Source of the DNA: a virus
Taxonomy: Duplodnaviria > Caudoviricetes
Virus record (IMG/VR): IMGVR_UViG_3300016472_000794
Coordinates: 1 to 55,803 of that record
Direction: 5' to 3' (one strand)
Length of the DNA stretch: 55,803 nt
The position numbers were made by a program, and so were the translations under genes. Positions 1 through 55,803 of the stretch are shown here, piece after piece (position 1 is the stretch's first letter; the number at the start of each line of letters is the position of its first letter). Below the pieces are notes generated by a model. That model was not told where the DNA came from, made no database searches, and saw only the letters and a list, made by a program, of their open reading frames with translations.

Positions 1-1452
1 CCGCCCGCGCCCGAGCCGCCGGTCAATATCGAGCAGACCGCGCTCGACAAGTTTCTGCGCCTTGTCGCCAATTCGCGCCAGACACTCGACGATGTGCAGT
101 CAGGCATCGACTCGACGTTGCGCAGCGATCCGGGTCGCGGTCGCACCATGGTCGACAATCTCGGCGTCAGCGCCGAGAAGACCATGAAGTTTCTGAACAA
201 GTCGACCGGCCAGACGGCGGGCCTGGCGGAGGAGGTGTTCAGCGGTCGCAACAAGGACATCATCACGCGCCTTGAAAACGATCTGGATGCCGCGCTGCCG
301 CCGCCGGAAATGAACACGGTCGCCGAACTCGACCCGGCCCTGGGCGGCGGCGCCATGATGGCGCGCCGCGCTCAGGCGCGCCAAGAGTTTGATCGTCTAC
401 GCCAGGAAGAGTACGCCAAGATTTGGGGAACGCCGGTCACGCCTGATCGGGCGCAGACCGCCAATGCAATCCTCGCGCAGATCGCTGAAGATCCCATCGT
501 GCAGTCCGCCGCGCGGCGCGCCAACGAGATCTGGATCAGGCCGCAAATGGCGCGCGCCATCGAGGAGGTCAGCGCCGGCCGTCCGGCGCCGCAGATTGAT
601 CCCCTCTCCTCCAATCCGTTGCGCCAGCTCCACTACATCAAGCGCGGCCTCGATGAGGAGGTGGCCTGGCGCAATCGACCGCTCAGCCAGAACCCCCTTA
701 CCGAGGAAGAGGAGGCTACGGTGCGCGCGCTGCGCGGCACGCTGCGTCGTGCGCTCGACGATCTCATTCCGGGCTATCGCGACGCCAACGCCAAGTGGGG
801 CGATGAATCCGCTGCGGTGTACGCCATGAACCATGGGCGCAAGCTGCTGCGCGGTCGCTTCAACCCTGCGGCCATGGAAGAACTGGCGGCGATGACGCCG
901 TTCGAGCGCCAGTACGCCACGGTCGGCCTCAAGGACGACATCCTGGAGACCCTGCGCACCGGCGACAAGGAAGGTCGCCGCAACATCGCCGACGCGCTCC
1001 TCAACACCGAGACGCAGCGGCGCCTGAGAGCGATCCTTGGCCCCGACATTGCGGAGCGCATCAAATACGCCCTCTCCACCGAAAGCCGCCTGTTCCGCAC
1101 CGCCAGCTACGCCGGCGCGCGTTCCGGGTCAGACACCGGCGTGTTCGGCGCCGAGCTGCTCGACGACGCCGTCAACATCCAGAAGCCGAACGGGCCCATT
1201 GACGCCGCCTGGAAGTTCGGAAGCGCAATGCTGAACGATATCGCCTCCGGCATGAACGAACGCCGACGCGATGCGCTTGGCCGCCTCCTGCTGCAGTCAA
1301 CCGACGACCCCTACTCCGCCGAGCAGGTGAAGGAAATCTTCCGCCTGCTTCGCGAGCGGGCCGAGCAGCGCGCGCGGTCGGCGAACAATGTGGCGGTGAG
1401 CGGCGCCCAGTCTGGCGCTGGCTTGGGGCAGGACCGCCAGATCGGCTACTAG
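1..1452 (+). CDS. C-terminal part of a large DNA ejection/internal virion protein (continues from 55039-55803)
   Basis: Frame 1 is open from base 1 (PPAPEPPVNIEQ...). Helical Ala/Arg-rich sequence with LHYIKRGLD, YRDANAKW and SGSDT segments typical of podovirus ejection proteins; last gene before the tail fibre. Confidence 0.7.
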   Translation, partial: PPAPEPPVNIEQTALDKFLRLVANSRQTLDDVQSGIDSTLRSDPGRGRTMVDNLGVSAEKTMKFLNKSTGQTAGLAEEVFSGRNKDIITRLENDLDAALPPPEMNTVAELDPALGGGAMMARRAQARQEFDRLRQEEYAKIWGTPVTPDRAQTANAILAQIAEDPIVQSAARRANEIWIRPQMARAIEEVSAGRPAPQIDPLSSNPLRQLHYIKRGLDEEVAWRNRPLSQNPLTEEEEATVRALRGTLRRALDDLIPGYRDANAKWGDESAAVYAMNHGRKLLRGRFNPAAMEELAAMTPFERQYATVGLKDDILETLRTGDKEGRRNIADALLNTETQRRLRAILGPDIAERIKYALSTESRLFRTASYAGARSGSDTGVFGAELLDDAVNIQKPNGPIDAAWKFGSAMLNDIASGMNERRRDALGRLLLQSTDDPYSAEQVKEIFRLLRERAEQRARSANNVAVSGAQSGAGLGQDRQIGY

Positions 1453-1631
1453 ATCGACAGCACCACCTGCGTGAGCTTGGCGAGGCCAAGGATCACCGCC
1501 ACCACGGCGACGATGAGAAGTGTCAGGCGGCGATATTCGAGCAGCGCCACGATCAGGCCGCCGACGACGATCACGGCGATCATGACCGCCAGCAGGGTCT
1601 CCTTGCCGAAAATGTGGATGAGGGCGGCCAT
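1449..1631 (-). CDS. 60-aa two-TM membrane protein, candidate superinfection exclusion
   Basis: MAALIHIFGKETLLAVMIAVIVVGGLIVALLEYRRLTLLIVAVVAVILGLAK; AGGGAG RBS upstream; antisense to the late genes. Confidence 0.6.
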   Translation of the reverse strand: MAALIHIFGKETLLAVMIAVIVVGGLIVALLEYRRLTLLIVAVVAVILGLAKLTQVVLSI

Positions 1632-1673
1632 GGTAATCTCCCTGTCTATCGACGTCCGTCTTAGCAGGAACCC

Positions 1674-3026
1674 TTGATGACCGACAATGCGATCTGGTCT
1701 TGGTCGGTGACGGCCGGGAGCAACGGCACCGCCGACTCCACCGTCAACCAGGCGGAGGGCATGGGCGCTGCGATCACGAACAACTCCGCCCGGGCGGAGA
1801 TGGCGCGGCACAAGGCCTTCATCGACATTCTGGGCGGCAACTCCGGCACCGTCACCTACGGCGGGGCGGCCAACGCCTACACCATCGCCTCCCCGTCCGG
1901 TCATACGCTCTCCAGCTACGCCACCGGAATGCTGTTCCTGCTGGTCCCCAACAGCACCAACACCACCACGACGCCCACGCTGAACGTGGACGGACTGGGT
2001 GCGGGAACGATCTACCGCTCGGACGGCAGCGCCGTCGCCATCGGCGACATCGTCTCGGGCGGTTCGTACCTGCTGCGACGGACCGCCGGCGGCGCCTTCC
2101 ACATTGTCGGGCAGGTGGCGCTCGACGCCGATCTGGCCAGCTGGGCCGCGATCACCCGCGCGGCCAACTTCGACACCTTCGTCGCCTCCCCCACCAGCGC
2201 CAACCTGCGCGCGCTCATCACCGACGAGAGTGGCTCGGGAGCACTGCTTTTCGCCTCCGGCGCGCTGGGCACACCGGTGTCTGGCGTCCTCACCAACTGC
2301 ACCGGACTGCCGATCTCGACCGGCGTCTCGGGCCTTGGATCGGGCGTCGCCACGGCGCTGGCGGTCGCGGTTGGCGGCGCGGGCGCCTTCGTGACCTTCA
2401 ACGGCGCGCTGGGCACGCCCTCGTCGGGCACGCTCACCAACGCCACCGGGCTGCCAGTATCGACCGGCCTGACCGGGCTCGGCACTGGCGTCGCCACGGC
2501 GCTGGCAGTCAACATCGGAACCTCCGGCGCCTTCGTGACCAACGGCGGCGCGCTGGGCACGCCCTCCTCCGGCACCCTCACCAACTGCACCGGGCTGCCC
2601 GCGGCTGGCGTGACCGGCCTCGGCACCATCGCGACGTTCGCGGAGACAACCGCCGCCCAGTACCGCGCCAACACCGCCGCCAAGGCGCTCTCGACCGACA
2701 AGGTCTGGAGCGCGGCGGATTATGTGACGCTGACGGACGCCGTCACCATCGCGGTCGATATGTCGACGTTCCTCAACGCCAAGGTGACACTGGCCGGCAA
2801 CCGCACACTGGGCGCACCCACCAACGTCAAGAACGGCCAGACCGGCGTCATCGAGATCATTCAGGACGCAACCGGGGGGCGCACCCTCGCCTATCACGCC
2901 GACTGGCTCTTCGCGGGCGGCGTAGACCCGACGCTTTCCACCGCCGCCAACGCCAAGGATTTGCTGTTCTACCAGACCTTGTCGAACGGCAAGACCTACG
3001 CCACCCTGACCAAGGCGGTGGCCTGA
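1674..3026 (+). CDS. Tail fibre / receptor-binding protein
   Basis: N-terminal attachment-type segment (GGAANAYT...TLNVDGLG), internal GALGTPSSGTLTN repeats, C-terminal TLAGNRTL...QDATGGRTL...TLSTAANAKD module common in phage fibres. Confidence 0.8.
   Translation: MMTDNAIWSWSVTAGSNGTADSTVNQAEGMGAAITNNSARAEMARHKAFIDILGGNSGTVTYGGAANAYTIASPSGHTLSSYATGMLFLLVPNSTNTTTTPTLNVDGLGAGTIYRSDGSAVAIGDIVSGGSYLLRRTAGGAFHIVGQVALDADLASWAAITRAANFDTFVASPTSANLRALITDESGSGALLFASGALGTPVSGVLTNCTGLPISTGVSGLGSGVATALAVAVGGAGAFVTFNGALGTPSSGTLTNATGLPVSTGLTGLGTGVATALAVNIGTSGAFVTNGGALGTPSSGTLTNCTGLPAAGVTGLGTIATFAETTAAQYRANTAAKALSTDKVWSAADYVTLTDAVTIAVDMSTFLNAKVTLAGNRTLGAPTNVKNGQTGVIEIIQDATGGRTLAYHADWLFAGGVDPTLSTAANAKDLLFYQTLSNGKTYATLTKAVA
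2259..2626 (+). repeat. About 2.5 tandem copies of a 144-bp (48-aa) coding repeat in the tail fibre
   Basis: ggcgcgctgggcac recurs at 2259, 2403 and 2547. Confidence 0.9.
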
Positions 3027-3652
3027 TGCTGCCCGGCCTCGCTGGCATACTGGCGGGCGGCGCGCCGTTCGTCCCCTTCTCCCAGATTTTCACGTCGGGA
3101 TCGGGAACGATCACGGCGCCCGCCGGAGTCAGTAGCGCCACGATCACGAGCGACGGCTCCGGCGGCGGCGGCGGCTGGCGCACGTCCTCGACAGCCGTCG
3201 CGCGCGGCGGCGCCGGCGGCGGGCGGTGTGTCACGACGGTATCCGTCTCCCCGGGTGACCAGCTCAGCTATTCCGTTGCGGCCGGCGGCAATCAGGCTGT
3301 GAGCACAGGAACTGCGGGCGGCAATGGAGCCGCGACCACGACATCGGGCGGCACCGGCGGATTTGCCGGCATCGCCCACAGCGCCGGCGGCGGCCAAGGC
3401 GGCCCGGCGACAACCGGCACGGCCACCGGCGGCACTGCGAGCGGCGGCGCAACGAACACGAACGGGTCAAGCACGACGACCGTCAACGGCGGCGCCGGCG
3501 CGTCCGGTGCGGCGGGCGGCCTCGGCGCCGTGGTTGGCGTCAGCGCGCCCACCGCAGCGACGGCCCCGGGCGGCGGCGGTGGCGGCGGCAACGACACCGA
3601 TGGCGCTCCCACGGCTGGCGCGGCGGGGCAATTCAAGGTCGACTGGGCCTGA
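3026..3652 (+). CDS. Glycine-rich fibre-tip/adhesin protein
   Basis: Starts MLPGLAGILAGG in a TGATG overlap; FTSGSGTITAPAGV...GGAGGG...SVSPGDQLSYSV...GAAGQFKVDW glycine-rich domain. Confidence 0.75.
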   Translation: MLPGLAGILAGGAPFVPFSQIFTSGSGTITAPAGVSSATITSDGSGGGGGWRTSSTAVARGGAGGGRCVTTVSVSPGDQLSYSVAAGGNQAVSTGTAGGNGAATTTSGGTGGFAGIAHSAGGGQGGPATTGTATGGTASGGATNTNGSSTTTVNGGAGASGAAGGLGAVVGVSAPTAATAPGGGGGGGNDTDGAPTAGAAGQFKVDWA

Positions 3653-3693
3653 GCTGAGCGCAGCGCGCCCGGCGACGCGCGTATCATCTACGC

Positions 3694-4038
3694 ATGACTG
3701 ATGCGCCCCCCACCCCTTCTTCGCGCCGCCGCCGCGCCGCGCCAGTGAATGATGTCCCGCTCCACGCCGCCCCGCGCGGCGGCAGCATGTCGAACCCGGT
3801 CACGGTGTTCCTCGCCAAACTGCTCGACACCGGCTGGCGTCGCGCTTTCCCTTGGGCGGCGCTCGTGATCGTCTGCTGGGCGTTCGTTTCGAACATCGTG
3901 TCGCGCGACCTGCCGCCCATCGATCTCGATCCGTACATCTGGCTGGCGGGATTCGTCACCACGACGTTCATGTTCCGCGGCGCCGTCGACAAGGGCGGGA
4001 TCGCTGGCATCATCCGCGCCGCCCGCGCCGCCGGATGA
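3694..4038 (+). CDS. Putative holin (alternative start at 3787)
   Basis: Two hydrophobic segments, GWRRAFPW motif and basic C-terminus; immediately upstream of the spanins. Confidence 0.6.
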   Translation: MTDAPPTPSSRRRRAAPVNDVPLHAAPRGGSMSNPVTVFLAKLLDTGWRRAFPWAALVIVCWAFVSNIVSRDLPPIDLDPYIWLAGFVTTTFMFRGAVDKGGIAGIIRAARAAG

Positions 4039-4460
4039 CGTTGCCGCCACGCCTCGTTACCGGAGCCGGCCTTGCGCTGGCCGCGGTGCTCGCGCTCGCC
4101 GTGACAGCCTTCCTCGCCCGTCAGGGCGGGCTGTCGCACGCGCGCCGTGAGGCGCAGGCGCGCGAGGACCGGATCGCCGCCGAAACCGCCACCCTCCAGG
4201 CCCGCGTCGCGACGCTCGACAAGGCCATCAGCGACGCCGCCGCCCGCGACCGCGTCGTCATCATCCGAGAGACGCGCAATGCAGTGGACGACATTCTTCA
4301 GGCGCCCCTTGGGCCCGATCTTGCTGTGGGTGATCTTCGCGAGCTGCGTGATCGCGTTGAGCGGCTGCGCAACGAGACCGACGCGCGTCGTGCTCAATTC
4401 CTTGCCGGCGGAAGCCCCGCCGGAACGTTGCACGCGGCCGGCGCTTCCCGGCGACCCTGA
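4035..4460 (+). CDS. i-spanin (Rz-like)
   Basis: N-terminal TM followed by coiled coil; ATGA overlap with the holin. Confidence 0.7.
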   Translation: MTLPPRLVTGAGLALAAVLALAVTAFLARQGGLSHARREAQAREDRIAAETATLQARVATLDKAISDAAARDRVVIIRETRNAVDDILQAPLGPDLAVGDLRELRDRVERLRNETDARRAQFLAGGSPAGTLHAAGASRRP

Positions 4461-4599
4461 TCTGGAGAAGATGGCGGGCTGGACGCCGGCTGAATGGGCG
4501 CGCGCCTATTTCGCCCTGCAGGCGGACGCCAGCGGCGCGGTCGCCGAATGCGAGCTGGACCGAGACCGCCTCTGGCTGCGCCAGCAAACGACCCGCTGA
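4279..4599 (+). CDS. o-spanin lipoprotein (Rz1-like), overlapped in the +1 frame
   Basis: Signal peptide with lipobox LSGC, Pro-rich mature part with Cys; overlaps the 3' half of the i-spanin. Confidence 0.75.
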   Translation: MQWTTFFRRPLGPILLWVIFASCVIALSGCATRPTRVVLNSLPAEAPPERCTRPALPGDPDLEKMAGWTPAEWARAYFALQADASGAVAECELDRDRLWLRQQTTR

Positions 4600-4611
4600 A
4601 CTCAGGCGCGG

Positions 4612-4627
4612 TGTTTCATGTGAAACA
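4612..4627. promoter_or_regulatory. parS-like site
   Basis: TGTTTCATGTGAAACA, 15/16 match to the canonical parS palindrome TGTTTCACGTGAAACA; intergenic between convergent units. Confidence 0.75.
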
Positions 4628-4719
4628 TCGCCAGCCGGCGCCCTCTGGACAGGAGGATGCAACGGGCAAGCGCTCTTTCGGGGGACACGAAGAACGCCCG
4701 GGCGCCGGCTGGCAGACGT

Positions 4720-5472
4720 CTAGCTCTCACGATTCTGCTGGTCGGACAAGGGCGACCGGAGCCTGGCCGCCGTCCAGCGTCGCACCGTGGTGACCGGCAC
4801 GCCGGTCTCCCGGCTGATGGCGGTCGGATTCATGCCGCCGGCGTGCAGCGCTTCGACATGCGCCCGGGCGCTGGGAAAGTTCACCGTGGAGACCGCAGCC
4901 GGTCTTTCGGCGCCCACGTTCGCAGGCGCGGGCGACGGGGCGGTCGCCGCCTCCGCCGGGGTGGTCGCCCCTGACGCCACTGCGGACGCCACCGCCGCCA
5001 CCGTGGACGCCATGGCCACGGCATCGGTGACCGCGTGACCGTTTTCGGTGGCCAGCCTGGGCGCCGACGGCGCCGGGGCGGTCGCCGACCCGCGCTCGGT
5101 GTCGTTCACCGCCCACATCAGCGCCGGATCGATCAGCGAGGAGAGGGTGAAGAAGGCCAGCAGCCAGAACGATTCCATCGTCCCGAGATCCGCGCGGGCG
5201 AGACTGGCGGCGTGGTGGGCGCTGTAGCCGCTCCAGCCGGCGAAGAGGATGAGCGCCGCGGTCCAGATCCCCATGGACGTGCGGCGTGCGTGTTCCTGGG
5301 CCTCGCGCAGCTGGTGGCTGGCGTTGAGCATCATGGCTGCGGCGAAGACGCTGACGATGGCGCTCGGGCCCGCCGAGCCGGTGGCCCAGCCCCAGGCGCC
5401 GAATCCACCCAAAAACAGCGCCCAGCCCACGACGACGCGCTTCACCCAGGTGGTTGGTCGACGCGCGCTCAT
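4720..5472 (-). CDS. Multi-TM membrane protein with C-terminal helix-turn-helix
   Basis: About 4 hydrophobic segments, Ala/Pro linker, then GMNPTAISRETGVPVTTVRRW. Confidence 0.7.
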   Translation of the reverse strand: MSARRPTTWVKRVVVGWALFLGGFGAWGWATGSAGPSAIVSVFAAAMMLNASHQLREAQEHARRTSMGIWTAALILFAGWSGYSAHHAASLARADLGTMESFWLLAFFTLSSLIDPALMWAVNDTERGSATAPAPSAPRLATENGHAVTDAVAMASTVAAVASAVASGATTPAEAATAPSPAPANVGAERPAAVSTVNFPSARAHVEALHAGGMNPTAISRETGVPVTTVRRWTAARLRSPLSDQQNRES

Positions 5473-5666
5473 CGAACGAACAGCAGCCCCGTGAGGCAGA
5501 TCATGGCGCCGAGCGCGACGAGGCCGGCCCCGGAGAGCCGCAGGACCACGCTCAGGCGCGGGCCGACGCCATTGATGACGGTCAGGCACGACCACATCGG
5601 CGCGCCAACGCTGGCGAGCAGGAGGCCAGCCATGACGGTGAGGAGGGCTTCAGGTGTTGGGAGCAT
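5469..5666 (-). CDS. Small membrane protein
   Basis: 65 aa with two hydrophobic segments; ATGA overlap with the next gene. Confidence 0.55.
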   Translation of the reverse strand: MLPTPEALLTVMAGLLLASVGAPMWSCLTVINGVGPRLSVVLRLSGAGLVALGAMICLTGLLFVR

Positions 5667-5799
5667 GGCGTCAGGGTGCGGTGCGGCGGTTAATGGATTG
5701 TTAGCAGACGCGCCGCACCGTGGGCGCGCCCAGACGACCTTCGGTGGCGCCTACAAGCACCCCTCGTCGTGATCCGGCGGCCCATCCAGGGCGTCTGGG

Positions 5800-6258
5800 C
5801 TACCCTTGCGCTTTCAGGGCCGCATCCCTGGCGGCGTTCAGCTCCGACATGACCTCCACGCTTCCGCCCGCATCCGGGTGCGCCAGCGCGGCCTTCTTGC
5901 GGTAGGCGGCGCGGATCTCCTCGGGGGAGGCGAGGGGCGAAATCTCCAGCACCTGCGCCCAGTGAGGGCGGCCGGGGGTCTTCACGGCCATCGCCATTTT
6001 CAGCGCTTCGGCGCGCGCAAAGATGGCGCCCCACCGCGCCTCGGCCAGTATCACTGCGGCGCGCACCGCCGTGCCCGCCTGTGCGGGGTGCCTCATGTTG
6101 GCGGCGCCGCTACGCCCCGGCGAAACCAGCGCACCCATCAGGGCGTCGACGACGTGCAGAGCCGTATCGCGCTGACCCAGCTCGTCGATCATGTCTCCCA
6201 CCACCTGATCGAGGCGCTCGCGAAGCGGGGAGTGTTTCGGCTCTGCACTGCTCATCAA
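5800..6258 (-). CDS. J-domain (DnaJ-like) protein
   Basis: WAQVLEI...EEIRAAYRKKAALAHPDAGGS...ELNAARD with an intact HPD motif. Confidence 0.9.
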   Translation of the reverse strand: MMSSAEPKHSPLRERLDQVVGDMIDELGQRDTALHVVDALMGALVSPGRSGAANMRHPAQAGTAVRAAVILAEARWGAIFARAEALKMAMAVKTPGRPHWAQVLEISPLASPEEIRAAYRKKAALAHPDAGGSVEVMSELNAARDAALKAQG

Positions 6259-6276
6259 GTCTTGACCTTTTGCGCA

Positions 6277-7245
6277 TCATGCGGCGCGCAGTATGCGCCC
6301 CAGTTCAGTTGCGATTGCGTCGTCGCTCTCTGCGATTTGCACCATGTTTCCCGGGCGCACATAGGCGGGAGGCTGAGGGACATCGCCTGGATTCAGGAGC
6401 AGAGTAAACGCCGCCCTCTGCATCCTCCGCAATCGCGCCCAGCGGTCCTTATCGAATGATCCTGTCGGGTTCCAGATGTTCGGCTCCCAGTCGCTCGTGC
6501 AGTCGAGCCGCGCGCGATAACCCTTGGCCACCGCCTCCCGAATGTGAGTTGGGAGATAACCGCCTTCGCGCGTCTCGATCATCCATTGCAGCGCCGCCGC
6601 ATGAGTCGGCCAGCAATGCACCGCAGGCCCGACATCGTCGCCGAGGAAGACATAGGCGCGCCCGTCCACGCAGAACCGGATGGTTGGGTGCGTGGCCTGT
6701 TCGCGCTTGCTGGCGCCGCAGCCGTACCCAGCGGGATTGTCGGGAACGGTGCTGTATTCCCAGCGCGCCGCCCGCAGCATCTCCATCGGATAGTCGAGCG
6801 TGTTGGCGTAGCGGGGGAGGGCAAGGCGCGCCATCTCCAGACCGGCGGTCCAGTCCTCCAAATCGCCGTCGCTCGATGCGGTGTGCGTCTCAGCGACCGA
6901 GCAGAGATAGCAGAGCGCCGCGACGACGGCGATGTCGTAGGGCTTGCGCGCGGTCTTGCAGAACGCCCACGCCGGGTTTTCGCCCGGGTAGCGCGGCGCC
7001 CGCACGACACTGCGCTCGATGTAGAAGGTCTCGTGACCGTCATCGCCGATGCCGTTGAATGTCAGGTGATCCGGCCCGAAGAATGGGCGCACGCCGCCCT
7101 CGTTGTACTCCTTCGCCAGCGGCACGCCCTGCACATGCTCGGCGTGATCGCAGATCGTTCGAAGGTCTTCGCAAATCTGCTTCCATGCGGCCTTCGAGAT
7201 GCGCTTCTTGGTCTGCGTCCAGTAGTGGGTGTAGCCCATTGTCAT
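6277..7245 (-). CDS. Conserved phage hypothetical protein (MGYTHYW...FCKTARKPYD type)
   Basis: Recognisable motifs GYTHYW, HETF, FCKTARKPYD, SSDG; AGGAGA RBS. Confidence 0.7.
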   Translation of the reverse strand: MTMGYTHYWTQTKKRISKAAWKQICEDLRTICDHAEHVQGVPLAKEYNEGGVRPFFGPDHLTFNGIGDDGHETFYIERSVVRAPRYPGENPAWAFCKTARKPYDIAVVAALCYLCSVAETHTASSDGDLEDWTAGLEMARLALPRYANTLDYPMEMLRAARWEYSTVPDNPAGYGCGASKREQATHPTIRFCVDGRAYVFLGDDVGPAVHCWPTHAAALQWMIETREGGYLPTHIREAVAKGYRARLDCTSDWEPNIWNPTGSFDKDRWARLRRMQRAAFTLLLNPGDVPQPPAYVRPGNMVQIAESDDAIATELGRILRAA

Positions 7246-7424
7246 CTCTCCTGAGTTCGGGGGGCTAGTTCGACGCGTTCGTTTCCGCAGGCGTCGCGTG
7301 CGGCGGCGTCTGCTGTCCCGTACCGCCGCGCGTGCTCGGCGAACGGGGAGTAGCTCTTGCGGCGGCCGGGTGGACAGACGTACCAGCCATCGCCGTTACG
7401 ACGCAGCACCCAATAGTGAGTCAT
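7242..7424 (-). CDS. Hypothetical protein (60 aa)
   Basis: MTHYWVLRRNGDGWYV...; RBS present and ATGA overlaps at both ends. Confidence 0.6.
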   Translation of the reverse strand: MTHYWVLRRNGDGWYVCPPGRRKSYSPFAEHARRYGTADAAARDACGNERVELAPRTQER

Positions 7425-7750
7425 GCTTGGCGCTCCTCTTGTGCGAGATAGTCTTCCCGGTTGGAGATGTGGATTTCGATGGAGAAGGGCTTGGTGCGCC
7501 CGCGCTCGTGCGAGAAGGGCAGGATGGCGCCGGTTGATCCGCGCCGCCACGCATGCGCCGCCGCCCACGCCACATCCTTCTTGGAGAGGCCGTAGGCGTA
7601 ACCGGGCCCAGATGCGCACGCGCCCTGTGCGTTGGCTTCCGACTGCAGGATTTCCTTCAGCTCGCGGCGAGTCTCACACCGGACCACATAGCTGTTGTTC
7701 GGCATGTAGCATCCGCGCAACCCGGTCAGGATCTGGAAGTAGCGCGCCAT
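7421..7750 (-). CDS. Hypothetical protein
   Basis: MARYFQILTGLRGCYMPN...; GGAGA RBS; translationally coupled. Confidence 0.65.
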   Translation of the reverse strand: MARYFQILTGLRGCYMPNNSYVVRCETRRELKEILQSEANAQGACASGPGYAYGLSKKDVAWAAAHAWRRGSTGAILPFSHERGRTKPFSIEIHISNREDYLAQEERQA

Positions 7751-8109
7751 CACACCGTCTCCGCTGCGAGGTGGCGCGCCAGCGCTTTCAGCGGACACAC
7801 GCCATCGTACGGCGTGAAATTGACGTCGCCGCGGCGCCTGTAAGCTTGGTGGAGTGGGCCGCCGCCGCGCGTGATCGAGATCGACCTCTGATCCCAGCGC
7901 GCCAGCGGGATCGTGTTCAGGTGGATGTCTCCGTTGGCCAGCGCTTCGCGAATCTCGTCGCGCGTCGCCGGGACGTCCTTTTCCGTGAGCCCGGCCTCCA
8001 GCGCGATCTCCAGAAAGTAGCGCTGGTGCTTCTCCTCGCGCCACTCGTTGAAGGCCCGGTCGCCTTTCGGCGCGCCTTCATTGCTCATGTACCAAGCGCG
8101 GGTCAGCAT
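7750..8109 (-). CDS. Hypothetical phage protein (DxHLNxIPLxxWD motif)
   Basis: Coupled ORF; motif seen in other phage early proteins. Confidence 0.6.
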   Translation of the reverse strand: MLTRAWYMSNEGAPKGDRAFNEWREEKHQRYFLEIALEAGLTEKDVPATRDEIREALANGDIHLNTIPLARWDQRSISITRGGGPLHQAYRRRGDVNFTPYDGVCPLKALARHLAAETV

Positions 8110-8447
8110 GGGCGAGCCCCCCGGAAATCGGCGCCGACCCACCGCCACATGGCGTCCTGCACCGGGGTTCCCCAGTCGGACACGATGTTCTCGCGAATGT
8201 GCCGGTCGAGACCGTTCGCCTGCGCGGCGATGTCGTTCCAGTGCGCGACGAAGGCGCCGTGGTGCATGACGCCGTCCGCGTCGACGAAGTCACACATCAG
8301 AAAGCCATCGCTGGTGATGGTCGCCTCGCCGACAAAGTACGCGTCGGTGCGGCGCATGTCGTCTGGCACGTCGAACGCGCGGTCGAGCATCGCCATGAAA
8401 AACGGCGAGCATCGCACGACATAGACTATTCCCCGGGGCTCGATCAT
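8103..8447 (-). CDS. Hypothetical protein
   Basis: AGGAGA RBS; first gene after the promoter at about 8470-8500. Confidence 0.65.
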   Translation of the reverse strand: MIEPRGIVYVVRCSPFFMAMLDRAFDVPDDMRRTDAYFVGEATITSDGFLMCDFVDADGVMHHGAFVAHWNDIAAQANGLDRHIRENIVSDWGTPVQDAMWRWVGADFRGARPC

Positions 8448-8469
8448 GATTGCGTCTCCTGTCTCTCCA

Positions 8470-8499
8470 TAAATAGGACGTCTATTTTACAGTTCAAGC
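8470..8499 (-). promoter_or_regulatory. Early promoter/operator, copy 1
   Basis: Minus strand GCTTGAACTGTAAAATAGACGTCCTATTTA; shares AAAATAGACGTCYTAT with copies at about 11111 and 21934. Confidence 0.7.
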
Positions 8500-8717
8500 C
8501 CGACGCCGGGATTGTGCCGCGCGATCACCTCGGTCGACCCTCTGGCGCGCACGCGCAGGGTGCGATCCGGATAGTGCCTGGCGTAGTACCCGGTCATGAT
8601 GTCCACCGCCTGCACGCGACGGTCGCAGGTCAGCAGCCAGAGCCACGATGTGTCGGTCTTGCGCTGCACCTCGATCAAGTATTGGCGCTCGGGTTCTGCA
8701 AGGTGTCTCGGGGGCAT
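8487..8717 (-). CDS. Hypothetical protein
   Basis: MPPRHLAEPERQYLIEVQ...; AAGGA RBS. Confidence 0.55.
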   Translation of the reverse strand: MPPRHLAEPERQYLIEVQRKTDTSWLWLLTCDRRVQAVDIMTGYYARHYPDRTLRVRARGSTEVIARHNPGVGLEL

Positions 8718-8896
8718 GTGTTTCGTCCTTTGTGCATGAGGTAGGCGCCGTACAGCGCGGTGAGGATGGAGGCCGCGATGGGCGCCTCCATCGAAGCGAG
8801 CCCGGCGATCCGAACGGCGCCGGCGGCCCCGGCGGCCATGCCGCCAAGCGCCACGAAGATCCGCCCGATGCGGAGGAGGGCAGCGGCTCTGTTCAT
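8675..8896 (-). CDS. Small membrane protein
   Basis: Two hydrophobic segments; coupled start. Confidence 0.5.
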   Translation of the reverse strand: MNRAAALLRIGRIFVALGGMAAGAAGAVRIAGLASMEAPIAASILTALYGAYLMHKGRNTCPRDTLQNPSANT

Positions 8897-9183
8897 TGCC
8901 GCTGTCCCGGCGGCTCCTGCAGCGCCTCACCCCTGCGCGCCAATTCCACGCGTTCGGGCGTCGGCATGTAGAAGCGCCGCGCGTGCCGCATCGTCTCGGG
9001 GTCGCGCCACTCGGTGACGATCTCCTTCCGGCAGGCATAGCGCCGCAGGGCCCGATTCAGGTTCATCAGCAGCTCCTCGCCGAAGCGCAAGACCACGAAC
9101 AGCGCCGTGATTGCGATCAGCGCCAAGCCGACGCCAAAGACGCCCGCGAAAAAGAGGAGGAACACCTGCATTGCATCGTTCAT
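8893..9183 (-). CDS. Membrane-anchored hypothetical protein
   Basis: N-terminal TM (VFLLFFAGVFGVGLALIAITALFVVL); GGAG RBS. Confidence 0.6.
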   Translation of the reverse strand: MNDAMQVFLLFFAGVFGVGLALIAITALFVVLRFGEELLMNLNRALRRYACRKEIVTEWRDPETMRHARRFYMPTPERVELARRGEALQEPPGQRQ

Positions 9184-9431
9184 GGTCGTACTTGCTCCAT
9201 GGCGACCCGAAGGTCTCGGAATGCCGCGCGCAGCAGCGCGCCGCGGTCCTTCGTCTCTGGCAGGAAGTGCAGCTTCGCGTGCGCGCACCGGGCGGGCGAC
9301 ATCAGATCCGCCTGCGTCGGGTGGCTGGCGAGCAGGAGCGTCAGCGCGATCACCCGACGCCGGCGCGTGTCAGGGCGCTTGCGGAGCAACGCCTTCGCCG
9401 GGCGTCCGCGCATCCATCCTGGACCGCTCAT
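9180..9431 (-). CDS. Hypothetical protein
   Basis: ATGA-coupled on both sides. Confidence 0.5.
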   Translation of the reverse strand: MSGPGWMRGRPAKALLRKRPDTRRRRVIALTLLLASHPTQADLMSPARCAHAKLHFLPETKDRGALLRAAFRDLRVAMEQVRP

Positions 9432-9646
9432 GTCTCGCGCTCCATCTTTCGCAGCGATTTCTGGGCAGCGCGCCAGTCAAAGCCCGTTTCTTCCAGCTTC
9501 ATGCGGATTGCATTCACCAGATCCCACGACACGCCGCAGGTCAGGACGTACCTTGCCTGCCGCTTGGGCGCCTCGATGGCGATCAGCGCCGCCAGCTCCT
9601 CCAGCGTGTACATTTTCGCAAGTCGTTTTTCCGAGTCAGCGCTCAT
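9428..9646 (-). CDS. Hypothetical protein
   Basis: AAGGA RBS; coupled to neighbours. Confidence 0.55.
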   Translation of the reverse strand: MSADSEKRLAKMYTLEELAALIAIEAPKRQARYVLTCGVSWDLVNAIRMKLEETGFDWRAAQKSLRKMERET

Positions 9647-9740
9647 GGCGGTCGTCCTTGTCGCCTGACAGGCCGGTGACCATGTCCGCGATCTTGGCGA
9701 TCTTCTCCGCCTGAGTCAGGCGCTCCTCAATTTCACCCAT
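9636..9740 (-). CDS. Small hypothetical protein (34 aa)
   Basis: GGAGA RBS, MGEIEERLTQAEKIAKIADM. Confidence 0.45.
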   Translation of the reverse strand: MGEIEERLTQAEKIAKIADMVTGLSGDKDDRHER

Positions 9741-9754
9741 GATGCTGTCTCCAG

Positions 9755-9787
9755 AAAAGTTTGGGGCCCGCCCGAAGGCGGGCCCCA
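9755..9787 (-). terminator. Intrinsic terminator-like hairpin after the DUF932 gene
   Basis: Minus strand TGGGGCCCGCC-TTCG-GGCGGGCCCCA followed by AACTTTT. Confidence 0.7.
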
Positions 9788-9808
9788 GTTGCAGGCGGCG
9801 GTTTCGGT

Positions 9809-11050
9809 TTACGCCACCTTGTCCAGCATGCGGCCGGCGACCCGCTCCAGCGCCACGCGCTCGTCCTGGTGGCCGATCTCGCGGGCGACGGCGGTGATGC
9901 CTTGCGCCATGTCCCACACCGTGCGGGCCTTGCCGCCTTCCTCCTTTTCGAACACGTCGAGCACCCTCTTCGACTGGGCGCCGCTCAGGCCGCGGTTCTT
10001 GAGGAACTCAAGCGCCGATTCCTGATCGCTGGCGACCTTGGCCTTCTGCGCGGCGGCGACCGCCTCGATCAGGCGCGCGTCCGAGCGGTTGGTCAGCTCG
10101 ATCAGCGCAGGCTGAGCCTCCGCAATGAAGCGGGCAGGGGCGTTCTTGGAGTGCCGCATCGAGAGCTTCTCGAAGCCCTCCACGCCCCACATGATGCGGT
10201 TGCAGCAGAGCGCGCGCAGGTAGAACGTGGCCAGCGTCATCGCGCCGGCGCCAACTTCCGAGTTCGACACATAGAAGCCCCGGAAGAGGATGTCGTCCTC
10301 GCCGTTCCGCGCCTTGCCGACCACGATGGGGTTGCGGTCATCGACGAGGAAGATGAACACGTCCCGGTCGCTGGCGTAGAGCGTGGTGGTGTCCTTCGTG
10401 GGCGCGACGTTCGGGTTGTAGACCATCGTGCGCCAGTCCATGACGCCCGGGATCTTCCAGCGGGTGTCGCCGGTGCCGTTGCCCGCAACCTGACGCACCG
10501 CCTCAACCACCTCGTGATCGAAGATGCGGCCATAGTCGGGGCCCGTTGCGGCGCGCAGATCGAGGCCCGGGCGCTCATAGAGCTTCACCTGCTCGACGGT
10601 GCGCAGATAGCGCAGGCCGTAGTTCAGGTTGTCGGCGACGATCTGCGAGGGCAGCTTGCGCAGGTAGCCCGCGGGCGCGCCGGCAAGACCGGCGAGCTGG
10701 CCGAACGACCAGTGCGTGGGCTCGCTTTCGACGCCATCCGGGCCGCCGATCTTGAGGACGTGGGTGTCCTCCACCGTCTCCGGAACCGGCGCGATGAACT
10801 CCACCTTGCGGGTGTCGACCGTGCGCTGCGTGGTCTCGTCGGCGCGGCGGCGCACGGAGCGCTGCAGGTCATCGAGCGACAGGAAACGCTCGTCCGACGG
10901 ACGACGGAACCATTGGTTGGACAGCTCCATGCGGGACTGGCCGCCGTTCAGGTTGGCGACCTTGAACGAACCGTCGGCGTTCACCGACGCCGGGCGGGCG
11001 CTGTCGAACGGGGTGGCTTCGCTGCGGTCGAGGATCTGGACTTCAGTCAT
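9809..11050 (-). CDS. DUF932-family phage/plasmid protein
   Basis: QWFRRPSDERF, PTHWSFGQL, YGRIFD, LYASDRDVFIFLVD, RGFYVSNSEVG, CCNRIMWG motifs. Confidence 0.85.
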   Translation of the reverse strand: MTEVQILDRSEATPFDSARPASVNADGSFKVANLNGGQSRMELSNQWFRRPSDERFLSLDDLQRSVRRRADETTQRTVDTRKVEFIAPVPETVEDTHVLKIGGPDGVESEPTHWSFGQLAGLAGAPAGYLRKLPSQIVADNLNYGLRYLRTVEQVKLYERPGLDLRAATGPDYGRIFDHEVVEAVRQVAGNGTGDTRWKIPGVMDWRTMVYNPNVAPTKDTTTLYASDRDVFIFLVDDRNPIVVGKARNGEDDILFRGFYVSNSEVGAGAMTLATFYLRALCCNRIMWGVEGFEKLSMRHSKNAPARFIAEAQPALIELTNRSDARLIEAVAAAQKAKVASDQESALEFLKNRGLSGAQSKRVLDVFEKEEGGKARTVWDMAQGITAVAREIGHQDERVALERVAGRMLDKVA

Positions 11051-11107
11051 GGTAGGCTTCCTTGAGAGGGTTGCTTTGACGCCGGCGGTCGTCCCGTCGA
11101 CCACCTT

Positions 11108-11139
11108 CAAATAGGACGTCTATTTTTCCCGGTCAAGCC
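11108..11139 (-). promoter_or_regulatory. Early promoter/operator, copy 2
   Basis: Minus strand GCTTGACC-GGGAAAAATAGACGTCC-TATTTG (TTGACC-N17). Confidence 0.75.
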
Positions 11140-11359
11140 CGCCGATCAAAATTTCTTCGCGCTCCCATGTCGGGGGTCCATAGTGGACGCCCAGCAGGGC
11201 TCCGTTTTCGTCGCGCATCTCCATCCAGGCGCATCGCTGGCCGGCGCGTCGCACCCACGCCCAGGCTCGCTCGGGGTCCTCGAACCGGCGGGCGCCTTCC
11301 ACGCCGCCCAGACTCATCCAGGTGACGTCGACCATTGATCTCTCCGCCCGGGCCGCCAT
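11120..11359 (-). CDS. Hypothetical protein
   Basis: ORF track; a GGAGAG RBS suggests the start is at MVDVTW. Confidence 0.5.
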   Translation of the reverse strand: MAARAERSMVDVTWMSLGGVEGARRFEDPERAWAWVRRAGQRCAWMEMRDENGALLGVHYGPPTWEREEILIGGLDREK

Positions 11360-11371
11360 ATTCTAGACGTC

Positions 11372-11584
11372 ATGTCCCCGACTCCACGACCCACTGCCAA
11401 GACATCCCGCCAAGGCTCGGCGATGTCGCTGCGCCTGTCGGACGCAGAGATCGACGCAGCCGGCCGCCTGAAGCGCTCGGACGAGACCGTCCAGGCCTTC
11501 CTGCGCAGGCTTCTGCGCGAAACCGCGCGCCGCCGCGGCGTTTCGATTCCGCCGCCCCGCGGGCGCGGGCGCCCCACGACCTGA
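11372..11584 (+). CDS. Ribbon-helix-helix-like DNA-binding protein, candidate repressor; possibly leaderless
   Basis: MSLRLSDAEIDAA...ETVQAFLRRLLRE strand-helix-helix pattern. Lone + strand gene in the minus arm. TTGATC-N18-TATTCT ends 7 nt before the ATG, and TAGACGTC abuts the ATG. Confidence 0.6.
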   Translation: MSPTPRPTAKTSRQGSAMSLRLSDAEIDAAGRLKRSDETVQAFLRRLLRETARRRGVSIPPPRGRGRPTT

Positions 11585-11588
11585 TCCA

Positions 11589-11972
11589 TCAGGACCGTGG
11601 CCGCTTGGGGAAGGGGCGGGAGGGGATTTTTCGCGTGCCCTTCGGCGGCCACGGATTGACGCGCGCCGGGATCTGTTTGGTGGCGCCCCGGGCCCGACGC
11701 GCCTGCTGCCCTGTCTCACCCGCCTGACGCTTCGCCTTGGCGATCTGCGTCAGATCCCGCGCGGTCTTCTCTGAGGCGCACGTCTTCCGCCAGAGCGCAT
11801 CGGGCTTCTCCTCATTGCCCATCGCCACGGGCATCGTGTGCTCGGCGATCACACCCTCCTCGGCGCCCAGGGCGACGCCGCACCCGCAGGCGCAGACGCC
11901 GCCCTGGCGCTCGAACATGGCTGCATGCTCCTTGACTGTGAGCGAGCGCCGGCGGAACGGCGACCTAGACAC
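11589..11972 (-). CDS. HNH-like endonuclease, degenerate
   Basis: RQGGVCACGCG...EHTMPVAMG...C..EKTARD..IAKAKR pattern of phage HNH proteins; some catalytic residues look altered. Confidence 0.65.
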   Translation of the reverse strand: MSRSPFRRRSLTVKEHAAMFERQGGVCACGCGVALGAEEGVIAEHTMPVAMGNEEKPDALWRKTCASEKTARDLTQIAKAKRQAGETGQQARRARGATKQIPARVNPWPPKGTRKIPSRPFPKRPRS

Positions 11973-12684
11973 GCTCAACAAAGCCCGCAGGCATCGCCGG
12001 GCCCACCGCGACGCCGCCCGCCGCGCGGCGCTCGGCGGTCTCCGGCTCGCCATCATAGCCCAATCCGAGGTCGCGGCAATAGTCCGCCCAGATCAGACGG
12101 ATGGTTGCGCCGCCAAACCCATAGGTCTTGGTGATCGCGCTGAAGGCGCCGCTACGCTCATTGTCCGGCCCGCCGTGGCGCAAAAGGATGCGGATCACAT
12201 CCGCGATCACCCACCGCGGCGCCCGCGCATAATGCTGCCCGCGCGCGCTGCGCCAGACGCCGCCATCCGGCATGTGCGGCTCGCTGGCGACCGCCTCACG
12301 AATCCGCGCAAACCGGCCCGCGCCAAGGGACACAGAGCCCGTCGGCTTCTGCATCAGATTGTCACCCAGGTGGGGGAGACCCAGTTTCCGCACCGCCTCG
12401 TCGCGCTCTCGTGTCAGGCGCTCAATCGCCTCTGCCGCGCGAGCCGCCTCTTCGGCAAGCCGCTGCTCGATGCGCTCGGAGATGAGCGACTCCAGCGCAG
12501 CCATCGCCTTCTCTTCCGCAACGCAGGCGATCCGCTGGCAGATCGCCAACCAGCGGCTCGACAAATCTATGTCGTCTTGTGCGTTGGAATGCCGCTCCGC
12601 AACGTCGATGGCGTCCACGTGTTCAACGCCGAGCGCCTTCAGCGCGGTGACTGTCTCGATCCAGTGTCTCAAATGCGTCGTCAT
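11965..12684 (-). CDS. Hypothetical protein with coiled coil
   Basis: AGGAGGAG RBS before MTTHLRHW. Confidence 0.6.
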   Translation of the reverse strand: MTTHLRHWIETVTALKALGVEHVDAIDVAERHSNAQDDIDLSSRWLAICQRIACVAEEKAMAALESLISERIEQRLAEEAARAAEAIERLTRERDEAVRKLGLPHLGDNLMQKPTGSVSLGAGRFARIREAVASEPHMPDGGVWRSARGQHYARAPRWVIADVIRILLRHGGPDNERSGAFSAITKTYGFGGATIRLIWADYCRDLGLGYDGEPETAERRAAGGVAVGPAMPAGFVERV

Positions 12685-13201
12685 TCTGCTCCTCCTGTCT
12701 GACAGACTCGATGAGCGCCGCCGCCGCAACAATGATGTCGGGGTGCCACGCTTCAAGCAACGCCAACGCGGCCTCGCTCTCCTTCTCCGGCGTCACACGC
12801 AATCCGTTCCAGCGCAACAGGCGCTGGCGTGCAAAGCCGGTAATCACGCGGGACAGATCGCCGAGGCCGCCGCCGCTCCTTGGGTCAGAAATCACCACCT
12901 CGGTCGGTCTGGGTGGCGCCGTCTGTCGATACCCTCGCTTCTCGCCAGATGACCGCCTGCCGTCGTCCTCGCGCGCGGCGCCCATCTCGCGCAAGAGGCG
13001 GCGTAGATCCTGCACCGCATTGGCGGCGCAATCATCAATGTTTCTGGGCGTCGAGGACGACACCAGCAGCCGGTGCTGGTCGCCGTACCGGATGCGCGCC
13101 CGCGGGTGAGCGCCGGGCGGCTCCTCCTGCATCGAGGCGCCCGGCCAGCTCTTGATTTCGGCTTCCAGCGCGACGCGAACAGGGCGCAATAGCTGGCTCA
13201 T
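12623..13201 (-). CDS. Protein with an N-terminal HicA-like domain
   Basis: GAHPRARIRYG...SSTPRN...NAVQDLRRLL resembles the HicA G-x-H fold; GAGGTG RBS. Confidence 0.5.
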   Translation of the reverse strand: MSQLLRPVRVALEAEIKSWPGASMQEEPPGAHPRARIRYGDQHRLLVSSSTPRNIDDCAANAVQDLRRLLREMGAAREDDGRRSSGEKRGYRQTAPPRPTEVVISDPRSGGGLGDLSRVITGFARQRLLRWNGLRVTPEKESEAALALLEAWHPDIIVAAAALIESVRQEEQNDDAFETLDRDSHRAEGARR

Positions 13202-13209
13202 GGATCACC

Positions 13210-13602
13210 TCACGGATAGCAGGCTGGCGAGAACTCGACGCCGTGCTCCGCGGCGAACGCTGAAATCAGCTCGATGAGCGCGCTCATCTCGGCGACGGTC
13301 ATCTGCGACGTCGACAGCCCGAGCGGCACCAGCGTCCCGGCGTCCAGACCCGGCACCACGCGGGCCTTGCGCAGGCTCGCAGTGAACACCGTCTTCCAGT
13401 CGTCCGGCGTCAGCTTCTGATCGTACCATTCGACCTGCTCGCTGATCTCGGACAGCATCGCCCAGAGCTTGGCGTTCTGCTCCAGGGTCCGCGTCCGGTC
13501 GCTGATCCGCACCACCTTGCCGTCAGGCGCTAGCCTGACCGCCTCCAGTGCGTTCGGTCGCGCGCGCGGATGGGCGCCGAGAATGAAGATCTGCGCGGTC
13601 AT
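13210..13602 (-). CDS. ninB: NinB/Orf recombination protein
   Basis: RTLEQNAKLWAML...WKTVF...STSQMTVAEMSALIELISAFAAEHGV. Confidence 0.9.
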   Translation of the reverse strand: MTAQIFILGAHPRARPNALEAVRLAPDGKVVRISDRTRTLEQNAKLWAMLSEISEQVEWYDQKLTPDDWKTVFTASLRKARVVPGLDAGTLVPLGLSTSQMTVAEMSALIELISAFAAEHGVEFSPACYP

Positions 13603-14720
13603 GGCGCCACCTTGAGGCCGTTAATACGCTCCTCTTCCTGTAGCGCGAGCAGCTTGCTGCTATAGTCGCTGCGCAGCGTCTCGCGCTGCTCATCGCTCAG
13701 TGAGGCGAGGGTGGGCCTCGTCAAGGTTCGCAGCGCCCACGCCTTCAGATCCACGACGGACGTCTGCTGATACATCTCCTTGACCAGCCGGTCGACGAAT
13801 TGCTGACGGGAACTTGGCTCGGCCGCCTGCCCATCTTCGCCCGAAGGGGCGGGCCCATCAGCCCCGCCCGCCCCTTGGGCCGGCGGCGAGGGATCTCGCA
13901 GCCGATTGTAGATCTCTTCCAGTCCGTACTGCGCGTTGGAGCTAAGGCGGCTCCGGCCGGGGATGTCGACCATCCATTGCGCGTCGAGGGCGTCGATTCC
14001 GTGCGCTGCCGCGCGCTCCAGCGCTTCTGCCATCAGCGAGACAGCGTCCCGTCGCCCGGCGCCGCGCAGAAACCCCGTTCCCTCCAGCGGCGTCGGTGTT
14101 GGGCGCCAGACGCCCGGGGTCTCTTCCGGAGGTTCCTCGGCGGGCGTCTCCGCCGCCTGTGCGCCACGCACCTCCTGTGGCTGCTGCGCAGGCTTGTCAT
14201 CCAGCAGGTCAAGCGCCTCCTCGTAGGAGAGGGTGACCACCGCATAGGCGGGGTAGCAGGTGACGCACCCCTCCGACCAGACGCGTGACCGCAACATCGC
14301 CCGCGGGTTGGTGACCCAGGCCTGCTTGGGTTTCGGCTTGCCGCTGTCGTCGAGCTTGATAAGCCCCGCATTGCGCGCCTGCTGAATCGTCCACTCAATC
14401 GTGACGTCTGAGCCCTTCGGGTGCGTGAACCGCGCCCGCGCCACCGAGTCGGTCAGTTCTTCCCAATCAATTCTGCCGCCGGAGGCGATGAAGCGCTCGG
14501 CGATCTTCACCGCCTTGCGCGACGGTTTCCCGTCAATGATGTGATACTCCATCATCGCGGCGCCGACAGGAATCCCCTCGGCCTCCGCCAGCATGATGAG
14601 GCTCATCGCTTCATGGGGCGTCTTGCAGCCGAAGAAGCCGGAGGCGGCGAACGACTTCGCCAATTCGAACCGATCCTTGAGGTCGTAGTTCGGAACGGTG
14701 ACGGCTCGGGATTCAGTCAT
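13599..14720 (-). CDS. RecT/Red-beta-like single-strand annealing protein
   Basis: IIDGKPS, WTIQQARNAGL, WVTNPRAMLRSR motifs; adjacent to ninB. Confidence 0.75.
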   Translation of the reverse strand: MTESRAVTVPNYDLKDRFELAKSFAASGFFGCKTPHEAMSLIMLAEAEGIPVGAAMMEYHIIDGKPSRKAVKIAERFIASGGRIDWEELTDSVARARFTHPKGSDVTIEWTIQQARNAGLIKLDDSGKPKPKQAWVTNPRAMLRSRVWSEGCVTCYPAYAVVTLSYEEALDLLDDKPAQQPQEVRGAQAAETPAEEPPEETPGVWRPTPTPLEGTGFLRGAGRRDAVSLMAEALERAAAHGIDALDAQWMVDIPGRSRLSSNAQYGLEEIYNRLRDPSPPAQGAGGADGPAPSGEDGQAAEPSSRQQFVDRLVKEMYQQTSVVDLKAWALRTLTRPTLASLSDEQRETLRSDYSSKLLALQEEERINGLKVAP

Positions 14721-15219
14721 CGGCCCGCTCCCTTTCGGCGATCAGCTCGTCGATGAGCTTCAGCGCCAGCGATTGATGTTCGGCGTAACCTTCGGCGATG
14801 AAGGTGATGGCGGCGGCGACGCGACCATCCAAGAAACCCTTGGCAACGGCCTCCAGCAACCCTCCGGGTTGAACGTCCTCCTCGATGTAGCGCGCGGTTC
14901 CGGAGTTCACAAATCGGTCCACATACCAGCGCGCTTTTCTCAGGTCCTCCAGCGCATCGCCCTTGAGTCCGGCGCGCCAGAGATACTTGATCGCGTTCCC
15001 CTGACAAAACCCCAGCTGCTCGACCAGGTCGATGCACTCGATGCCGCCGGGATGTGCTGTGTAGTGCGATGGCTGATTCACCGAGTCGCTCACGATGGGC
15101 ACTCCATATTTGGCCAACTGCTTCCTGCCGCCAAGCGCTGCAATGAGCGTTTCCCGAAAGCGACGCGCCTCTATTTTCCCCGTCGGCGTTAGGGCGCGCG
15201 CCCTCACGACGACTTTCAT
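14713..15219 (-). CDS. DUF3310 protein (T7 gp1.7-like nucleotide kinase family)
   Basis: VNQPSHY...ECID...FCQGNAIKYLWRAGLKG..EDLRKARWY. Confidence 0.85.
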   Translation of the reverse strand: MKVVVRARALTPTGKIEARRFRETLIAALGGRKQLAKYGVPIVSDSVNQPSHYTAHPGGIECIDLVEQLGFCQGNAIKYLWRAGLKGDALEDLRKARWYVDRFVNSGTARYIEEDVQPGGLLEAVAKGFLDGRVAAAITFIAEGYAEHQSLALKLIDELIAERERADD

Positions 15220-15308
15220 CCGTCGCCCCGGCGCTGCACAGCTGCCCCAATGAGCAGGCCCCACGCGAAGACGACGATGGCACACACGATTCCGCTGAGA
15301 ACCGCCAT
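15216..15308 (-). CDS. 30-aa single-TM peptide (not in the ORF track)
   Basis: MAVLSGIVCAIVVFAWGLLIGAAVQRRGDG; GAGGAG RBS; TGATG and ATGA overlaps. Confidence 0.55.
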   Translation of the reverse strand: MAVLSGIVCAIVVFAWGLLIGAAVQRRGDG

Positions 15309-16015
15309 CAGACGCTCCTCGCAATGGAAACCGCGATGCCGGGAATGCCGCACGGATCTCCCTTGGCGGCGCGCACCTGCGCCTGCGCGAGCCGCGTGGC
15401 CACAGAGACAATGTCGGCGTGCCTTGCGTAGTGCAGCACCAGCGCCTCCGGGTCGACGACCTCCACGACGTAGGAGGTCTTCAGGCCGAGCGCGCGACGC
15501 CCGCCGCCGACGATTTTCGGCGGGTTGTCCGCGATTGCTCCAGCGTCCTTGGCGCGGTGAAACGCCCGTTCAGCCTCCCGCATTCTGTCGAACGCCGTGA
15601 ACGGGTCTTCGACGTCTTCGACGGCGCGCTCCTCGGCGGCCTCCGCCTGTCGCCGGGCTTCTTCAGCTTCGGCGCGCCGGCGCTGCTCCTCGCGCAGCAG
15701 ATAGGCGCTGATGCGCCGCTTCAACCCCTCGACCGCGCTCGACCCTCGACCGATGAGCCCCTGCCAGTACCCGTTGATCCGGCGCTGCTCCTCCAGATGC
15801 GGGCGCACCGCATCCGTGCGGCGCTTCTCGAACTGTTGCCGCAGGCTGATTTCGCGCTCCACCAACGCACGCGCCTGAACGACCGTGGACGCATCCAGCT
15901 CTCCGGGTGGCAGCGCCGCTATCGCGCGCTCCAGCGCCTGCACCTCCAGCTCTTCATCCGGCGGCGGCTTGTTGTGTCCGAGCGCGCCTTCGGCGCCTGC
16001 TTCCATCCCTGTCAT
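15308..16015 (-). CDS. Coiled-coil protein of the recombination module
   Basis: GHNKPP N-terminus, long coiled coil, C-terminal IPGI; GGAGGA RBS. Confidence 0.6.
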   Translation of the reverse strand: MTGMEAGAEGALGHNKPPPDEELEVQALERAIAALPPGELDASTVVQARALVEREISLRQQFEKRRTDAVRPHLEEQRRINGYWQGLIGRGSSAVEGLKRRISAYLLREEQRRRAEAEEARRQAEAAEERAVEDVEDPFTAFDRMREAERAFHRAKDAGAIADNPPKIVGGGRRALGLKTSYVVEVVDPEALVLHYARHADIVSVATRLAQAQVRAAKGDPCGIPGIAVSIARSV

Positions 16016-16110
16016 TGCATCCTCCGGGCAGACCCTTGCGCATTAGACGTCTGAGGTCAACATCTGGACATCAGACGAGGTGATTCGCTACATGGGTTCA
16101 AGACGTCCAA
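16016..16110. promoter_or_regulatory. Divergent control region with AGACGTC boxes
   Basis: Strand switch point; TAGACGTCT at 16044-16052, AGACGTCC at 16101-16108, partial TCAGACG at 16071. Confidence 0.6.
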
Positions 16111-16358
16111 TTTACAACCCAGAGGAATTTGAGGTGATGGGGTGCATCGCGCGAGGGGAGGGATGCCCGCCGCACCTGCGCCACTGCCTGCCGCTGCTCG
16201 CGGCGACGGGGTGTCTGCGTCGCTATGACGGGCCGCCCATGGAGGGTATGGAGGGGCGATACCTGATGACTTTTGCGGGGCGGGAGTTCTACGCCGAGCA
16301 GGCGGGCGAAACCTGGATCAGGGACCGCAAGGTCGAGGAGGCGATGAATGTCGGATGA
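16080..16358 (+). CDS. Hypothetical protein (winged-helix-like)
   Basis: First rightward ORF; YLMTFAGREF wing-like motif. Confidence 0.5.
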   Translation: MIRYMGSRRPIYNPEEFEVMGCIARGEGCPPHLRHCLPLLAATGCLRRYDGPPMEGMEGRYLMTFAGREFYAEQAGETWIRDRKVEEAMNVG

Positions 16359-16746
16359 CCTTTACACGCGCAAGGCGGAGCCAGTGCGCGCGGTGCGGTG
16401 GATGAAGCGGGGTGACGCGCGGATCTTCGGCGCCGCGGTCGAGGAGGCGGAGTCCCATTTCCATCTGGCGGGCGCAGGATGGTGCAAAGCTGGCGACTGG
16501 ATTGTCGAGATCGGCGCCGGTCAGCTCGTCCACATGACCGACGATCAGTTCACCTGCCTGTACGAGTCCTACGATCCGCGGCCGAGCTTCACGCTGAAGC
16601 CCAGCGATCCGCTGGCGCCGGACACGATCCGGCACTGGATCTCGCTGGCGATCCTGTCGAATGTGCCGGAGGCCAAGATCAGCGCTGCGCAGGCGGTGGT
16701 CGAAAACATCGAGCGGTCGCCGGGCCGCCGCCACTATCCGGATTGA
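16348..16746 (+). CDS. Hypothetical phage protein
   Basis: YTRKAEPVRAVRW...GDWIV...F...YE domain (motif pattern seen in Tad2-related phage proteins, unverified) fused to an FTLKPSDPLAP domain. Confidence 0.6.
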   Translation: MSDDLYTRKAEPVRAVRWMKRGDARIFGAAVEEAESHFHLAGAGWCKAGDWIVEIGAGQLVHMTDDQFTCLYESYDPRPSFTLKPSDPLAPDTIRHWISLAILSNVPEAKISAAQAVVENIERSPGRRHYPD

Positions 16747-16749
16747 AGC

Positions 16750-16992
16750 ATGAAAGACGGACAATTCCTGCGCGACGCAGGCATCGCGCCGATTATGCGC
16801 GCCGCCTTTCTGATTGTCTCAGTGGGGCTATTGCTGACGTTTTTGTTGTCCGTCTTGTTCCTGCCGCGGCCCGTTTCCGACGTACAAAGTTTTCGCGCCA
16901 TCGCCATCGTGGCCGCGGCGGCGATATGCTTCATCGCGTCGCGACCAAATCCTTGCACAAGGTCCACACAATGTGAGGAGCCCCAGCCATGA
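16750..16992 (+). CDS. Small two-TM membrane protein
   Basis: Two hydrophobic segments. Confidence 0.5.
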   Translation: MKDGQFLRDAGIAPIMRAAFLIVSVGLLLTFLLSVLFLPRPVSDVQSFRAIAIVAAAAICFIASRPNPCTRSTQCEEPQP

Positions 16993-17089
16993 CCCCGCCC
17001 GACCGCGCCGCGCTGGCGGGCAACGCTCCCGCCGGGCGCGTGGGCGGGGTTTTGCAGGCGGTTTTGGCGTTCTGTTGTGGAGACCGGCC

Positions 17090-17269
17090 ATGAAAAGCGA
17101 CCTGATCGACTTCGCGGTGCAGCTTCATCACGAAACCGAAAAAGCGTGGCTCGTCTCTGACGATGGCGAGCGAGACCACGCCGTCTGGATCCCGAAATCG
17201 CAAGCCGAACTGGCCGACGGCGTGCTGACCCTCCCTGAATGGCTGGCCACCGACAAAGGACTGATCTGA
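17090..17269 (+). CDS. Conserved small phage protein (ETEKA...WIPKSQ type)
   Basis: HETEKAWLV...WIPKSQ...LPEWLATDKGLI. Confidence 0.75.
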   Translation: MKSDLIDFAVQLHHETEKAWLVSDDGERDHAVWIPKSQAELADGVLTLPEWLATDKGLI

Positions 17270-17700
17270 TGACCGACCGTCAAATCTTTGGCTGGACGCC
17301 GCCCAATCCCCCGTCTGGCATGGTTGGGTACGTGGCGGCCCACTACCTGCCCGATCACACCAATCACTGGCCCGCCGACTTCGTGCGGCTGACAGTGCGC
17401 CCACATGGTCAGGAAAATCCGCCAACGGCAGAGATAGCGATGCCGCGCGACCAGGCGCTCAATCTCGCGGACATGATCGTCGCCAACGCGCATCCGACGT
17501 TGGAAGGCAATGTCGGCGAAGACGCCATTCTGAAGTTTTTCGCTTACGAGCACCTTCCCGAACACCTGCAGCCGCACTCGCGGATGTTTGCGCTTCTGGC
17601 GCAGCGGCTGCTGATGCTGCCCCGAAGCGCCGAACGCACCGTCGCCCTGCGCAAGCTGCTGGAGGCGAAAGATGCCGGGGTGCGGGCGGCTCTTCCATGA
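17269..17700 (+). CDS. Protein with a C-terminal helical hairpin, Acb2/Tad1-like candidate
   Basis: ILKFFAYEHLPEHLQ..S..F..LA...LP..AERTVALRKLLEAKDAGVRA. Confidence 0.55.
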   Translation: MTDRQIFGWTPPNPPSGMVGYVAAHYLPDHTNHWPADFVRLTVRPHGQENPPTAEIAMPRDQALNLADMIVANAHPTLEGNVGEDAILKFFAYEHLPEHLQPHSRMFALLAQRLLMLPRSAERTVALRKLLEAKDAGVRAALP

Positions 17701-18058
17701 GCCGCCACCCCATGACCCCGCCCGACCGCGCCGCGCTGGCGGGCAACGCCCCCACCGGGCGCGAGCGGAGTTGTTAACAAGTTCATTGAGGACGGGGAAC
17801 TTGGCGATTCAGTTGTCCGGGAATTCCGAACAGCTGCCGCTGACTGAAGCCGAGACCCCGCCCGACCGCGCCGCGCTGGCGCTGCTGGCGGCGCTGATGG
17901 ACGCGGTGATCGCAGCCGCGCCGGAGGTGGAGCCTACCCCACCGCCTGCACCATAAACCGTTCCCTATCTGGAATTATGCACCATTTTTGGAGCATCAAC
18001 CTGCAACGCGGCGTTTGGAACAACCGCATGATCGCAGCCTCGCCGGGAGTAGGCTCGG

Positions 18059-18367
18059 GTGGATAAGCCCACGAAACAACGCAGGGCTCACCTGCGACGT
18101 CGGGCGCGAGATCTCGCGCCTGTAGATGGCGGGGTCGAGTTCGCATTGCGTTGTGATCTGCGGCGCCGGCAGATTTCGATCCCCGAGCAGGCTTTGATCG
18201 ACGGCATGGAGCCCGCCGAGCGGGCGCTCGTGTACGAATACGGATTCCGGCGCGTGCTCGCCGCTCGGGACGCCGGATGCGGCGGCACGCTTCAGATGGA
18301 GCAATGGCTGAAGCGCGACCGAGAGAAGCGGCAGGAAAAGCTGCTGAGAACCAAGGTGACGAAATAG
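18059..18367 (+). CDS. Hypothetical protein
   Basis: ORF track; plausible codon usage. Confidence 0.55.
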   Translation: MDKPTKQRRAHLRRRARDLAPVDGGVEFALRCDLRRRQISIPEQALIDGMEPAERALVYEYGFRRVLAARDAGCGGTLQMEQWLKRDREKRQEKLLRTKVTK

Positions 18368-18410
18368 GGTTCGCCAGCGGTTGACGCGACTCGCGAGTCC
18401 CCTGAACGCT

Positions 18411-18443
18411 GAACGGCCTGGCGGTGCAAACGCCAGGCCGTTC
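18411..18443 (+). other. Perfect 13-bp hairpin in the leader of the replication operon
   Basis: GAACGGCCTGGCG-GTGCAAA-CGCCAGGCCGTTC. Confidence 0.7.
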
Positions 18444-18610
18444 GTCTGTTCGCTGTTTTAGCGGGTGGGCGAGCGCATCTTCCCTTGGAGACACTCCAGA
18501 TGCACACGCGCATCTCATATAGGGCCTTGGCGCCCGATTCCGCAAGAACGTGCGCAGCGGCTGCAGAACCCGACATAGGATCACTCCTCCCGACCCGGGA
18601 GTGAGTCCCC

Positions 18611-18946
18611 ATGAGCCTCAGTTTACATAATAAACCTTCTGCGACTCCGAGACTGGGCGCGGAAGCCCGCAAGAACGTGCGCCGACTGATCGCGATTCTG
18701 GCGGCCAGTCCCGAGCCGCTGCGCCTGTGCGAAATGGCGCGGTGCTGGGGCGACGAACGTGTGGACCAGAAATACCTGTTGCGATGCCTGCAGCGCATTG
18801 AGCGCGCGGGGCTCGCGTATTGTGTGATCCGACCCGCCGGCGCGCGCCGGTTTGGGAGCGGCAATGAAACCGCGGCGCGCTATCGCGCCTACCCCGCCAC
18901 CGTCTGCATGGACATCGACCAAGCGGTCGATCTTTGCGTTTCCTGA
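18611..18946 (+). CDS. Winged-helix-like DNA-binding protein
   Basis: ILAASPEPLRLCEMARCW...LRCLQRIERAGLAYC...RYRAY. Confidence 0.55.
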   Translation: MSLSLHNKPSATPRLGAEARKNVRRLIAILAASPEPLRLCEMARCWGDERVDQKYLLRCLQRIERAGLAYCVIRPAGARRFGSGNETAARYRAYPATVCMDIDQAVDLCVS

Positions 18947-18958
18947 GTCGAGGTTCGA

Positions 18959-19876
18959 GTGTCAGCACCACGTAAGGGCCCGAGGCTCTCCATCATTCCG
19001 GGGCGCGCGGCGGACGATCTCCGCCTCACCCTGCTGGATCTGCGCCTGCTGTGCGTTCTCGGCCGCCACACCGACGATGAGGGGTGGTGCTATCCCAACC
19101 AGGCGCGCATCGCCCAGCAGCTGGACGTCGCCCGCACGAGCGTGAGCAAGGCCATCACCCGGCTGGTCGGCGCCGGCTACGTCGAGACCCGGCCCCGCAC
19201 CCTCCCCGGCAAGGGAAAGGTCGGCTGTTTCTACCGGGTGATTCTAGATCCGCCATTTGCAGACACCCCAAAGCCGGTGTGCCTGGACGAGCACACCGGG
19301 AAATCGGAAGCCGATGGGGCCCATCCGGTGTGCTCAAAAGAGAACATCGGGGCCGATGTGCTCAAGCTGGAGCACACAGAACGACCCAGAGATTATCTCC
19401 CTACGGTCGATAATCTCGACTCCTCTCCTGCGCCTGCGGCGGCGAAGCCCGACCCCGTGACGCTGTACGAGCGCCTGGTCACGCAGACCCCCTCCAAACG
19501 ACGGGGCCGCCCGAAACGACCCGAGACTCCGCCGCCCGACGGCGACCAGGTTCCGGAGGCGGCGCGGCTGGCTGCGATCAAAATGGGCGTCTTGCCACTC
19601 CGGGTCGAATCGATGTGGGCTGAGTGTCTGGACTGGCACAGCGCCCGAGGGATCGAACGCGTCGACTGGGTCGCGGTGTTCCGGCAGTGGGTTCGCAAGA
19701 GGCAGAAATTTGACGAACGAGATCGCGACGCTGACGCCATCACTCGGGCAGCCCTTGCGCGCACGCCGCGCACCGGCAGCCGACCAGCAGATCGCGGAGG
19801 CGTCGGCACGATCATCGAGATCGCGCGTCGCGCTCGCGAGGCGGAACGGAAACTGGTCGATCCAGCTGAGCGCTGA
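18959..19876 (+). CDS. Replication initiator-like protein (N-terminal HTH)
   Basis: GWCYPNQARIAQQLDVARTSVSKAITRLVGAGYV HTH; C-terminal DWVAVFRQWVRK. Confidence 0.8.
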   Translation: MSAPRKGPRLSIIPGRAADDLRLTLLDLRLLCVLGRHTDDEGWCYPNQARIAQQLDVARTSVSKAITRLVGAGYVETRPRTLPGKGKVGCFYRVILDPPFADTPKPVCLDEHTGKSEADGAHPVCSKENIGADVLKLEHTERPRDYLPTVDNLDSSPAPAAAKPDPVTLYERLVTQTPSKRRGRPKRPETPPPDGDQVPEAARLAAIKMGVLPLRVESMWAECLDWHSARGIERVDWVAVFRQWVRKRQKFDERDRDADAITRAALARTPRTGSRPADRGGVGTIIEIARRAREAERKLVDPAER

Positions 19877-20531
19877 CGTCGAGCCGATTGACCTCCGTGC
19901 CGCACTCGCTGCGGTTGCGCCGACGCTGGCTCCCGCCAGTCTGTCCGACGTGCTGACGCTGCTGGTGCGCATCACGGCGGCCTGCCGTCGACCGAACGAC
20001 ATCGCCAGCGAAGAGTCTGTTGCGGCCTACACCGCCTCGATGGCGGAGATGATGGTCGAGTTCCCCGTGGACATCTTGGAGGCGTCGGCTTCACGCTGGG
20101 TCGATGAGGTGGCGTGGTGGCCGAAGCGGGCGGAGCTGCGTGCGATCTGCATGGACGAGCTGCGCGTCCGGTCGGCGCTGTGCGAGGAGCTGCAGGCGCA
20201 GATCGCTGCGTGCGAGGCGCAGAAGCCCGGCGCGCGCGGGGTGGCGCCGCGGGGCGTCACCGCGGCGTTTGTGGAGGAGGTGCGTCGCCGTCACGGTGAC
20301 GCGTATGTGCGTGGGTACCTGTCGGGCGGCGTGAACTGCTTGTTCAGCGACACCACGGTGTTCGTTCCTTCGCGAACGGTGCAGCAGATCCTGCTCGACG
20401 AAAATTACGTCGCTGTTGGTCGCACCAAGGTGCAGATCGAGATCTGCCGCACGATCATGGCCATGCTGGAGCGGCACTGCGAGAGCGCCGGGCCCGCCCC
20501 GGAGCGCAAACCCTCCAGCCGGCGGGCGTAA
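19710..20531 (+). CDS. Putative helicase-loader/replication accessory protein (start uncertain)
   Basis: EFPVDIL.....RWV....WWPKRAELRAIC motif; directly after the initiator. Confidence 0.55.
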   Translation: MTNEIATLTPSLGQPLRARRAPAADQQIAEASARSSRSRVALARRNGNWSIQLSADVEPIDLRAALAAVAPTLAPASLSDVLTLLVRITAACRRPNDIASEESVAAYTASMAEMMVEFPVDILEASASRWVDEVAWWPKRAELRAICMDELRVRSALCEELQAQIAACEAQKPGARGVAPRGVTAAFVEEVRRRHGDAYVRGYLSGGVNCLFSDTTVFVPSRTVQQILLDENYVAVGRTKVQIEICRTIMAMLERHCESAGPAPERKPSSRRA

Positions 20532-20560
20532 GATGCTCCTGTCCAGCTTGGAGCTGTCCG

Positions 20561-20800
20561 GTGGAGCTGATGTCGATGGCGAAAAATATGTCCAAGTCCG
20601 ATATCCGCGCGTCCCTGCCCGGCCGCATGAGATTCCCGGTCACCATCGAGAGGCTCGCCCGGGATATTGGCGCGCCGCGTCACTTGGTGAGCGAGGTGGT
20701 CCGCGCGATGGCGTCGGCGCGAAAGCCGCAGATTCGCGTGGTCGGAACCGTTTCGGAGGACGGCGAGCGGCGCGTGGCGTTTCAGGAGATCCCGCAGTGA
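20561..20800 (+). CDS. Small DNA-binding-like protein
   Basis: VTIERLARDIGAPRHLVSEVV, HTH-like. Confidence 0.5.
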   Translation: MELMSMAKNMSKSDIRASLPGRMRFPVTIERLARDIGAPRHLVSEVVRAMASARKPQIRVVGTVSEDGERRVAFQEIPQ

Positions 20801-21060
20801 CGCGGGAGGAGCTGCGGGCCGCGGTTTATCAGGAGTTGCACGCCTGCATGCGCGAGCACATCTGCGACCTGCTGGTGCAGCGCGGATTGAGCGTGTGCGA
20901 CCAGAACCTGGCGCTGCTGCACGCGGTCGCCGATTTCGGGGCTGACGTGTCGGTCTATGTGCAGGCGCCCGGGGTCGAGGCGGGTGATCTGGTCGCGAGC
21001 GCCATGGCGCTCCGTCTGCAGGCGGGCGCCGCGCGACGGCAATGCATCGGCGCCGCGTGA
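20797..21060 (+). CDS. Hypothetical protein
   Basis: GTGA-coupled start with AGGAGA RBS. Confidence 0.55.
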   Translation: MTREELRAAVYQELHACMREHICDLLVQRGLSVCDQNLALLHAVADFGADVSVYVQAPGVEAGDLVASAMALRLQAGAARRQCIGAA

Positions 21061-21920
21061 TGGCGGCGTACTACAACGAAAACGATCCGTTCGCAGTCGC
21101 GTGGCTGCGCAACCTCATCGCCGCAGGAGAGATCGCTCCCGGTGATGTCGATGACAGGAGCATCTGTGACGTCCAACCCGATGATCTCGTGGGCTACACG
21201 CAGTGTCATTTCTTTGCTGGAATTGGGCTCTGGTCTTACGCCCTCCGGCTCGCTGGATGGCCTGACGGGCGCCCGGTCTGGACCGGCAGCTGCCCCTGCC
21301 AGCCCTTCTCCGGCGCCGGAAAGCAGCGCGGCACGGACGACGAGCGTCACCTCTGGCCTGAGTTCAGGCGTCTCATCGCCGTCGGCGCGCCTCCAGTCGT
21401 TTTTGGAGAGCAGGTTGCGAGCCCGCTTGGCCTCGACTGGCTCCACCATGTACGCGCTGACATGGAAGCCGAGGGCTACGCCTTCGGCGGCGCCGATCTG
21501 TGCGCTGCGGGCGTCGGTGCGCCGCAAATCCGGCAGCGTTTGTATTTCACCGGGCTTGGTCGCGGCTGGCTGGCCGGCGCCGACGGTGGGGAATGGCGAC
21601 GGAGGCCAAAGTCCAGCACCTGGGACCAGCGCGACGGGACGAACCCCCGATGGCCGCAAAGTGACGGTGGCGTTGCCGATGGTCGCGATGTTGACGGACT
21701 GGTCTCTCCGGGGAGAGCAGGCGCGCCGACAAACGGCTTCTGGGCAGATGCTGATTGGCTCTTCTGCCGGGATGGAGTCTGGCGGCCGGTTGAGCCCGGA
21801 ACATTCCCGCTGGCTGATGGGTATCCCACGCGCGTGGGACGCCTGCGCGCCTATGGAAACGCCATCGTCCCGCAGGTCGCGGCGGTCTTCATCGGCGCCG
21901 TGATGGATCTGGCGCCATAG
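21060..21920 (+). CDS. DNA (cytosine-5) methyltransferase, alpha polypeptide
   Basis: FFAGIG (motif I), GSCPCQPFS (IV), EQV (VI), RQRLY (VIII), RLRAYGNAIVP (X). Confidence 0.9.
   Translation: MAAYYNENDPFAVAWLRNLIAAGEIAPGDVDDRSICDVQPDDLVGYTQCHFFAGIGLWSYALRLAGWPDGRPVWTGSCPCQPFSGAGKQRGTDDERHLWPEFRRLIAVGAPPVVFGEQVASPLGLDWLHHVRADMEAEGYAFGGADLCAAGVGAPQIRQRLYFTGLGRGWLAGADGGEWRRRPKSSTWDQRDGTNPRWPQSDGGVADGRDVDGLVSPGRAGAPTNGFWADADWLFCRDGVWRPVEPGTFPLADGYPTRVGRLRAYGNAIVPQVAAVFIGAVMDLAP
21142..21903 (+). CDS. Embedded +1-frame ORF, putative methyltransferase beta polypeptide
   Basis: 253-aa open frame inside the MTase gene with GWPAPT and RLSPEHSRWLMGIPRAW (motif IX-like); true start uncertain. Confidence 0.65.
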   Translation: MMSMTGASVTSNPMISWATRSVISLLELGSGLTPSGSLDGLTGARSGPAAAPASPSPAPESSAARTTSVTSGLSSGVSSPSARLQSFLESRLRARLASTGSTMYALTWKPRATPSAAPICALRASVRRKSGSVCISPGLVAAGWPAPTVGNGDGGQSPAPGTSATGRTPDGRKVTVALPMVAMLTDWSLRGEQARRQTASGQMLIGSSAGMESGGRLSPEHSRWLMGIPRAWDACAPMETPSSRRSRRSSSAP

Positions 21921-21922
21921 GT

Positions 21923-21954
21923 GCTTGACGAGAAAAATAGACGTCTTATATAGT
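21923..21954 (+). promoter_or_regulatory. Early promoter/operator, copy 3
   Basis: GCTTGACG-AGAAAAATAGACGTCTTA-TATAGT, followed by an AGACAGGAGA RBS like that after copy 1. Confidence 0.75.
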
Positions 21955-21978
21955 GAGCGTAGACAGGAGAGCGCTCAC

Positions 21979-22224
21979 ATGAAGTTCACGACACGCAAGA
22001 TGTTCGGTGGCCACACCGTCCAGCACGACAACGTGGCCATCGCCAATTTCTCCCGCGGCGAGCAGGGGGATATGCTGTACAGCCTGCTCATTTCGGCGCT
22101 GTGCGCGCAGGGACACGAGGTGTTTGACCTCGATCTCGGCAAGACGCTCTGCGGCGATCTGGGAACGATGATCCGCGAAGACGAGATTGCCGCCGCCCGG
22201 GCCTCCATCAAGGTCGTGGAGTAA
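21979..22224 (+). CDS. Hypothetical protein
   Basis: AGGAGA RBS; downstream of promoter copy 3. Confidence 0.65.
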   Translation: MKFTTRKMFGGHTVQHDNVAIANFSRGEQGDMLYSLLISALCAQGHEVFDLDLGKTLCGDLGTMIREDEIAAARASIKVVE

Positions 22225-22229
22225 CGCCG

Positions 22230-22481
22230 ATGTCATCCGCTGCATTCAAGGTCGGTGACCGCGTGTGGTTTGTTTCGAAGTACCGTCGTCGCGTTGAGGG
22301 TGTTTTCGAGGGCATGTGTAGCCAGCCGATGACGGGCCGGGGCTCGGTTGAGGTTGCCCTCGTCCGTTCTGACAATGCCTTCGGCGACCTTGGGCTTAAG
22401 GGTGTGCTCTGCTCCGTGTCGCCCTCCTCCCTGCGTCGCGTCGAGGGGGACGGAAACACTGCGGAAACCAGTGCCCCGTAA
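22230..22481 (+). CDS. Hypothetical protein (SH3/KOW-like start FKVGDRV)
   Basis: GGAG RBS. Confidence 0.55.
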   Translation: MSSAAFKVGDRVWFVSKYRRRVEGVFEGMCSQPMTGRGSVEVALVRSDNAFGDLGLKGVLCSVSPSSLRRVEGDGNTAETSAP

Positions 22482-22540
22482 GTCTGCCCTTTGCGCGCCG
22501 TGCTAAGACGGTTGCGCCATTGACAGGGCGCTCAATCGAC

Positions 22541-23116
22541 ATGACGTCTCACACTGACACGCACGCTGGAGACGATCAGGGATCTGGCGCCCTCACGATG
22601 GAGACCGCCCGCCTCGCTAAGGCGGTCCTCGGCATCATCTGCGCCATTGTGGACGTGCTGCCAGAAGGCGTTCTCGCGCGCCGCCCGGCCGCGCGGGCGG
22701 CGGTGGTTCGCCGCCTCTATTTCTACACCCTCTCGTCTTGGATGGGCTCGCCCGTGATCGGGCGCATCACCGGCTTCAATTCCGCCCACATCAACCGCGA
22801 GATCAATGCGATCTGGGCGTGGGCCGAGAACAACGCCATGATCGAGACCTTGGTTGAGCGGCTCGACGCTTGGTTCGGCAATGTCCCTGAGGTGTTGCGC
22901 GAGGCGGAGGAGCTGACCGCAGAAATGATGCTGGAGCGCGCCGAAGAGCGTGTGCGCGCCGCAGCGGATCGGGTATCTCAGAAGGCGGCGCCGCCGCCGC
23001 CGGCGGCGCTGCGTGCGGCGCTCAAGTCTACCCCCGCGCCCAAGAAGAAGCCGTCCCCGCAGCGCGCTGCTGCGCGGACGCTGCGCCTTGCGGCTCTCGA
23101 CGGCGCGAGGGTCTGA
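22541..23116 (+). CDS. DnaA domain IV-like HTH protein, candidate regulator
   Basis: RRLYFYTL...GSPVIGRITGFNSAHINREINAI resembles the DnaA C-terminal HTH. Confidence 0.5.
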   Translation: MTSHTDTHAGDDQGSGALTMETARLAKAVLGIICAIVDVLPEGVLARRPAARAAVVRRLYFYTLSSWMGSPVIGRITGFNSAHINREINAIWAWAENNAMIETLVERLDAWFGNVPEVLREAEELTAEMMLERAEERVRAAADRVSQKAAPPPPAALRAALKSTPAPKKKPSPQRAAARTLRLAALDGARV

Positions 23117-23586
23117 TGGCACCCGACAGCGTCGCTGAGCTGAGCCGCTTGATTTTCGAGTTCGTCCGCGCAAGCGACCAGCGAACGCTCGACATCGAAA
23201 AGCAGTGGCGCGTTGACGCTGGCGCGATGTCGGACAAGATCGAGCGGGCGTTCGACGGCGTGCGCCGCTCCATCGAGGAGAACCATCGCAGCCTGATGGA
23301 GCGCATCGAGGGCGTTGCGCGCGAGCTGACGGGCGATCACGCGTCCCTCAAGGAGGAGGTCTATGCGCTCAAGGCGCGCATGGACCTGGCCGAGGCCCGC
23401 GTCCAGGCGAAGGCGGACCTCGTGAAGAAGACCGCGCAGGTGATCGGCCAGCACGGCCTGAAGATCGCCCTGATCGCCTATGTTTTGCTCGATGCGGTCT
23501 TTAAGTTCCTGCCCCAGACGTCTATATTGAGCGGGCAGACGCCGATCCGAGGGTCCTACGCCACGGTCGCGCCGCCTGTGCCCTAG
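23116..23586 (+). CDS. Coiled-coil protein with a C-terminal TM
   Basis: Heptad-rich body, LKIALIAYVLLDAVF. Confidence 0.6.
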   Translation: MAPDSVAELSRLIFEFVRASDQRTLDIEKQWRVDAGAMSDKIERAFDGVRRSIEENHRSLMERIEGVARELTGDHASLKEEVYALKARMDLAEARVQAKADLVKKTAQVIGQHGLKIALIAYVLLDAVFKFLPQTSILSGQTPIRGSYATVAPPVP

Positions 23587-23618
23587 CCGGGCGCGTCGAA
23601 TCGTATTTGTGACGTTTA

Positions 23619-23888
23619 ATGTTGCAGGATCTTCCCTACTGGTGTCCGCCTGAATCCGTTGCCCCGATCAGGGCGGCGATCTCGGAGGCGGGCTACGGCG
23701 AGATTTCCCTGTACGCCGACGGCCCCGACGTCCTGAGCGTCAGCGCCGTCTCCAGCCGCACAAAGATCCGATACGTCGTTCGGTGCAAGGCGCTTCGCGA
23801 CTGGGCCGATGTGCTGCAGTCCTTGGATCGACAACAGCGCCGCGATCTGCTGCGTGGCCGCACGGGAGAGACAGATGGAATGGAATAG
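23619..23888 (+). CDS. Hypothetical protein
   Basis: ORF track; overlaps the AAA gene start. Confidence 0.5.
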   Translation: MLQDLPYWCPPESVAPIRAAISEAGYGEISLYADGPDVLSVSAVSSRTKIRYVVRCKALRDWADVLQSLDRQQRRDLLRGRTGETDGME

Positions 23889-24828
23889 CCTCGGCGCCGA
23901 GCAGCCCGTGGAGGTTGTCGGCCTGAAGTCAGGTGCGGCGGAAAGGTATGCGCATTCGAACGGGCTCTATTGGGGCACGCCGGATTCGACTGATGCGCTG
24001 CAGCCCGGCTTCTACCGGCCGGTCGCGACCCAGATGGGGCCTGCCGTCTCGAAGCTGGATATGTCGACCGACAACCTGTTGGAGCTGCCCGACCCGACCT
24101 GCGATGCGCTGCTGCGTGAGTTCGTGGCGTTCTGGACCCGCGCGGAGCAGATGCGGAAGCGCGGCTTTTCCCTGAAGCGCGGCATCTTCCTGCAAGGCAA
24201 GCCGGGCGGCGGAAAAACCTCGGCGATCCAGCGGATGAGCGCGCACATGATCAACGAGATGGGGGGCGTGGTGGTCCTGATAACGCACCCCACCGTCTCG
24301 GCCCAGGCGTTGCAGCTTGTGCGCCAGATCGAGCAGAAGCGACCGATGATCTGCGTGTACGAGGACATCGACGCAATGGTGGACAGCTACGGTGAGTCCG
24401 AGATCCTGGCGCTCCTCGACGGCGAGCTGCAGATCGGCAACGTCGTCAATGTCGCAACCTGCAATTACCCCGAGCGGCTCGACCCGCGGTTCACCAACCG
24501 TCCCGGCCGGTTTGACCGGCTCATCGAGGTGCCCATGCCGCTGCCGGCGGCGCGGGAGGCCTATTTCCGCATCAAGGCGCCCGAGCTGGAGTTTGACACG
24601 CCGCGTCTGCGTCGCTGGGTCGAGGCCAGCGAGGGCTGGTCCATCGCCCACCTGCGCGAGCTGGTGATCGCGACACTGGAGCTGGGCGAGGACGATGGCG
24701 AGGTGATCGCTCGCCTGATTAAGATGCACGAGGTTCCCCCCTCCTCCGATCAGTTCGAGCGCGACAGGACCTTCGGGTTCAGGGCCGCTCGCCAGGCGCC
24801 GCGGATGCGAACTCGCGAGTTCATGTGA
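23875..24828 (+). CDS. AAA+ ATPase
   Basis: Walker A GKPGGGKTS, Walker B VYEDID, SRH ATCNYPERLD...RPGRFD. Confidence 0.92.
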   Translation: MEWNSLGAEQPVEVVGLKSGAAERYAHSNGLYWGTPDSTDALQPGFYRPVATQMGPAVSKLDMSTDNLLELPDPTCDALLREFVAFWTRAEQMRKRGFSLKRGIFLQGKPGGGKTSAIQRMSAHMINEMGGVVVLITHPTVSAQALQLVRQIEQKRPMICVYEDIDAMVDSYGESEILALLDGELQIGNVVNVATCNYPERLDPRFTNRPGRFDRLIEVPMPLPAAREAYFRIKAPELEFDTPRLRRWVEASEGWSIAHLRELVIATLELGEDDGEVIARLIKMHEVPPSSDQFERDRTFGFRAARQAPRMRTREFM

Positions 24829-24945
24829 TGGGTGTATCCAGAGGGCGTCCGTCACGCGCTTCTGGGGCTGCGCGCTGGTGGCGCTGAGCGCTGTGCTGCT
24901 GTGCGTGCTGGCGCCGGCGGTGGTTTGGATACTGTGGAGGATGGG

Positions 24946-25515
24946 ATGAGCGACGATTTGAAAACCGCGCTGCGTGCGGTGGTGGAGGCGCTGCCGGGCG
25001 CGACGAAGGCCAGTGAACAGCCGATGCTAACGGAGACGCAGATCGTGTCGGAACATCCGCAAGAGCGACGGTTGACGTTAAGCGAATGGGCGGACGCGCT
25101 TGAAAAGCGCGCCTCGACGTATGCGGTCGATGATTGCGGGTGGTCCGCAGAAGCGGCGCGGTTTGACCGCGCCCTCGCAGCGCGGCTGCGCGAGGCGGAC
25201 GAGGCGCTGGCGAAGCTGATCGCCGAGAATGCCCGCTTGCTCAAGCCGCAGTTCTATTGGGACCCGGAAGATCCTGAGACGCCGCGCGACAACGCGTTTG
25301 AATACATGGACGAGTATCACCCTGGCGAAATTCGTATGTGGACCACAGGCAACGAAACTGGCGTCGTGTACGCCGTCATGTTGCCCGCCGAAGAGGACGC
25401 GGACAGCGACGACGAATGGACCTTTGAACATCGCGACAAGGCGACCGTCCACAAAGCGCTTGCAGAAGAACTAGAGCGCCGCGCCCGCCGCGCGCGAGGA
25501 GGCGACCATGGCTGA
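24946..25515 (+). CDS. Hypothetical protein
   Basis: GGAGG RBS before MSDDLK. Confidence 0.6.
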   Translation: MSDDLKTALRAVVEALPGATKASEQPMLTETQIVSEHPQERRLTLSEWADALEKRASTYAVDDCGWSAEAARFDRALAARLREADEALAKLIAENARLLKPQFYWDPEDPETPRDNAFEYMDEYHPGEIRMWTTGNETGVVYAVMLPAEEDADSDDEWTFEHRDKATVHKALAEELERRARRARGGDHG

Positions 25516-25888
25516 GCCGAAGTGCGAGACAGTGGTGCGTCCACCCGTGACCCACAAGCTGAAGACGTGGCCTGAGTACTTCGACGCCGTCGCGCTTGGG
25601 GTGAAGACCTTCGAGGTGCGCGAGGATGATCGCGGGTATCGGGTGGGCGACTTGCTCTACCTTTGCGAGTGGTGCCCGAAAGAAAAGGCATTCACCGGCG
25701 CGACATGCTTGAAGCGCGTCACTTACATTCTTCACGGCGGACAGTTTGGCATCGAGGCCGATTGCGTCGTCATGGGGCTTGCAGAAGTCGTAAACGCCGC
25801 CGCCATCCGCGCGCGGAAATCGAACCCGCAGCCCGCCGGGGGCTGTGGCCCCGAAACCCCGGCGCCCAACACGGAGCCCCAGCCATGA
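25508..25888 (+). CDS. DUF3850/ASCH-domain protein
   Basis: HKLKTWPEYFDAV..GVKTFEVREDDRGYRVGDLLYLCEW. Confidence 0.85.
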   Translation: MAEPKCETVVRPPVTHKLKTWPEYFDAVALGVKTFEVREDDRGYRVGDLLYLCEWCPKEKAFTGATCLKRVTYILHGGQFGIEADCVVMGLAEVVNAAAIRARKSNPQPAGGCGPETPAPNTEPQP

Positions 25889-26145
25889 CCGACACCGAGC
25901 GCGCGCGAGAGGTGGCGCGGCAGATCGCACCGCAAGCGTACATGCTGCGCTGGCTTATGAAGGAAGAGGCAAGCCTTTACGGTGAATGTGAGGGCCGCGA
26001 TTTCGACGTGCTGCACAGCGCAGAAGTCGTCACAATCACCGGCAAGGTCACAGGGCCGCGCGCTGGATACGCGCTTGTGTCTGTCACCTCCTTCGGCCGC
26101 CTCGTCGCCGCCGAGCTGGAGAAGGAACGCGCCGATGAGCAGTGA
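25885..26145 (+). CDS. Hypothetical protein
   Basis: ATGA-coupled; GGAG RBS. Confidence 0.55.
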   Translation: MTDTERAREVARQIAPQAYMLRWLMKEEASLYGECEGRDFDVLHSAEVVTITGKVTGPRAGYALVSVTSFGRLVAAELEKERADEQ

Positions 26146-26398
26146 GAGACCGACGCTGGCCGAGCTGGCTGATGAGCTTGAAGCGGAAAAGCCTTGTGGA
26201 GGCTACACCGCCGCCAATGCCATCGCCCTATCGCCGGACACCGTAGCGCTCCTCGCAGCGCGCCTGCGCGAGGCGGACGAGGCGCTTGTCGCTGCCGAAC
26301 GCGTGCTGTGCGGATGGGAGCATGTTGAGGACAGCGCCGAGGAGCGCGATGCACTGGCAAAGGTCCGCCGCGCGCTCACAGGAGGCGGCCATGAATAG
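26135..26398 (+). CDS. Hypothetical protein sharing LAARLREADEAL with 24946-25515
   Basis: AAGGA RBS; 36-bp near-identical segment. Confidence 0.55.
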   Translation: MSSERPTLAELADELEAEKPCGGYTAANAIALSPDTVALLAARLREADEALVAAERVLCGWEHVEDSAEERDALAKVRRALTGGGHE

Positions 26399-26519
26399 CG
26401 CGCTGCAATGGGTCGCCGAGAACCAGTTTCCGCTCACCGCAGGCGCAATTCTTTTTGTGATGGTCGTGTTCTGTGTCGGGCTCATTGCGACACTGTGCAT
26501 GCTGATCGCAGATCGGTAG
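26391..26519 (+). CDS. Small TM peptide
   Basis: AGGAGG RBS; single hydrophobic segment. Confidence 0.5.
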   Translation: MNSALQWVAENQFPLTAGAILFVMVVFCVGLIATLCMLIADR

Positions 26520-26632
26520 GGTCAGCCATGGGTGAGCGGCTTTAGCCGCCGTTCGCGCGGCAGTCCGACAATAGCCACTCCTGCGCGGCGCATTTAGCCA
26601 CCGTGGTACGATGGCGCTGAAGGAGCTGATTC

Positions 26633-27277
26633 ATGCCCGGTGGCGGTTCAAAGCCCGGTGAGCGTCGCGGCGGTCGCAAGAAAGGCACGCCGAACAAGTT
26701 TCCGCGCGCCAAGACGTCACGGGCGAAGCCGGAGCCCGAGGCCAAGTCGACAGTCGCCAAGCCGCTCGGCAAGCGCGCCCAGAAGCTCGCGGCGGATCTC
26801 GCCGCCACCTACACGTCATCGATTGTCTCTCCTGTGGTCGATGGCGTTGCAGCCGGCGCAGAGGCAGCTGCGCTCGGTACTGGCCCCGGGGGGTCGGGTT
26901 TTGCTCCGCCCGGCCCCCCGGAAAGTGTTCCACATGAAACACTGCCACAGCCTGCCGCCCTGGATCGAGGCGATGCCCCCCTTGTGGTGCTGGAGCGCCT
27001 GCTGGTCTGGAGCGTTCGCGAGTTCGAGCGGCTGAACCGGCTCCCCAACGGGATCGAGCGGATCATTGAGGACAGGACCGGGCGTGTGCTTGCCCGCCGG
27101 GACGCCGTGGACTACGCCAAGCTCGCCGTCTCCTTCGCCGAGAAGGCCCTGCCCTATACGGCGCCGCGTCTCGCCACCGTCGATCCGAACAATAGGGGCG
27201 CGGCCACCTCCGTGGTGGTCAAGATTGTCCGCCAGGGCGACGATGAGGAGATTACTGTGGGGGTCCAAGCCGCATGA
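26633..27277 (+). CDS. Terminase small subunit-like protein
   Basis: GGSKPGERRGGRKKGTPNK and ALPYTAPRL motifs; upstream of TerL; AAGGAG RBS. Confidence 0.7.
   Translation: MPGGGSKPGERRGGRKKGTPNKFPRAKTSRAKPEPEAKSTVAKPLGKRAQKLAADLAATYTSSIVSPVVDGVAAGAEAAALGTGPGGSGFAPPGPPESVPHETLPQPAALDRGDAPLVVLERLLVWSVREFERLNRLPNGIERIIEDRTGRVLARRDAVDYAKLAVSFAEKALPYTAPRLATVDPNNRGAATSVVVKIVRQGDDEEITVGVQAA
26926..26941. promoter_or_regulatory. parS-like site inside the small terminase gene
   Basis: TGTTCCACATGAAACA, one mismatch to the consensus TGTTNCACGTGAAACA. Confidence 0.65.
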
Positions 27278-27471
27278 CGCTGCGTGTTGTGATCCGCACC
27301 CTGCCCGATGGGGCAACCGAGTTGCTGCTCCGCGAGGGCGAGGGCCCGGAGATGGTCGAGGTGCGCGCCCAGCACCGCGTGATGCGCGAGGCGCGCGAGC
27401 GCCTGATCTCCGCCGCGGTGGGGTGCGGGTTTGATGAGGCGCGCGTGCGCGCGCTGGTGAACCCCGCATAG
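27274..27471 (+). CDS. Hypothetical protein
   Basis: ATGA-coupled, 65 aa. Confidence 0.5.
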   Translation: MTLRVVIRTLPDGATELLLREGEGPEMVEVRAQHRVMREARERLISAAVGCGFDEARVRALVNPA

Positions 27472-27505
27472 AATGCGCTTGCGCAGTCCGAGATGGAGGT
27501 GACGC

Positions 27506-28195
27506 ATGAACAGCAACGGCGCCCTGACTGCGGTGCGCAAGATCCTGCAGGGCATCAATCCCGACACCTTCCTGCGGGCGCCGCCGGAGGTCTGGGCGAA
27601 CATCCGCGGAAATTTCAGGCAGATTGGGTCAGGCGCGGCGAAGACGGTCTACGAGACGCCCATCGCGCCCCATCTGGTTTTTGTCGACACGGGCCCGCAT
27701 CAGGGCCAGGATCTGTTTCGCGCTTTCGCCCGCGACATCCATGCGAGCGGCGATCCGCTGGCGAAACACTTCCCGAAGATCATGGACGAGGTGCAGCTCA
27801 GCCCCTCTTGGATTCGCTACGCCACGGAGCGCCTTGAGCGAGGGAACGGTGTCAGGTCGCGCTCATTTCGGCTCGATCCGAACGGCGACAATGTCCTTGG
27901 CATCGACCCGACCCACCCGCAGTTCACGTCTCTGAACCAGGCGCTGCTGGAGATGGATCGCTATATGGAGCCCCGCGGCTGGGGGTCATCGCGCGGCTAC
28001 GACCTGCATTCGGCCAACTTCATGCGTCGTCCGCCCGGGCCAGAGGAGTTCTACAGCGGCGCGCCGCGCGATCCTGATGGGACCATCGTCATCAACGATC
28101 CGGTGTACTCCGTGCTGCTGGGTCTGGGCGGCGCCGGGGCGCTCGGCGCTGCGGCGAGGCAGCGTGACGGCGGCGGAGCGCGGGCCCGGGCGTGA
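27506..28195 (+). CDS. Protein kinase-like (T7 gp0.7-like), tagged-cargo family
   Basis: IGSGAAKTVY, HFPKI, ERL, DLHSANFM, IVINDPV motifs; terminal tags GALTAVRK and LGGAGALGAAARQR. Confidence 0.75.
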   Translation: MNSNGALTAVRKILQGINPDTFLRAPPEVWANIRGNFRQIGSGAAKTVYETPIAPHLVFVDTGPHQGQDLFRAFARDIHASGDPLAKHFPKIMDEVQLSPSWIRYATERLERGNGVRSRSFRLDPNGDNVLGIDPTHPQFTSLNQALLEMDRYMEPRGWGSSRGYDLHSANFMRRPPGPEEFYSGAPRDPDGTIVINDPVYSVLLGLGGAGALGAAARQRDGGGARARA

Positions 28196-29568
28196 CGCTC
28201 GAAATCACGATCCCCACACGACCCGCCCGCCCCTACCAGCGTAAGTTCTGGCGCTACATGGAGGGTGGCGGCAAGAACGCGTTCCTGGTCTGGCCGCGCC
28301 GACACGGCAAGGACGAGGCGGCGATGGCGTGGACCGCCGCCGACGCCATGCAGCACCCCGGAAACTACTGGCACTGCCTGCCGGAGTACGAGCAGGCGCG
28401 CAAGGCGCTCTGGGACGGCATTGACGCCAAGACCGGCATGCGGCGTCTCGACCAGATCTTCCCGCCCGAGATCGTCACGCGCCGGCGCGACAAGGACATG
28501 ATGCTGGAGCTGACCAGCGGTTCGACCTGGCAGCTCATTGGGTCGGATCGCTACAACCAGCTCGTCGGCGCCGGCCCGCGCGGTCTGGTGATGAGCGAAT
28601 ATGCGCTGAGCCACCCTGCGGCTTGGGCCTATTTCCGGCCGATGCTGCTCGACAGCGGCGGGTGGGCGATCTTCAACACCACGCCGCGCGGTCGCAACCA
28701 TGCCTACAAGCTCTTCCACGAGCACCAAGATGACCCGGAATGGTTCTGCGAACGCCTGACGGCGAACCAGTGCGGCGTCTTCACCGAGCAGGAACTGGAA
28801 CGCGAGCGGCGCGAATACCAGCTGGAGCTGGGCGTCGACGACGGCGACGCAAAGTTCAGGCAGGAGTATCTGTGCGACTGGAACGCGGCCATCGTCGGCG
28901 CCTATTATGCGCGCGAGATGGCGGCTGCGGAGAACGAAGGCCGTATCTGCGACGTCGCCTATGACCCCGGCCTTCCCGTCTACACCGGCTGGGACCTGGG
29001 TCGTCACGACAGCACCACGATCTGGTTCGTGCAGCGGTGCGGCGGCCAGATCCGGGTGATTGACTGCGAGACCGCAACCGGGGTCGGTCTGGACGCCTAC
29101 GCCAAGCTCCTGAAGGACAAGCCGTACGTGTACGCCACGCACTACTGGCCTCACGACGGCGCCCAAGGCGATGTTGGCATCATCGGGGGGCGCACGCGCG
29201 TCGAGGTCATGCGCGGCCTGGGCGTGACCCCTATCGAGGTGCTTGACCGAGAGCTGGACGGGATCGCCGACGGCATTCAGGCGGTGCGCCGCATCCTGCC
29301 GCGCTGCTTCTTCGACCGCACCCGCTGCAAGCTGGGGATCGACGCCCTGATCCAGTACCAGCGCAAGTGGGACGACAACGCCAAGACGTTCGCCAACACG
29401 CCCATGCGGAACTGGGCGACTCACTTCGCCGACGGCTTCCGGACCCTGGCCATGGGGCTGCCGACGCAATTCATCCCCGCCCCTGCGCAGGGTGAGTCCG
29501 ATCCGCGCTATAAATCGAGGGGTCGTGGCTCCAGGCGCGGGGGTTCTTCGTCGCGCTGGGCATTCTGA
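28192..29568 (+). CDS. terL: Terminase large subunit
   Basis: WPRRHGKD, SEYAL, NTTPRGRNH, WDLG..DST, HFADGFR. Confidence 0.95.
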   Translation: MTLEITIPTRPARPYQRKFWRYMEGGGKNAFLVWPRRHGKDEAAMAWTAADAMQHPGNYWHCLPEYEQARKALWDGIDAKTGMRRLDQIFPPEIVTRRRDKDMMLELTSGSTWQLIGSDRYNQLVGAGPRGLVMSEYALSHPAAWAYFRPMLLDSGGWAIFNTTPRGRNHAYKLFHEHQDDPEWFCERLTANQCGVFTEQELERERREYQLELGVDDGDAKFRQEYLCDWNAAIVGAYYAREMAAAENEGRICDVAYDPGLPVYTGWDLGRHDSTTIWFVQRCGGQIRVIDCETATGVGLDAYAKLLKDKPYVYATHYWPHDGAQGDVGIIGGRTRVEVMRGLGVTPIEVLDRELDGIADGIQAVRRILPRCFFDRTRCKLGIDALIQYQRKWDDNAKTFANTPMRNWATHFADGFRTLAMGLPTQFIPAPAQGESDPRYKSRGRGSRRGGSSSRWAF

Positions 29569-29577
29569 GAGGCGTCG

Positions 29578-30096
29578 ATGCCGGTTCCGCTGGACATCCT
29601 TGGTCGGTTCGTGGTGGCGCGGCGGGAATCCGGCGTGCTGGTCGAGGCGGACGATCTCGCCCGCAGCGCATCGGCCACGTTCACGCCGGCGGCCACCTCG
29701 CATCTGGCGGGAGACGTGGTGGGCGGCGCCCGGGAGTTCCAGCTCGCCGCACCGACCGGCCGCCTTTTCCAGATCGACACCGTCTCGCTGCTCATCAACA
29801 ACGCGACCATCGAAACCACGGCCTGGGCGCTGCATCTCTACTCCGTGACGCCGCCGTCTGCCCTGGCTGACGATGCTGCGTTCGATGTGCCGGCTGGCGA
29901 CCAGGCGTCCTATCTGGGATCGATTGCGATCCCGCAGGTAGTCGATCTGGGGTCGACGCTGTGGATTGAGAGCCACAACATCGGCAAGAAGGTGAAGCTC
30001 GCCGGGACCAGCGTATTTGGCTATCTGGTCAACGGCACGACACTGACCCCGGGCGCGGTGGCGCACATTGTCACGATTGCGGGCAGACCCATCTGA
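29578..30096 (+). CDS. Putative virion structural protein (beta-rich)
   Basis: Between terL and portal; Thr/Ala-rich beta pattern. Confidence 0.55.
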   Translation: MPVPLDILGRFVVARRESGVLVEADDLARSASATFTPAATSHLAGDVVGGAREFQLAAPTGRLFQIDTVSLLINNATIETTAWALHLYSVTPPSALADDAAFDVPAGDQASYLGSIAIPQVVDLGSTLWIESHNIGKKVKLAGTSVFGYLVNGTTLTPGAVAHIVTIAGRPI

Positions 30097-32483
30097 TGCA
30101 GTACGGACCTGCGTCCGATTCCGTGGCCATGGTGACGCGCGAGCAGCTCGGCGCGGAGTCCCTGCTTGAAAAGCTGAACGCGTTCGACACCGCGCTCGAT
30201 GCGCACTGGAGCCGCTGGTATCCCCGAGCGCGCGAATGGTACGCCTTGCATGCTGGCGATCAGTGGGATCGCGAGGCCAGGCTGGAGCTGGAGGCCAAGA
30301 AGCGCAACCCGGTCGTGATGAACAGGGTGGACGCGATGGTGTCCGCGATCTCCGGCGCCGAGATTTCGAACCGCCAGACCGTTCGCTTTGCTCCACGCGA
30401 ACCGGGCGATGTGGTGGTCAATGAGCTTCTGACTGGCGCGGCCGACTGGGCCCGCGATCAGTGCGATGCGCAGGATGAGGAGAGCCAAGGCTTTCGCGAT
30501 TGCCTCATCTGCGGGCTTGGCTCGCTTGAGCAGTCCATGAACTATCTGGAGGACCCGGAGGGCATGCTGGCGGTTGACCGTCGCGATCCCCTGGAGTTCG
30601 CCATTGACCCGTCGGCGCGCAAGAGCAATTACGTCGACGCCAACTATCTGCGTCGGAAGCGCCGCATCAACAGGGACGAGAAGCGCAAGTTCTTCCCGCG
30701 GCTGTGCGAGCAGGGTTCGAGCGGCGCCGGCTACTATGGCGGGCAGCACACGCGCCCCCTCCCCGGGCGCGCCTATTCCGGCAAGGACGGGTGGGAGGAG
30801 GCGCCGGTTCCTCCCGATCAGGAGGAGATCATCGAGTATCAGTGGCGCGAGGTTGAGCGCTGCGTGCTCGTCATCAACCCGGCGAACGGCGAAAAGGTCG
30901 TTCTGAAGCCGCAGGACGTCGCCCGCTTCGCCATGGCCGGTGTCGACCCCATCGCCGACCTTGGCGGCATGGAGATCATGCAGTGGGTCTGGTGGCGGGC
31001 GTTCCGCTCCGGCGATCACTGCATCAAGGAGCCCCTGCCAGACGACGAGTTCACCTACAAGTTCATCACCGGCAAGATCGACCACAACACGGGCCTTCCC
31101 TACGGCACCGTCCGTGCGATGGTCGATCCCCAGCGCTGGTCGAACAAGTTTCTCGCCCAGATCGATTTCATCATCTCCTCGAACGCCAAGGGCGGCATTC
31201 TCTATGAGGCCGACGCGTTCGAAGATCCGCGCGAGGCGGAGGAGCGCTGGGCTGAAGGCGACTCGATGATCGAGACCACGCCTGGCGCGGTTTCGAAGGG
31301 CAAGATCACCAACAAGCCGGTGCCGCCCTATCCGCAGGGCATCGACCGGCTTTTCCAGATCGCGACCGCCGCCCTCCCCGAGGTCGTGGGCGTCAACAAG
31401 GAGATGCTCGGCATCGCCGACCAGGCGCAGGCCGGCGTGCTGGAGTACCAGCGCAAGCAGGCCGCCTACGGCGTGCTTTCGGTGTTCTTCGATAGCATGA
31501 AGCGTTACCGCAAGCTGGCGGGCCGCCACATGCTGAAGCTCATCGCCAAGTACATGAGCGACGGACGCCTGATCCGCATCACCAACCCGAAGAGCGGCCA
31601 GCAGCAGTATGTCCCGCTGATGCACCAGAGCGACATCGCCAAGTTCGACGTGATCGTCGACGAGGCGGCGGCCGGCCCGAACCAGAAGGAGCGGGTGTGG
31701 CAGATGCTCTTAGGCCTGGGTCAGGTGATGCAGTCGCTGCAGCAGCTCCCGCCGGACATGATCGTCTCGATCATGGAGTACAGCCCCCTGCCCGCCTCGC
31801 TGGTGGACAAGCTGCGCGAGCTGATCGCCAAGGGCCAGAACGACCCGAACGCCCAGGCCATGCAGCAGCAGATGCAGCAGCTTCAGTTCGCCGGCCAGCA
31901 GGCCCAGGTGCAGAAGCTGCAGGGCGAGGCGGCCGAGGCGAACGCGCGCGCGCAGAAGGTGCTCGCGGAGGCGCAGGTGGTCATGCCGCGCCTGCAGATT
32001 GAGGCGGCCAAGGCCAAGACCGAGGTCGAGGTGCAGCAGCAGCGGATGGGGCTCGACTTCACGCGCCTGCAGGCTGACGTGGGCTTGCGGATGATCGATC
32101 AGCGCCACGCCGCCACCCAGCACGAGGACAGCCGCGCCGACGCGCGCGAGGCGCGCCTGCAGGATCGCGAGGACGGCATGCGAAGCCTCCGCTCTCCGAC
32201 CGGGGCGATTGGTTCCGGCAAGACTGCCAACAGCGAGCAGGCCCTGCTCTATGTGCTGTCGGGCGTCGCGCAGACCAATCAGGGCGTCGCCGAGGCCATG
32301 ACCAAGGTGGCCGAGGCGATGAGCGCGCCCACCGAGATCATCCGTGATGCGCAGGGCCGCACGGCCGGCGCGCGCAAGGTGCTGCCCTCCCGTGAGCGCG
32401 GCGATCCCGATCCCGAGCCGCTGGCGCCGCCGCAACCGGCGCTGACGCCCTCGCCCATTGCCGAGAGCGCGCCGCCCGCATAG
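30096..32483 (+). CDS. Portal protein (P22-like) with C-terminal coiled-coil barrel
   Basis: GDQW, P.V.NRV, YGTVRAMVDPQRW.NK, KFDVIVDE, long Gln-rich helix. Confidence 0.92.
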   Translation: MQYGPASDSVAMVTREQLGAESLLEKLNAFDTALDAHWSRWYPRAREWYALHAGDQWDREARLELEAKKRNPVVMNRVDAMVSAISGAEISNRQTVRFAPREPGDVVVNELLTGAADWARDQCDAQDEESQGFRDCLICGLGSLEQSMNYLEDPEGMLAVDRRDPLEFAIDPSARKSNYVDANYLRRKRRINRDEKRKFFPRLCEQGSSGAGYYGGQHTRPLPGRAYSGKDGWEEAPVPPDQEEIIEYQWREVERCVLVINPANGEKVVLKPQDVARFAMAGVDPIADLGGMEIMQWVWWRAFRSGDHCIKEPLPDDEFTYKFITGKIDHNTGLPYGTVRAMVDPQRWSNKFLAQIDFIISSNAKGGILYEADAFEDPREAEERWAEGDSMIETTPGAVSKGKITNKPVPPYPQGIDRLFQIATAALPEVVGVNKEMLGIADQAQAGVLEYQRKQAAYGVLSVFFDSMKRYRKLAGRHMLKLIAKYMSDGRLIRITNPKSGQQQYVPLMHQSDIAKFDVIVDEAAAGPNQKERVWQMLLGLGQVMQSLQQLPPDMIVSIMEYSPLPASLVDKLRELIAKGQNDPNAQAMQQQMQQLQFAGQQAQVQKLQGEAAEANARAQKVLAEAQVVMPRLQIEAAKAKTEVEVQQQRMGLDFTRLQADVGLRMIDQRHAATQHEDSRADAREARLQDREDGMRSLRSPTGAIGSGKTANSEQALLYVLSGVAQTNQGVAEAMTKVAEAMSAPTEIIRDAQGRTAGARKVLPSRERGDPDPEPLAPPQPALTPSPIAESAPPA

Positions 32484-32519
32484 GCTGCGGTATAACCGAG
32501 TGAACCCAAGGACCATCGC

Positions 32520-33071
32520 ATGGACATGAAAGTCATCCGCCTCGCGCCAACGCTGATCGAGCTGCGTCTCGGCGGCGAGCCCATCGCCCGCGCCGAAGCC
32601 GGCCCGCTTCTGGTGGAGGTCGACAAGGCGACGCCCGAGCTTCTCTCCGACGAGAACACGGCGCCCTACTATCACCGCGGCGGCTTCGACAAGTTCGGCC
32701 GCCTCATCGTCATCGACGAGTACGAGGGCGACGTCTACGGGCCCAACCGCGTCGACGGGTTCGGCAATGAGCTTCCCAACAGCGGCCCGCTGCTCCAGCG
32801 CGGCTCCGGCGCGAAGGTGAAGGACGGCCAGCCGTTCGCCTACCTCGACCGCTACGCCGATCCGGTCTGGCACATCTACGAGTTCTGCACCGAGGAGTGG
32901 ACCGGCCCGAACACGCTGGTGGTCGACGAGGCCGGCGAGCCGGTGCTCGACGCCGACGGCAAGCTGACGGTGGTGCTGGGGCCGGCGTGGCGTCGCCGTG
33001 GCTGGCGCGCAACCGAGGGCGAGGCCGTGGCTGTCGCCGCCAACATCGTCGCAACCCGCGCCGGGAGCTGA
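32520..33071 (+). CDS. Hypothetical protein
   Basis: AAGGA RBS; strong GC3 bias. Confidence 0.65.
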   Translation: MDMKVIRLAPTLIELRLGGEPIARAEAGPLLVEVDKATPELLSDENTAPYYHRGGFDKFGRLIVIDEYEGDVYGPNRVDGFGNELPNSGPLLQRGSGAKVKDGQPFAYLDRYADPVWHIYEFCTEEWTGPNTLVVDEAGEPVLDADGKLTVVLGPAWRRRGWRATEGEAVAVAANIVATRAGS

Positions 33072-33074
33072 TCC

Positions 33075-33443
33075 ATGCCCTTCATGAGCGACACCGCACT
33101 GGACGCGCTGCTGACCCAGCTCGCCAACGCCACGCGGCTCGACATCTGCTCGCAGGAGCCGACGACCTACACCGAGGCGACGAGCACCTACACGCGCGGC
33201 AACAAGACGTCGATCACCATCGGCGCGGCGGCCGACCGCACGCCGAACGGTCGCAAGCGCACGGTCTCGGCGATCACTGGCGGCTCGGTCACCTCGACCG
33301 GGACCGCCTCGCACTATGCGCTGACGCAGGTGACCGGCTCGGTGCTCTGGGTCACGGCGGCGTTGAGCGCGTCGCAGTCGGTGACCAACGGCAACACGTT
33401 CTCGACGTCTGCGTTCGACCTGAACGTCCCCGACGCGACCTAG
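33075..33443 (+). CDS. Small virion structural protein (fibre-associated)
   Basis: LDICSQEPTTY.EA...GRKRTV...GTASHYAL pattern; precedes the repeat-fibre gene. Confidence 0.65.
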   Translation: MPFMSDTALDALLTQLANATRLDICSQEPTTYTEATSTYTRGNKTSITIGAAADRTPNGRKRTVSAITGGSVTSTGTASHYALTQVTGSVLWVTAALSASQSVTNGNTFSTSAFDLNVPDAT

Positions 33444-33466
33444 GTCGCCGCTCATAGGGGCGCGCC

Positions 33467-35572
33467 ATGCCGACCCAGACAGATACCTATAACTCGGGGT
33501 CTGGCACAGCGACCGCGCCGGCGGGGACCACCTCCGTTGAAATCCGCGTTTCGGGCGGCGGCGGCGGCGGCGGTTGGCGCAACTCGTCGTCGGCGGTTGG
33601 CCGCGGCGGCGGCGGCGGCGGTTACGTCGTCAAGACGGTGACCTGCGCCGCCGGCAACACGATCCAGTATAATTGCTCATCCAACGGCGGGACGGGCGCG
33701 GCCGGCGCGGCGCCCGGTTCGGCCGGCAGCGTGGGCGCAACCGCCACGGTCAACACCGGCACTGGCGGTCTGGCGGGGATCAGCCTGTCCGCTGGCGGCG
33801 GCGGCGGCGGCTCAGCGACGACCGGCACGTCGTCTGGCGGCGCGGCCAGCGGCGGCGACACCAACACCGCCGGCTCCAGCACGATCACGATCAACGGCGG
33901 CGCCGGCGGCAACGGCAACGCCGGCGGCCTTGGCACGAACATCAGCACGGCCACGCCCGCGACTGCAGCCACGTCCCCGTCTGGCGGCGGCGGTGGCGGC
34001 GAGAACAGCGTCGGCGCCCCGACCAGTGGCGGCGCCAGCCGGATCGTCTTCATCTGGACCTACACCGCCGACACCGCCTGCACGCCGAACGGCGTCACCG
34101 CCTCCCCCACTGTCGGCACGACCACGCTGACGCAGGACCACGCGCTAACCCCGAACGCGGTCAGCGCCGCGCCGACCATCGGCACGACGACCCTGACGCA
34201 GGACTATGTGACTGCGCCGAACGGCGTCACTGCGTCGCCGACCATCGGCACGACGACCCTGACGCAGGACCATGTGACTGCGCCGAACGGCGTCACTGCG
34301 TCGCCGACGGTCGACACGACGACGCTCACGCAGGACCATGCGCTCGCCCCGAACGGCGTGAGTGCGGCGCCGACGCTCGACACCGCCGCGCTGACCCAAG
34401 ACCACGTTCTTGCGCCGAACGGCGTTGCGGCCTCGCCCGCCATCGACACCGCGACCCTGACGCAGGACCATGCGCTCGCCCCGAATGGTGTCAGTGCGTC
34501 ACCAGTTCTGGACACCGCGACGCTGACGCAGGACCACGTCCTTGCGCCCTCCGGCGTCACCGCATCCCCCGCGCTGGACACCGCAGCCCTGACGCAGGAC
34601 CACGCACTGGTCCCCTCCGGCGTGTCGACCGGCCCGGCGCTCGATGCCGCTTCGCTCGCGCAAGACCACGCACTGGTCCCCTCCGGCGTCGCGGCCTCGC
34701 CAACCCCCGACGCGGCGGCTCTCTCCCAAGATCACGCGCTCGCGCCCTCGGGCGTCAGTGCGTCGCCGTCGCCCGGCGCGACGACCCTGACGCAAGACCA
34801 CGCACTGGCGCCCTCCGGCGTCGCGGCCTCGCCGGTCGCCGATCAGGCGGTGCTGGCGCAGGACCATGTTCTGGCGCTCGCGGATGTGTCGGCGGCTCCG
34901 GTCGCCGGCCAGCCGACTGCATCTCTCGACGGGGCCGTCACGCCCGGCGATGTGTCCGCCGCGCCCTCGCTCGACGCCACTGCGCTGACGCAGGATCACG
35001 CGCTCGTTCCCGGGGGCGTCACCGCCTCGCCCACCGCCGACACGGTGACGGTTGAGGAGGTCGCGGCCCGCCGCCGAGGTCGCGTGCGCTCCTCGCGCAC
35101 CGTCAAACTCCGCCAGATCGAGGAGGAGCGCGCCCGCGAGCGCGCCGCCGCAGAGCGGGCGGCGGCTCCCGAGCCGGCGCAGTCGACGACGGATCTGGCG
35201 GTCCAGCGTCTCAGCCTGGAGGCGCTCTCCGGCGTTCGCCGCCGGCGTCTGCAGGCCTTTCTGCGCGCCCTTGAGGCGGAATCCCGCCAGGCGGATCTCG
35301 ACGCCTATCTGGCGGAGCTGGACTATGCGGCGCTCGCCGCCCGGGAGGCGGATGCGGCGCGCGTGCGGGCGGCGTCCGAGGCCGTGGTTTCGCTGGCGCG
35401 GTCGGTCGAGGTCATGCGCGGCGCCATCGACGCCGAATATGCCCGGCAGGCTGAACTGGCGGCGGCTGTGATACACTCCCTCGTCAGCGCGCAGGCGGCG
35501 ATTGAGGCGGAGATCCGCGCCCGCGACGAGGATGACGACGAGGCCGCGGCGCTTCTATTGCTGGCCGCGTGA
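33467..35572 (+). CDS. Putative head fibre: Gly-rich tip, 22-aa repeat stalk, helical anchor
   Basis: N-terminal domain paralogous to 3026-3652; about 15 TQDH repeats; C-terminal EDDDEAAALLLLAA. Confidence 0.7.
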   Translation: MPTQTDTYNSGSGTATAPAGTTSVEIRVSGGGGGGGWRNSSSAVGRGGGGGGYVVKTVTCAAGNTIQYNCSSNGGTGAAGAAPGSAGSVGATATVNTGTGGLAGISLSAGGGGGGSATTGTSSGGAASGGDTNTAGSSTITINGGAGGNGNAGGLGTNISTATPATAATSPSGGGGGGENSVGAPTSGGASRIVFIWTYTADTACTPNGVTASPTVGTTTLTQDHALTPNAVSAAPTIGTTTLTQDYVTAPNGVTASPTIGTTTLTQDHVTAPNGVTASPTVDTTTLTQDHALAPNGVSAAPTLDTAALTQDHVLAPNGVAASPAIDTATLTQDHALAPNGVSASPVLDTATLTQDHVLAPSGVTASPALDTAALTQDHALVPSGVSTGPALDAASLAQDHALVPSGVAASPTPDAAALSQDHALAPSGVSASPSPGATTLTQDHALAPSGVAASPVADQAVLAQDHVLALADVSAAPVAGQPTASLDGAVTPGDVSAAPSLDATALTQDHALVPGGVTASPTADTVTVEEVAARRRGRVRSSRTVKLRQIEEERARERAAAERAAAPEPAQSTTDLAVQRLSLEALSGVRRRRLQAFLRALEAESRQADLDAYLAELDYAALAAREADAARVRAASEAVVSLARSVEVMRGAIDAEYARQAELAAAVIHSLVSAQAAIEAEIRARDEDDDEAAALLLLAA
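34075..35060 (+). repeat. About 15 tandem degenerate 66-bp coding repeats
   Basis: ctgacgcaggacca recurs with a 66-bp period; unit ALAPNGVSASPTLDTATLTQDH. Confidence 0.95.
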
Positions 35573-35582
35573 GGAGGATGCG

Positions 35583-36017
35583 ATGCAGCAGATGAGCGAA
35601 GGCGCGCTGGCGGCGTTGCGCCGAGCAATGGGCATGTATGGCCCGCAGAGCGGCGACTCTGCGGCGGGGCCTTCGCTGGACGCCGGCGTCAATCGCGATC
35701 CGATGCGCGCAAATCCGGTCTATGGCGCCCAAGAACCGCTCCTTCCCCCGTCAGCTCCCGCTCCTTCCCCCGCCGCGCCCTCACCCGCCTCCCCGTCGGC
35801 GCTTGCGTCTCCGGCTCAGCCGGCGCTGAACCGCACGGCCTTCGACCCTGCCGACCCGGTGGTTGCCCGCGCCGGCCGCATTCTGCAGGAGGCGCGCCGC
35901 ATGGGCGACGTCTCGGCGACCACGCTGCAGACCCTGGTCGACGAGCTGTTCTCTTACCTGCCCGAGCCCCAGCGCAAGGCGATCACCTACCGCGCCATTG
36001 AGATGGCCGTTGGTTGA
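35583..36017 (+). CDS. Hypothetical protein, tagged-cargo family (N-terminal tag)
   Basis: GAGGAGG RBS; begins MQQMSEGALAALRRAMG. Confidence 0.65.
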   Translation: MQQMSEGALAALRRAMGMYGPQSGDSAAGPSLDAGVNRDPMRANPVYGAQEPLLPPSAPAPSPAAPSPASPSALASPAQPALNRTAFDPADPVVARAGRILQEARRMGDVSATTLQTLVDELFSYLPEPQRKAITYRAIEMAVG

Positions 36018-36646
36018 TGGGGACGATGGACGCCCTGCGCCGCGCCGCGTCGCTGGTGGCGGATCGCGCGTCGGTCGCGTTGCAGCGAGATCCCCTGACG
36101 GATCTCGTTCTTCGGGCGTCTGGCTTGCCCAAGGTGTCTGCGAGACGGTTTGTCGACTCGGAGGGTGAGCGGGTTCGCCATTACTCCGCCCTGCTCGATC
36201 CCCATGCGATGCTGATCGTCAACGTGACGCGCGAGAAGAGGCTGTTGCCCTCCGTGTCGTGGGATATCGGGCGCAACGATGTTTCGATGGGTCAGATTCC
36301 GCGTCCGGAGCGGGTTCGGCTGGCGCGCGCCGCTGCCGATCTGCTGCCTGAGATTCTCAAGGCCGACAGCCGTCGGCATATGACGACCGCCTATACGTTC
36401 CTGCCCATGGACACCGCAGGGTTTTCGCGCGGCGATTCTGCGTCGCGTATGCGGCTGTATCGGGGGCTGACCGAGCGGGCCGGAAAGGACTGGTCATTCG
36501 TGGAGCCGCGCGATGACAAGCCGCGCATCGTCTGGTCGCCAGCTCTGGGTAAGGACATCGCGGACGGCCTCGCTTCGACGGCCCTCCCCGCGGGTCTTGG
36601 CGCGGCGACCTATGGCGCGCTCGATTACTATGGACGCCCGCGCTGA
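36014..36646 (+). CDS. Hypothetical protein (possible GNAT-like fold), tagged-cargo family
   Basis: MGTMDALRRAA; YTF...SRMRLYR motif; C-terminal AGLGAATYGALDYYGRPR. Confidence 0.6.
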   Translation: MMGTMDALRRAASLVADRASVALQRDPLTDLVLRASGLPKVSARRFVDSEGERVRHYSALLDPHAMLIVNVTREKRLLPSVSWDIGRNDVSMGQIPRPERVRLARAAADLLPEILKADSRRHMTTAYTFLPMDTAGFSRGDSASRMRLYRGLTERAGKDWSFVEPRDDKPRIVWSPALGKDIADGLASTALPAGLGAATYGALDYYGRPR

Positions 36647-37238
36647 TGGGCCTCTTCTCCGCTCTCTCGCGCGCGCGGTTGCCGCTCGGTCGTCTCTCCG
36701 GCGGTGCGATGGGTGTTGCAGACAGCATGCGCCCGCAGTCGGTGATGGAATCGATGTTCCGGTCGCCGGGCGCCGATGCGGTGGAGGGCGCTGTCCGCGC
36801 GTCTATCGAGCCGAGGCCCGGCAATCTTAATCCCTAGTTCGCAATCTAGGGTCGCGACACCAGCCGCTGGACCCCTGCGACATTCGCACGGCGTCTCTCG
36901 CGGCAGGCCAAGACCCCGATCCCGTCGGCCCGTGGGCCTATCGCGACCAGATGGAAGCGATGTGGAGGGCTGGCGCAACCGACCGCGAGGTGGGGCGCGC
37001 CTTCGGTCTGAGCAATCAGTCCGCGTTCACCTGGCGCAAGCAGTGGGGCGTGCCGCCGGGCAGTCAGCCCGCGATCCCGTCGCGCAAGGCGACGCCGCGC
37101 GATCTGGTGCTGGACTACACCGCGCACCTGGAGGACGGCGCGCGGCCCTTCGACGCCCACGGCAAGATGGCGGATGACTACGGCTACGAGCACGGCTCGC
37201 TGTCGCGACAGGATCAGCATTATGGAGTTGCGGCGTGA
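36646..37238 (+). pseudogene. Frameshifted HTH-containing gene, tagged-cargo family
   Basis: MGLFSALSRAR ORF stops at 36837. The -1 frame opens at 36831 and encodes ...WRAGATDREVGRAFGLSNQSAFTWRKQWG (HTH) up to 37238. Confidence 0.5.
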
Positions 37239-37358
37239 GGGTTCTCGATTCGCCGCGCTGAAAGCGTCGACTCAGTTTCGCGCCGTAGTCTCAGCGCACA
37301 CGCCGCGTCACGCGGCCTGCGCCGGACGCTGCGGAGTGCGTCGACCTGAGTTGAGACC

Positions 37359-38465
37359 ATGAACGCCGATTTGCGTGAAACCATGAATGCCCTCATGACC
37401 CGCAGCGAGCCGCCCGCCGGTACGCCTGCGGCGCCTGGCGAAGGCGCGCCATCCAACGCCAGCACTCCGACGCACATCGGTGCAGCCCCGCCCGCATCCG
37501 TTCAATCCCCGCCGGCAGCGCCGCTCTCCGCAGCCCCGCCCGCCGGGGCGCCCGTCGCGCCCGCCGGGACACCTGCGGCGCCGGCCGGCAGTCCGCCGCC
37601 GCTCAGCTATGAAGAACTGCACGCGCGCACCGGGGACCTGCGCGTTGCGCTGGGCCAGGCGCGCCAGCAGCTGCGCGTACGCGACCAGACCATCGAAGAC
37701 ATGCGCACGCAGATGCAGGCCATGGCGGCGCAGGTGCAGGCGCTTGCGGCGAGTCAGCAGGCGCAGCAACAGCAGGCGCAGCAACAGCAGCAGCCGGCCC
37801 TGACCTTCGTCGACCCGAACGCGATCCCGAGCGATCCGCTGTCGGCCCTGGAGCAGATCGCCATCGGCTACAACGCCCTGCTCCAAGAACGTGTGGAGGC
37901 GGATCGACAGTTCCGCCTGCAACAGCAGGCGCAGCAGGAGCGCGCGCGGATTGAGGCGGCGCAAAGCGCTGGCCTGCAGGCTGCAGCCAATGCGCTCATC
38001 GCCGCCGAGCAGGACTTCAAGGCGCTCGTGGCGCCTGACTACGACCTCGCCGCCGAGCACTATGTGCAAAAGCGCATTGAGATGCTGGAGCTGTCTGGTG
38101 ACACGCGCGAGAACGCAGTGAACGCGGTGCAGTGGGAATTGCTGCGCAACGCCGATCTTGCCCAGCGCCAGGGCATTGATCCGGCGCGCGCGATCTATGA
38201 GGCGGCGATCTCCATGGGCTATCAGCCGCGTCGCATGCCCGCCCCCGCGCCCAGCTACGCACCGCCTGTGCAGACCGGCGTCGATCCGCGCCTCGCCAAC
38301 ATCCAGGCCGGACAGCAGGCGGCGAGCCCGATATCGGCCGCGCCGGGTGGCGGCGGGTCCGGCAACCCGCTCGACCTCGCCGCGATCAACGGCTTGTCTG
38401 GCGCCGCATTCACCAGCGCCGCGCAGAAGATGCTGCGCGCGATGCGCGGCCTGCCGACAAACTAG
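37359..38465 (+). CDS. Capsid scaffolding protein
   Basis: Pro/Ala-rich N-terminus, Gln-rich coiled coil, PDYD.A..HY...DPA..IYE.A...GY; just upstream of the capsid gene. Confidence 0.75.
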   Translation: MNADLRETMNALMTRSEPPAGTPAAPGEGAPSNASTPTHIGAAPPASVQSPPAAPLSAAPPAGAPVAPAGTPAAPAGSPPPLSYEELHARTGDLRVALGQARQQLRVRDQTIEDMRTQMQAMAAQVQALAASQQAQQQQAQQQQQPALTFVDPNAIPSDPLSALEQIAIGYNALLQERVEADRQFRLQQQAQQERARIEAAQSAGLQAAANALIAAEQDFKALVAPDYDLAAEHYVQKRIEMLELSGDTRENAVNAVQWELLRNADLAQRQGIDPARAIYEAAISMGYQPRRMPAPAPSYAPPVQTGVDPRLANIQAGQQAASPISAAPGGGGSGNPLDLAAINGLSGAAFTSAAQKMLRAMRGLPTN

Positions 38466-38491
38466 TTCCGTTTCATAGTCCAGCCCGACTT

Positions 38492-38522
38492 ACCGGTCGC
38501 GTGAAAGCGCGGCCGGTTTTTT
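38492..38522 (+). terminator. Terminator-like hairpin overlapping a putative late promoter
   Basis: ACCGGTCGCGT-GAAA-GCGCGGCCGGT followed by a T run. Confidence 0.65.
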
Positions 38523-38717
38523 CTGTCGTATCATCCACGCAGACGCGACCCTGAGAGGAAGCGAGCCTGGCCTGGGGCTTCAATGCAGGCGCCGCGGTGT
38601 GAAGCCGAAAGGTCGATCCCCGCCTCCGCCTCGCGCGAGCGGATCGCGCGCAAAGCTCGCGCTCGCGACCCCCTCACAATTCGATCTTGCCGAAACCCCG
38701 CACGGAGTCTCACGTCC

Positions 38718-39809
38718 ATGTCTCAAAATCACTACCTGACGGGCGATCCCGAGGTGATGAAGTTCTGGTCGAAGCTCGTCCAGACTGAAGCCCTCAAGTC
38801 GACGCAGATGTTCAAGTATTTCGGTGACGACGAGCGCTCGCTCGGCGTTATCCAGTCCGGCCTGTCCAAGGGTGCGGGCGACCGCGTGTCGATGCCGCTG
38901 CGCATGCGCCTGACCGGCGCGGGCGTCACCGAGCTGATGCCGCAGGAAGGCAACGAAGAGGCGATTGTCTCCTACATCGACAACATCACTATCAACGAGC
39001 TGAGCCACGCGGTGCGCCGCCACAAGGGCATCTCCGACCAGCGCGTGCCGTGGGATGTGGGTCTGCAGCTGAGCCAGGCGCTGACCGACTGGTGGGCGGA
39101 GCGCTTCGACGAGATCTGCTTCAACCACCTGTGCGGCTACACGCCGGTGAACGACACCCGCTATACGGGCTTCAACACCGTGCAGGCGCCGTCCTCGGGT
39201 CGCCAGATCTGGTGCTCGACCTCGAACACCACCGACCAGTCGCTCGGCACGTCCGACATCTTCTCGCTCACCCACATCGACCGGGCGCGGGAAATCGCCA
39301 CCACCGGCGGCTCCGGCGGCCTCGTGCGCATGCGCCCGATCAAGGCCTCCATGGCCGACGGCGGCTACGGCGATATGTATGTCTGCTTCCTGCACCCGAG
39401 CCAGGTGACCCAGCTGCGCCAGGGTTCGTCCTCGCAGTGGAAGGAGATCCAGAACAACCTCCTGCAGGGCGGCTACATCCGCGAGAACGGTCTCTTCACG
39501 GGCGCCCTTGGCGTCTACAACAAGACGGTCCTCGTCGAGAGCGAGTTCGTCATGCAGGGCGTCAACTCGTCCACCGGCGCCGCCGTCTCCAACACCCGCC
39601 GCGCGGTCTTCTGCGGCGCCCAGGCGCTGGGCGCGGCCTTCGGCAAGGGCTTCGGCCCGCAGGAGGCGAAGGTGACCGAGGAGCTGTTCGACTACAACCG
39701 CGAGGTTGGCCAGAACCTCCTCAACATCTTCGGGGTCAAGAAGAGCCGCTGGAACAGCATCGACTACGGCACCATCGTGCTGTCGTCCTACGCCGCCCCG
39801 GCCGCCTGA
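38718..39809 (+). CDS. Major capsid protein (N4-gp56/DUF4043-like)
   Basis: LSKGAGDRV...L...L.G.GV...EGNEE, HAVR, YVCFLHPSQ..QLR, LFTGALGVYN, RAVFCGAQA, EELFDY, GVKKSRW. Confidence 0.92.
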   Translation: MSQNHYLTGDPEVMKFWSKLVQTEALKSTQMFKYFGDDERSLGVIQSGLSKGAGDRVSMPLRMRLTGAGVTELMPQEGNEEAIVSYIDNITINELSHAVRRHKGISDQRVPWDVGLQLSQALTDWWAERFDEICFNHLCGYTPVNDTRYTGFNTVQAPSSGRQIWCSTSNTTDQSLGTSDIFSLTHIDRAREIATTGGSGGLVRMRPIKASMADGGYGDMYVCFLHPSQVTQLRQGSSSQWKEIQNNLLQGGYIRENGLFTGALGVYNKTVLVESEFVMQGVNSSTGAAVSNTRRAVFCGAQALGAAFGKGFGPQEAKVTEELFDYNREVGQNLLNIFGVKKSRWNSIDYGTIVLSSYAAPAA

Positions 39810-39896
39810 TTGAGCTGGGCGCCTGCATGATGCGTGCAGGCGCCCGCCGCCCCCTCTTCCCCGCCGCCTGACCCTCACCCTTCTGGAGTAACCCCG

Positions 39897-40310
39897 ATGC
39901 CCGCAAACCCCCGCGAACGGGATCAGTTTCGTCAGCTGACCCACACCATGCGCAAGTATGTGACGTACAGCGACGCCGGCATCGACGCCGGTACGCTGCG
40001 CATGCCAGCCGCGCTGCCCGCTGGATCGATCATCACGCAGGTGATCGTGGATGTGGTGACGGCCTTCAACGCCGGCACCACCAATGTGCTGACGGTCGGC
40101 ACCCAGTCCGGCACCGCCAACGACATCGTCACCGCCGGCGACGTCAACGAAGGTGCGGCCGGCGTCAACAACGTGACCACGTCGGCAGCTATCGGCCACA
40201 TCGGGTCGAGCGCCATCGACCTGTTCATCAAATACGCCCAGACCGGCACTGCCGCCACCGCAGGCGCCGCGCACATCGTGGTGTGTTACATTCCCGACAA
40301 CGACGGCTGA
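39897..40310 (+). CDS. Head decoration/cement protein
   Basis: LPAGSII...VVTAFNAGTTNVLTVG...TGTAATAG; follows the capsid gene. Confidence 0.75.
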   Translation: MPANPRERDQFRQLTHTMRKYVTYSDAGIDAGTLRMPAALPAGSIITQVIVDVVTAFNAGTTNVLTVGTQSGTANDIVTAGDVNEGAAGVNNVTTSAAIGHIGSSAIDLFIKYAQTGTAATAGAAHIVVCYIPDNDG

Positions 40311-40385
40311 TCCGGCGCTTCAGCTTTCGTTAACAGCGGCGCGTGACGGTCTATCCCGTCACGCGCCGTTCTGATTCGAGGGATC

Positions 40386-42056
40386 ATGCCCAAGCACCGG
40401 GTTCTTATCGCCACCCCCGCCTATTCCGGGTCCGTCAAAGTCGATCACGCCGACAGCGTCGAGCGCCTTTTGGCGCTCGCTGGGCCGGATCTGGAGTTCG
40501 CCACCAGCCGCCCCATCGCGGTCGGCGTCCTGCCCCGGGTGCGCAATGTGCTTGCCGCCTACGCCATGGGGCAGGGATTCACCCACATCCTGTTCATCGA
40601 CGACGATATCGGCTTCGACGCCGAGGATGTGCTGCGCATGCTGTCGCACGATGTGGGCATCGTCGCGGCTGTGCCGCAGAAGCGCGTGCGGCGCTGGGAC
40701 GAAGGCAATCCCAAGCTGGCTGTGCGCCTGAAGCGGGATAATCCGAGCTATGACGAGGCCGCCGGCCTCATGGAGGTGCTCGACGTCGCGACCGCCTTCT
40801 GCCTCATCAAGACTGACCTGATGCGCCGCATGCTCGACGCCGGCCGGGTGGAGCGCTTCGTCTATCACACCGTCTCCCGGGAAAATGCGCCGTTCCTTGC
40901 GAAATTTTTCCACTACCCCCTGGAGCCCGTCGATCCCAGCGACGCTGAGTGGGCCTATTGCGAGAGCATCGGAATCGATCCCGCGACGGCGCGGGTTGAT
41001 ATTGGCGAGGACTATGCGTTCACCCGCGCGGCGCGGGCGTTCGGCGAGCGAGTCTATGTGGATGTGGGCGTGCGCCTGCGGCACTGGGACGGTTGCGTCA
41101 TGCATGACTACGCCTTCGCCGACGAGATCAGCCGCATCTATCGCAGCGCCCGCGCCGCCGGCGTCGTGACGAAGGAACCGCAGCGCCTGTCGGTTCTGCT
41201 GCCGACGCGGGGCCGTGTCGAGAGCCTGCGGCGCGCGCTCTATTCCATGGCCGCCACGGCGCGCCGCCCCGAGCTGCTGGAGGTGGTGCTCGGCGTGGAC
41301 TCGGATGACGCCGAGACGCTTTCGTTTGCCTTGTCCCTGCGTGATTTTCCCGTTGCGGTTCGTCCTTGCATTGCGGCGCGCGCGCCGACGCTTGGGCGCC
41401 TGTGGGACTCCCTCGCCTCCTCGGCCACCGGCTCCGCGGTCCTCTGGATGGCCGATGATTTCGTGATCGAGGGGCGAAACTGGGATGACGACCTGCGCGC
41501 GCTGGTCGAGCAGATGCGGGGCGGCCTTGGCCTGGCCTACCTGCCCAATTCCGACGTGCCGGACAGGTTTGTAGGGCTGCCCGCCTTCTCGCGCGCCATG
41601 ATGGAGCGCCTGCGCGCGCTGCAGGGTTTTCTCGTTCCGCCCTGGTTCCCCAACTGGTTCTCCGACACCTGGTTCGATGAGCTGTCCACGTTCACCGGGT
41701 CGCGCCACGCGATCAATGCGCGCGCCGTCGGCGACAGGCCGCCGTCGCATCGTCTGCGCGACCTAGGCTTCTGGCTTGATTTCTTCCACGCCACGCGCCC
41801 GATGCGCGAGGCGGTCGCCCGCCAGCTTCTGGCCGATCTCTACCCGCCCGAGCAGCAGGCGCGCCACCTCGCGCTCTTCCCTGAGCGCCGGCGCCTGTGC
41901 GTCGACAAGCTCGCGCCGCTGTCCAATCCTGCGACCCTCGCCGCACTGGAGGCGCGCGCCGCCGAGTTTGCGCCCGATCCCGCCTACGAGACGACCATGC
42001 GGGCCGCACGCGCCATGCTGCAGCGCTTGGAGTCCGGCGAGGTCGTGGCGGCGTGA
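40386..42056 (+). CDS. Tandem two-domain GT-A glycosyltransferase
   Basis: Domain 1: LIATPAY, LFIDDDI, GEDYAF, LRH. Domain 2: SVLLPTRGR, WMADD, WFSDTW. Confidence 0.85.
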   Translation: MPKHRVLIATPAYSGSVKVDHADSVERLLALAGPDLEFATSRPIAVGVLPRVRNVLAAYAMGQGFTHILFIDDDIGFDAEDVLRMLSHDVGIVAAVPQKRVRRWDEGNPKLAVRLKRDNPSYDEAAGLMEVLDVATAFCLIKTDLMRRMLDAGRVERFVYHTVSRENAPFLAKFFHYPLEPVDPSDAEWAYCESIGIDPATARVDIGEDYAFTRAARAFGERVYVDVGVRLRHWDGCVMHDYAFADEISRIYRSARAAGVVTKEPQRLSVLLPTRGRVESLRRALYSMAATARRPELLEVVLGVDSDDAETLSFALSLRDFPVAVRPCIAARAPTLGRLWDSLASSATGSAVLWMADDFVIEGRNWDDDLRALVEQMRGGLGLAYLPNSDVPDRFVGLPAFSRAMMERLRALQGFLVPPWFPNWFSDTWFDELSTFTGSRHAINARAVGDRPPSHRLRDLGFWLDFFHATRPMREAVARQLLADLYPPEQQARHLALFPERRRLCVDKLAPLSNPATLAALEARAAEFAPDPAYETTMRAARAMLQRLESGEVVAA

Positions 42057-42142
42057 GAAAGCGCGGGCGGCGCTTCTTAGGGTAATCTCGGCGTCCATAG
42101 CGGGCGTTCGGCGCCTGCGCATCCATCACGGAGAGTGCGTTC

Positions 42143-42490
42143 ATGAGCCGTCGCGCCATCAACGAGCAGCGGGCGAAAGATCACCCGGAGTGGCGCAACC
42201 CCACCCACAACCCCGTCTCTCCGATGGTGGCGCGCACGGCCGACGAGGTTTCGGAAGAGAGCCTGCGCCTTTTGCGCGATGAGGTGGCCAACCTGCGTCG
42301 CGACAACGAGACCCTGCGCGAAGAGAATGCGCGGCTGCGCGCGGGCGCGCCGGCGCGCGCGCCGACGCAGGACGAGGTCTTGAACGCCATCGCCAGCGCC
42401 ATTCAGGCGCACGGCGCGGTTCCGCCGGCGGCGACCAGCGGCCCGGTCGTCAAGGAGCCGCGCGTGAAAGCGCAGCGTCGTCGCGCCTGA
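42143..42490 (+). CDS. Small coiled-coil protein
   Basis: GGAGAG RBS; LRDEVANLRRDNETLREENARL. Confidence 0.6.
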   Translation: MSRRAINEQRAKDHPEWRNPTHNPVSPMVARTADEVSEESLRLLRDEVANLRRDNETLREENARLRAGAPARAPTQDEVLNAIASAIQAHGAVPPAATSGPVVKEPRVKAQRRRA

Positions 42491-42496
42491 TCCGGC

Positions 42497-43336
42497 ATGG
42501 CGCTTCCTCCCCTCCCCAAGGTGACAGCTGGCGCGATGGCGGCGCTGTCGCGCCTGCGCCCGTCTGCGGTCGATCCCTATCGCTGGCAGATGCTGGTGCA
42601 GAACGAAGCAGGCGGCGCGCGGCGCCTGATCGATACGATGCGCAAGGGGCATTCATCGTTCAGCGATTCGTCGAAGAACTGGGAGTTTCTGGGCTACGCG
42701 ACGCCAGACGGCGCCTCTAGGCTCAAGACGGACCATAGCCGGATGAGCGTGGGGCTGCCGTTCGTGCCCGCTGACACGGAAGGTCCTCTGATTTTTCACC
42801 ATTCCCATCCGCGCACCGGCTACGCGCCCGCCCTTCTCTCAGTCCCTGACATCAGCGCAACCTTCATGGCCGCCGGCGGGCGCGATCCACGGGGCGTTTC
42901 TGCGGTCGACCGGTATGGCGGCTACAATGCGCTCCTGCGTCACAAGGAAATGCGCGGCGCCAACCTCCCGAAGTCTCTTGTTTTCGATGTGATGCGGGCA
43001 GCCCGGGCAATGACCGACGGCGTGCCGCCTGTCTACGATGGTGAATACACATTTCGGGCGGGCGATTTCATCATGAGCATGGCGATCCAGGATGCGCTGG
43101 AGCGCGCTGGCGCGGCGCGTGCGGTTCGCGCCTTTGATGTCGATCCCTCGGCGCAATTCGCGGCGCCGCTGGCGGACCTGGAGCCTATTGCGGACGATGG
43201 CGTTCATCGCTGGCTGCGCGACCTGGGTGTCAGTCCACAGGCGCTCAAGGTGTGGAGCGCGCCCGCGGTCGCGGGCGGCGGGGCGCTTTCGGCGCTCTCG
43301 CGCGAGGAGCGGCAGCCATCCAGATCCCGCTCGTGA
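42497..43336 (+). CDS. JAB/MPN-like metalloenzyme, tagged-cargo family
   Basis: WE...FHHSHP...LSVPD JAB motif; tags GAMAALSR and AGGGALSALSREER. Confidence 0.65.
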   Translation: MALPPLPKVTAGAMAALSRLRPSAVDPYRWQMLVQNEAGGARRLIDTMRKGHSSFSDSSKNWEFLGYATPDGASRLKTDHSRMSVGLPFVPADTEGPLIFHHSHPRTGYAPALLSVPDISATFMAAGGRDPRGVSAVDRYGGYNALLRHKEMRGANLPKSLVFDVMRAARAMTDGVPPVYDGEYTFRAGDFIMSMAIQDALERAGAARAVRAFDVDPSAQFAAPLADLEPIADDGVHRWLRDLGVSPQALKVWSAPAVAGGGALSALSREERQPSRSRS

Positions 43337-43347
43337 TAGGATGAGAC

Positions 43348-43998
43348 ATGACGACCCGCGCCATCATGAAGACCAAGATCGCCAACGAACTGGCGCGCGC
43401 GGATCTTGACGCCGAGATCGGCGACGCCATCGCCACAGCCATCGATTTCTATCGCTGGAAACGCTTCTGGTTCAACGAGGTGGAGTCCGCCACGTCATCG
43501 ACGTCCAACGGCGTCGAATACTACGATCCTCCGGCGAATTTCCTTAGCGTCGACTTCATCAAGGGAACGCTCGGCGGCCAGACCTGGCCGCTGGAGGAGC
43601 AATCCAACCTCCTTCTGCGCGACTATCGCGCCACCGACGCCAACCAGAGCGGGCGGCCCTTCTACTGGGCCAAGGCCAACGCCCAGTTCCGGCTCTGGCC
43701 GATCCCTGACGACATCTACACGCTGACCTGGTCGGGCCTTCTCGATGTGGCGCCGACGAGCGACAGCGAGACCGACAACCCCTGGATGACGTATGGCGAG
43801 GCGCTGATCCGCGAGCGCGCCCGCGCCGAGGTGCGCATCAATGTCCTGCGGGCGGCGCCCGCAATTCAGGAGGCGGCGCAGCTCGCCTTGGCCGGCGAGG
43901 AGGCGCTGACCATGATCGAGAAGGCGGTCCATCGCCGCCTATCTTCCCAGTCGCGCAAGCGGACCAATACCGGCCGCATTCGCCCGAGCACGTACTGA
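43348..43998 (+). CDS. Head-tail adaptor protein
   Basis: IANELAR.DL..EI.DAI..AI, RFWFNE, GRP.YW, RLWPIPD..YTL, N.W...GEALI. Confidence 0.8.
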   Translation: MTTRAIMKTKIANELARADLDAEIGDAIATAIDFYRWKRFWFNEVESATSSTSNGVEYYDPPANFLSVDFIKGTLGGQTWPLEEQSNLLLRDYRATDANQSGRPFYWAKANAQFRLWPIPDDIYTLTWSGLLDVAPTSDSETDNPWMTYGEALIRERARAEVRINVLRAAPAIQEAAQLALAGEEALTMIEKAVHRRLSSQSRKRTNTGRIRPSTY

Positions 43999-43999
43999 C

Positions 44000-45166
44000 A
44001 TGGGCGTGATGAATATCCTGCGCTCGGCGCGGCGCGCGCTGCGGCCTGACACGACCGCCGCCGCGACCTTCCTTGGCCCGAGCGCGAGGACGTTCGACTG
44101 GGACCGTCTCATCACGGCCTGGCGCGGCGAGCTTGCGGGCGAGGATCGCTACAAGCTCTGGCGCGACACGATGACCACGCGCGCCGGCAATGGCGCATGG
44201 CATCAGGAAATCTCGGACCACGGCGCGGAGTCGACGTTCGACGCGGCGCTGCGCGGAACCGATCCGCGCACGCCGCACTGGGCGCGCATTCGCGACATCC
44301 TCCATCACCCGGGTCTGGAGGCCGCCTATGGCGACCGCCTCATGGCCTTGCCGGTGAAAATCATGGAGCAGCGCCCGAATGACCACCTCCCCGACGCGGC
44401 GATGGTCCTGCGGGGGCGCGACCTCACGCCGGTTGAGATGCGCTTCGGGCGCGGGTTCGCCAATGACCGACCGCACGAGATTTTTTCCGGCAAGCGCATT
44501 GCGCTGCACGAGACCCAGCATGGCGTGCAGGCCCTGGACGGCACGCCCATCGGCGACACCCCGCAGAGGCTGTTTGATGAGGCGACGCAGGCGCAGGCGC
44601 AGCGTCGCTATCTGGAGGCCATCGACCAGGCGCGCACCTATCTCGCGCGCGGCATGGCCGAAAACCCCGCCGAGGCGCTGAGCATGGCGCAGGCGCCGCC
44701 GGCGCGCATCCCCGTGCTGGTCAATAACTGGGACTCCGTCATGCGCGGGCTTGATCGCGATCTCGCGCGGGCGCGGGCCAACCCCTATGCCAACGTCGGC
44801 GATCCGGCGAAATTCGCCAATGAAGGGTACTTGGGCTCTGAGGGCGAACGAGATGCCCGATTGACTCAGGAGAGCGTCGATCTGACCGACGCCAAGCGCG
44901 CCGTCTTCCCGCCCTGGGTGCGCATGCGCTATCTCGGCTATGGCCCAGTGCAGGATGAGCGCAGCCTGATCGTTCACAGCCCGCCTGGGCATGTCGACAA
45001 AAACCAGCGCGCCATCGTCGGCCGCATCCTGCAGGATGACGCCATCGGTCGCGCGCTTGCGGATCTGGTCCGCGCTTCGGCGGCGGGCGGAGGCGCCGCC
45101 TCCGCGCTCGCCATCGCTGATCGCGCGCGCCAGGCGCAGGATCGGCGCCGGGAGTTCGCCGCATGA
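44000..45166 (+). CDS. LPD23-like plus HExxH metallopeptidase domain protein, tagged-cargo family
   Basis: W..T...R..NG.W..EISD, L.HP.L..AY, LHETQHGVQ, Y...GE.DAR; tags GVMNILRS and AGGGAASALA. Confidence 0.7.
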   Translation: MGVMNILRSARRALRPDTTAAATFLGPSARTFDWDRLITAWRGELAGEDRYKLWRDTMTTRAGNGAWHQEISDHGAESTFDAALRGTDPRTPHWARIRDILHHPGLEAAYGDRLMALPVKIMEQRPNDHLPDAAMVLRGRDLTPVEMRFGRGFANDRPHEIFSGKRIALHETQHGVQALDGTPIGDTPQRLFDEATQAQAQRRYLEAIDQARTYLARGMAENPAEALSMAQAPPARIPVLVNNWDSVMRGLDRDLARARANPYANVGDPAKFANEGYLGSEGERDARLTQESVDLTDAKRAVFPPWVRMRYLGYGPVQDERSLIVHSPPGHVDKNQRAIVGRILQDDAIGRALADLVRASAAGGGAASALAIADRARQAQDRRREFAA

Positions 45167-46617
45167 GAATCCCCTTCTCCGCCTGGACACCGGACGCCGC
45201 GGTGCTTGGTCGTGGCCGTCTGCGGGAGGCGCGCAACATCATTCCGCGCGCCGAGCACTATGAGCCGTTCTACAATCTGGTGACGAGCGGCGCCGCGCTC
45301 GATGCGCGCGGACGCGGGCTTGCGGCCTACAAGGACCAGGCCGGGGTCGCTCACCAGTATGCCGGCGACGCCGCGAAACTGTACGAGCGGGCCAGCGACG
45401 GCACCTGGTCCGATGTCAGCAAGGTTGGCGGCTATACGAGCACCGAAAGCTCCCGCTGGCGGTTCGCCCAGTTCGGCGATCTGTGCCTCGCCACGAATGG
45501 TCAGGACCCAGTGCAGTCTGTCGCAATGTCCGGCGCGCCGGGCTTCGCAAACCTTGCGGGCTCGCCGCCTGTGGCGCAGTTCATTGCAGCGTTCGACAAT
45601 TTCGTCTTTCTCGGCAATCTCGGCAGCAGCGCCTTCGGCTATCGCAACAGCTCGATCAATGACGCGACTGCCTGGGTCAATGGCGTCGACCAAGCGTCCG
45701 AGGGCGAGTTTCCAAAGGGCGGCGAGATCACGGGGCTTGTGTCCAACACGACCTCCCTCTTCTTCTTTCAGCAGACCATGATCCGGCGGGCGATCTACAC
45801 CGGCGGCCCGCTCATCTTCGACATTCAGCCCATCGAGGAAGAGCGCGGCTGCGCGGCGCCCGGGAGCATTGCAAGTTTCGGACAGTTCACCTTCTTCCTG
45901 GCGGAGGACGGGTTCTACCAGCTCACCGACGCCGGCGCGCAGCCCATCGGCGACGGGGTCGTCGACAAGTGGTTTCAGGCGGATTCACAGCGCGATTTCT
46001 GGTACCGGATGTCGAGCACCATTGACCCGTTCAACAAGCTCTACATCGTCGCGTACCCCTCGACGTCCAGCGTCAGCGGCGCGCCCGACTCGCTGCTGAT
46101 CTATAACTGGACGGTCGGGCGGTTCGCTTATGCGCGCCTGCCTGTGGAGGTGCTCTCCAGCATCATCGCGCTGTCGACGACACTGGAGGATCTCGACGCG
46201 ATCTACGGCAATCTCGACGCCATCCCGATCTCCCTGGATGACCCGCTGCTCTCCGGCGGCGTGCTGACGCTCGGCGCCATCGGCGCCGACCGAAAGCTCG
46301 GCTCCTTCTCCGGCGCGGCGCTGGAGGCCCTGATTGAGACGGATGATGTGCTTGGTCCTGAGGGCCTGGTGCAATTCATCACGGGCGTCATGCCGATGTC
46401 GGATGCGGCGCAGGCTTACGCCGCCGTCGGCGCGCGGATGCGTTCTGCGGACGCGGTGACCTGGTCGACGGAGCGCGCGATGCACCCGCGCTCCGGCGTC
46501 TGCCCTGCCCGCGTGAACGCGCGCTGGGCGCGGTTTCGCCTGCGCCTGCCCGCCGCCACGCAATGGTCGAAACTGGAGGCGCTGGAAGTCTCCATTGGTC
46601 TGGATGGAGAGGTCTGA
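45163..46617 (+). CDS. Tail nozzle / DNA stabilisation protein (P22 gp10-like)
   Basis: WTPD, WRFAQFG, RGCAAPGSI, FFLAEDGFY, PIG...VDKWF; beta-propeller-like. Confidence 0.8.
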   Translation: MRIPFSAWTPDAAVLGRGRLREARNIIPRAEHYEPFYNLVTSGAALDARGRGLAAYKDQAGVAHQYAGDAAKLYERASDGTWSDVSKVGGYTSTESSRWRFAQFGDLCLATNGQDPVQSVAMSGAPGFANLAGSPPVAQFIAAFDNFVFLGNLGSSAFGYRNSSINDATAWVNGVDQASEGEFPKGGEITGLVSNTTSLFFFQQTMIRRAIYTGGPLIFDIQPIEEERGCAAPGSIASFGQFTFFLAEDGFYQLTDAGAQPIGDGVVDKWFQADSQRDFWYRMSSTIDPFNKLYIVAYPSTSSVSGAPDSLLIYNWTVGRFAYARLPVEVLSSIIALSTTLEDLDAIYGNLDAIPISLDDPLLSGGVLTLGAIGADRKLGSFSGAALEALIETDDVLGPEGLVQFITGVMPMSDAAQAYAAVGARMRSADAVTWSTERAMHPRSGVCPARVNARWARFRLRLPAATQWSKLEALEVSIGLDGEV

Positions 46618-46715
46618 TGGCGTCGCCGATTGGACGTGTTGCCGGGGAGCTGACGGGCGGCGCGGGCGGCGCACTTGGCGCGCTCAACGCGCAAAGCGAG
46701 CGGCGTCAGGCATAA
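46617..46715 (+). CDS. 32-aa tag-only micro-ORF (not in the ORF track)
   Basis: MASPIGRVAGELTGGAGGALGALNAQSERRQA; TGATG coupling and GGAGAGG RBS. Confidence 0.6.
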   Translation: MASPIGRVAGELTGGAGGALGALNAQSERRQA

Positions 46716-46735
46716 TAGCGCGCAGGGAGGTTTTC

Positions 46736-47299
46736 ATGGTCGGACCCACATCAGGCTTGGCGCGCAGCGCGGGACGCGCCTGGATGCGCGGCGCGGGCGC
46801 GATTGGAGGAGACTGGATGCGCGGCGCGGGCGTCATCAGCGACGCGGCGCGGGCCGGCGCGGCGCGCCTGGAGCGCGCGCTGCCGAGCGGCGTGCTTGCG
46901 GCCCTTGAGCGCCAGCGCAGCGCGCCGGGCAAGGTTGGCGTCGTCGGCGGCGCCGATCTGAGCGGCTGGCGCGAGGGCGGATTCATGGGCGCCGCGCCCA
47001 TGCGGGAGCTGCCGGAAGAGGCGGACTGGATGCTGGCCGTTCAGCCCGGCAATCTGCGCCTTGGTCCGCGTACGGCGACCGCCGCCGGCGTCGGCGCCCT
47101 GGCGCTGTCCCTGCCCTTCGCAACCGATGACTGGCTTGACGAAAGCCGGGTCAACGAGCTGCGCGCCATCAACGAGCGCGCGCGCCGCAAGGAGCGCCAG
47201 GCGCAGGACTATGACCCCCGCGAGCTGGCGCTGATCTCGTTTGAGGAAGAGCGCCAGCGTCAGCTCTCCGAACGCCAGCGCGAGGGGATGTATCGGTGA
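46736..47299 (+). CDS. Hypothetical protein, probable tagged-cargo family
   Basis: GGGAGG RBS; GVLAALERQR and AAGVGALALSL segments. Confidence 0.6.
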   Translation: MVGPTSGLARSAGRAWMRGAGAIGGDWMRGAGVISDAARAGAARLERALPSGVLAALERQRSAPGKVGVVGGADLSGWREGGFMGAAPMRELPEEADWMLAVQPGNLRLGPRTATAAGVGALALSLPFATDDWLDESRVNELRAINERARRKERQAQDYDPRELALISFEEERQRQLSERQREGMYR

Positions 47300-47610
47300 C
47301 AGCGTCGCGGCAGATCCCCCCGACCGGCGCCGTATCGCCGCGTCGTCTCGCTGATGCGATCAACGCCGCGCTGCAGGGGCGTATTGAATCACGCGGGTCC
47401 GTGACCCTGACGGCCGGCGCAACCACCACGACGGTCGATCATCCGCTGGCCCATGCGGAGAGCGTGATCCTGCTGATGCCCACGACGGCCAACGCCGCGG
47501 CGGCGCTCGCCAATGTCTATGTCTCCGCCAGGGCGAGCCGAACCTTCACGCTGACGCACGCCAACAATGCGCAGGTCGACCGCACGTTTGAGTTCATGGT
47601 GCTGGGATGA
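47296..47610 (+). CDS. Small tail structural protein
   Basis: AINAALQGRI...G.VTLTAGATTTTV...FTLTHANN..DRTF; position after the nozzle gene. Confidence 0.7.
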   Translation: MTASRQIPPTGAVSPRRLADAINAALQGRIESRGSVTLTAGATTTTVDHPLAHAESVILLMPTTANAAAALANVYVSARASRTFTLTHANNAQVDRTFEFMVLG

Positions 47611-48017
47611 CGGTCACCGGCAGACTCTTTGGCGCAATGGGCGCCCTGCTTCGCCGACGCCTTGCGCAACCCGGATGGGCGGAGCATGAGCGCCTTTGGC
47701 GTGCGGCGTTTCTTGATCGACTCGCCAAGGAAGCATCTCGACCGTCGCGCCAAAGGTTGGTTGAGGATCTCGCGAACGGTGTGTCGCGCATGGATTCGCG
47801 CCAGATTGCGATTTTGCCCGCAGACTATCCGTTCAATGACGCAGAGCTGGCGATCTACGTGCCCATGGCGCGGGCGAGATACCGCCTCCTCTCAGACTGG
47901 CAACGCGCAAACAGGGAGTCGTATTCGCCGTCGCTCTCTCCGGCCCTCTATCTTGATGACGACGTGAAGCCCGATCCGTTTGAATATGATTTCCCCAAGC
48001 CATCAATCTGGTCCTGA
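47607..48017 (+). CDS. Hypothetical protein, tagged-cargo family (N-terminal tag)
   Basis: FGAMGALLRRR; ATGA coupling. Confidence 0.55.
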   Translation: MTVTGRLFGAMGALLRRRLAQPGWAEHERLWRAAFLDRLAKEASRPSRQRLVEDLANGVSRMDSRQIAILPADYPFNDAELAIYVPMARARYRLLSDWQRANRESYSPSLSPALYLDDDVKPDPFEYDFPKPSIWS

Positions 48018-48073
48018 GCGTCGCGCTCCGCGGGCCGCTTACGATGACGCTCCTGTCCCACCGAGTCGTCTTC

Positions 48074-48883
48074 ATGCCCACCTCCCCCGCCCGCCGCGCG
48101 CGCCGCGCACCGAAGCCCAAGAAGGCCGTCGCCCATGAACCCGTTCCTGCAATGGTCGAGCCCGATGCTCGCTTCCGGATTTCCGGCGCAGAGCCCGCAG
48201 ATCTTGGACCTGTTTTCTCCGGTCTTCAGTTCGCCGGGCGCGCTGGGCCTATCAGCGGCGGGCGCCCTTGGGCCGATCTCGCCGACGCCGCGCACCCCGC
48301 TGTCGCCGACCAGGACGCCGCCCCCGCCCCCGCCGGTGGAGATCCGGCCGACACCGCGCAATGGCGCGACGACGGGCGTGAGCCGGATCGACTCGCTGGG
48401 CCTGCGCCCGGGCCTGATGCTGCGGTAGCCGAGGACCTGAATCTCATCAACGTGTTCGAGACGTTCGCGGGCGCGCCCGCGGGCGCGCTTGAGCGCTTCA
48501 TTCTCGCGCACGCTGGCGAGATCGGCGCCTATCTCGACCGCGCATGCCGGCGTTCGGGTGGACGCTACACCGCAGAGATCATCCTGCGTCACGTCCTGCA
48601 GGGCGGCATGGGCCTGTGGCTTGTGCTCGGCGCCGAAACGGGCCGCCTGCGCGGCGTCATGGCGACGTGCATCCTCACCTACGAAACCGGCCTGCGCGAG
48701 GCGCAGATCTCTGCAGTCGCTGGCGACGGCATCGGCATGCGCCGCCTGCGCGCCTGGATGCCGCTCGTGCTCGACTGGGCAAGGTCGTGGGGCTGCGACG
48801 TCCTGTATTATGAGGGTCGCCGGGCGTTCCTGCGCACGGGGCCGTGGCGCATGCGCGCCTGCTCGGCAGAGATCAGACTCTGA
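48074..48883 (+). CDS. GNAT-like virion assembly protein (P22 gp14/T7 gp13 position); start uncertain
   Basis: C-terminal LWLV...GVMAT...AVAG...WARSWGC....EGR; just before the ejection genes. Confidence 0.65.
   Translation: MPTSPARRARRAPKPKKAVAHEPVPAMVEPDARFRISGAEPADLGPVFSGLQFAGRAGPISGGRPWADLADAAHPAVADQDAAPAPAGGDPADTAQWRDDGREPDRLAGPAPGPDAAVAEDLNLINVFETFAGAPAGALERFILAHAGEIGAYLDRACRRSGGRYTAEIILRHVLQGGMGLWLVLGAETGRLRGVMATCILTYETGLREAQISAVAGDGIGMRRLRAWMPLVLDWARSWGCDVLYYEGRRAFLRTGPWRMRACSAEIRL
48135..48428 (+). CDS. Overlapped 97-aa Pro-rich ORF
   Basis: Better GC3 bias than the enclosing frame by eye; MNPFLQW start and GALGLSAAGALG motif. Confidence 0.5.
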   Translation: MNPFLQWSSPMLASGFPAQSPQILDLFSPVFSSPGALGLSAAGALGPISPTPRTPLSPTRTPPPPPPVEIRPTPRNGATTGVSRIDSLGLRPGLMLR

Positions 48884-48890
48884 GGACGCC

Positions 48891-50213
48891 ATGACGGGAT
48901 CTTCCCGGCCCGCCACGACCACCGTCAGTCAGCAGCAGACGAACGAGCCCTGGTCCGGCGCTCAGCCCGCGCTGAACCTCGCCATGGGCTCGGCGATGTC
49001 GACCTTCAACCAGGGTCCGCCGCAGTATTATCCCGGCAACACCGTCGCGCCGTTCTCGCAGCAGACCGTGTCGGGCATGAACGCGATCCAGAACAACGCC
49101 CAGATGACGGCGCCCTGGGCGCAGACGGCGGCGGGCGGCATCAACGGCATTCTCGGATCAGGGCCGACGCCAGGGACCGGATTTGCGGCCGGCGTCGCCA
49201 GCGGCTTCGGCGCGCGCAATCCGTTCATGGGCGCCACTGCGGCGGCGGCGCGTACACCGAACGCGGGCCTTCAGGCGCTTTCGCCGTGGATGACCGGACA
49301 GGCTGGCGCGAACCCCTTCATCGGCCAGATCGGTAACATTGCCGGCCGGCCGGTGTCCGGCATCGGCACCGATACACTGACCCAGGCCGCAGGCGGCGGT
49401 TTCATCAACAACCCGTTCCTTGACCAGGCGGTGGGCCGCGCGACCGACGCGGTGCGCCAGAACGTCAGCACGATGTTCGCCCGCGGCGGACGGTTTGGGT
49501 CCAGCGCGCACCAGGACGTTCTGCAACAGGGCGTCGGCGACGTCGCCAGCCAGATGTACGGCCAGGCGTACCAGAGCGACATGGCCAACCGCATGGGTGC
49601 GGCGGGCCAGCTCGCCGGCTACGAGCAGGGTAATGTCGACCGGCAGCTGCAGGCGGCCAATGCGCAGGCGGGGCTTGCCGAACAGGGAATCGGGCGCCAG
49701 TACGATGCCGCGACCCTGATGCCCGCCTATTTCGAGCAGGGCCTCAATCGCGCACTGAGCGGCTTTGGTCAGGCTGGCAACATGTTCTCCACCGGCGTCA
49801 ATCAATCCCTCGGCGCCTTCGGCGCTCTGGGCGACGATTTCGCCTCGCGCTCGGGCACGACCCTCAACGCCATCGGCGCCATGCCGGGCGTCTACGACTT
49901 CGCCAATCAGGGTGCGCGCGACATCATGGGCGTGGGCTCGATGCTGGAGGGCTACGACCAGGCCCAGATCGACGCCGACCGCGCGCGCTGGGATTACACC
50001 CAGAACGCCGACCGCTCCAACATCGAGTGGCTCAACGCCATCGCGACCGGCCAGGGGCAGCTTGGCGGCACCAGCTACGGAACGCAGCAGGTGCCGTTCC
50101 AGCGGCAGAATCCCTTCTTGCAGGGCGTGGGCGCACTGGGTAGCATCGGCTCCCTCTTCTCTTCTTCGGCGGGCGGCACGTCCGCCATTGCGGGGATGTC
50201 CGCCTTCCTGTGA
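48891..50213 (+). CDS. DNA ejection/pilot protein
   Basis: GAGGA RBS; TTTVSQ..NEPW..AQP, YYPG.TVAPFS, NPF repeats, GRFGSSAH; Gly/Gln/Ala-rich. Confidence 0.75.
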   Translation: MTGSSRPATTTVSQQQTNEPWSGAQPALNLAMGSAMSTFNQGPPQYYPGNTVAPFSQQTVSGMNAIQNNAQMTAPWAQTAAGGINGILGSGPTPGTGFAAGVASGFGARNPFMGATAAAARTPNAGLQALSPWMTGQAGANPFIGQIGNIAGRPVSGIGTDTLTQAAGGGFINNPFLDQAVGRATDAVRQNVSTMFARGGRFGSSAHQDVLQQGVGDVASQMYGQAYQSDMANRMGAAGQLAGYEQGNVDRQLQAANAQAGLAEQGIGRQYDAATLMPAYFEQGLNRALSGFGQAGNMFSTGVNQSLGAFGALGDDFASRSGTTLNAIGAMPGVYDFANQGARDIMGVGSMLEGYDQAQIDADRARWDYTQNADRSNIEWLNAIATGQGQLGGTSYGTQQVPFQRQNPFLQGVGALGSIGSLFSSSAGGTSAIAGMSAFL

Positions 50214-50932
50214 TGCTGCCTCCCGAAGTCGACACCGCGCTGCATTTCGGCGGCGGCAAGGACAGCCTCGCCACGCTCTATCTGATGCGGGCGCGGTGGC
50301 CGAACCTTGTGGTGGTCTGGATGAATACGGGCGCGGCGTTCGAGGAGACGCGCGCGCAGATGGCGGCGGTGGCCGCCATGGTGCCGCACTTTCTGGAGGT
50401 GCGCAGCGATGTCATCGCCGACATCGCCGAGCACGGGTGGCCGGTCGACGTCGTCCCTGTCTCGCACACCGCGCTTGGCAAGCAGCTGACCGGCGCCGAG
50501 GGGCCCACGCTCCGGCCGTGGACGGAATGCTGCGCCAGCAACATCTGGTTGCCCATGTATGCGCGCATGCGCGAGCTGGGCATCAAGCGCATCATCCGCG
50601 GGCAGCGGAACGACGAGCCGTATCGCAACCGCAACCTGCGCGACGGCCTGGCGCTGGACGGCTTCATCTATGAGTTCCCCCTCGCCCAGTGGAGCGAGGA
50701 CGAGGTGTTTCGATATCTCGATGCCCTAGGCGTTGGTGTGCCGGCCTATTACGACGAGGTGAAATCCTCGCTCGACTGCTGGTGCTGCACGGCCTTTCTC
50801 GACGTCAAGGATGCGCAGGTCCGTTATCTGCAGCGCCACCATCCGGAGCGCTATACTGTGGTCGCGGCGGCGCTCGCCGCAGCGCGAGACGCGGTTGCGG
50901 ATGCGAGCGCTCCGTTGATGGAGGAGGTCTGA
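50210..50932 (+). CDS. PAPS-reductase-family (PP-loop) protein
   Basis: FGGGKDS, NTG, ECC, IRGQR..E, PL..WS..EV..YL, SLDCWCC. Confidence 0.85.
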   Translation: MMLPPEVDTALHFGGGKDSLATLYLMRARWPNLVVVWMNTGAAFEETRAQMAAVAAMVPHFLEVRSDVIADIAEHGWPVDVVPVSHTALGKQLTGAEGPTLRPWTECCASNIWLPMYARMRELGIKRIIRGQRNDEPYRNRNLRDGLALDGFIYEFPLAQWSEDEVFRYLDALGVGVPAYYDEVKSSLDCWCCTAFLDVKDAQVRYLQRHHPERYTVVAAALAAARDAVADASAPLMEEV

Positions 50933-52023
50933 TGGGGGCGACAGACTTTGGTGTTCGCGCCGCGCTGCGGCGGGCGGCGCAGGAGGCGGTGCGGCAGCGT
51001 CCCTATGGCGGCGGGCGTCCCGTCATGACCATCGAGCTGAACACCATGCTGCGCGATCCCGGTCGCCGCGCCGCGGAGGCCTTCGCCCGCGCCCGCGCGG
51101 CGGGCGACCCCATGGCGGAGCAATACACGGCCGGCCTTATCCGCGAGATGGAAGACCCCCGCACCAGGGCGGCGTTTGCTGCGGCGCTGGAGGAGGTGGC
51201 GGGCCTGCCCATGCCGAAGGACGCTTATCGCGCGCCGACAGTGCGCGATCCCCTCTCCTCGGCCGGATCGTATGACGGCGCCCTCGCGCCCAACCTCCGG
51301 ATCTCGCTGCCGCCGGACGTCGACATGGACAGGGCGCGGCGGCTCAATGCGGTGCTTGGGCGTGAGCTTGACCAGGCCGCCATGGCGTTTTCGACCCGCC
51401 GCGACGCCTCGCTGTTCGATCCGCCCGGTCCAGACTCGATGCGCGCCTACGGCATTCACGCCGCCTCCGACGGCCCTCTGTCGCCGGATGTGGCGCGCGA
51501 CGTCATGCGCGACCTGCCGGACAATGCGCTCTCGACTTGGCGCAGCGGCCCGCGTTCCTATGTAATGGATATCCACCCCTCCTACGGGGCGGATGGCCCC
51601 GTTGCGCCGGATCTTGGCGCCGTCAAGGGCGCGGCCCAGAATGCTTTCGGCCGGCGCGGCCTGCCCTATCAGGTGCAGGGCGCCGACATCGACTTGCCCC
51701 GGTCGGACTATGTGGAGGCGGAGGACTATGCAGGGCGAATGGCGCCCCCCGACGCCGGAGGAGCTGGCGGGCCTGCCGCTGACCTCGGTGGCGGATTTGC
51801 GCGCGATCCAGCGGGCTCGGGACTCCAATACCCTCGTACCGCCGAGGGATTTCGAGCGCTCCGTGCGCGCCTCGACGCCCGCTGGCAGGCGTTTGCTGAC
51901 GAGATTGCGCGCCGTCATGGCGAGGGCGCCGCTGTGGCGCTGCTTACGGCTCTGGGCGGCGGCGGCGCTCTGGCGGCGTCGCAGCGCGCGCGGGCCGATG
52001 CGCCGACGCTGAGCGCCGCATGA
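50932..52023 (+). CDS. Hypothetical protein, tagged-cargo family
   Basis: GGAGGAGG RBS; GVRAALRRAA and LGGGGALAASQRAR tags. Confidence 0.65.
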   Translation: MGATDFGVRAALRRAAQEAVRQRPYGGGRPVMTIELNTMLRDPGRRAAEAFARARAAGDPMAEQYTAGLIREMEDPRTRAAFAAALEEVAGLPMPKDAYRAPTVRDPLSSAGSYDGALAPNLRISLPPDVDMDRARRLNAVLGRELDQAAMAFSTRRDASLFDPPGPDSMRAYGIHAASDGPLSPDVARDVMRDLPDNALSTWRSGPRSYVMDIHPSYGADGPVAPDLGAVKGAAQNAFGRRGLPYQVQGADIDLPRSDYVEAEDYAGRMAPPDAGGAGGPAADLGGGFARDPAGSGLQYPRTAEGFRALRARLDARWQAFADEIARRHGEGAAVALLTALGGGGALAASQRARADAPTLSAA

Positions 52024-53087
52024 GCGCCGGCGGCTTCCGACGCGCGCTGGCCATCGCCGCGAGATCAGCATCCCCCCTGGAGGCGCTGAACACGCCCCTC
52101 CGCGCCACAACCATGGGGGCGCAGAAGGCGCTGGCGCGCTACAAGCCGCGCAAGGTGCCTGAGCGCATGCGGGATCTCGTGACGAACCCCGAGGTCGAGC
52201 GGCGCATGAACAATGCGATTGAGGAGGGCCGCTCCCTCAGGGCGGATCGCTGGTACGACACCGCGCCGCTCCTTGCGGCGTTCATCAAGGAGCTGGGGCC
52301 GACCGAGGGCAAGGCCGCGTTCGCCCGCTACGCCGACATTGTCGGCCTCACCTCCCCCGGCACAAGCGTGCCGGAGAACCTGCGGCGCGCCTCCTGGGTC
52401 TATGGGCTCGACCGCCGCGGCGAGGCCATGCCCGCCCACGCGCCCTCGCCCTATGGCGTGATGACGGAGAAGACGCAGCGCGGGCTGCTGGACAGCTATT
52501 TCTCGGGCAAGGGATTCCCGCTGACCGCCGCAAAGACCGCGAGCTTTGCGCAGAACGTCCGCGGCAACCAGACGCCCGTTTCCCTCGACCGGCATGCGCT
52601 GCGTCTGCCGGCGATCTTCTCGGGCGACAAGCGGTTCCTGCAGAATTCGGTGCAGGTCGCCGACGACAGTCCGGAGGGCATGACCCGCATCAATCCGCGC
52701 AAGCTGGTCGATGCGGGCCTCATGAATTTCGCGGACGCCTTCGAACAGCCCGCCTACTGGTCCGCGCGCCCTCGCCCGACCGAATACGCCGCGCTGGAGC
52801 AATACTACAGCGACCTCGCCGAGCGACACGGGCTGACGCCTGCACAGGCGCAGGCGGCGGCCTGGGTCGGCGGCGCCGACATCACGGACGTGCGAGACGC
52901 CCGCCCGCTTCTGGAGGCGTTCAAGGATCGCCTAGGCGTGACGGCGCGCGAACGCCAGATCTCCGAGGAAGACGCACTCAGCCGCATGATCCGCGGCGAG
53001 CAGCCGCTGCTCTCGGTTGCGGGCGCGCTTGGCGGCGCGGGCGCGCTTGGCGCCGTGCAGAATGAGCGTCGGTCGCGCCGCGCGTGA
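52020..53087 (+). CDS. HhH DNA-glycosylase-like protein, tagged-cargo family
   Basis: WY, TSP...V..N, KT.SF..N, V.LDRHALR, Y...E.YY..LA...GLTPAQAQAAAWV; C-terminal GALGGAGALGAVQNERR. Confidence 0.65.
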   Translation: MSAGGFRRALAIAARSASPLEALNTPLRATTMGAQKALARYKPRKVPERMRDLVTNPEVERRMNNAIEEGRSLRADRWYDTAPLLAAFIKELGPTEGKAAFARYADIVGLTSPGTSVPENLRRASWVYGLDRRGEAMPAHAPSPYGVMTEKTQRGLLDSYFSGKGFPLTAAKTASFAQNVRGNQTPVSLDRHALRLPAIFSGDKRFLQNSVQVADDSPEGMTRINPRKLVDAGLMNFADAFEQPAYWSARPRPTEYAALEQYYSDLAERHGLTPAQAQAAAWVGGADITDVRDARPLLEAFKDRLGVTARERQISEEDALSRMIRGEQPLLSVAGALGGAGALGAVQNERRSRRA

Positions 53088-53100
53088 TACTCTCGCGGAC

Positions 53101-55029
53101 ATGCTCAGCACCCGCCCCAATCCGTTCCTCAACATGACGCCGTGGGCGCAGCAGCAGGCGCTCCAGCAGCAGGCAGCCCTGCTCGCAGCGCAGCAGCAGG
53201 CCGTGCAGGCAAGCATGTTTCAGCAGACCGCCGCGCCGATGTCCGCCGCCACGGCGGCAGCGCCGATGGGATCGGCGGCGATTGCCGCGCCGCAAATGGG
53301 AACGCCCGCCGCCAATCAGGCAGTGATGGCGCGTCCTCGGATGCGCGATTTTCCTGGCGCCATGTCGGTGCAGCGCCCGCCGCGCGCACCGATGCTGCCG
53401 TCGAATCTTCTCCAGAACATCGGCGCCGGCGTGCGCAGCGGTCTCGCGGGCGCGGCGACCAACCCCTTTGTCAACCCGGGCGCCGGCGCGCTGAGCGCGG
53501 GCGCGGGCGCTGTTCGCCCCCTGACGCCGCAAATGACCGCCGCGCCAGCCGCGCCGCAAATGGGGGCGCCGACCCTTGCGCCGCCCGCAGCGGCGAGTCC
53601 TTCGCCCGCCCCCGCCGCCGCGGCGGCGCGCCAGCCGCAGCCGGGCGCGCGCGCACGCGCAGACGACCTCGCCCCTCTGAGCGACCTGGCAAGCCAGGAC
53701 ATTCCGGACCCCGGCGTTCGCGATACGTCAGGTCTCAGCACTGACGGTTTGGGCCCGGTGGAGCCGAAGAAATTCTCTCTCCTTGACCGGCTTGCGCAAG
53801 GCTTCAGCAGCATGGTGACGCCCGATGAAAGCGGAACGTCCGCCATCGAGCGCATGAGTCCTTGGCTCTCGATGATCTCGAACAATGAGGCCAAGTGGCT
53901 GAACGACCCGTCGGCCGGGAAAAGCGGCTGGGGTCAGCTCGGCGAAGACATCGCCCAGGTCAACAATCTCGGACGCCAACGGCAGCGCGAAGACGAGCAG
54001 CTGAAGATGGCCCGCGAGGAGTTCGGCTGGAACAGAAATGCGGCCAGCTTCGCCGACGAGCAGCGTGGTCAGGAGCGCATTAAATGGGCGGATGAGAAGC
54101 AGCGCAAGGCTTTTGTCGCGAACGCCATTCTCGACACGTCCCTGCCCGAGGGGCTGCGGAAATCGCTGCCCTTCATGTCTCATCAGCAGCAATCCGAGGC
54201 GCTGAGCAAATACTACATCATGGGGCCGGATGGCATTCAACGTGTCGGCGACGGCGGTGAGTATGTGAAGGTCGACTGGCGCGGCAATGAGACCGGCACC
54301 GGAAAGTTCACGGCATCAGGCGACAGGCAGTACAGCCTGCAGCGCGCCGGTGCCTATCGCGCCGCTCAGGAGGGCGAGCTGACGCGGCTGCAGCGCCTCA
54401 ACACCGCCGGCAAGATGAACAAGAACATCATGGATTTTCAGCAGGATACGCAACAGCTCGCGAGCGCGCTGCCGTACGCGCAGGCGTCTCTGAGGTCGTG
54501 GAGCCGTGGCCTCAAGAAGCCCGAGGGTTTCGATCCGAACACGTTCGCCCAGCAGGACGCGCAGCTGACGTTCTCGGTGTCCAAAGCGATTCAGGGCGCC
54601 GGCGTCCTGACGGAATCGGACATCCGGACTCTGTCCGCCGCAAGCCTTCCGACCACCGTCGAGAGCCTGCAGAAGTGGCTGACCGGCAGAGGCGGGCAAA
54701 TCGGCGACGTGCAGCGCTACGCCCTTTCGCAGATTCTGGTCAGCCGTGTCGGGGCGATTGAGAACTTGATGCGCCAGCAGTATCTCAATTCGTCTGCGGA
54801 GCTGGCGGCGGTCAATCTGCGACCAGAGGATATCGGTGTTCGGACGCCGGCCTACCTCATACCGCGAGAGGGCGAGCGCGCCTTCAACAGCACGCCGTCG
54901 GGTCAGACGGTGTACGTCCCCCCCGACGCGGTGGCCGATCTCCGGCGCAACCCAACCCCTGAGCGCAAGCGAAGCTTTGAAGACGCGTTTGGCCTGCCTC
55001 GGGGTTCTGCGGACCAATACACTCGGTAA
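53101..55029 (+). CDS. DNA ejection/internal virion protein
   Basis: Low-complexity Gln/Pro/Ala N-terminus with NPF motifs; helical C-terminus with GVLTESD and P.AV..L..NP...F...FG. Confidence 0.65.
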   Translation: MLSTRPNPFLNMTPWAQQQALQQQAALLAAQQQAVQASMFQQTAAPMSAATAAAPMGSAAIAAPQMGTPAANQAVMARPRMRDFPGAMSVQRPPRAPMLPSNLLQNIGAGVRSGLAGAATNPFVNPGAGALSAGAGAVRPLTPQMTAAPAAPQMGAPTLAPPAAASPSPAPAAAAARQPQPGARARADDLAPLSDLASQDIPDPGVRDTSGLSTDGLGPVEPKKFSLLDRLAQGFSSMVTPDESGTSAIERMSPWLSMISNNEAKWLNDPSAGKSGWGQLGEDIAQVNNLGRQRQREDEQLKMAREEFGWNRNAASFADEQRGQERIKWADEKQRKAFVANAILDTSLPEGLRKSLPFMSHQQQSEALSKYYIMGPDGIQRVGDGGEYVKVDWRGNETGTGKFTASGDRQYSLQRAGAYRAAQEGELTRLQRLNTAGKMNKNIMDFQQDTQQLASALPYAQASLRSWSRGLKKPEGFDPNTFAQQDAQLTFSVSKAIQGAGVLTESDIRTLSAASLPTTVESLQKWLTGRGGQIGDVQRYALSQILVSRVGAIENLMRQQYLNSSAELAAVNLRPEDIGVRTPAYLIPREGERAFNSTPSGQTVYVPPDAVADLRRNPTPERKRSFEDAFGLPRGSADQYTR

Positions 55030-55038
55030 GAGGGCGCC

Positions 55039-55803
55039 GTGGCTGAAAACGAGTTCCTCAAATACACGCGACGAGAGCCCGCTGCCCAAGAGGGCAACGA
55101 GTTCCTTAAATATGTGCAGGGCGAGCCATCTCGCAGCATGAACGCAGCGCAGGCTTTCGCCTCTGGCGCCGCAGACGGTCTCACGTTCGGCTTCGGTGAT
55201 GAGGCGATGGGCGTTGGCGGCGGGATCTCGGCGGCGTTGTCCGGCGGCGATTTCGGCTCGGGCTATTCAAACGCCGTCCACGCCTCGCGCGCGCGCCAGC
55301 GCGCCGCCCAGCGCGATCACCAGGGCTGGTTCCTCAGTGGTCAGGTCGCAGGGTCCACCCTGCCCTTCATTGGCCCGGGCCTTGTCGGGCGTGTCGGCGC
55401 AGGCGTTGTCGGTCAGGGCGCGCGCGCCGCTGCGGTTGCGGCGAGCCGGCGCTTCGCGATGCCGGGCGTCAACGCCGCCGAGCGCCTCGCGACCGGCGGC
55501 GGCGGCAATCTCACCCGGCGAATCCTGGCGGGGATGGCGATTGGCGCGCCCTATGGTTTCGTCGCCGGCGCTGGGCATTCTGACGGCGAGACGGTGGGCG
55601 ACTACGCAAGCGACGGCGTGGGCGGCGCCATCTTGGGCGGCGCGTCCGGCGCTGCGTTTCCGGCCGTGTTTGGCGCTGCGGAGGGAATCACCCAGGCGCT
55701 GCGCCCGACGATGCGGGCCGTTTCGACCTCGGCGCCGAAATTCGGCGCGTCCGGCGGCGGCGCAGATGAGATGCGCAGCGCCATGACGGTCGGCGCCGGC
55801 GAT
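55039..55803 (+). CDS. N-terminal part of the large ejection protein (runs off the end; joins 1-1452)
   Basis: GTG start with AGAGG RBS; no stop to the end of the window; NEFLKY twice, GAADGLTFGFGDE. Confidence 0.8.
   Translation, partial: MAENEFLKYTRREPAAQEGNEFLKYVQGEPSRSMNAAQAFASGAADGLTFGFGDEAMGVGGGISAALSGGDFGSGYSNAVHASRARQRAAQRDHQGWFLSGQVAGSTLPFIGPGLVGRVGAGVVGQGARAAAVAASRRFAMPGVNAAERLATGGGGNLTRRILAGMAIGAPYGFVAGAGHSDGETVGDYASDGVGGAILGGASGAAFPAVFGAAEGITQALRPTMRAVSTSAPKFGASGGGADEMRSAMTVGAGD

Follow-up and report, generated by a model that had tools for sequence, protein, structure and literature searches.

How does a phage with no partition proteins and no integrase come to carry what look like centromere sites of a bacterial chromosome? 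The window analysed here is the complete 55.8-kb (55,803 nucleotides), 67% GC genome of an uncultivated podophage with a P22-type portal, and it contains two 16-bp inverted repeats, TGTTTCATGTGAAACA (site 1) and TGTTCCACATGAAACA (site 2), each of which has one mismatch to the chromosomal-type parS sequence TGTTNCACGTGAAACA, matching it at 15 of 16 positions (Table 1). The original prediction is confirmed in the position and mismatch count of both repeats, as well as in its claim that such a double match is improbable by chance. Zero-order composition predicts 8.0e-4 sites with at most one mismatch on both strands together, and among 600 first-order Markov genomes a single such site arose in one and two sites in none. 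No third place with three or fewer mismatches to TGTTNCACGTGAAACA is present on either strand of the window (4 strand matches at 2 places), all remaining best matches having 4 mismatches, and at this looser threshold shuffled sequences gave a mean of 0.34 matches, with 4 matches attained in 1 of 100. Two sites are expected by chance in about 1e-6 of genomes with 67% GC. Compared on opposite strands, the two sites are identical at 15 of 16 positions and their similarity ends one base beyond the 16-mer, which argues for constraint on the core itself. The rest of the genome shows no enrichment of parS half-sites: GTTTCAC is seen 3 times with 3.0 expected, and GTTCCAC once with 6.3 expected. Both 16-mers are genuine and non-random, and belong to the chromosomal parS type.

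Table 1. Sites, repeats and genes around the two parS-like sequences.
Feature	Position	Strand	Description
i-spanin-like ORF (inferred from sequence features)	4035..4460	+	N-terminal membrane helix, then coiled coil
o-spanin-like ORF	4279..4599	+	signal peptide, LSGC lipobox; weak phrog_456 (Rz-like spanin) match, E 0.011
parS-like site 1	4612..4627	.	perfect 7-bp arms flanking central TG; 31% GC vs genome 67% GC
GC-rich inverted repeat	4630..4713	.	13-nt perfect arms, 4630-4642 / 4701-4713
P0011, convergent ORF	4720..5595	-	hydrophobic helices, Ala/Pro-rich linker, C-terminal helix-turn-helix
C-5 cytosine DNA methyltransferase	21042..21920	+	phrog_363, E 5e-80
P0001, orphan ORF containing site 2	26633..27277	+	invariant basic N-terminal motif and C-terminal motif
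terminator-like GC hairpin, then T-run	26880..26897	+	consensus scan only
parS-like site 2	26926..26941	.	encodes S98-V-P-H-E-T103 of ORF 26633-27277
kinase-like ORF	27506..28195	+	Atlas structure matches to Phage_T7_kinase clusters, TM 0.55-0.59
large terminase	28192..29568	+	phrog_2, E 9e-28

At both sites the central CG dinucleotide of chromosomal parS (CACGTG core) is missing, and TG/CA stands in its place. The claim that both carry the same change holds in that each lost the central CpG through one transition, and because of strand symmetry it means nothing beyond that. The genome avoids CACGTG, of which it has 1 copy where Markov models of orders 4 to 1 predict 6.6–19.0; CACATG and CATGTG are about as frequent as predicted. 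The central change removes the avoided hexamer from both sites, a consequence that had been overlooked in the original prediction. As reported in PMC5961200, the half-site motif from ChIP-seq of Pseudomonas aeruginosa ParB tolerates C to T at its last position, and GTTTCAT and GTTCCAT are among six enriched half-site variants; each phage site is made up of one perfect arm and one GTTTCAT arm. In a chromosomal census of 201 genomes from one phylum, the central dinucleotide is CG in 64 of the 76 distinct sites listed, chance matches included, TG/CA in 7 and TA in 5. These 7 sites are a minority close to the chance rate from control counts and do not establish the TG variant as a regular chromosomal parS. 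A DnaA-box reading of the CA variant was also set aside: it matches 8 of 9 positions of the relaxed DnaA box, but about 15 such one-mismatch matches are estimated by chance in this genome.

The absence of parAB and integrase is confirmed at the level of HMMs: six-frame searches of the window returned no ParB_N, AAA_31 (ParA-type ATPase), Phage_integrase or Resolvase match at E<=1, and partition, integrase and resolvase families were absent among 72 ORFs scanned against Pfam and PHROG. The six-frame searches also found no XRE (HTH_3) or S24 repressor (Peptidase_S24) domain. No parA or parB lies beside site 1 as in a self-encoded parABS cassette, the neighbours being spanin-like ORFs and a membrane helix-turn-helix protein. 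No gene for a carrier or lysogenic state was recognised, a negative that amounts to absence of evidence, as many ORFs have no assigned function. Judged by its genes, the phage appears to be lytic and non-integrating. Its spanin-like lysis genes suggest a Gram-negative host and nothing finer, and nothing was found in favour of the asymmetrically dividing host that had been proposed. Naming the host from the best protein matches was rejected, as these belong to Microcystis, Paracoccus, Rhizobium and Erythrobacter phages at 34–58% identity and are too distant. The sequencing runs in which the phage occurs are labelled only as freshwater metagenomes, with no RNA run among those listed. Within the genome, the sites are 22 kb apart, at or near the two ends of the early region, and the divergent early control gap at 16.0 kb is only about 270 bp away from their midpoint (15.8 kb). 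The regulatory motif of the phage itself, three promoter-like elements with a common AAATAGACGTC spacer, differs from parS.

Site 1 is intergenic, between the stops of the o-spanin-like ORF and the convergent minus-strand ORF P0011. The o-spanin-like ORF, whose start overlaps the i-spanin-like ORF, is the final gene of the plus-strand late operon and ends 12 nt before the site. The GC-rich inverted repeat begins 2 nt past the site, in the convergent gap; it has no T-run, RNA folds of its region give z scores of -2.3 on the plus and -3.3 on the minus strand, and it may be a bidirectional terminator or another structured element. P0011, whose gene end is 93 nt from site 1, is the sole DNA-binding candidate adjoining it, with a helix-turn-helix that matches HTH_23 at E 5.8e-4, below the Pfam cut-off.

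Site 2 lies within P0001, for which the earlier label of small terminase is not supported. P0001 has no Pfam, PHROG or PDB match (PDB sequence searches were empty or insignificant), the relatives found are orphan viral proteins only, the nearest named Atlas cluster (DUF5681 at 0.90) is a lead only, and the AlphaFold model, with a pLDDT of 50.7, is too poor for a fold search. The gene is located two ORFs upstream of terL, and the ORF directly upstream of terL is kinase-like and so not the small terminase. Both P0001 motifs are common to viral proteins of 121–158 aa, and these relatives lack the insertion, about 70 residues long, in which site 2 sits; GC3 drops to 0.47–0.53 over this region (26813–26992). 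In the predicted model, residues 98–115 have a pLDDT <50 and residues 81–114 have no predicted secondary structure. Since site 2 thus appears to fall in a predicted disordered, lineage-specific insertion, constraint at the DNA level would be cheap for the protein. The terminator-like hairpin is in the same insertion, 28 nt upstream of the site. In a comparison of contigs from four freshwater runs with positions 24000–32000, a range that covers the site 2 region only, one independent run (X4) holds a 10.2-kb contig colinear with 26251–31999 that has 175 differences; among the 19 differences listed, none falls in site 2 and two lie between 26251 and 27590.

Searches with megablast and blastn against GenBank phages returned no close relatives, tblastn with the site 2 ORF gave no match, and searches with terL in IMG/VR and in genome and metagenome contigs reached 48% amino-acid identity at best, with no prophage relatives among the genome contigs apart from one distant MAG match. 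None of 10 distant relatives (5 IMG/VR records and 5 GenBank phages) has a site with <=2 mismatches, and therefore the trait is not ancestral. The TG variant itself occurs in at least 125 stretches of IMG/VR, mostly in AT-rich contigs, where some matches should arise by chance; among the matches listed, contigs that are GC-rich and have a single site are unrelated to the window and may be chance matches as well. One phi29-like viral contig, which lacks ParB_N, carries 3 TG sites beside 3 canonical ones, a viral contig with 65% GC has 1 TG and 5 canonical sites within 2.3 kb, and one bacterial MAG has a TG site 5 kb from a canonical site. The parS arrays of two viral contigs (G003 and G011), with ParB_N absent from the available sequence, may suggest a wider class.

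What, then, are the sites for? We tentatively favour, with somewhat less than even confidence, the explanation that the phage hijacks host ParB through two working parS sites, as a variation on the strategy of phi29. Of the original prediction, the chromosomal type of the sites, the lack of a detectable ParA, ParB or integrase in the phage and the phi29 precedent are supported; binding by a host ParB is a candidate explanation, and the terminase label, conservation of the sites and the asymmetric host are not supported. A dimer of the host's ParB would nucleate on both 16-mers as it does on chromosomal-type parS, and its loading would couple the non-integrating phage DNA to host ParABS, perhaps also to SMC. 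The likeliest use would be to keep or position the unintegrated genome while the host divides, in an infection that is delayed, dormant or of the carrier type, much as phi29 does by means of Spo0J. The central CG-to-TG change could be a compromise in which restriction-prone CACGTG is gone and one perfect and one tolerated arm are left. The sites, their improbability, the lack of a phage ParA, ParB or integrase and the avoidance of CACGTG are shown, whereas binding and spreading of ParB and the biological purpose are inferred. [quoted passage not shown] Whether the borrowing of host centromeres is a recurrent phage strategy beyond spore-forming Firmicutes, in this case with a freshwater, lytic-type phage of a GC-rich Gram-negative host using ParB at two restriction-proofed sites so that, with no partition or integration gene, its genome could be carried along as an episome, positioned or silenced, is a broader proposal that we consider possible and rather doubtful.

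The same binding could also harm the host. Plasmid-borne parS is toxic in Caulobacter (PMC5815017), and therefore a decoy role fits as well as partition: the sites would titrate host ParB onto many replicating phage genomes and derail host segregation or division control. In bacteria that depend on ParABS, parS outside the chromosome does harm: the same source describes a drop in Caulobacter viability of about 100- to 1000-fold with plasmid-borne strong sites, and lethality when a plasmid carries two of them. The sequence evidence for ParB binding under hijacking applies equally here, and the lytic-looking gene content is in line with a decoy, given that there is no integrase or repressor and that terL has no prophage relatives bar the distant MAG match. 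However, in phi29, the sole studied case, the sites serve segregation, a pair of slightly weakened sites on each genome would be only a modest sink, and the harm would depend on ParABS being essential in the host. We regard the decoy as unlikely.

Alternatively, a protein of the phage may bind the sites, either P0011, or P0001 as a small terminase with site 2 as its pac, and the likeness to parS would be convergent or coincidental. In partition cassettes the centromere is usually just downstream of the gene for the binding protein, and the position of site 1 near the end of the P0011 gene, which encodes a C-terminal helix-turn-helix, fits this layout. Similarly, P22-like phages have pac inside the small terminase gene, and P0001 is encoded upstream of terL and begins with a basic motif in its N-terminal part. 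Yet it is very unlikely that an operator would match the host centromere at 15 of 16 positions twice by coincidence, and neither ParB nor any other centromere-binding family has a look-alike among the ORFs. The pac reading in particular leaves unexplained a second copy 22 kb off, where the late operon ends, and P0001 is a candidate terminase with a poorly predicted model. A phage-encoded binder therefore seems improbable to us.

The sites could instead have no present function and be chance matches, or decaying relics of host DNA that lost the central CpG by deamination of methyl-cytosine. The most conserved dinucleotide is lost at both sites, the sites are absent from the 10 distant relatives, some chance double matches are estimated over very many windows, mostly in AT-rich genomes, and the phage encodes a C-5 methyltransferase that may, speculatively, bear on the CpG loss through 5mC deamination. 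Against this, the chance of a double match in a genome of this GC content is minute, as given above, the flanks lack the extended homology expected of captured host segments, two independent captures are unlikely to decay at one and the same base and nowhere else in 16 bp, and the remainder of each site is intact though strongly AT-rich in a GC-rich genome. We consider an absence of function quite unlikely. That the sites are RNA or DNA hairpins for transcription termination at operon ends is very improbable, since, although site 1, in its convergent gap, could fold into a short hairpin and site 2 is close to a terminator-like hairpin, their stems are AT-rich, have a loop of 2–4 nt and are not followed by a T-run, the much stronger GC-rich inverted repeat beside site 1 already fills the role, site 2 is inside an ORF, and the identity with parS is left unexplained.

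If host ParB is indeed borrowed, the strategy of a virulent phage using the segregation machinery of its host would extend from phi29 to Gram-negative, non-sporulating hosts, and would offer a concrete mechanism for pseudolysogeny and carrier states, which are widely reported yet poorly explained. The sites would also represent a natural trade-off between restriction avoidance and centromere strength, and orphan parS could be a simple sequence marker for such phages in metagenomes.

The use of host Spo0J by phi29 is already known, and what we describe would be a variant of it with TG-centred sites in a phage whose host is apparently Gram-negative. The precedent cited in the original prediction is real: PMC2731898 reports five parS sites in phi29 and Spo0J-dependent entrapment in the spore, and we found four perfect sites in the phi29 genome (NC_011048). 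Like phi29, the present phage is of lytic type, lacks parA, parB and integrase, and carries several host chromosomal-type parS copies (two here); it is likewise non-integrating with no recognisable lysogeny module, many of its ORFs having no assignment. The phi29 site at 17243–17258 follows the last late gene and precedes a bidirectional terminator, and site 1 is placed alike. In contrast, phi29 has four perfect sites in 19 kb, or five according to that report, as compared with two TG-centred sites in 56 kb, and it infects a Gram-positive spore former, in which the sites serve spore entrapment, whereas spanin-like genes point to a Gram-negative host here, and phi29 is an unrelated, protein-primed picovirus. 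The sites also belong to the same family of 16-bp palindromes as the chromosomal parS and half-parS of P. aeruginosa and Caulobacter; P. aeruginosa ParB tolerates one imperfect arm and accepts the innermost C to T (PMC5961200), and Caulobacter parS sites keep one conserved half (PMC5815017). Chromosomal parS, however, clusters near oriC beside parAB with the central CG mostly kept, whereas the phage sites are dispersed and have no parAB. As in the parABS cassettes of P1, N15 and actinophages, centromere-like repeats are found on an extrachromosomal phage genome. Those cassettes encode their own ParA and ParB and have an element-specific parS, whereas here parA and parB are absent and the sites are of host chromosomal type. 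A further parallel is SGI1, which reportedly hijacks the parABS of IncC plasmids and is thus a mobile element stabilised by a partition system encoded elsewhere; SGI1 is an integrative island that exploits the system of a helper plasmid, whereas here it is a phage that carries sites of the chromosomal type.

Both parS-like 16-mers of the phage lie where the original prediction had placed them, each a single mismatch away from TGTTNCACGTGAAACA, and no further site with three or fewer mismatches to TGTTNCACGTGAAACA occurs elsewhere in the window. The claim that such a pair is improbable by chance holds as well: at the base composition of the window, 8.0e-4 sites with at most one mismatch are expected over both strands, and first-order Markov genomes contained a single such site in 1/600 cases and two sites in 0/600. 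Compared on opposite strands, site 1 and site 2 are identical at 15 of 16 positions, and their likeness stops one base beyond the core, which argues that constraint acts on the 16-mer rather than on a longer repeat. Elsewhere in the genome, parS half-sites show no enrichment. Conservation, which the original prediction had put forward as a check, found no support among distant relatives: none of ten (five IMG/VR records, one of them a complete genome of 37.8 kb, and five GenBank phages) carries a site at two or fewer mismatches, and the sites are thus a lineage-specific gain.

The window, an entire virus record of 55,803 bp with 67.3% GC and a CheckV completeness of 100%, represents a podophage. 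The tail-fibre-like family phrog_5880 is halved between the record ends, and the map is thus circular or circularly permuted, the linear record being either a circle that was cut open or one permutation of the genome. The sequence is present in runs labelled freshwater metagenomes from four studies, and the collections searched hold no close relatives, the top terL match reaching 48% amino-acid identity. The glycine-rich fibre ORF (701 aa) contains about 12 tandem 66-bp (22-aa) repeats (region 34019-35019), and its Gly-rich N-terminal domain has a paralogue ahead of site 1. In the late region, a PAPS-reductase-domain ORF (50210-50932, +) precedes a DUF7178 ORF (52020-53087, +) by about 1 kb. 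ARAGORN's tRNA-Cys (25805-25875, -), whose anticodon ACA is odd and which runs antisense to an ASCH/DUF3850 ORF (25508-25888), is probably a false call.

Coordinates of the two parS-like sites and of other features of the phage genome
Feature	Position	Strand	Remarks
phrog_5880, halves	55039-55803 and 94-1452
Glycine-rich fibre paralogue	3026-3652	+	repeats D4 and D5 tie it to 33467-35572
Small membrane protein	3694-4038	+
i-spanin-like ORF	4035-4460	+	membrane helix and coiled coil
o-spanin-like lipoprotein ORF	4279-4599	+	overlaps 4035-4460 ORF; LSGC lipobox; weak Rz-like spanin match, E 0.011
Site 1	4612-4627		intergenic
Inverted repeat, arms	4630-4642, 4701-4713		GC-rich, 13-nt perfect arms
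P0011	4720-5595	-	convergent; stop follows inverted repeat; several hydrophobic helices, Ala/Pro linker, C-terminal helix-turn-helix; HTH_23 E 5.8e-4
Promoter-like element	8440-8510	-	about 8470
Promoter-like element	11085-11155	-	about 11118
Exonuclease, RecT-like and NinB genes	13.2-16.0 kb	-	early arm
O-like replication initiator	18959-19876	+	plus-strand arm
C-5 methyltransferase	21042-21920	+	plus-strand arm
AAA ATPase		+	same arm as initiator and methyltransferase
Promoter-like element	21915-21985	+	about 21940
P0001	26633-27277	+	contains site 2
Site 2	26926-26941
Kinase-like ORF	27506-28195	+	directly upstream of terL, overlaps its start
Large terminase (terL)	28192-29568
P22-type portal	30096-32483		E 8e-93
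Glycine-rich fibre ORF	33467-35572
Major capsid protein	38583-39809
SU10-type adaptor			present

Six-frame HMM searches of the window returned no ParB_N, ParA-type AAA_31, Phage_integrase or Resolvase match at E<=1 and no HTH_3 or Peptidase_S24 match at E<=0.1, and partition families were found in 0 of the 72 ORFs scanned, in agreement with the earlier view that the phage lacks parAB and an integrase. A recurrent regulatory motif differs from the parS-like sites: three promoter-like elements combine a CTTGAC-type -35 and a TATTTA or TATATA -10 with a conserved 17-nt spacer that contains AAATAGACGTC. These elements probably represent an early or middle promoter of the phage itself, together with an operator.

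Canonical parS includes CACGTG, the centre of which is changed in both phage sites. CACGTG occurs once in the window (12616) against 19.0, 11.7, 9.5 and 6.6 copies expected under Markov orders 1, 2, 3 and 4, whereas CACATG and CATGTG are found about as often as expected, and the single central transition per site would therefore fit restriction avoidance. Under a maximal-order Markov model of the whole window, other 6-bp palindromes are strongly avoided too (seen versus expected: CGATCG, 0 versus 43; CTCGAG, 0 versus 21; GAGCTC, 0 versus 17; GGATCC, 1 versus 19; TGATCA, 1 versus 16; GTGCAC, 0 versus 8), a restriction-avoidance fingerprint that could help to name the host. Alternatively, the central CG may have been lost via deamination of methylated cytosine, an origin suggested by the C-5 methyltransferase that the phage encodes.

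Can ParB bind the TG variant? In a Pseudomonas aeruginosa ChIP-seq study, the final position of the ParB half-site motif accepts T in place of C, and the six variants enriched at least 4-fold at peak summits include GTTTCAT and GTTCCAT (PMC5961200); each phage site consists of one perfect arm and GTTTCAT. In Caulobacter, parS sites have one conserved half while the other half varies (PMC5815017). TG centres also accompany canonical sites elsewhere. A phi29-like viral contig (G011:C1, L144), 47% identical to phi29 in the DNA polymerase and 41% in the packaging ATPase, bears six parS sites over 10 kb (6299-15996), three of them canonical and three with a TG centre, and no ParB_N. On a second viral contig (G003:C1, L145; 65% GC), six parS-like sites, one TG variant and five canonical CGTTTCACGTGAAACG, lie within 2.3 kb (1154-3440) amid small orphan ORFs; no ParB_N was found on the 21.9 kb of available sequence, but with only 36% of the record complete, a ParB gene could be encoded beyond it. 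Two TG sites are close to a ParB_N ORF on one AT-rich contig, and in one bacterial MAG a TG site and a canonical site are 5 kb apart. Across 201 genomes of that MAG's phylum, the 76 distinct sites among the matches listed have CG (64), TG/CA (7) or TA (5) centres, to be read against control counts that show the chance background; a CG centre is clearly the norm. No report of the exact phage 16-mers was found in the open-access literature searched.

The ORFs upstream of site 1 (3026-4599) close the plus-strand late operon. By sequence, the last two look like an i-spanin/o-spanin pair, which would imply a Gram-negative host. Site 1 begins 12 nt past the o-spanin stop, and the inverted repeat (fold z-scores of -2.3 and -3.3) begins 2 nt beyond the site. 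P0011 might tether phage DNA to the membrane, bearing a loose resemblance to phi29 p16.7.

Site 2 codes for S98-V-P-H-E-T103 of P0001, a protein that matches nothing in Pfam, PHROG or PDB. Nine relatives could be detected, all of them orphan viral proteins (121-158 aa), with which it shares a basic, invariant motif at the N terminus and a second motif at the C terminus. P0001 has about 70 additional residues between these motifs, and site 2 falls within this insertion, where third-position GC drops to 0.47-0.53; in the structural model (overall pLDDT 50.7), residues 81-114 are without secondary structure and residues 98-115 have pLDDT <50. The ORF immediately upstream of terL looks kinase-like (Phage_T7_kinase clusters; Atlas structure TM 0.55-0.59), an unusual place for such a gene, and P0001 therefore stays a possible, though unproven, small terminase. 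The named Atlas cluster nearest P0001, DUF5681 at 0.90, is a lead only. A natural variant in X4, an independent freshwater metagenome run, is missing 1078 bp (window 25172-26251) bounded precisely by a pair of 36-bp direct repeats (25173-25208, 26251-26286; 97% alike); this deletion, mediated by the repeats, lies shortly before the P0001 ORF.

What purpose could the two sites serve? By analogy with phi29 (PMC2731898), inheritance or positioning of the unintegrated genome seems most likely. Host ParB would nucleate on site 1 and site 2 and couple the phage DNA to host ParABS, possibly also to SMC, so that the unintegrated genome would be inherited or positioned during a delayed or carrier infection. 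The sites are at or near both early-late junctions, with 22.3 kb of early sequence between them and 33.5 kb of late sequence; arithmetic puts their midpoint (15.8 kb) at a distance of about 270 bp from the early gap between divergent genes (16015-16080), a coincidence of position to which any meaning would be speculative. Action as a decoy has to be taken seriously as an alternative to host-assisted inheritance, because extra-chromosomal parS is toxic in Caulobacter (PMC5815017). Possibly a phage protein binds instead, either P0011, encoded beside site 1, or a terminase for which site 2 is the pac site, but the resemblance to the host centromere would then have to be a coincidence. That the sites are chance matches or decaying relics is unlikely at the GC content of the window.

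A new hint comes from the two other viral contigs, G003:C1 and G011:C1: parS arrays with no ParB gene on the sequence examined may be commoner. The open-access literature searched yielded no account of chromosomal-type parS in any phage that lacks parAB and infects a Gram-negative host. The principle of a phage using host-type parS is already known from phi29, in which one of four perfect parS sites (17243-17258) directly follows the last late gene (16244-17242) and precedes an annotated bidirectional terminator (17262-17301); site 1 has the same kind of placement. New in comparison with phi29 are the setting, a GC-rich freshwater podophage that apparently infects a Gram-negative host, and the CACGTG-less form of both sites.

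Follow-up and report, generated by a model that had tools for sequence, protein, structure and literature searches.

The late operon of the phage genome analyzed here raises the question of why a set of otherwise unrelated proteins should begin and end with similar short peptides. The window, 55,803 nucleotides in length, is a complete phage genome (55.8 kb) and is podovirus-like. About ten accessory proteins with a common short peptide at the start, the end, or both, otherwise unrelated, are encoded in it, all in the late operon (Table 1). Unrelated cores with similar ends had been described in an earlier note on this DNA, and every terminal peptide quoted there was recovered at its gene. BLAST between the tagged proteins aligns terminal segments only. 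Against the motifs defined below, the C-terminus of g36014 and the N-terminus of g52020 are weak matches. The peptide at 46617, listed earlier among the C-termini, does not end a long protein but belongs to a tiny ORF with the C-terminal tag (C-tag) only; its ATG overlaps the stop codon of the nozzle gene (TGATG), and no slippery heptamer precedes it.

Table 1. Tagged genes and candidate partner genes in the window.
Feature	Coordinates	Strand	Length (aa)	Description	N-tag	C-tag
g27506	27506..28195	+	229	kinase-like cargo	GALTAVRK 27518-27541	LGGAGALGAA 28124-28153
g35583	35583..36017	+	144		GALAALRR 35601-35624	none
g36014	36014..36646	+	210		36020-36043	weak C-tag-like AGLGAATYGAL only
g36646	36646..36837	+	63	near tag-only	MGLFSALSR 36649-36672	C-tag-like LSGGAMGVA, after the N-tag
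putative scaffold	37359..38465	+	368	capsid gene directly downstream; candidate partner		
major capsid protein	38718..39809	+	363	N4-gp56 family (PF13252); candidate receptor		
g42497	42497..43336	+	279	orphan, possible JAB motif	GAMAALSR 42530-42553	AGGGALSALS 43271-43300
g44000	44000..45166	+	388	LPD23 + HExxH metallopeptidase cargo	MGVMNILRS 44003-44026	AGGGAASALA 45083-45112
46617 ORF	46617..46715	+	32	C-tag alone		GGAGGALGAL 46656-46685
g47607	47607..48017	+	136		GAMGALLR 47631-47654	
core ejection protein (phrog_4287)	48888..50213	+	441	C-end (GVGALGSIGSLF...) Gly-rich, hydrophobic		C-tag-like
g50932	50932..52023	+	363	no known family	GVRAALRR 50950-50973	LGGGGALAAS 51952-51981
g52020	52020..53087	+	355	DUF7178, HhH-GPD glycosylase-like model	weak, GGFRRALAIAARS	LGGAGALGAV 53028-53057

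The tagged genes are mostly translationally coupled, as was noticed before: 9 of 10 starts lie at -4 to +10 nt relative to the upstream stop codon. The start of TerL is overlapped by g27506 (4 nt). The genes were also said to be placed singly, which holds except for a run of three (35583/36014/36646) and the pair 50932/52020. The likely start of g36014 is the ATG at 36017, giving MGTMDALRR, and a database gene call starts g42497 at M14. The start of g47607 is uncertain because GC3 is low across the first 100 nt; an internal ATG would yield MGALLRR. In g35583, a linker rich in Pro, Ala, and Ser follows the N-terminal tag (N-tag) and leads into a short helical end. None of 160 related loci contains any tagged gene. 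Nozzle, capsid, portal, and adaptor genes have matches in 58-80 of these loci in at least one set, and core genes that abut in relatives are separated here by tagged genes. Thus, the tagged genes, absent from relatives sharing the core morphogenesis genes, are considered accessory.

The N-tag, G-[AVT]-[LM]-x-A-L-[RS]-R, opens eight late proteins. A matrix was built from these eight instances, each left out in turn and then ranked within its own protein. The N-terminal site (residues 2-12) was the top site in seven of the eight, and in the remaining case, g27506, it was rank 2 of 222. A motif-free test counted pairs with an 8-mer score of at least 24 and used internal windows (40 draws) for comparison. 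The late N-termini gave 7 pairs (internal windows, mean 1.5, maximum 4), and the early-gene N-termini were not enriched, with 3 pairs versus 1.7. The Leu, Ala, and Gly codons vary from one tag copy to another. No DNA repeat was seen beneath the tags among the 20 largest of at least 60 direct-repeat families.

The C-tag, GG-x-G-A-L-x-A, is found in five proteins and the 32-aa ORF. All six copies are in frame, 19-27 codons before a stop in a six-frame scan, which gave five further matches of at least 11 bits, located elsewhere. The terminal site was the top site of the leave-one-out matrix in all five full-length proteins, each time 21-29 residues from the C-terminus. Matches of at least 12 bits numbered 9, whereas shuffles (n = 200) averaged 0.5 and never exceeded 3. 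The late C-termini gave 15 pairs in the motif-free test (internal windows 5.6, maximum 9). The early-gene C-termini gave 7 pairs versus 2.8 (maximum 6), a mild excess that is unexplained.

Each tagged protein is 63-388 aa in length and has at most one recognized domain family, with separate stop and start codons. The LPD23 and HExxH domains, already connected with polyvalent proteins in the earlier note, were confirmed for g44000, which lies between the SU10-type adaptor and the nozzle. Its homologs carry LPD23 (E 1e-12 to 1e-23), and H170/E171/H174/E283 are nearly invariant, conserving HExxH...E. The domain also occurs inside two giant proteins, 5812 and 5589 aa long, and DUF7178 is found within proteins of 774-1286 aa. 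The DUF7178 protein g52020 models as an HhH-GPD glycosylase-like fold (pLDDT 85.8). Its best match is the 8-oxoG glycosylase Tm1821 (rmsd 3.5, 182 residues) with Z 10.8, a value below 13 that calls for caution because the protein is helical; the top 22 structural matches are nearly all such glycosylases or queuine-salvage DUF2419. The kinase proposed for g27506 is a lead only: the protein looks like a T7-type kinase, with TM 0.59 to a Phage_T7_kinase cluster. The JAB peptidase proposed for g42497 is unconfirmed; an HSHP...SVPD motif was recognized by eye and Atlas gave only leads with scores of 0.82-0.83, but neither a Pfam match at E<=5 nor a PDB sequence match was found. The Atlas structural neighbors of g42497 are domains of proteins from clusters in which MuF or minor-capsid families occur, and Phage_Mu_F matched no late protein.

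AlphaFold models of g44000 and g52020 contain four tags between them, of which three appear peripheral or of low confidence, outside the folded core. The N-tag helix of g44000 is modeled at pLDDT ~60, with a linker below 50 after it, and the C-tag helix of the same protein at 54-68. For the C-tag of g52020, the value is under 50. The N-terminal helix of g52020 is confident (residues 11-20 at pLDDT 97), and it may be part of the fold rather than a free tag.

In the alignment of g44000 homologs at 33-37% identity, the tags are among the best-kept columns: MGV[LM]DIL is kept in four of them, and A.GGG..AL also in the three that are full-length. This conservation argues for selection at the peptide level, which the earlier note had deduced from the synonymous codon variation. 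A DUF7178 homolog with 50% identity retains PLLSVPVAGALGALAQER, and many of the 17 DUF7178 homologs read have a Gly/Ala-rich tail after IRGxxPLL. Among distant stand-alone LPD23-peptidase proteins, the top M-x-x-L-x-[DE]-x-L site falls within the first 12 residues in 11 of 32, versus 1.05 expected.

Judging from their sequences, other cargo proteins in three further phages (G001, L019, and Microcystis phage MJing1) also bear tag-like termini. In G001, the top motif site is within the first 11 residues in four of six candidate proteins, ART-PolyVal-like and DUF7178 proteins among them. The gene between adaptor and nozzle in L019 encodes an ART-PolyVal-like protein whose tail reads GGGGAGLL; this is the single case in which the check proposed in the earlier note, a shared tag on another cargo at the corresponding locus of a related phage, gave a positive result. 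In MJing1, the DUF7178 gene lies between a portal-sized gene and the capsid gene, and its product and a neighbor have GLLDD and GxGLL ends in common. For the G001 capsid protein no sequence match was found, nor was the P22-type portal family. Because G001 nevertheless has tag-like termini, a single conserved head receptor is not obvious.

What could such peptides do? It is quite possible, and is tentatively preferred here, that they are virion-loading or ejection labels for accessory enzymes. The N-terminal G-h-[LM]-x-A-L-R-R and the C-terminal GG-x-G-A-L-x-A with its basic tail would be portable address labels, which late in infection would tether the enzymes to some part of the particle under assembly. 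This part could be the scaffold, the portal, the ejection-protein complex, or the inner face of the capsid. The N-terminus of the putative scaffold, RETMNALMTR, matches the N-tag weakly (6.7 bits) and is carried by a long Pro/Ala linker. The metallopeptidase, the DUF7178 glycosylase-like protein, and the kinase-like protein would be packaged and then injected with the DNA. Attachment to part of the virion, packaging, ejection, and an effect on the host are inferred steps, as are the procapsid routing, delivery ahead of gene expression, and anti-defense role put forward earlier. In favor of this reading are the tag statistics, the conservation of the tags, the accessory status of their genes, the tag-like termini of other phages, the Atlas neighbors of g42497, the AlphaFold models, the T4, P1, and encapsulin precedents described below, and the kinship of the cargoes with polyvalent proteins thought to be packaged (PMC5512222). 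It is weakened by the G001 findings, by the confident N-terminal helix of g52020, by the lack of a prohead protease match in the Pfam and PHROG scans, by the mild similarity excess of early-gene C-termini, and by the hydrophobicity of the C-tag, which suits a membrane role equally well.

Such a membrane role is unlikely on balance, and is the foremost of the alternatives. The tags would be membrane or ejection-conduit elements holding the enzymes at the inner membrane or a trans-envelope channel, with the Gly/Ala/Leu-rich C-segment and its basic tail forming a glycine-zipper helix or weak tail anchor and the N-tag a cationic amphipathic helix binding the membrane; whether the enzymes also travel in the virion is left free in this view. 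Of all 19-residue windows in each tagged protein, the one with the C-tag is the most hydrophobic, and Arg-rich residues come after it, but its Kyte-Doolittle hydropathy of 1.05-1.5 is under the usual membrane-helix threshold of 1.6, and neither a signal peptide nor a second membrane segment was seen by eye. Comparable hydrophobic, Gly-rich tails close the core ejection proteins of this phage and of some relatives. The C-tag matrix reached at least 8 bits in 4 of 27 ejection-protein tails versus 4 of 326 other ORF tails, but most ejection proteins end in a different domain. The tag-like termini of G001, whose capsid and portal differ, also speak for this role.

The two tags resemble each other, the C-tag of g42497 reaching 15.1 bits with the N-tag matrix and the C-terminus of the G001 DUF7178 protein 9.7 bits with the N-tag matrix of that phage. 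They could then be mutual docking handles, N to C or like to like, building a non-covalent multi-enzyme chain equivalent to a split polyvalent protein, packaged or not. Five proteins have both tags, and tags make up nearly the whole of two tiny ORFs. Four proteins have the N-tag alone, however, and a common receptor explains the similar sequences at least as well, which makes docking improbable.

The capsid-targeting sequence of T4 is removed by a protease, and the tags here could likewise be propeptides, recognized and cleaved by a phage protease such as the HExxH protein g44000 to activate or release the enzymes. A metallopeptidase-type cargo is indeed encoded among the tagged genes. For polyvalent proteins, autoproteolytic processing by such peptidase domains has been proposed (PMC5512222). 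Cleavage is nevertheless rather improbable: no conserved residue after the tags marks a scissile bond by eye, the peptidase itself bears both tags, and a prohead protease able to remove a T4-type signal was not detected in Pfam and PHROG scans of 32 late proteins.

That the tags have no dedicated function, and owe their likeness to a composition rich in Ala, Gly, Leu, and Arg, to common descent of the terminal helices, or to remnants of cassette-recombination boundaries, is very doubtful: A, R, G, and L do rank as the four most frequent residues, early-gene C-termini show the mild excess, and two junctions have GAGGTCTGATGG in common, but the leave-one-out ranks and shuffle controls oppose chance, the C-tags keep a fixed distance to the stop and are always in frame, the tags persist at 33-50% identity while the cores diverge, and none of the 20 largest direct-repeat families underlies them.

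Among known systems, T4 also has a short N-terminal peptide on unrelated late proteins (IPI-III and Alt, including an ADP-ribosyltransferase), loading them into the head for injection; here an extreme N-terminal peptide is common to eight unrelated late proteins. There is no sequence likeness between the two, and T4 uses a prohead protease, not found here, and a scaffolding core. This podovirus has another tag besides, at the C-terminus, and the tagged genes are dispersed between morphogenesis genes. In P1, the N-terminal signal of DarB, which needs more than 9 but no more than 30 residues, sends the anti-restriction enzyme and reporters into the capsid; the first 30 residues suffice for reporter targeting, as does the T4 capsid-targeting sequence (PMC9024508). 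DarA-Hdf pairs are placed on the inner capsid surface (PMC12810830). P1 loads one large cargo stepwise via adaptor proteins, whereas here many small cargoes each carry a tag, and no DarA or Hdf homolog was seen in Pfam or PHROG scans.

Encapsulin targeting peptides, for example PLTVGSLRRGG and DGSLGIGSLKG, are short and terminal, with a conserved GSL motif and an anchoring Arg; peptides of this kind, with a small-small-Leu core and a basic anchor, dock on the inside of a shell with the HK97 fold (PMC7925596). GALAALRR and GGAGALGA...R of this phage, which has an HK97-type capsid, may resemble them, a likeness judged by eye only; both tags have a G-A-L core with Arg. The encapsulin peptides are mostly at the very C-terminus, whereas the C-tag lies 20-29 residues from the end.

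The polyvalent proteins are related through their cargo. Polyvalent and MuF proteins have 2-15 domains per chain or a MuF portal-binding domain, whereas the proteins here are separate, small, and tagged, with no MuF. The split version of polyvalent proteins suggested in the earlier note is an analogy only, and the sole giant protein read (P0026) has no tags at its domain junctions by eye. Passages of PMC5512222 speak of stand-alone kinases and of small neighboring ORFs, and terminal tags held in common do not come up in them. The same families recur in both: LPD23 with a zincin peptidase, ART-PolyVal, a truncated kinase, and DUF7178 fusions (PMC5512222). Their predicted fate is also alike, as polyvalent proteins are likewise predicted to be packaged and injected (Iyer et al. 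2017, PMC5512222).

Two short peptides recur at the ends of accessory proteins encoded among the virion genes: an N-terminal one, G-[AVT]-[LM]-x-A-L-[RS]-R (N-tag), and one near the C-terminus, GG-x-G-A-L-x-A (C-tag). All peptides quoted in the earlier note were found in the window. A matrix was built from 8 N-terminal instances and tested by omitting one at a time: the N-terminal site (residues 2-12) outscored every other position of its protein in 7 of the 8, the exception being g27506 (genes are named by their first coordinate), whose N-tag ranked 2 of 222. In leave-one-out scoring, the C-tag site ranked first in all five full-length proteins, in each case 21-29 residues from the C-end, and third of 19 in the 32-aa ORF at 46617. 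The C-tag matrix gave 9 matches of at least 12 bits, whereas 200 residue shuffles averaged 0.5 and never exceeded 3. In a six-frame scan, all six C-tags lay in the frame of the gene that they end, 19-27 codons ahead of the stop; the remaining matches of at least 11 bits, five in number, were all elsewhere.

In a motif-free test, termini were scored against one another by their best 8-mer (BLOSUM), with random internal stretches of these proteins, drawn 40 times, as the reference. Pairs scoring at least 24 numbered 7 for late N-termini (internal windows: mean 1.5, maximum 4), 15 for late C-termini (mean 5.6, maximum 9), 3 for early N-termini (mean 1.7, maximum 4) and 7 for early C-termini (mean 2.8, maximum 6). 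Of the early termini, those at the N-end were not enriched, and those at the C-end showed a mild, unexplained excess.

The N-tag matrix also scores the C-tags, reaching 15.1 bits for the end of g42497 (GALSALSR), and the two tags are thus variants of one G-A-L theme. In an all-against-all BLAST of the late proteins, tagged proteins aligned with one another at their ends only, as in the tails of g27506 and g52020 (59% over 22 residues) and in g50932 and g52020 (48% over 25 residues). The tags coincide with none of the 20 largest families of DNA repeats, and the codons differ between tag copies, as had been claimed. The signal therefore resides in the peptide and not in the DNA.

The window is a whole IMG/VR record of 55,803 bases and is 100% complete according to CheckV, with a G+C content of ~67%. 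Its left 26 kb carries early or lysogeny-type genes, including NinB, HTH regulators, a C5 methylase and an AAA ATPase, and a single late operon starts at 26.6 kb.

Core and associated genes of the late operon in the window
Feature	Position	Strand	Remark
TerL	28192-29568	+	late operon
P22-type portal	30096-32483	+	late operon
Putative scaffold	37359-38465	+	late operon
Major capsid protein, N4-gp56 family	38718-39809	+	late operon
SU10-type adaptor	43348-43998	+	late operon
Nozzle or head-closure protein, 484 aa	45163-46617	+	phrog_3287, weakly phrog_578
Ejection protein	48888-50213	+	phrog_4287
PAPS-reductase-like protein	50210-50932	+	PF01507, E 8.7e-15
Large Gly/Ala/Gln-rich proteins	right end of window	+	late operon

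The description of about 11 tagged genes, sitting singly between core genes, needs some correction: the ORF at 46617 carries a C-tag only, g36014 and g52020 match only weakly at the C-end and the N-end, respectively, and five genes are grouped, three in a run and two as a pair. Translational coupling was confirmed, with 9 of 10 tagged ORFs starting -4 to +10 nt from the upstream stop. Fusion of the 46617 tag to the nozzle via a programmed -1 frameshift was rejected; the frame is open, but no slippery heptamer was found. Two stop/start junctions ahead of tagged ORFs (46605-46620 and 50920-50935) have GAGGTCTGATGG in common, which could be a coupling cassette or an insertion trace.

Several other features of the operon were observed. 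The PAPS-reductase-like gene, which lies amid ejection and cargo genes, is untagged. A 701-aa protein, g33467 (33467-35572), has a Gly_rich_2 domain at its N-terminus and an internal 66-nt (22-aa) tandem repeat of ~11-15 copies (34019-35019), and is probably a fibre or decoration protein. The last ORF (55039-55803) is open at the 3' end and shares its frame with a 5'-open ORF (1-1452); should the record be circularly permuted, they would make up one Gly-rich ejection-type protein of ~738 aa. Codon-position GC prefers another frame in the first 100 nt of g47607 (47607-47710) and in parts of 48044-48883. On this sequence signal the gene calls in 47607-47710 and 48044-48890 are uncertain, and the true start of the ejection gene is probably 48888.

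Related loci were compared by tblastn in 80 viral loci, collected via the nozzle, and 80 prophage loci, collected via the capsid. The nozzle matched in 80 and 69 of them, respectively, the capsid in 1 and 80, the portal in 3 and 68, and the adaptor in 8 and 58, and the tagged proteins in none of either set. Portal, scaffold and capsid genes are back to back in the relatives, as are adaptor and nozzle genes. The tagged genes have thus been inserted between core genes. In a closer relative, represented by a 2-kb metagenome contig, the gene for a tagged HExxH protein also follows the adaptor and precedes the nozzle. The window C-tag matrix gave 24 matches in 137 related loci, only 4 of them near a stop, and the exact C-tag motif is thus lineage-specific. 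Among the hosts of the prophage loci are Hyphomicrobiales, Methylobacterium, Bradyrhizobium, Brucella and Bartonella. The capsid has homologues at 59-82% identity; the prophage relatives of the capsid (L144-L223), at 35-45% identity, belong to many Bartonella genomes, Methylobacterium, Bradyrhizobium, Brucella and Hyphomicrobiaceae, which suggests, from sequence relatedness, an alphaproteobacterial host range for the phage group.

With Pfam at E<=5, no tagged protein could be named except g52020, which is DUF7178. For g44000, there were 289 matches at E<=0.001 in a full HMMER search. Its core carries Pfam LPD23 followed by HExxH, with H170, E171, H174 and E283 nearly invariant, and is also embedded in classical polyvalent proteins with lengths of 5812, 5589 and 1200-2400 aa. 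The N-tag (MGV[LM]DIL) is kept in three full-length homologues and one 146-aa N-terminal fragment (33-37% identity) and the C-tag (A.GGG..AL) in the same three full-length homologues, the tag columns being among the best conserved of the alignment; other homologues have the core alone in common. A scan with the g44000 alignment gave no match in viral contigs and one 2-kb contig in metagenomes. By eye, no such motif was seen at the domain junctions of the 5812-aa polyvalent protein (P0026), and a role of the tags as polyprotein linkers was rejected.

Structure models of g44000 and g52020 gave no Foldseek match against PDB at E<=0.001. A wide structure search with g44000 was dominated by a helical hairpin, the best peptidase being VgrG2b (Z 4.8, rank 14). 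The top match of g52020 was the 8-oxoguanine glycosylase Tm1821 (Z 10.8, 182 residues), and nearly all of its top 22 rows were either glycosylases with this fold or members of the related queuine-salvage DUF2419. A glycosylase-like fold is a coherent lead from the model, to be treated with caution in a helical protein. DUF7178 is also found inside 774-1286-aa proteins of other viral contigs; a BLAST search for shared N-terminal extensions in these long-form loci matched only the DUF7178 proteins themselves. In the Atlas, g27506 resembles T7-type protein kinases (TM 0.59 over residues 6-207). The structural neighbours of g42497 in the Atlas are domains in proteins from clusters with MuF or minor-capsid families (TM about 0.5); it has a possible JAB motif, seen by eye and with weak Atlas scores, and no homologue besides itself. 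A PDB sequence search with g42497, g27506 and g50932 returned nothing below E 0.2, and g35583, g36014, g36646, g47607 and g50932 are family-less.

Most tags look like added flexible elements, because those of g44000, g52020 and g27506 lie mostly outside the confident fold. For g44000 (model pLDDT 81), the N-tag was predicted as a short helix of pLDDT about 60 on a linker below 50, and the C-tag is a terminal helix (pLDDT 54-68) after a disordered stretch. In the g52020 model (pLDDT 85.8), the C-tag residues 334-355 are below 50; the N-terminal helix is modelled with confidence and may be part of the domain. The kinase-like match of g27506 stops just short of the C-tag.

Tag-like termini were found in three other phages, and such termini differ between lineages: GALxALRR and GGxGAL in the window, sLRxALxxAL in G001, GLLDD and GxGLL in a cyanophage, and MxxLxDxL and RGLL in many stand-alone LPD23 peptidases. 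G001, a 72-kb IMG/VR contig with no sequence match to the window capsid and no P22-type portal family, encodes six candidate proteins with an N-terminal s-L-R-x-A-L-x-x-A-L motif, whose top site lies within the first 11 residues in 4 of 6 (leave-one-out). Among the six are an ART-PolyVal-like protein, a protein with a weak match to LPD23, and DUF7178; three have Gly/Ala-rich tails, and one lies directly upstream of the terminase genes, like g27506 in the window. In the phage contig L019, the position between SU10 adaptor and nozzle is taken by an ART-PolyVal-like gene (E 1.1e-5, below the Pfam cut-off) whose product has the tail GTLGGGGAGLLSQGSDQ, so that a tail of the same kind is carried by a different cargo at the same locus, a pattern that the earlier note had proposed to look for. 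In the cultured Microcystis phage MJing1, the DUF7178 gene belongs to the head module, with a portal-sized gene on one side and the capsid gene on the other, and this protein and its upstream neighbour have N-terminal GLLDD and C-terminal GxGLL in common. Among 32 distant stand-alone LPD23-peptidase proteins, the best M-x-x-L-x-[DE]-x-L site fell within the first 12 residues in 11, against 1.05 expected, and about nine end in RGLL by eye. Applied to the window, this matrix placed the N-tag on top in four tagged proteins, and also in three untagged ones.

Three further likenesses were observed. The tails of g33467 (35530-35572) and a G001 protein (L141:15555-16001:-), which BLAST aligns, have an acidic stretch followed by A-(L)-L-L-L-A-A. 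The 655-aa core ejection-type protein has RDTLADMLSTR near its start (53062-53110), similar to MATLADMLRG of the unrelated LPD23 peptidase P0029, and an L019 ejection-region protein (L019:9719-11044) starts with MGLFDFLSAD, similar to MGLFSALSRA of g36646.

The tags exist and are conserved, and every later step is proposed here. In the most economical reading, they would be address peptides on late-made accessory enzymes, which they would bring into the particle, and the packaged enzymes would then enter the next cell with the phage DNA. Three hints point to a possible receptor: the scaffold, whose N-end RETMNALMTR is on a long Pro/Ala linker; the core ejection proteins, with Gly-rich hydrophobic C-ends (tails of at least 8 bits with the C-tag matrix in 4/27, vs 4/326 for other ORF tails); and the G-x-L likeness of the tags to encapsulin peptides. 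A single head receptor is disfavoured by G001, given its lack of a window-type capsid match and of the P22-type portal family. Insertion of the tags into a membrane or conduit is a serious rival, as the C-tag is the most hydrophobic stretch of each tagged protein, but its hydropathy is below the usual threshold for membrane helices. It is less likely that the tags dock tagged proteins onto one another, are processed by a protease, or have no function.

Injected phage proteins are active before phage gene expression and are a main route past host defences. To our knowledge, the rules by which they are loaded are largely unknown outside T4 and P1. If the tags are address peptides, they would account for the way in which stand-alone polyvalent-type domains enter the host. 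With a portable tag on many cargoes, injected effectors could be predicted from their sequence, and the tag would be a simple handle to load chosen proteins into podovirus particles. If the receptor is the capsid interior, the loading of cargo in phages and in encapsulins would be connected. It is rather unlikely that tailed phages have a widespread cargo-address system, not described before, in which bipartite, lineage-variable G-[AL]-L terminal peptides load small enzymes encoded between morphogenesis genes into the capsid via an encapsulin-like HK97-shell contact or co-assembly with ejection proteins. Such a system would be modular and non-covalent, in contrast to giant polyvalent proteins, and might link phage cargo loading to encapsulins in evolution.

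The capsid-targeting sequence of T4 is a precedent for the address-peptide reading. [quoted passage not shown] Encapsulin targeting peptides are described as combining a G-S-L core with an arginine that serves as anchor (PMC7925596). Packaging and injection were predicted for the same domain families in a paper on polyvalent proteins (PMC5512222); the passages compared here mention stand-alone kinases and small neighbouring ORFs and do not mention terminal tags. In the literature searched, shared terminal tags on stand-alone polyvalent-type domains or podovirus accessory proteins were not described, which does not prove their absence. Among known systems, the window tags would belong with capsid or cargo targeting peptides.

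Follow-up and report, generated by a model that had tools for sequence, protein, structure and literature searches.

What is the 32-codon open reading frame that directly follows the nozzle gene of this virus? The window, by which we mean the whole 55,803-nt stretch of viral DNA that was analysed, is ~67% GC and carries a podophage virion module on its plus strand from ~27.5 kb on (Table 1). Within this module, the product of 45163-46617 matches both phrog_3287 (E 1.9e-59) and PDB 8zkk_O ('nozzle gp16'; E 1.7e-11), and its homologue in Paracoccus phage KLEP18-1 (H11) is annotated as a putative nozzle protein. The frame behind it, here termed the micro-ORF, had been described in the original prediction as an unannotated 'empty cassette' made up almost only of a cargo tag, that is, as a cargo gene that had lost its central domain or as a stand-alone tag peptide. 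Comparison with a close relative points elsewhere: the micro-ORF is very probably the 5' stub of a small gene, which we call S, that has been split in the window by a 515-nt replacement.

Table 1. Features of the window that bear on the micro-ORF, in order of position.
Feature	Coordinates	Strand	Remarks
Tail of 27506-28195	28097-28195	+	
Large terminase	28192-29568	+	
P22-like portal	30096-32483	+	
Major capsid protein	38583-39809	+	PF13252
Tail of 42497-43336	43238-43336	+	
SU10-type adaptor	43348-43998	+	Pfam SU10_adaptor; two genes 5' of the nozzle gene
Tail of 44000-45166	45068-45166	+	
Nozzle gene, 484 aa	45163-46617	+	TGA overlaps the micro-ORF ATG
GGAGAGG, Shine-Dalgarno-like	46606-46612	+	4 nt 5' of the micro-ORF ATG
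Micro-ORF, 32 codons, very probably a chimeric stub	46617-46715	+	Sequence; codon usage; called on 4 contigs
Head common to P0019	46617-46672	+	Ungapped contig alignment; P0019 sequence; BLASTP
515-nt segment absent from the ~96% relative	46673-47187	+	X4 and X6 joints
13 tail codons, the only clearly tag-like part	46674-46712	+	Codon log-likelihood ratio; null-tail ranks
AGGGAGG, Shine-Dalgarno of 46736-47299	46724-46730	+	5 nt 5' of its ATG
187-aa orphan gene	46736-47299	+	Last 36 residues are the P0019 C-terminus
3' part common to P0019	47188-47299	+	Codon phase kept reading from 46617 across 102 nt
104-aa gene	47296-47610	+	Directly after the nozzle gene in more distant relatives
Ejection protein	ends 50213	+	phrog_4287
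PAPS-reductase-like gene	50210-50932	+	
Tail of gene ending 52023	51925-52023	+	
DUF7178 gene	52020-53087	+	
Tail of DUF7178 gene 52020-53087	52990-53087	+	Best match of the micro-ORF

The initiation signals that had been predicted, a ribosome-binding site and TGATG coupling to the nozzle gene, are present as described, with GGAGAGG ahead of an ATG (46617-46619) whose A is common to the nozzle-gene TGA (46615-46617). At its other end the frame closes with a TAA (46713-46715) that is directly followed by a TAG, the pair spanning 46713-46718. Coding potential was assessed by a codon log-likelihood ratio of the coding frame against the off-frames, trained on 15 genes of the window. By this measure the micro-ORF scores +8.2 bits in frame, against -21.9 and -26.9 when read out of frame; a value of +8.2 is attained by 0.09% of off-frame 31-codon windows, and 6.5% of in-frame 31-codon windows score that much or less. 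Scored separately, the first part of the micro-ORF (the head shared with the relative described below) gives +3.5 against -14.7 and -15.9 in the other frames, and its 13 tail codons give +4.7 against -7.2 and -10.9. Since the exact 32-aa protein is already a called gene on 4 contigs in a protein collection, the micro-ORF is not unannotated everywhere, and that element of its description holds only in part. Searches of Pfam, PHROGs and NCBIfam returned no match for the micro-ORF, for the gene that follows it (46736-47299) or for the related protein P0019 introduced below.

The region 44000-48100 was found in sequencing runs from three samples of one study, with partial word shares in four runs from three other studies, and contigs of the runs X3 to X6 were compared with the window. 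Contigs from two other studies hold a relative that is ~96% identical to the window; a search with the 52020-53087 protein likewise led to P0001, which is 95% identical, has an identical tail and lies on a 13306-nt contig. The 13306-nt contig of run X4 shows 105 differences from the window across 44000-46672 and 17 across 47188-48100. It is ungapped against the window as far as 46672, where it passes directly to 47188, skipping 515 letters of the window and carrying 102 letters in their place. X6, a run of another study, has a 621-nt contig with the same 46672-to-47188 joint. Conversely, X3 contigs (46638-46801; 46863-47590) cross both junctions of the window at 0 differences, and these junctions are therefore not products of misassembly; an X5 contig extends over 46755-46949, and the window-type form is present in studies P1 and P3. 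Both forms of the locus thus exist in independent assemblies.

A search for shorter relatives of 46736-47299 identified the protein that joins the two halves. P0019, of 89 aa and encoded on a 13306-nt contig, shares 19 of its first 20 residues with micro-ORF residues 1-20 by BLASTP; its residues 21-53 (33 residues) have no match in the window, and its residues 54-89 (36 residues) are identical to the end of the 46736-47299 product, the two proteins aligning by BLASTP with E 1e-23 and 37/40 identities. The lengths agree as well: 56 nt of shared head, 102 nt of middle and 112 nt of shared 3' part add up to 270 nt, or 89 codons plus a stop, as in P0019, from which we infer the content of the relative's 102 letters. 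A longer frame therefore begins at the same start codon, its remainder lies downstream in the window in phase, and the junctions between the parts are real. Because P0019 consists of the micro-ORF head, a middle and the end of 46736-47299, the micro-ORF corresponds to the 5' stub of a small gene without a C-terminal tag; the P0019 C-terminus is the charged C-terminus of 46736-47299. The earlier view that the micro-ORF is a truncated remnant, as opposed to noise, is borne out by the existence of this longer gene at the same locus. The check that had been proposed, for a longer gene with the same ends in related phages, was only half borne out: P0019 is longer and has the 5' end alone in common.

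These relations suggest the following course of events. S would be a small accessory gene located directly 3' of the nozzle gene in this lineage, and in the relative it forms one 89-codon gene that runs from the nozzle-overlapping ATG to the stop used by 46736-47299 in the window. In place of the 102-nt middle of this gene, the window would have received the segment 46673-47187. This segment contains a tag-like tail, the TAATAG double stop, a Shine-Dalgarno sequence and ~150 codons from the beginning of the gene that follows, and would thus have supplied 13 codons, two stops, a new start codon (ATG) and a strong ribosome-binding site ahead of it, the outcome being a 32-aa stub and a 187-aa gene that retains the last 36 residues of S. 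The stub is probably still translated, because the Shine-Dalgarno sequence, ATG and nozzle coupling of S have all been retained. With its stop positioned 20 nt 5' of the next ATG, ribosomes ending on the stub just ahead of the 46736 Shine-Dalgarno sequence would re-initiate on, and so pass to, 46736-47299. The stub is most likely an ordinary recombination scar.

We found no donor for either the 515-nt or the 102-nt middle, both of which are orphans. The 515-nt segment has no paralogue in the window or in 170 related loci. The 46736-47299 protein has no homologue in viral contigs, and among 1.84 billion representatives it matches itself and P0019 only; P0019 as the query matches only itself. 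The N-terminal region of 46736-47299 contains a 33-nt tandem duplication at 46772-46832 (28 nt compared, 89% identical), and the first 50 codons of this gene have a codon score of +4.7, the rest scoring +35 to +40. The head of the micro-ORF bears a weak likeness to the duplicated unit (22/30 nt, in the same codon phase), which hints that the 187-aa gene may itself be of the S type, although two-copy matches so short often arise by chance. If the likeness is real, the stub would resemble a partial copy of an S-type N-terminus, whichever the direction of change.

That direction is the subject of the alternative that survives best. The two-cistron form could be ancestral and the 89-aa gene a later fusion, in which case the micro-ORF would be a maintained leader coupling the nozzle gene to 46736-47299; the 20-nt spacing between its stop and the next ATG would suit such a role. 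Searches with the nozzle protein of phages and of viral, genome and metagenome contigs gave more distant relatives, none above 41% identity. In 170 such loci, taken with flanks of 4 to 10 kb, tblastn found no match to the micro-ORF, to 46736-47299 or to any of the five tagged genes discussed below. The homologue of 47296-47610 was matched in 28 of the 170, and in at least 8 of the 13 closest loci read it begins right at the nozzle stop or overlaps it. As S is absent from all 170 distant loci, no outgroup polarises either form, and the window-type form occurs in more assemblies, the 32-aa and 187-aa proteins each being on 4 contigs and P0019 on 1. Against an ancestral two-cistron arrangement, however, joining the two cistrons would still have required 102 nt of unrelated sequence that by chance preserved the frame, and the stub head weakly resembles the duplicated unit of 46736-47299, a likeness that may be chance. 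We consider a later fusion quite unlikely, and take the split of S as the working interpretation in what follows.

How, then, did the micro-ORF come to look like a tag? The products of five accessory genes in the virion module have a C-terminal tail in common, a Gly/Ala zipper core and after it a basic stretch; three of the five stops overlap the start of the next gene. The tail codons of these genes have codon log-likelihood ratios of 6.4 to 19.2. When the micro-ORF is aligned to the tails, its best match is that of 52020-53087, with a local score of 49 that 1 of 2000 composition-preserving shuffles equals; the other four tails match weakly, 104 to 264 of 2000 shuffles doing as well or better. 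A null set of 12000 stop-terminated six-frame ORF tails, drawn from related loci with a GC content of at least 0.62, allowed this resemblance to be located. For the whole 32 aa, P is 0.0009 for the best tag and 0.00008 for the sum over the five tags. The 13-aa tail alone gives 0.0003 for the sum and 0.009 for the best, the shared head alone ~0.17 to 0.20, and residues 1-32 of P0019 ~0.09 to 0.11. The tag-likeness, a modest resemblance, thus lies mainly in the 13-residue tail, within the replaced segment, and the description of the micro-ORF as almost only a cargo tag fails for its head.

Pattern searches gave a mixed outcome. Across the six-frame translation of the window, a regular expression for the Gly/Ala core has 5 hits, which are all plus-strand and lie 9 to 18 aa from a stop. 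They include the micro-ORF, whose zipper lies within the 18 residues before the stop; the tail of the gene that ends at 52023 narrowly fails to match. The tagged set is otherwise defined by a tail on a domain-sized accessory protein, which the 32 codons of the micro-ORF do not provide. In a leave-one-out test, a hidden Markov model of the other five tails listed those tails and nothing in 46362-46715 at E values up to 100. The likeness to the C-terminus of 52020-53087 noted in the original prediction stands by the shuffle test; the five-tail profile speaks against the micro-ORF as a tag. As a separate matter, we considered a C-terminal transmembrane anchor. Such an anchor comprises a ~19-residue hydrophobic stretch with a mean Kyte-Doolittle hydropathy of ~1.6 or more; the maximum over 19 residues is 0.83 in the micro-ORF and 1.05 to 1.50 in the five tagged tails, all below that value, and the candidate was rejected.

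These comparisons bear directly on the possibility that the micro-ORF is a tagged cargo gene minus its central domain, or a free tag peptide that might, for example, fill the binding site of the tag. The tail does resemble those of the five tagged genes, and coding-like codon usage, a good Shine-Dalgarno sequence, a coupled start and an identical 32-aa product on 4 contigs all speak in its favour. The longer gene in the relative, however, has only its 5' end in common with the micro-ORF, is just 89 aa long and ends without a tag, and it is to this gene that the head, the Shine-Dalgarno sequence and the coupling belong. A central-domain deletion is contradicted by the DNA itself, of which the window has more at this place, not less (515 versus 102 nt). 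The micro-ORF core, moreover, has the lowest hydropathy of all the tails, and the profile built from the other five misses it. Together, these observations make a deleted cargo gene or free tag peptide very unlikely, and the support that the micro-ORF was thought to lend to the tag as a discrete module is indirect at best: it comes from the 13-residue tail only, and the core of the DUF7178 tail is ancestral.

Two further possibilities can be set against the split of S more briefly. That the micro-ORF is an untranslated frame left open by chance in a non-coding spacer is most improbable: short open frames are common at 67% GC, this one being open from 46362, and the RNA fold of 46590-46760 is unremarkable (z = -1.89, with 9 of 200 shuffles folding equally well), but codon usage singles out the micro-ORF frame, its first 56 nt open a gene of 89 aa that is called in the relative, and no promoter-like or terminator-like site was found in 45800-47400 to account for the 118-nt gap. 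The chance that it serves as a -1 frameshift extension, tagging a fraction of the nozzle protein, is negligible, since the frame is indeed -1 to the nozzle gene and open from that same point, but no X XXY YYZ slippery heptamer occurs in any frame of 46362-46620, codon usage 5' of 46617 is off-frame, and the micro-ORF has a Shine-Dalgarno sequence and ATG of its own.

If the micro-ORF is the stub of S, its tag-like end might be explained by where the replacement began. Inspection of the left junction shows 13 consecutive identical nt, plus a second run of 8 nt, between the micro-ORF and the 3' end of 52020-53087 in a Gly-run, and divergence beyond it. This divergence indicates that the micro-ORF tail is not a recent copy of the phage's own DUF7178 tail. 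The left crossover may instead have occurred in the GC-rich Gly-run that is common to the S head and the tag-coding 3' ends, in which case the 13 codons would have come from the 3' end of a donor's tagged gene; we hold this account tentatively, at somewhat less than an even chance. In two of the tagged genes the final codons are GCA TGA, within which the following gene starts (ATGA); those of the stub, GCA TAA, are one transition away. This agreement would favour a donor-tag origin of the tail, and we give it little weight.

Members of the DUF7178 family, which is found in many phages and in a Bradyrhizobium record, have a conserved C-terminus, and this is the tail core of 52020-53087; given this family-wide conservation, the tail is not an add-on in that gene. 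A profile of six tails had no match with E < 1 in 1.35 Mb of related loci. In 51 viral loci that contain DUF7178 homologues, no other ORF tail beats internal controls (at a score of at least 35, 10 tails versus 13 controls), which argues that the sharing of the tail by five proteins is peculiar to this lineage. An AF2 model of 52020-53087 (mean pLDDT 86.6) places residues 334-355 below a pLDDT of 50 and unpacked from the domain. This flexibility, together with the weak likeness of the N-terminal half of 44000-45166 to phage internal virion or structural proteins (described below), fits the idea that the tagged proteins may be virion-associated accessory proteins with a flexible C-terminal address. 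By analogy with encapsulin targeting peptides, one could go further and propose that the 13-codon tail came from a tagged gene of another phage, and that the five tails form a portable address to the head or ejection apparatus whose coding sequence doubles as a recombination joint for swapping cargo; we regard this broader scheme as unlikely. Were it true, the tag would direct injected enzymes into the head or ejection apparatus, and podophages would swap cargo cassettes by means of it.

The best precedent for the locus is also the simplest. Mosaic recombination junctions and gene remnants are well established in tailed-phage genomes, and the present case resembles them in its near-identical genomes, swapped internal segment, truncated frame and new cistron boundary. 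It differs in that the left junction lies in a Gly-run that also occurs at the 3' ends of five accessory genes, by virtue of which the stub acquires a tail resembling theirs. A split gene at a mosaic junction is common in phage genomes and matters little alone, and it would be wrong to take the micro-ORF for a further, sixth independent tag or for proof of a free-standing module. The lead lies in the position of the junction, exactly where the S head and the tag-coding 3' ends have the Gly-run, with a tag-like tail next to it in frame. If a donor with a tagged gene ending in the 13-residue tail were found, it would mean that tags are exchanged between phages as units, and such exchange, if true, would make the role of the tail on the five virion-module accessory proteins directly testable.

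Other systems offer more distant parallels. T4 uses a capsid targeting sequence that is N-terminal and is cleaved by the prohead protease. The two cases share a short common peptide proposed to send non-structural proteins into the head, but the motif here is C-terminal and no protease was identified. In encapsulins, encapsulation depends on C-terminal targeting peptides (PMC7925596). Like these, the phage tails are short C-terminal peptides rich in small and aliphatic residues that are carried by unrelated proteins and encoded beside an HK97-fold shell gene, and the tail of 52020-53087 is unpacked from its domain in the AF2 model; unlike them, the phage tails end in basic residues, the tail core is ancestral in DUF7178, and the micro-ORF is, on our reading, a stub as opposed to a cargo protein. 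The literature searched, part of it in incomplete form, held no description of a C-terminal packaging tag in a podophage. For S itself, the T7 proteins gp6.7 and gp7.3 come to mind, which are small virion proteins associated with the core or nozzle (PMC11784390). S (89 aa) is likewise small and encoded beside a podophage nozzle gene, an analogy of size and position only; we found no sequence similarity of S, which is an orphan, to either protein.

Several observations concern the tagged proteins in their own right. No paper on DUF7178 was found in the literature searched. In structural comparison, the closest hits of the AF2 model of 52020-53087 are HhH-GPD DNA glycosylases and DUF2419, a queuine salvage enzyme (3n0u_A, Z 9.8, rmsd 4.0, 182 aligned; 7ugk_A, Z 8.5), all of the top 23 structural matches falling in the HhH-GPD/DUF2419 fold group, and a Foldseek search with the model gave no match at E <= 0.001. 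The comparison is suggestive, not proof, of a glycosylase-like fold for this helical protein. The PAPS-reductase-like gene 50210-50932 lies nearby, with the tagged gene ending 52023 in between, and this neighbour and the glycosylase-like fold together make a possible role in DNA-base modification worth testing. Between the adaptor and nozzle genes, the tagged gene 44000-45166 (388 aa) contains an HExxH motif, and its residues 23-247 weakly match internal virion or structural proteins of Pseudomonas phages such as phiC725A and LKA5 (E 2e-4); in the related locus L167 the adaptor match ends at 9857 and the nozzle match starts at 10001, leaving 143 nt and no space for a gene between them.

The C-terminus of 36017-36646, which has a Gly/Ala core and then residues that finish in RPR, looks like a divergent tag; both the regular expression and the profile miss it. 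At the opposite end, the proteins that begin at 35583, 36017, 44000, 50932 and 52020 have a similar short basic helix, with LRRA or RRAL in the first 20 residues. As these motifs are common in this GC-rich DNA (58 six-frame hits), the N-terminal likeness may be due to chance; in 52020-53087 the helix is part of the fold in the AF2 model.

Elsewhere in the virion module, 576 nt at 39810-40385 without an assigned gene precede 40386-42056, which is located between the capsid and tail genes and encodes a 556-aa protein with weak matches, below the Pfam cutoff, to glycosyltransferase family 2. Further upstream, the 701-aa product of 33467-35572 has a Gly-rich N-terminal domain (PF21722, below cutoff), followed by many tandem repeats of ~19 residues and then by a charged helical C-terminus, and is probably a fibre or decoration protein.
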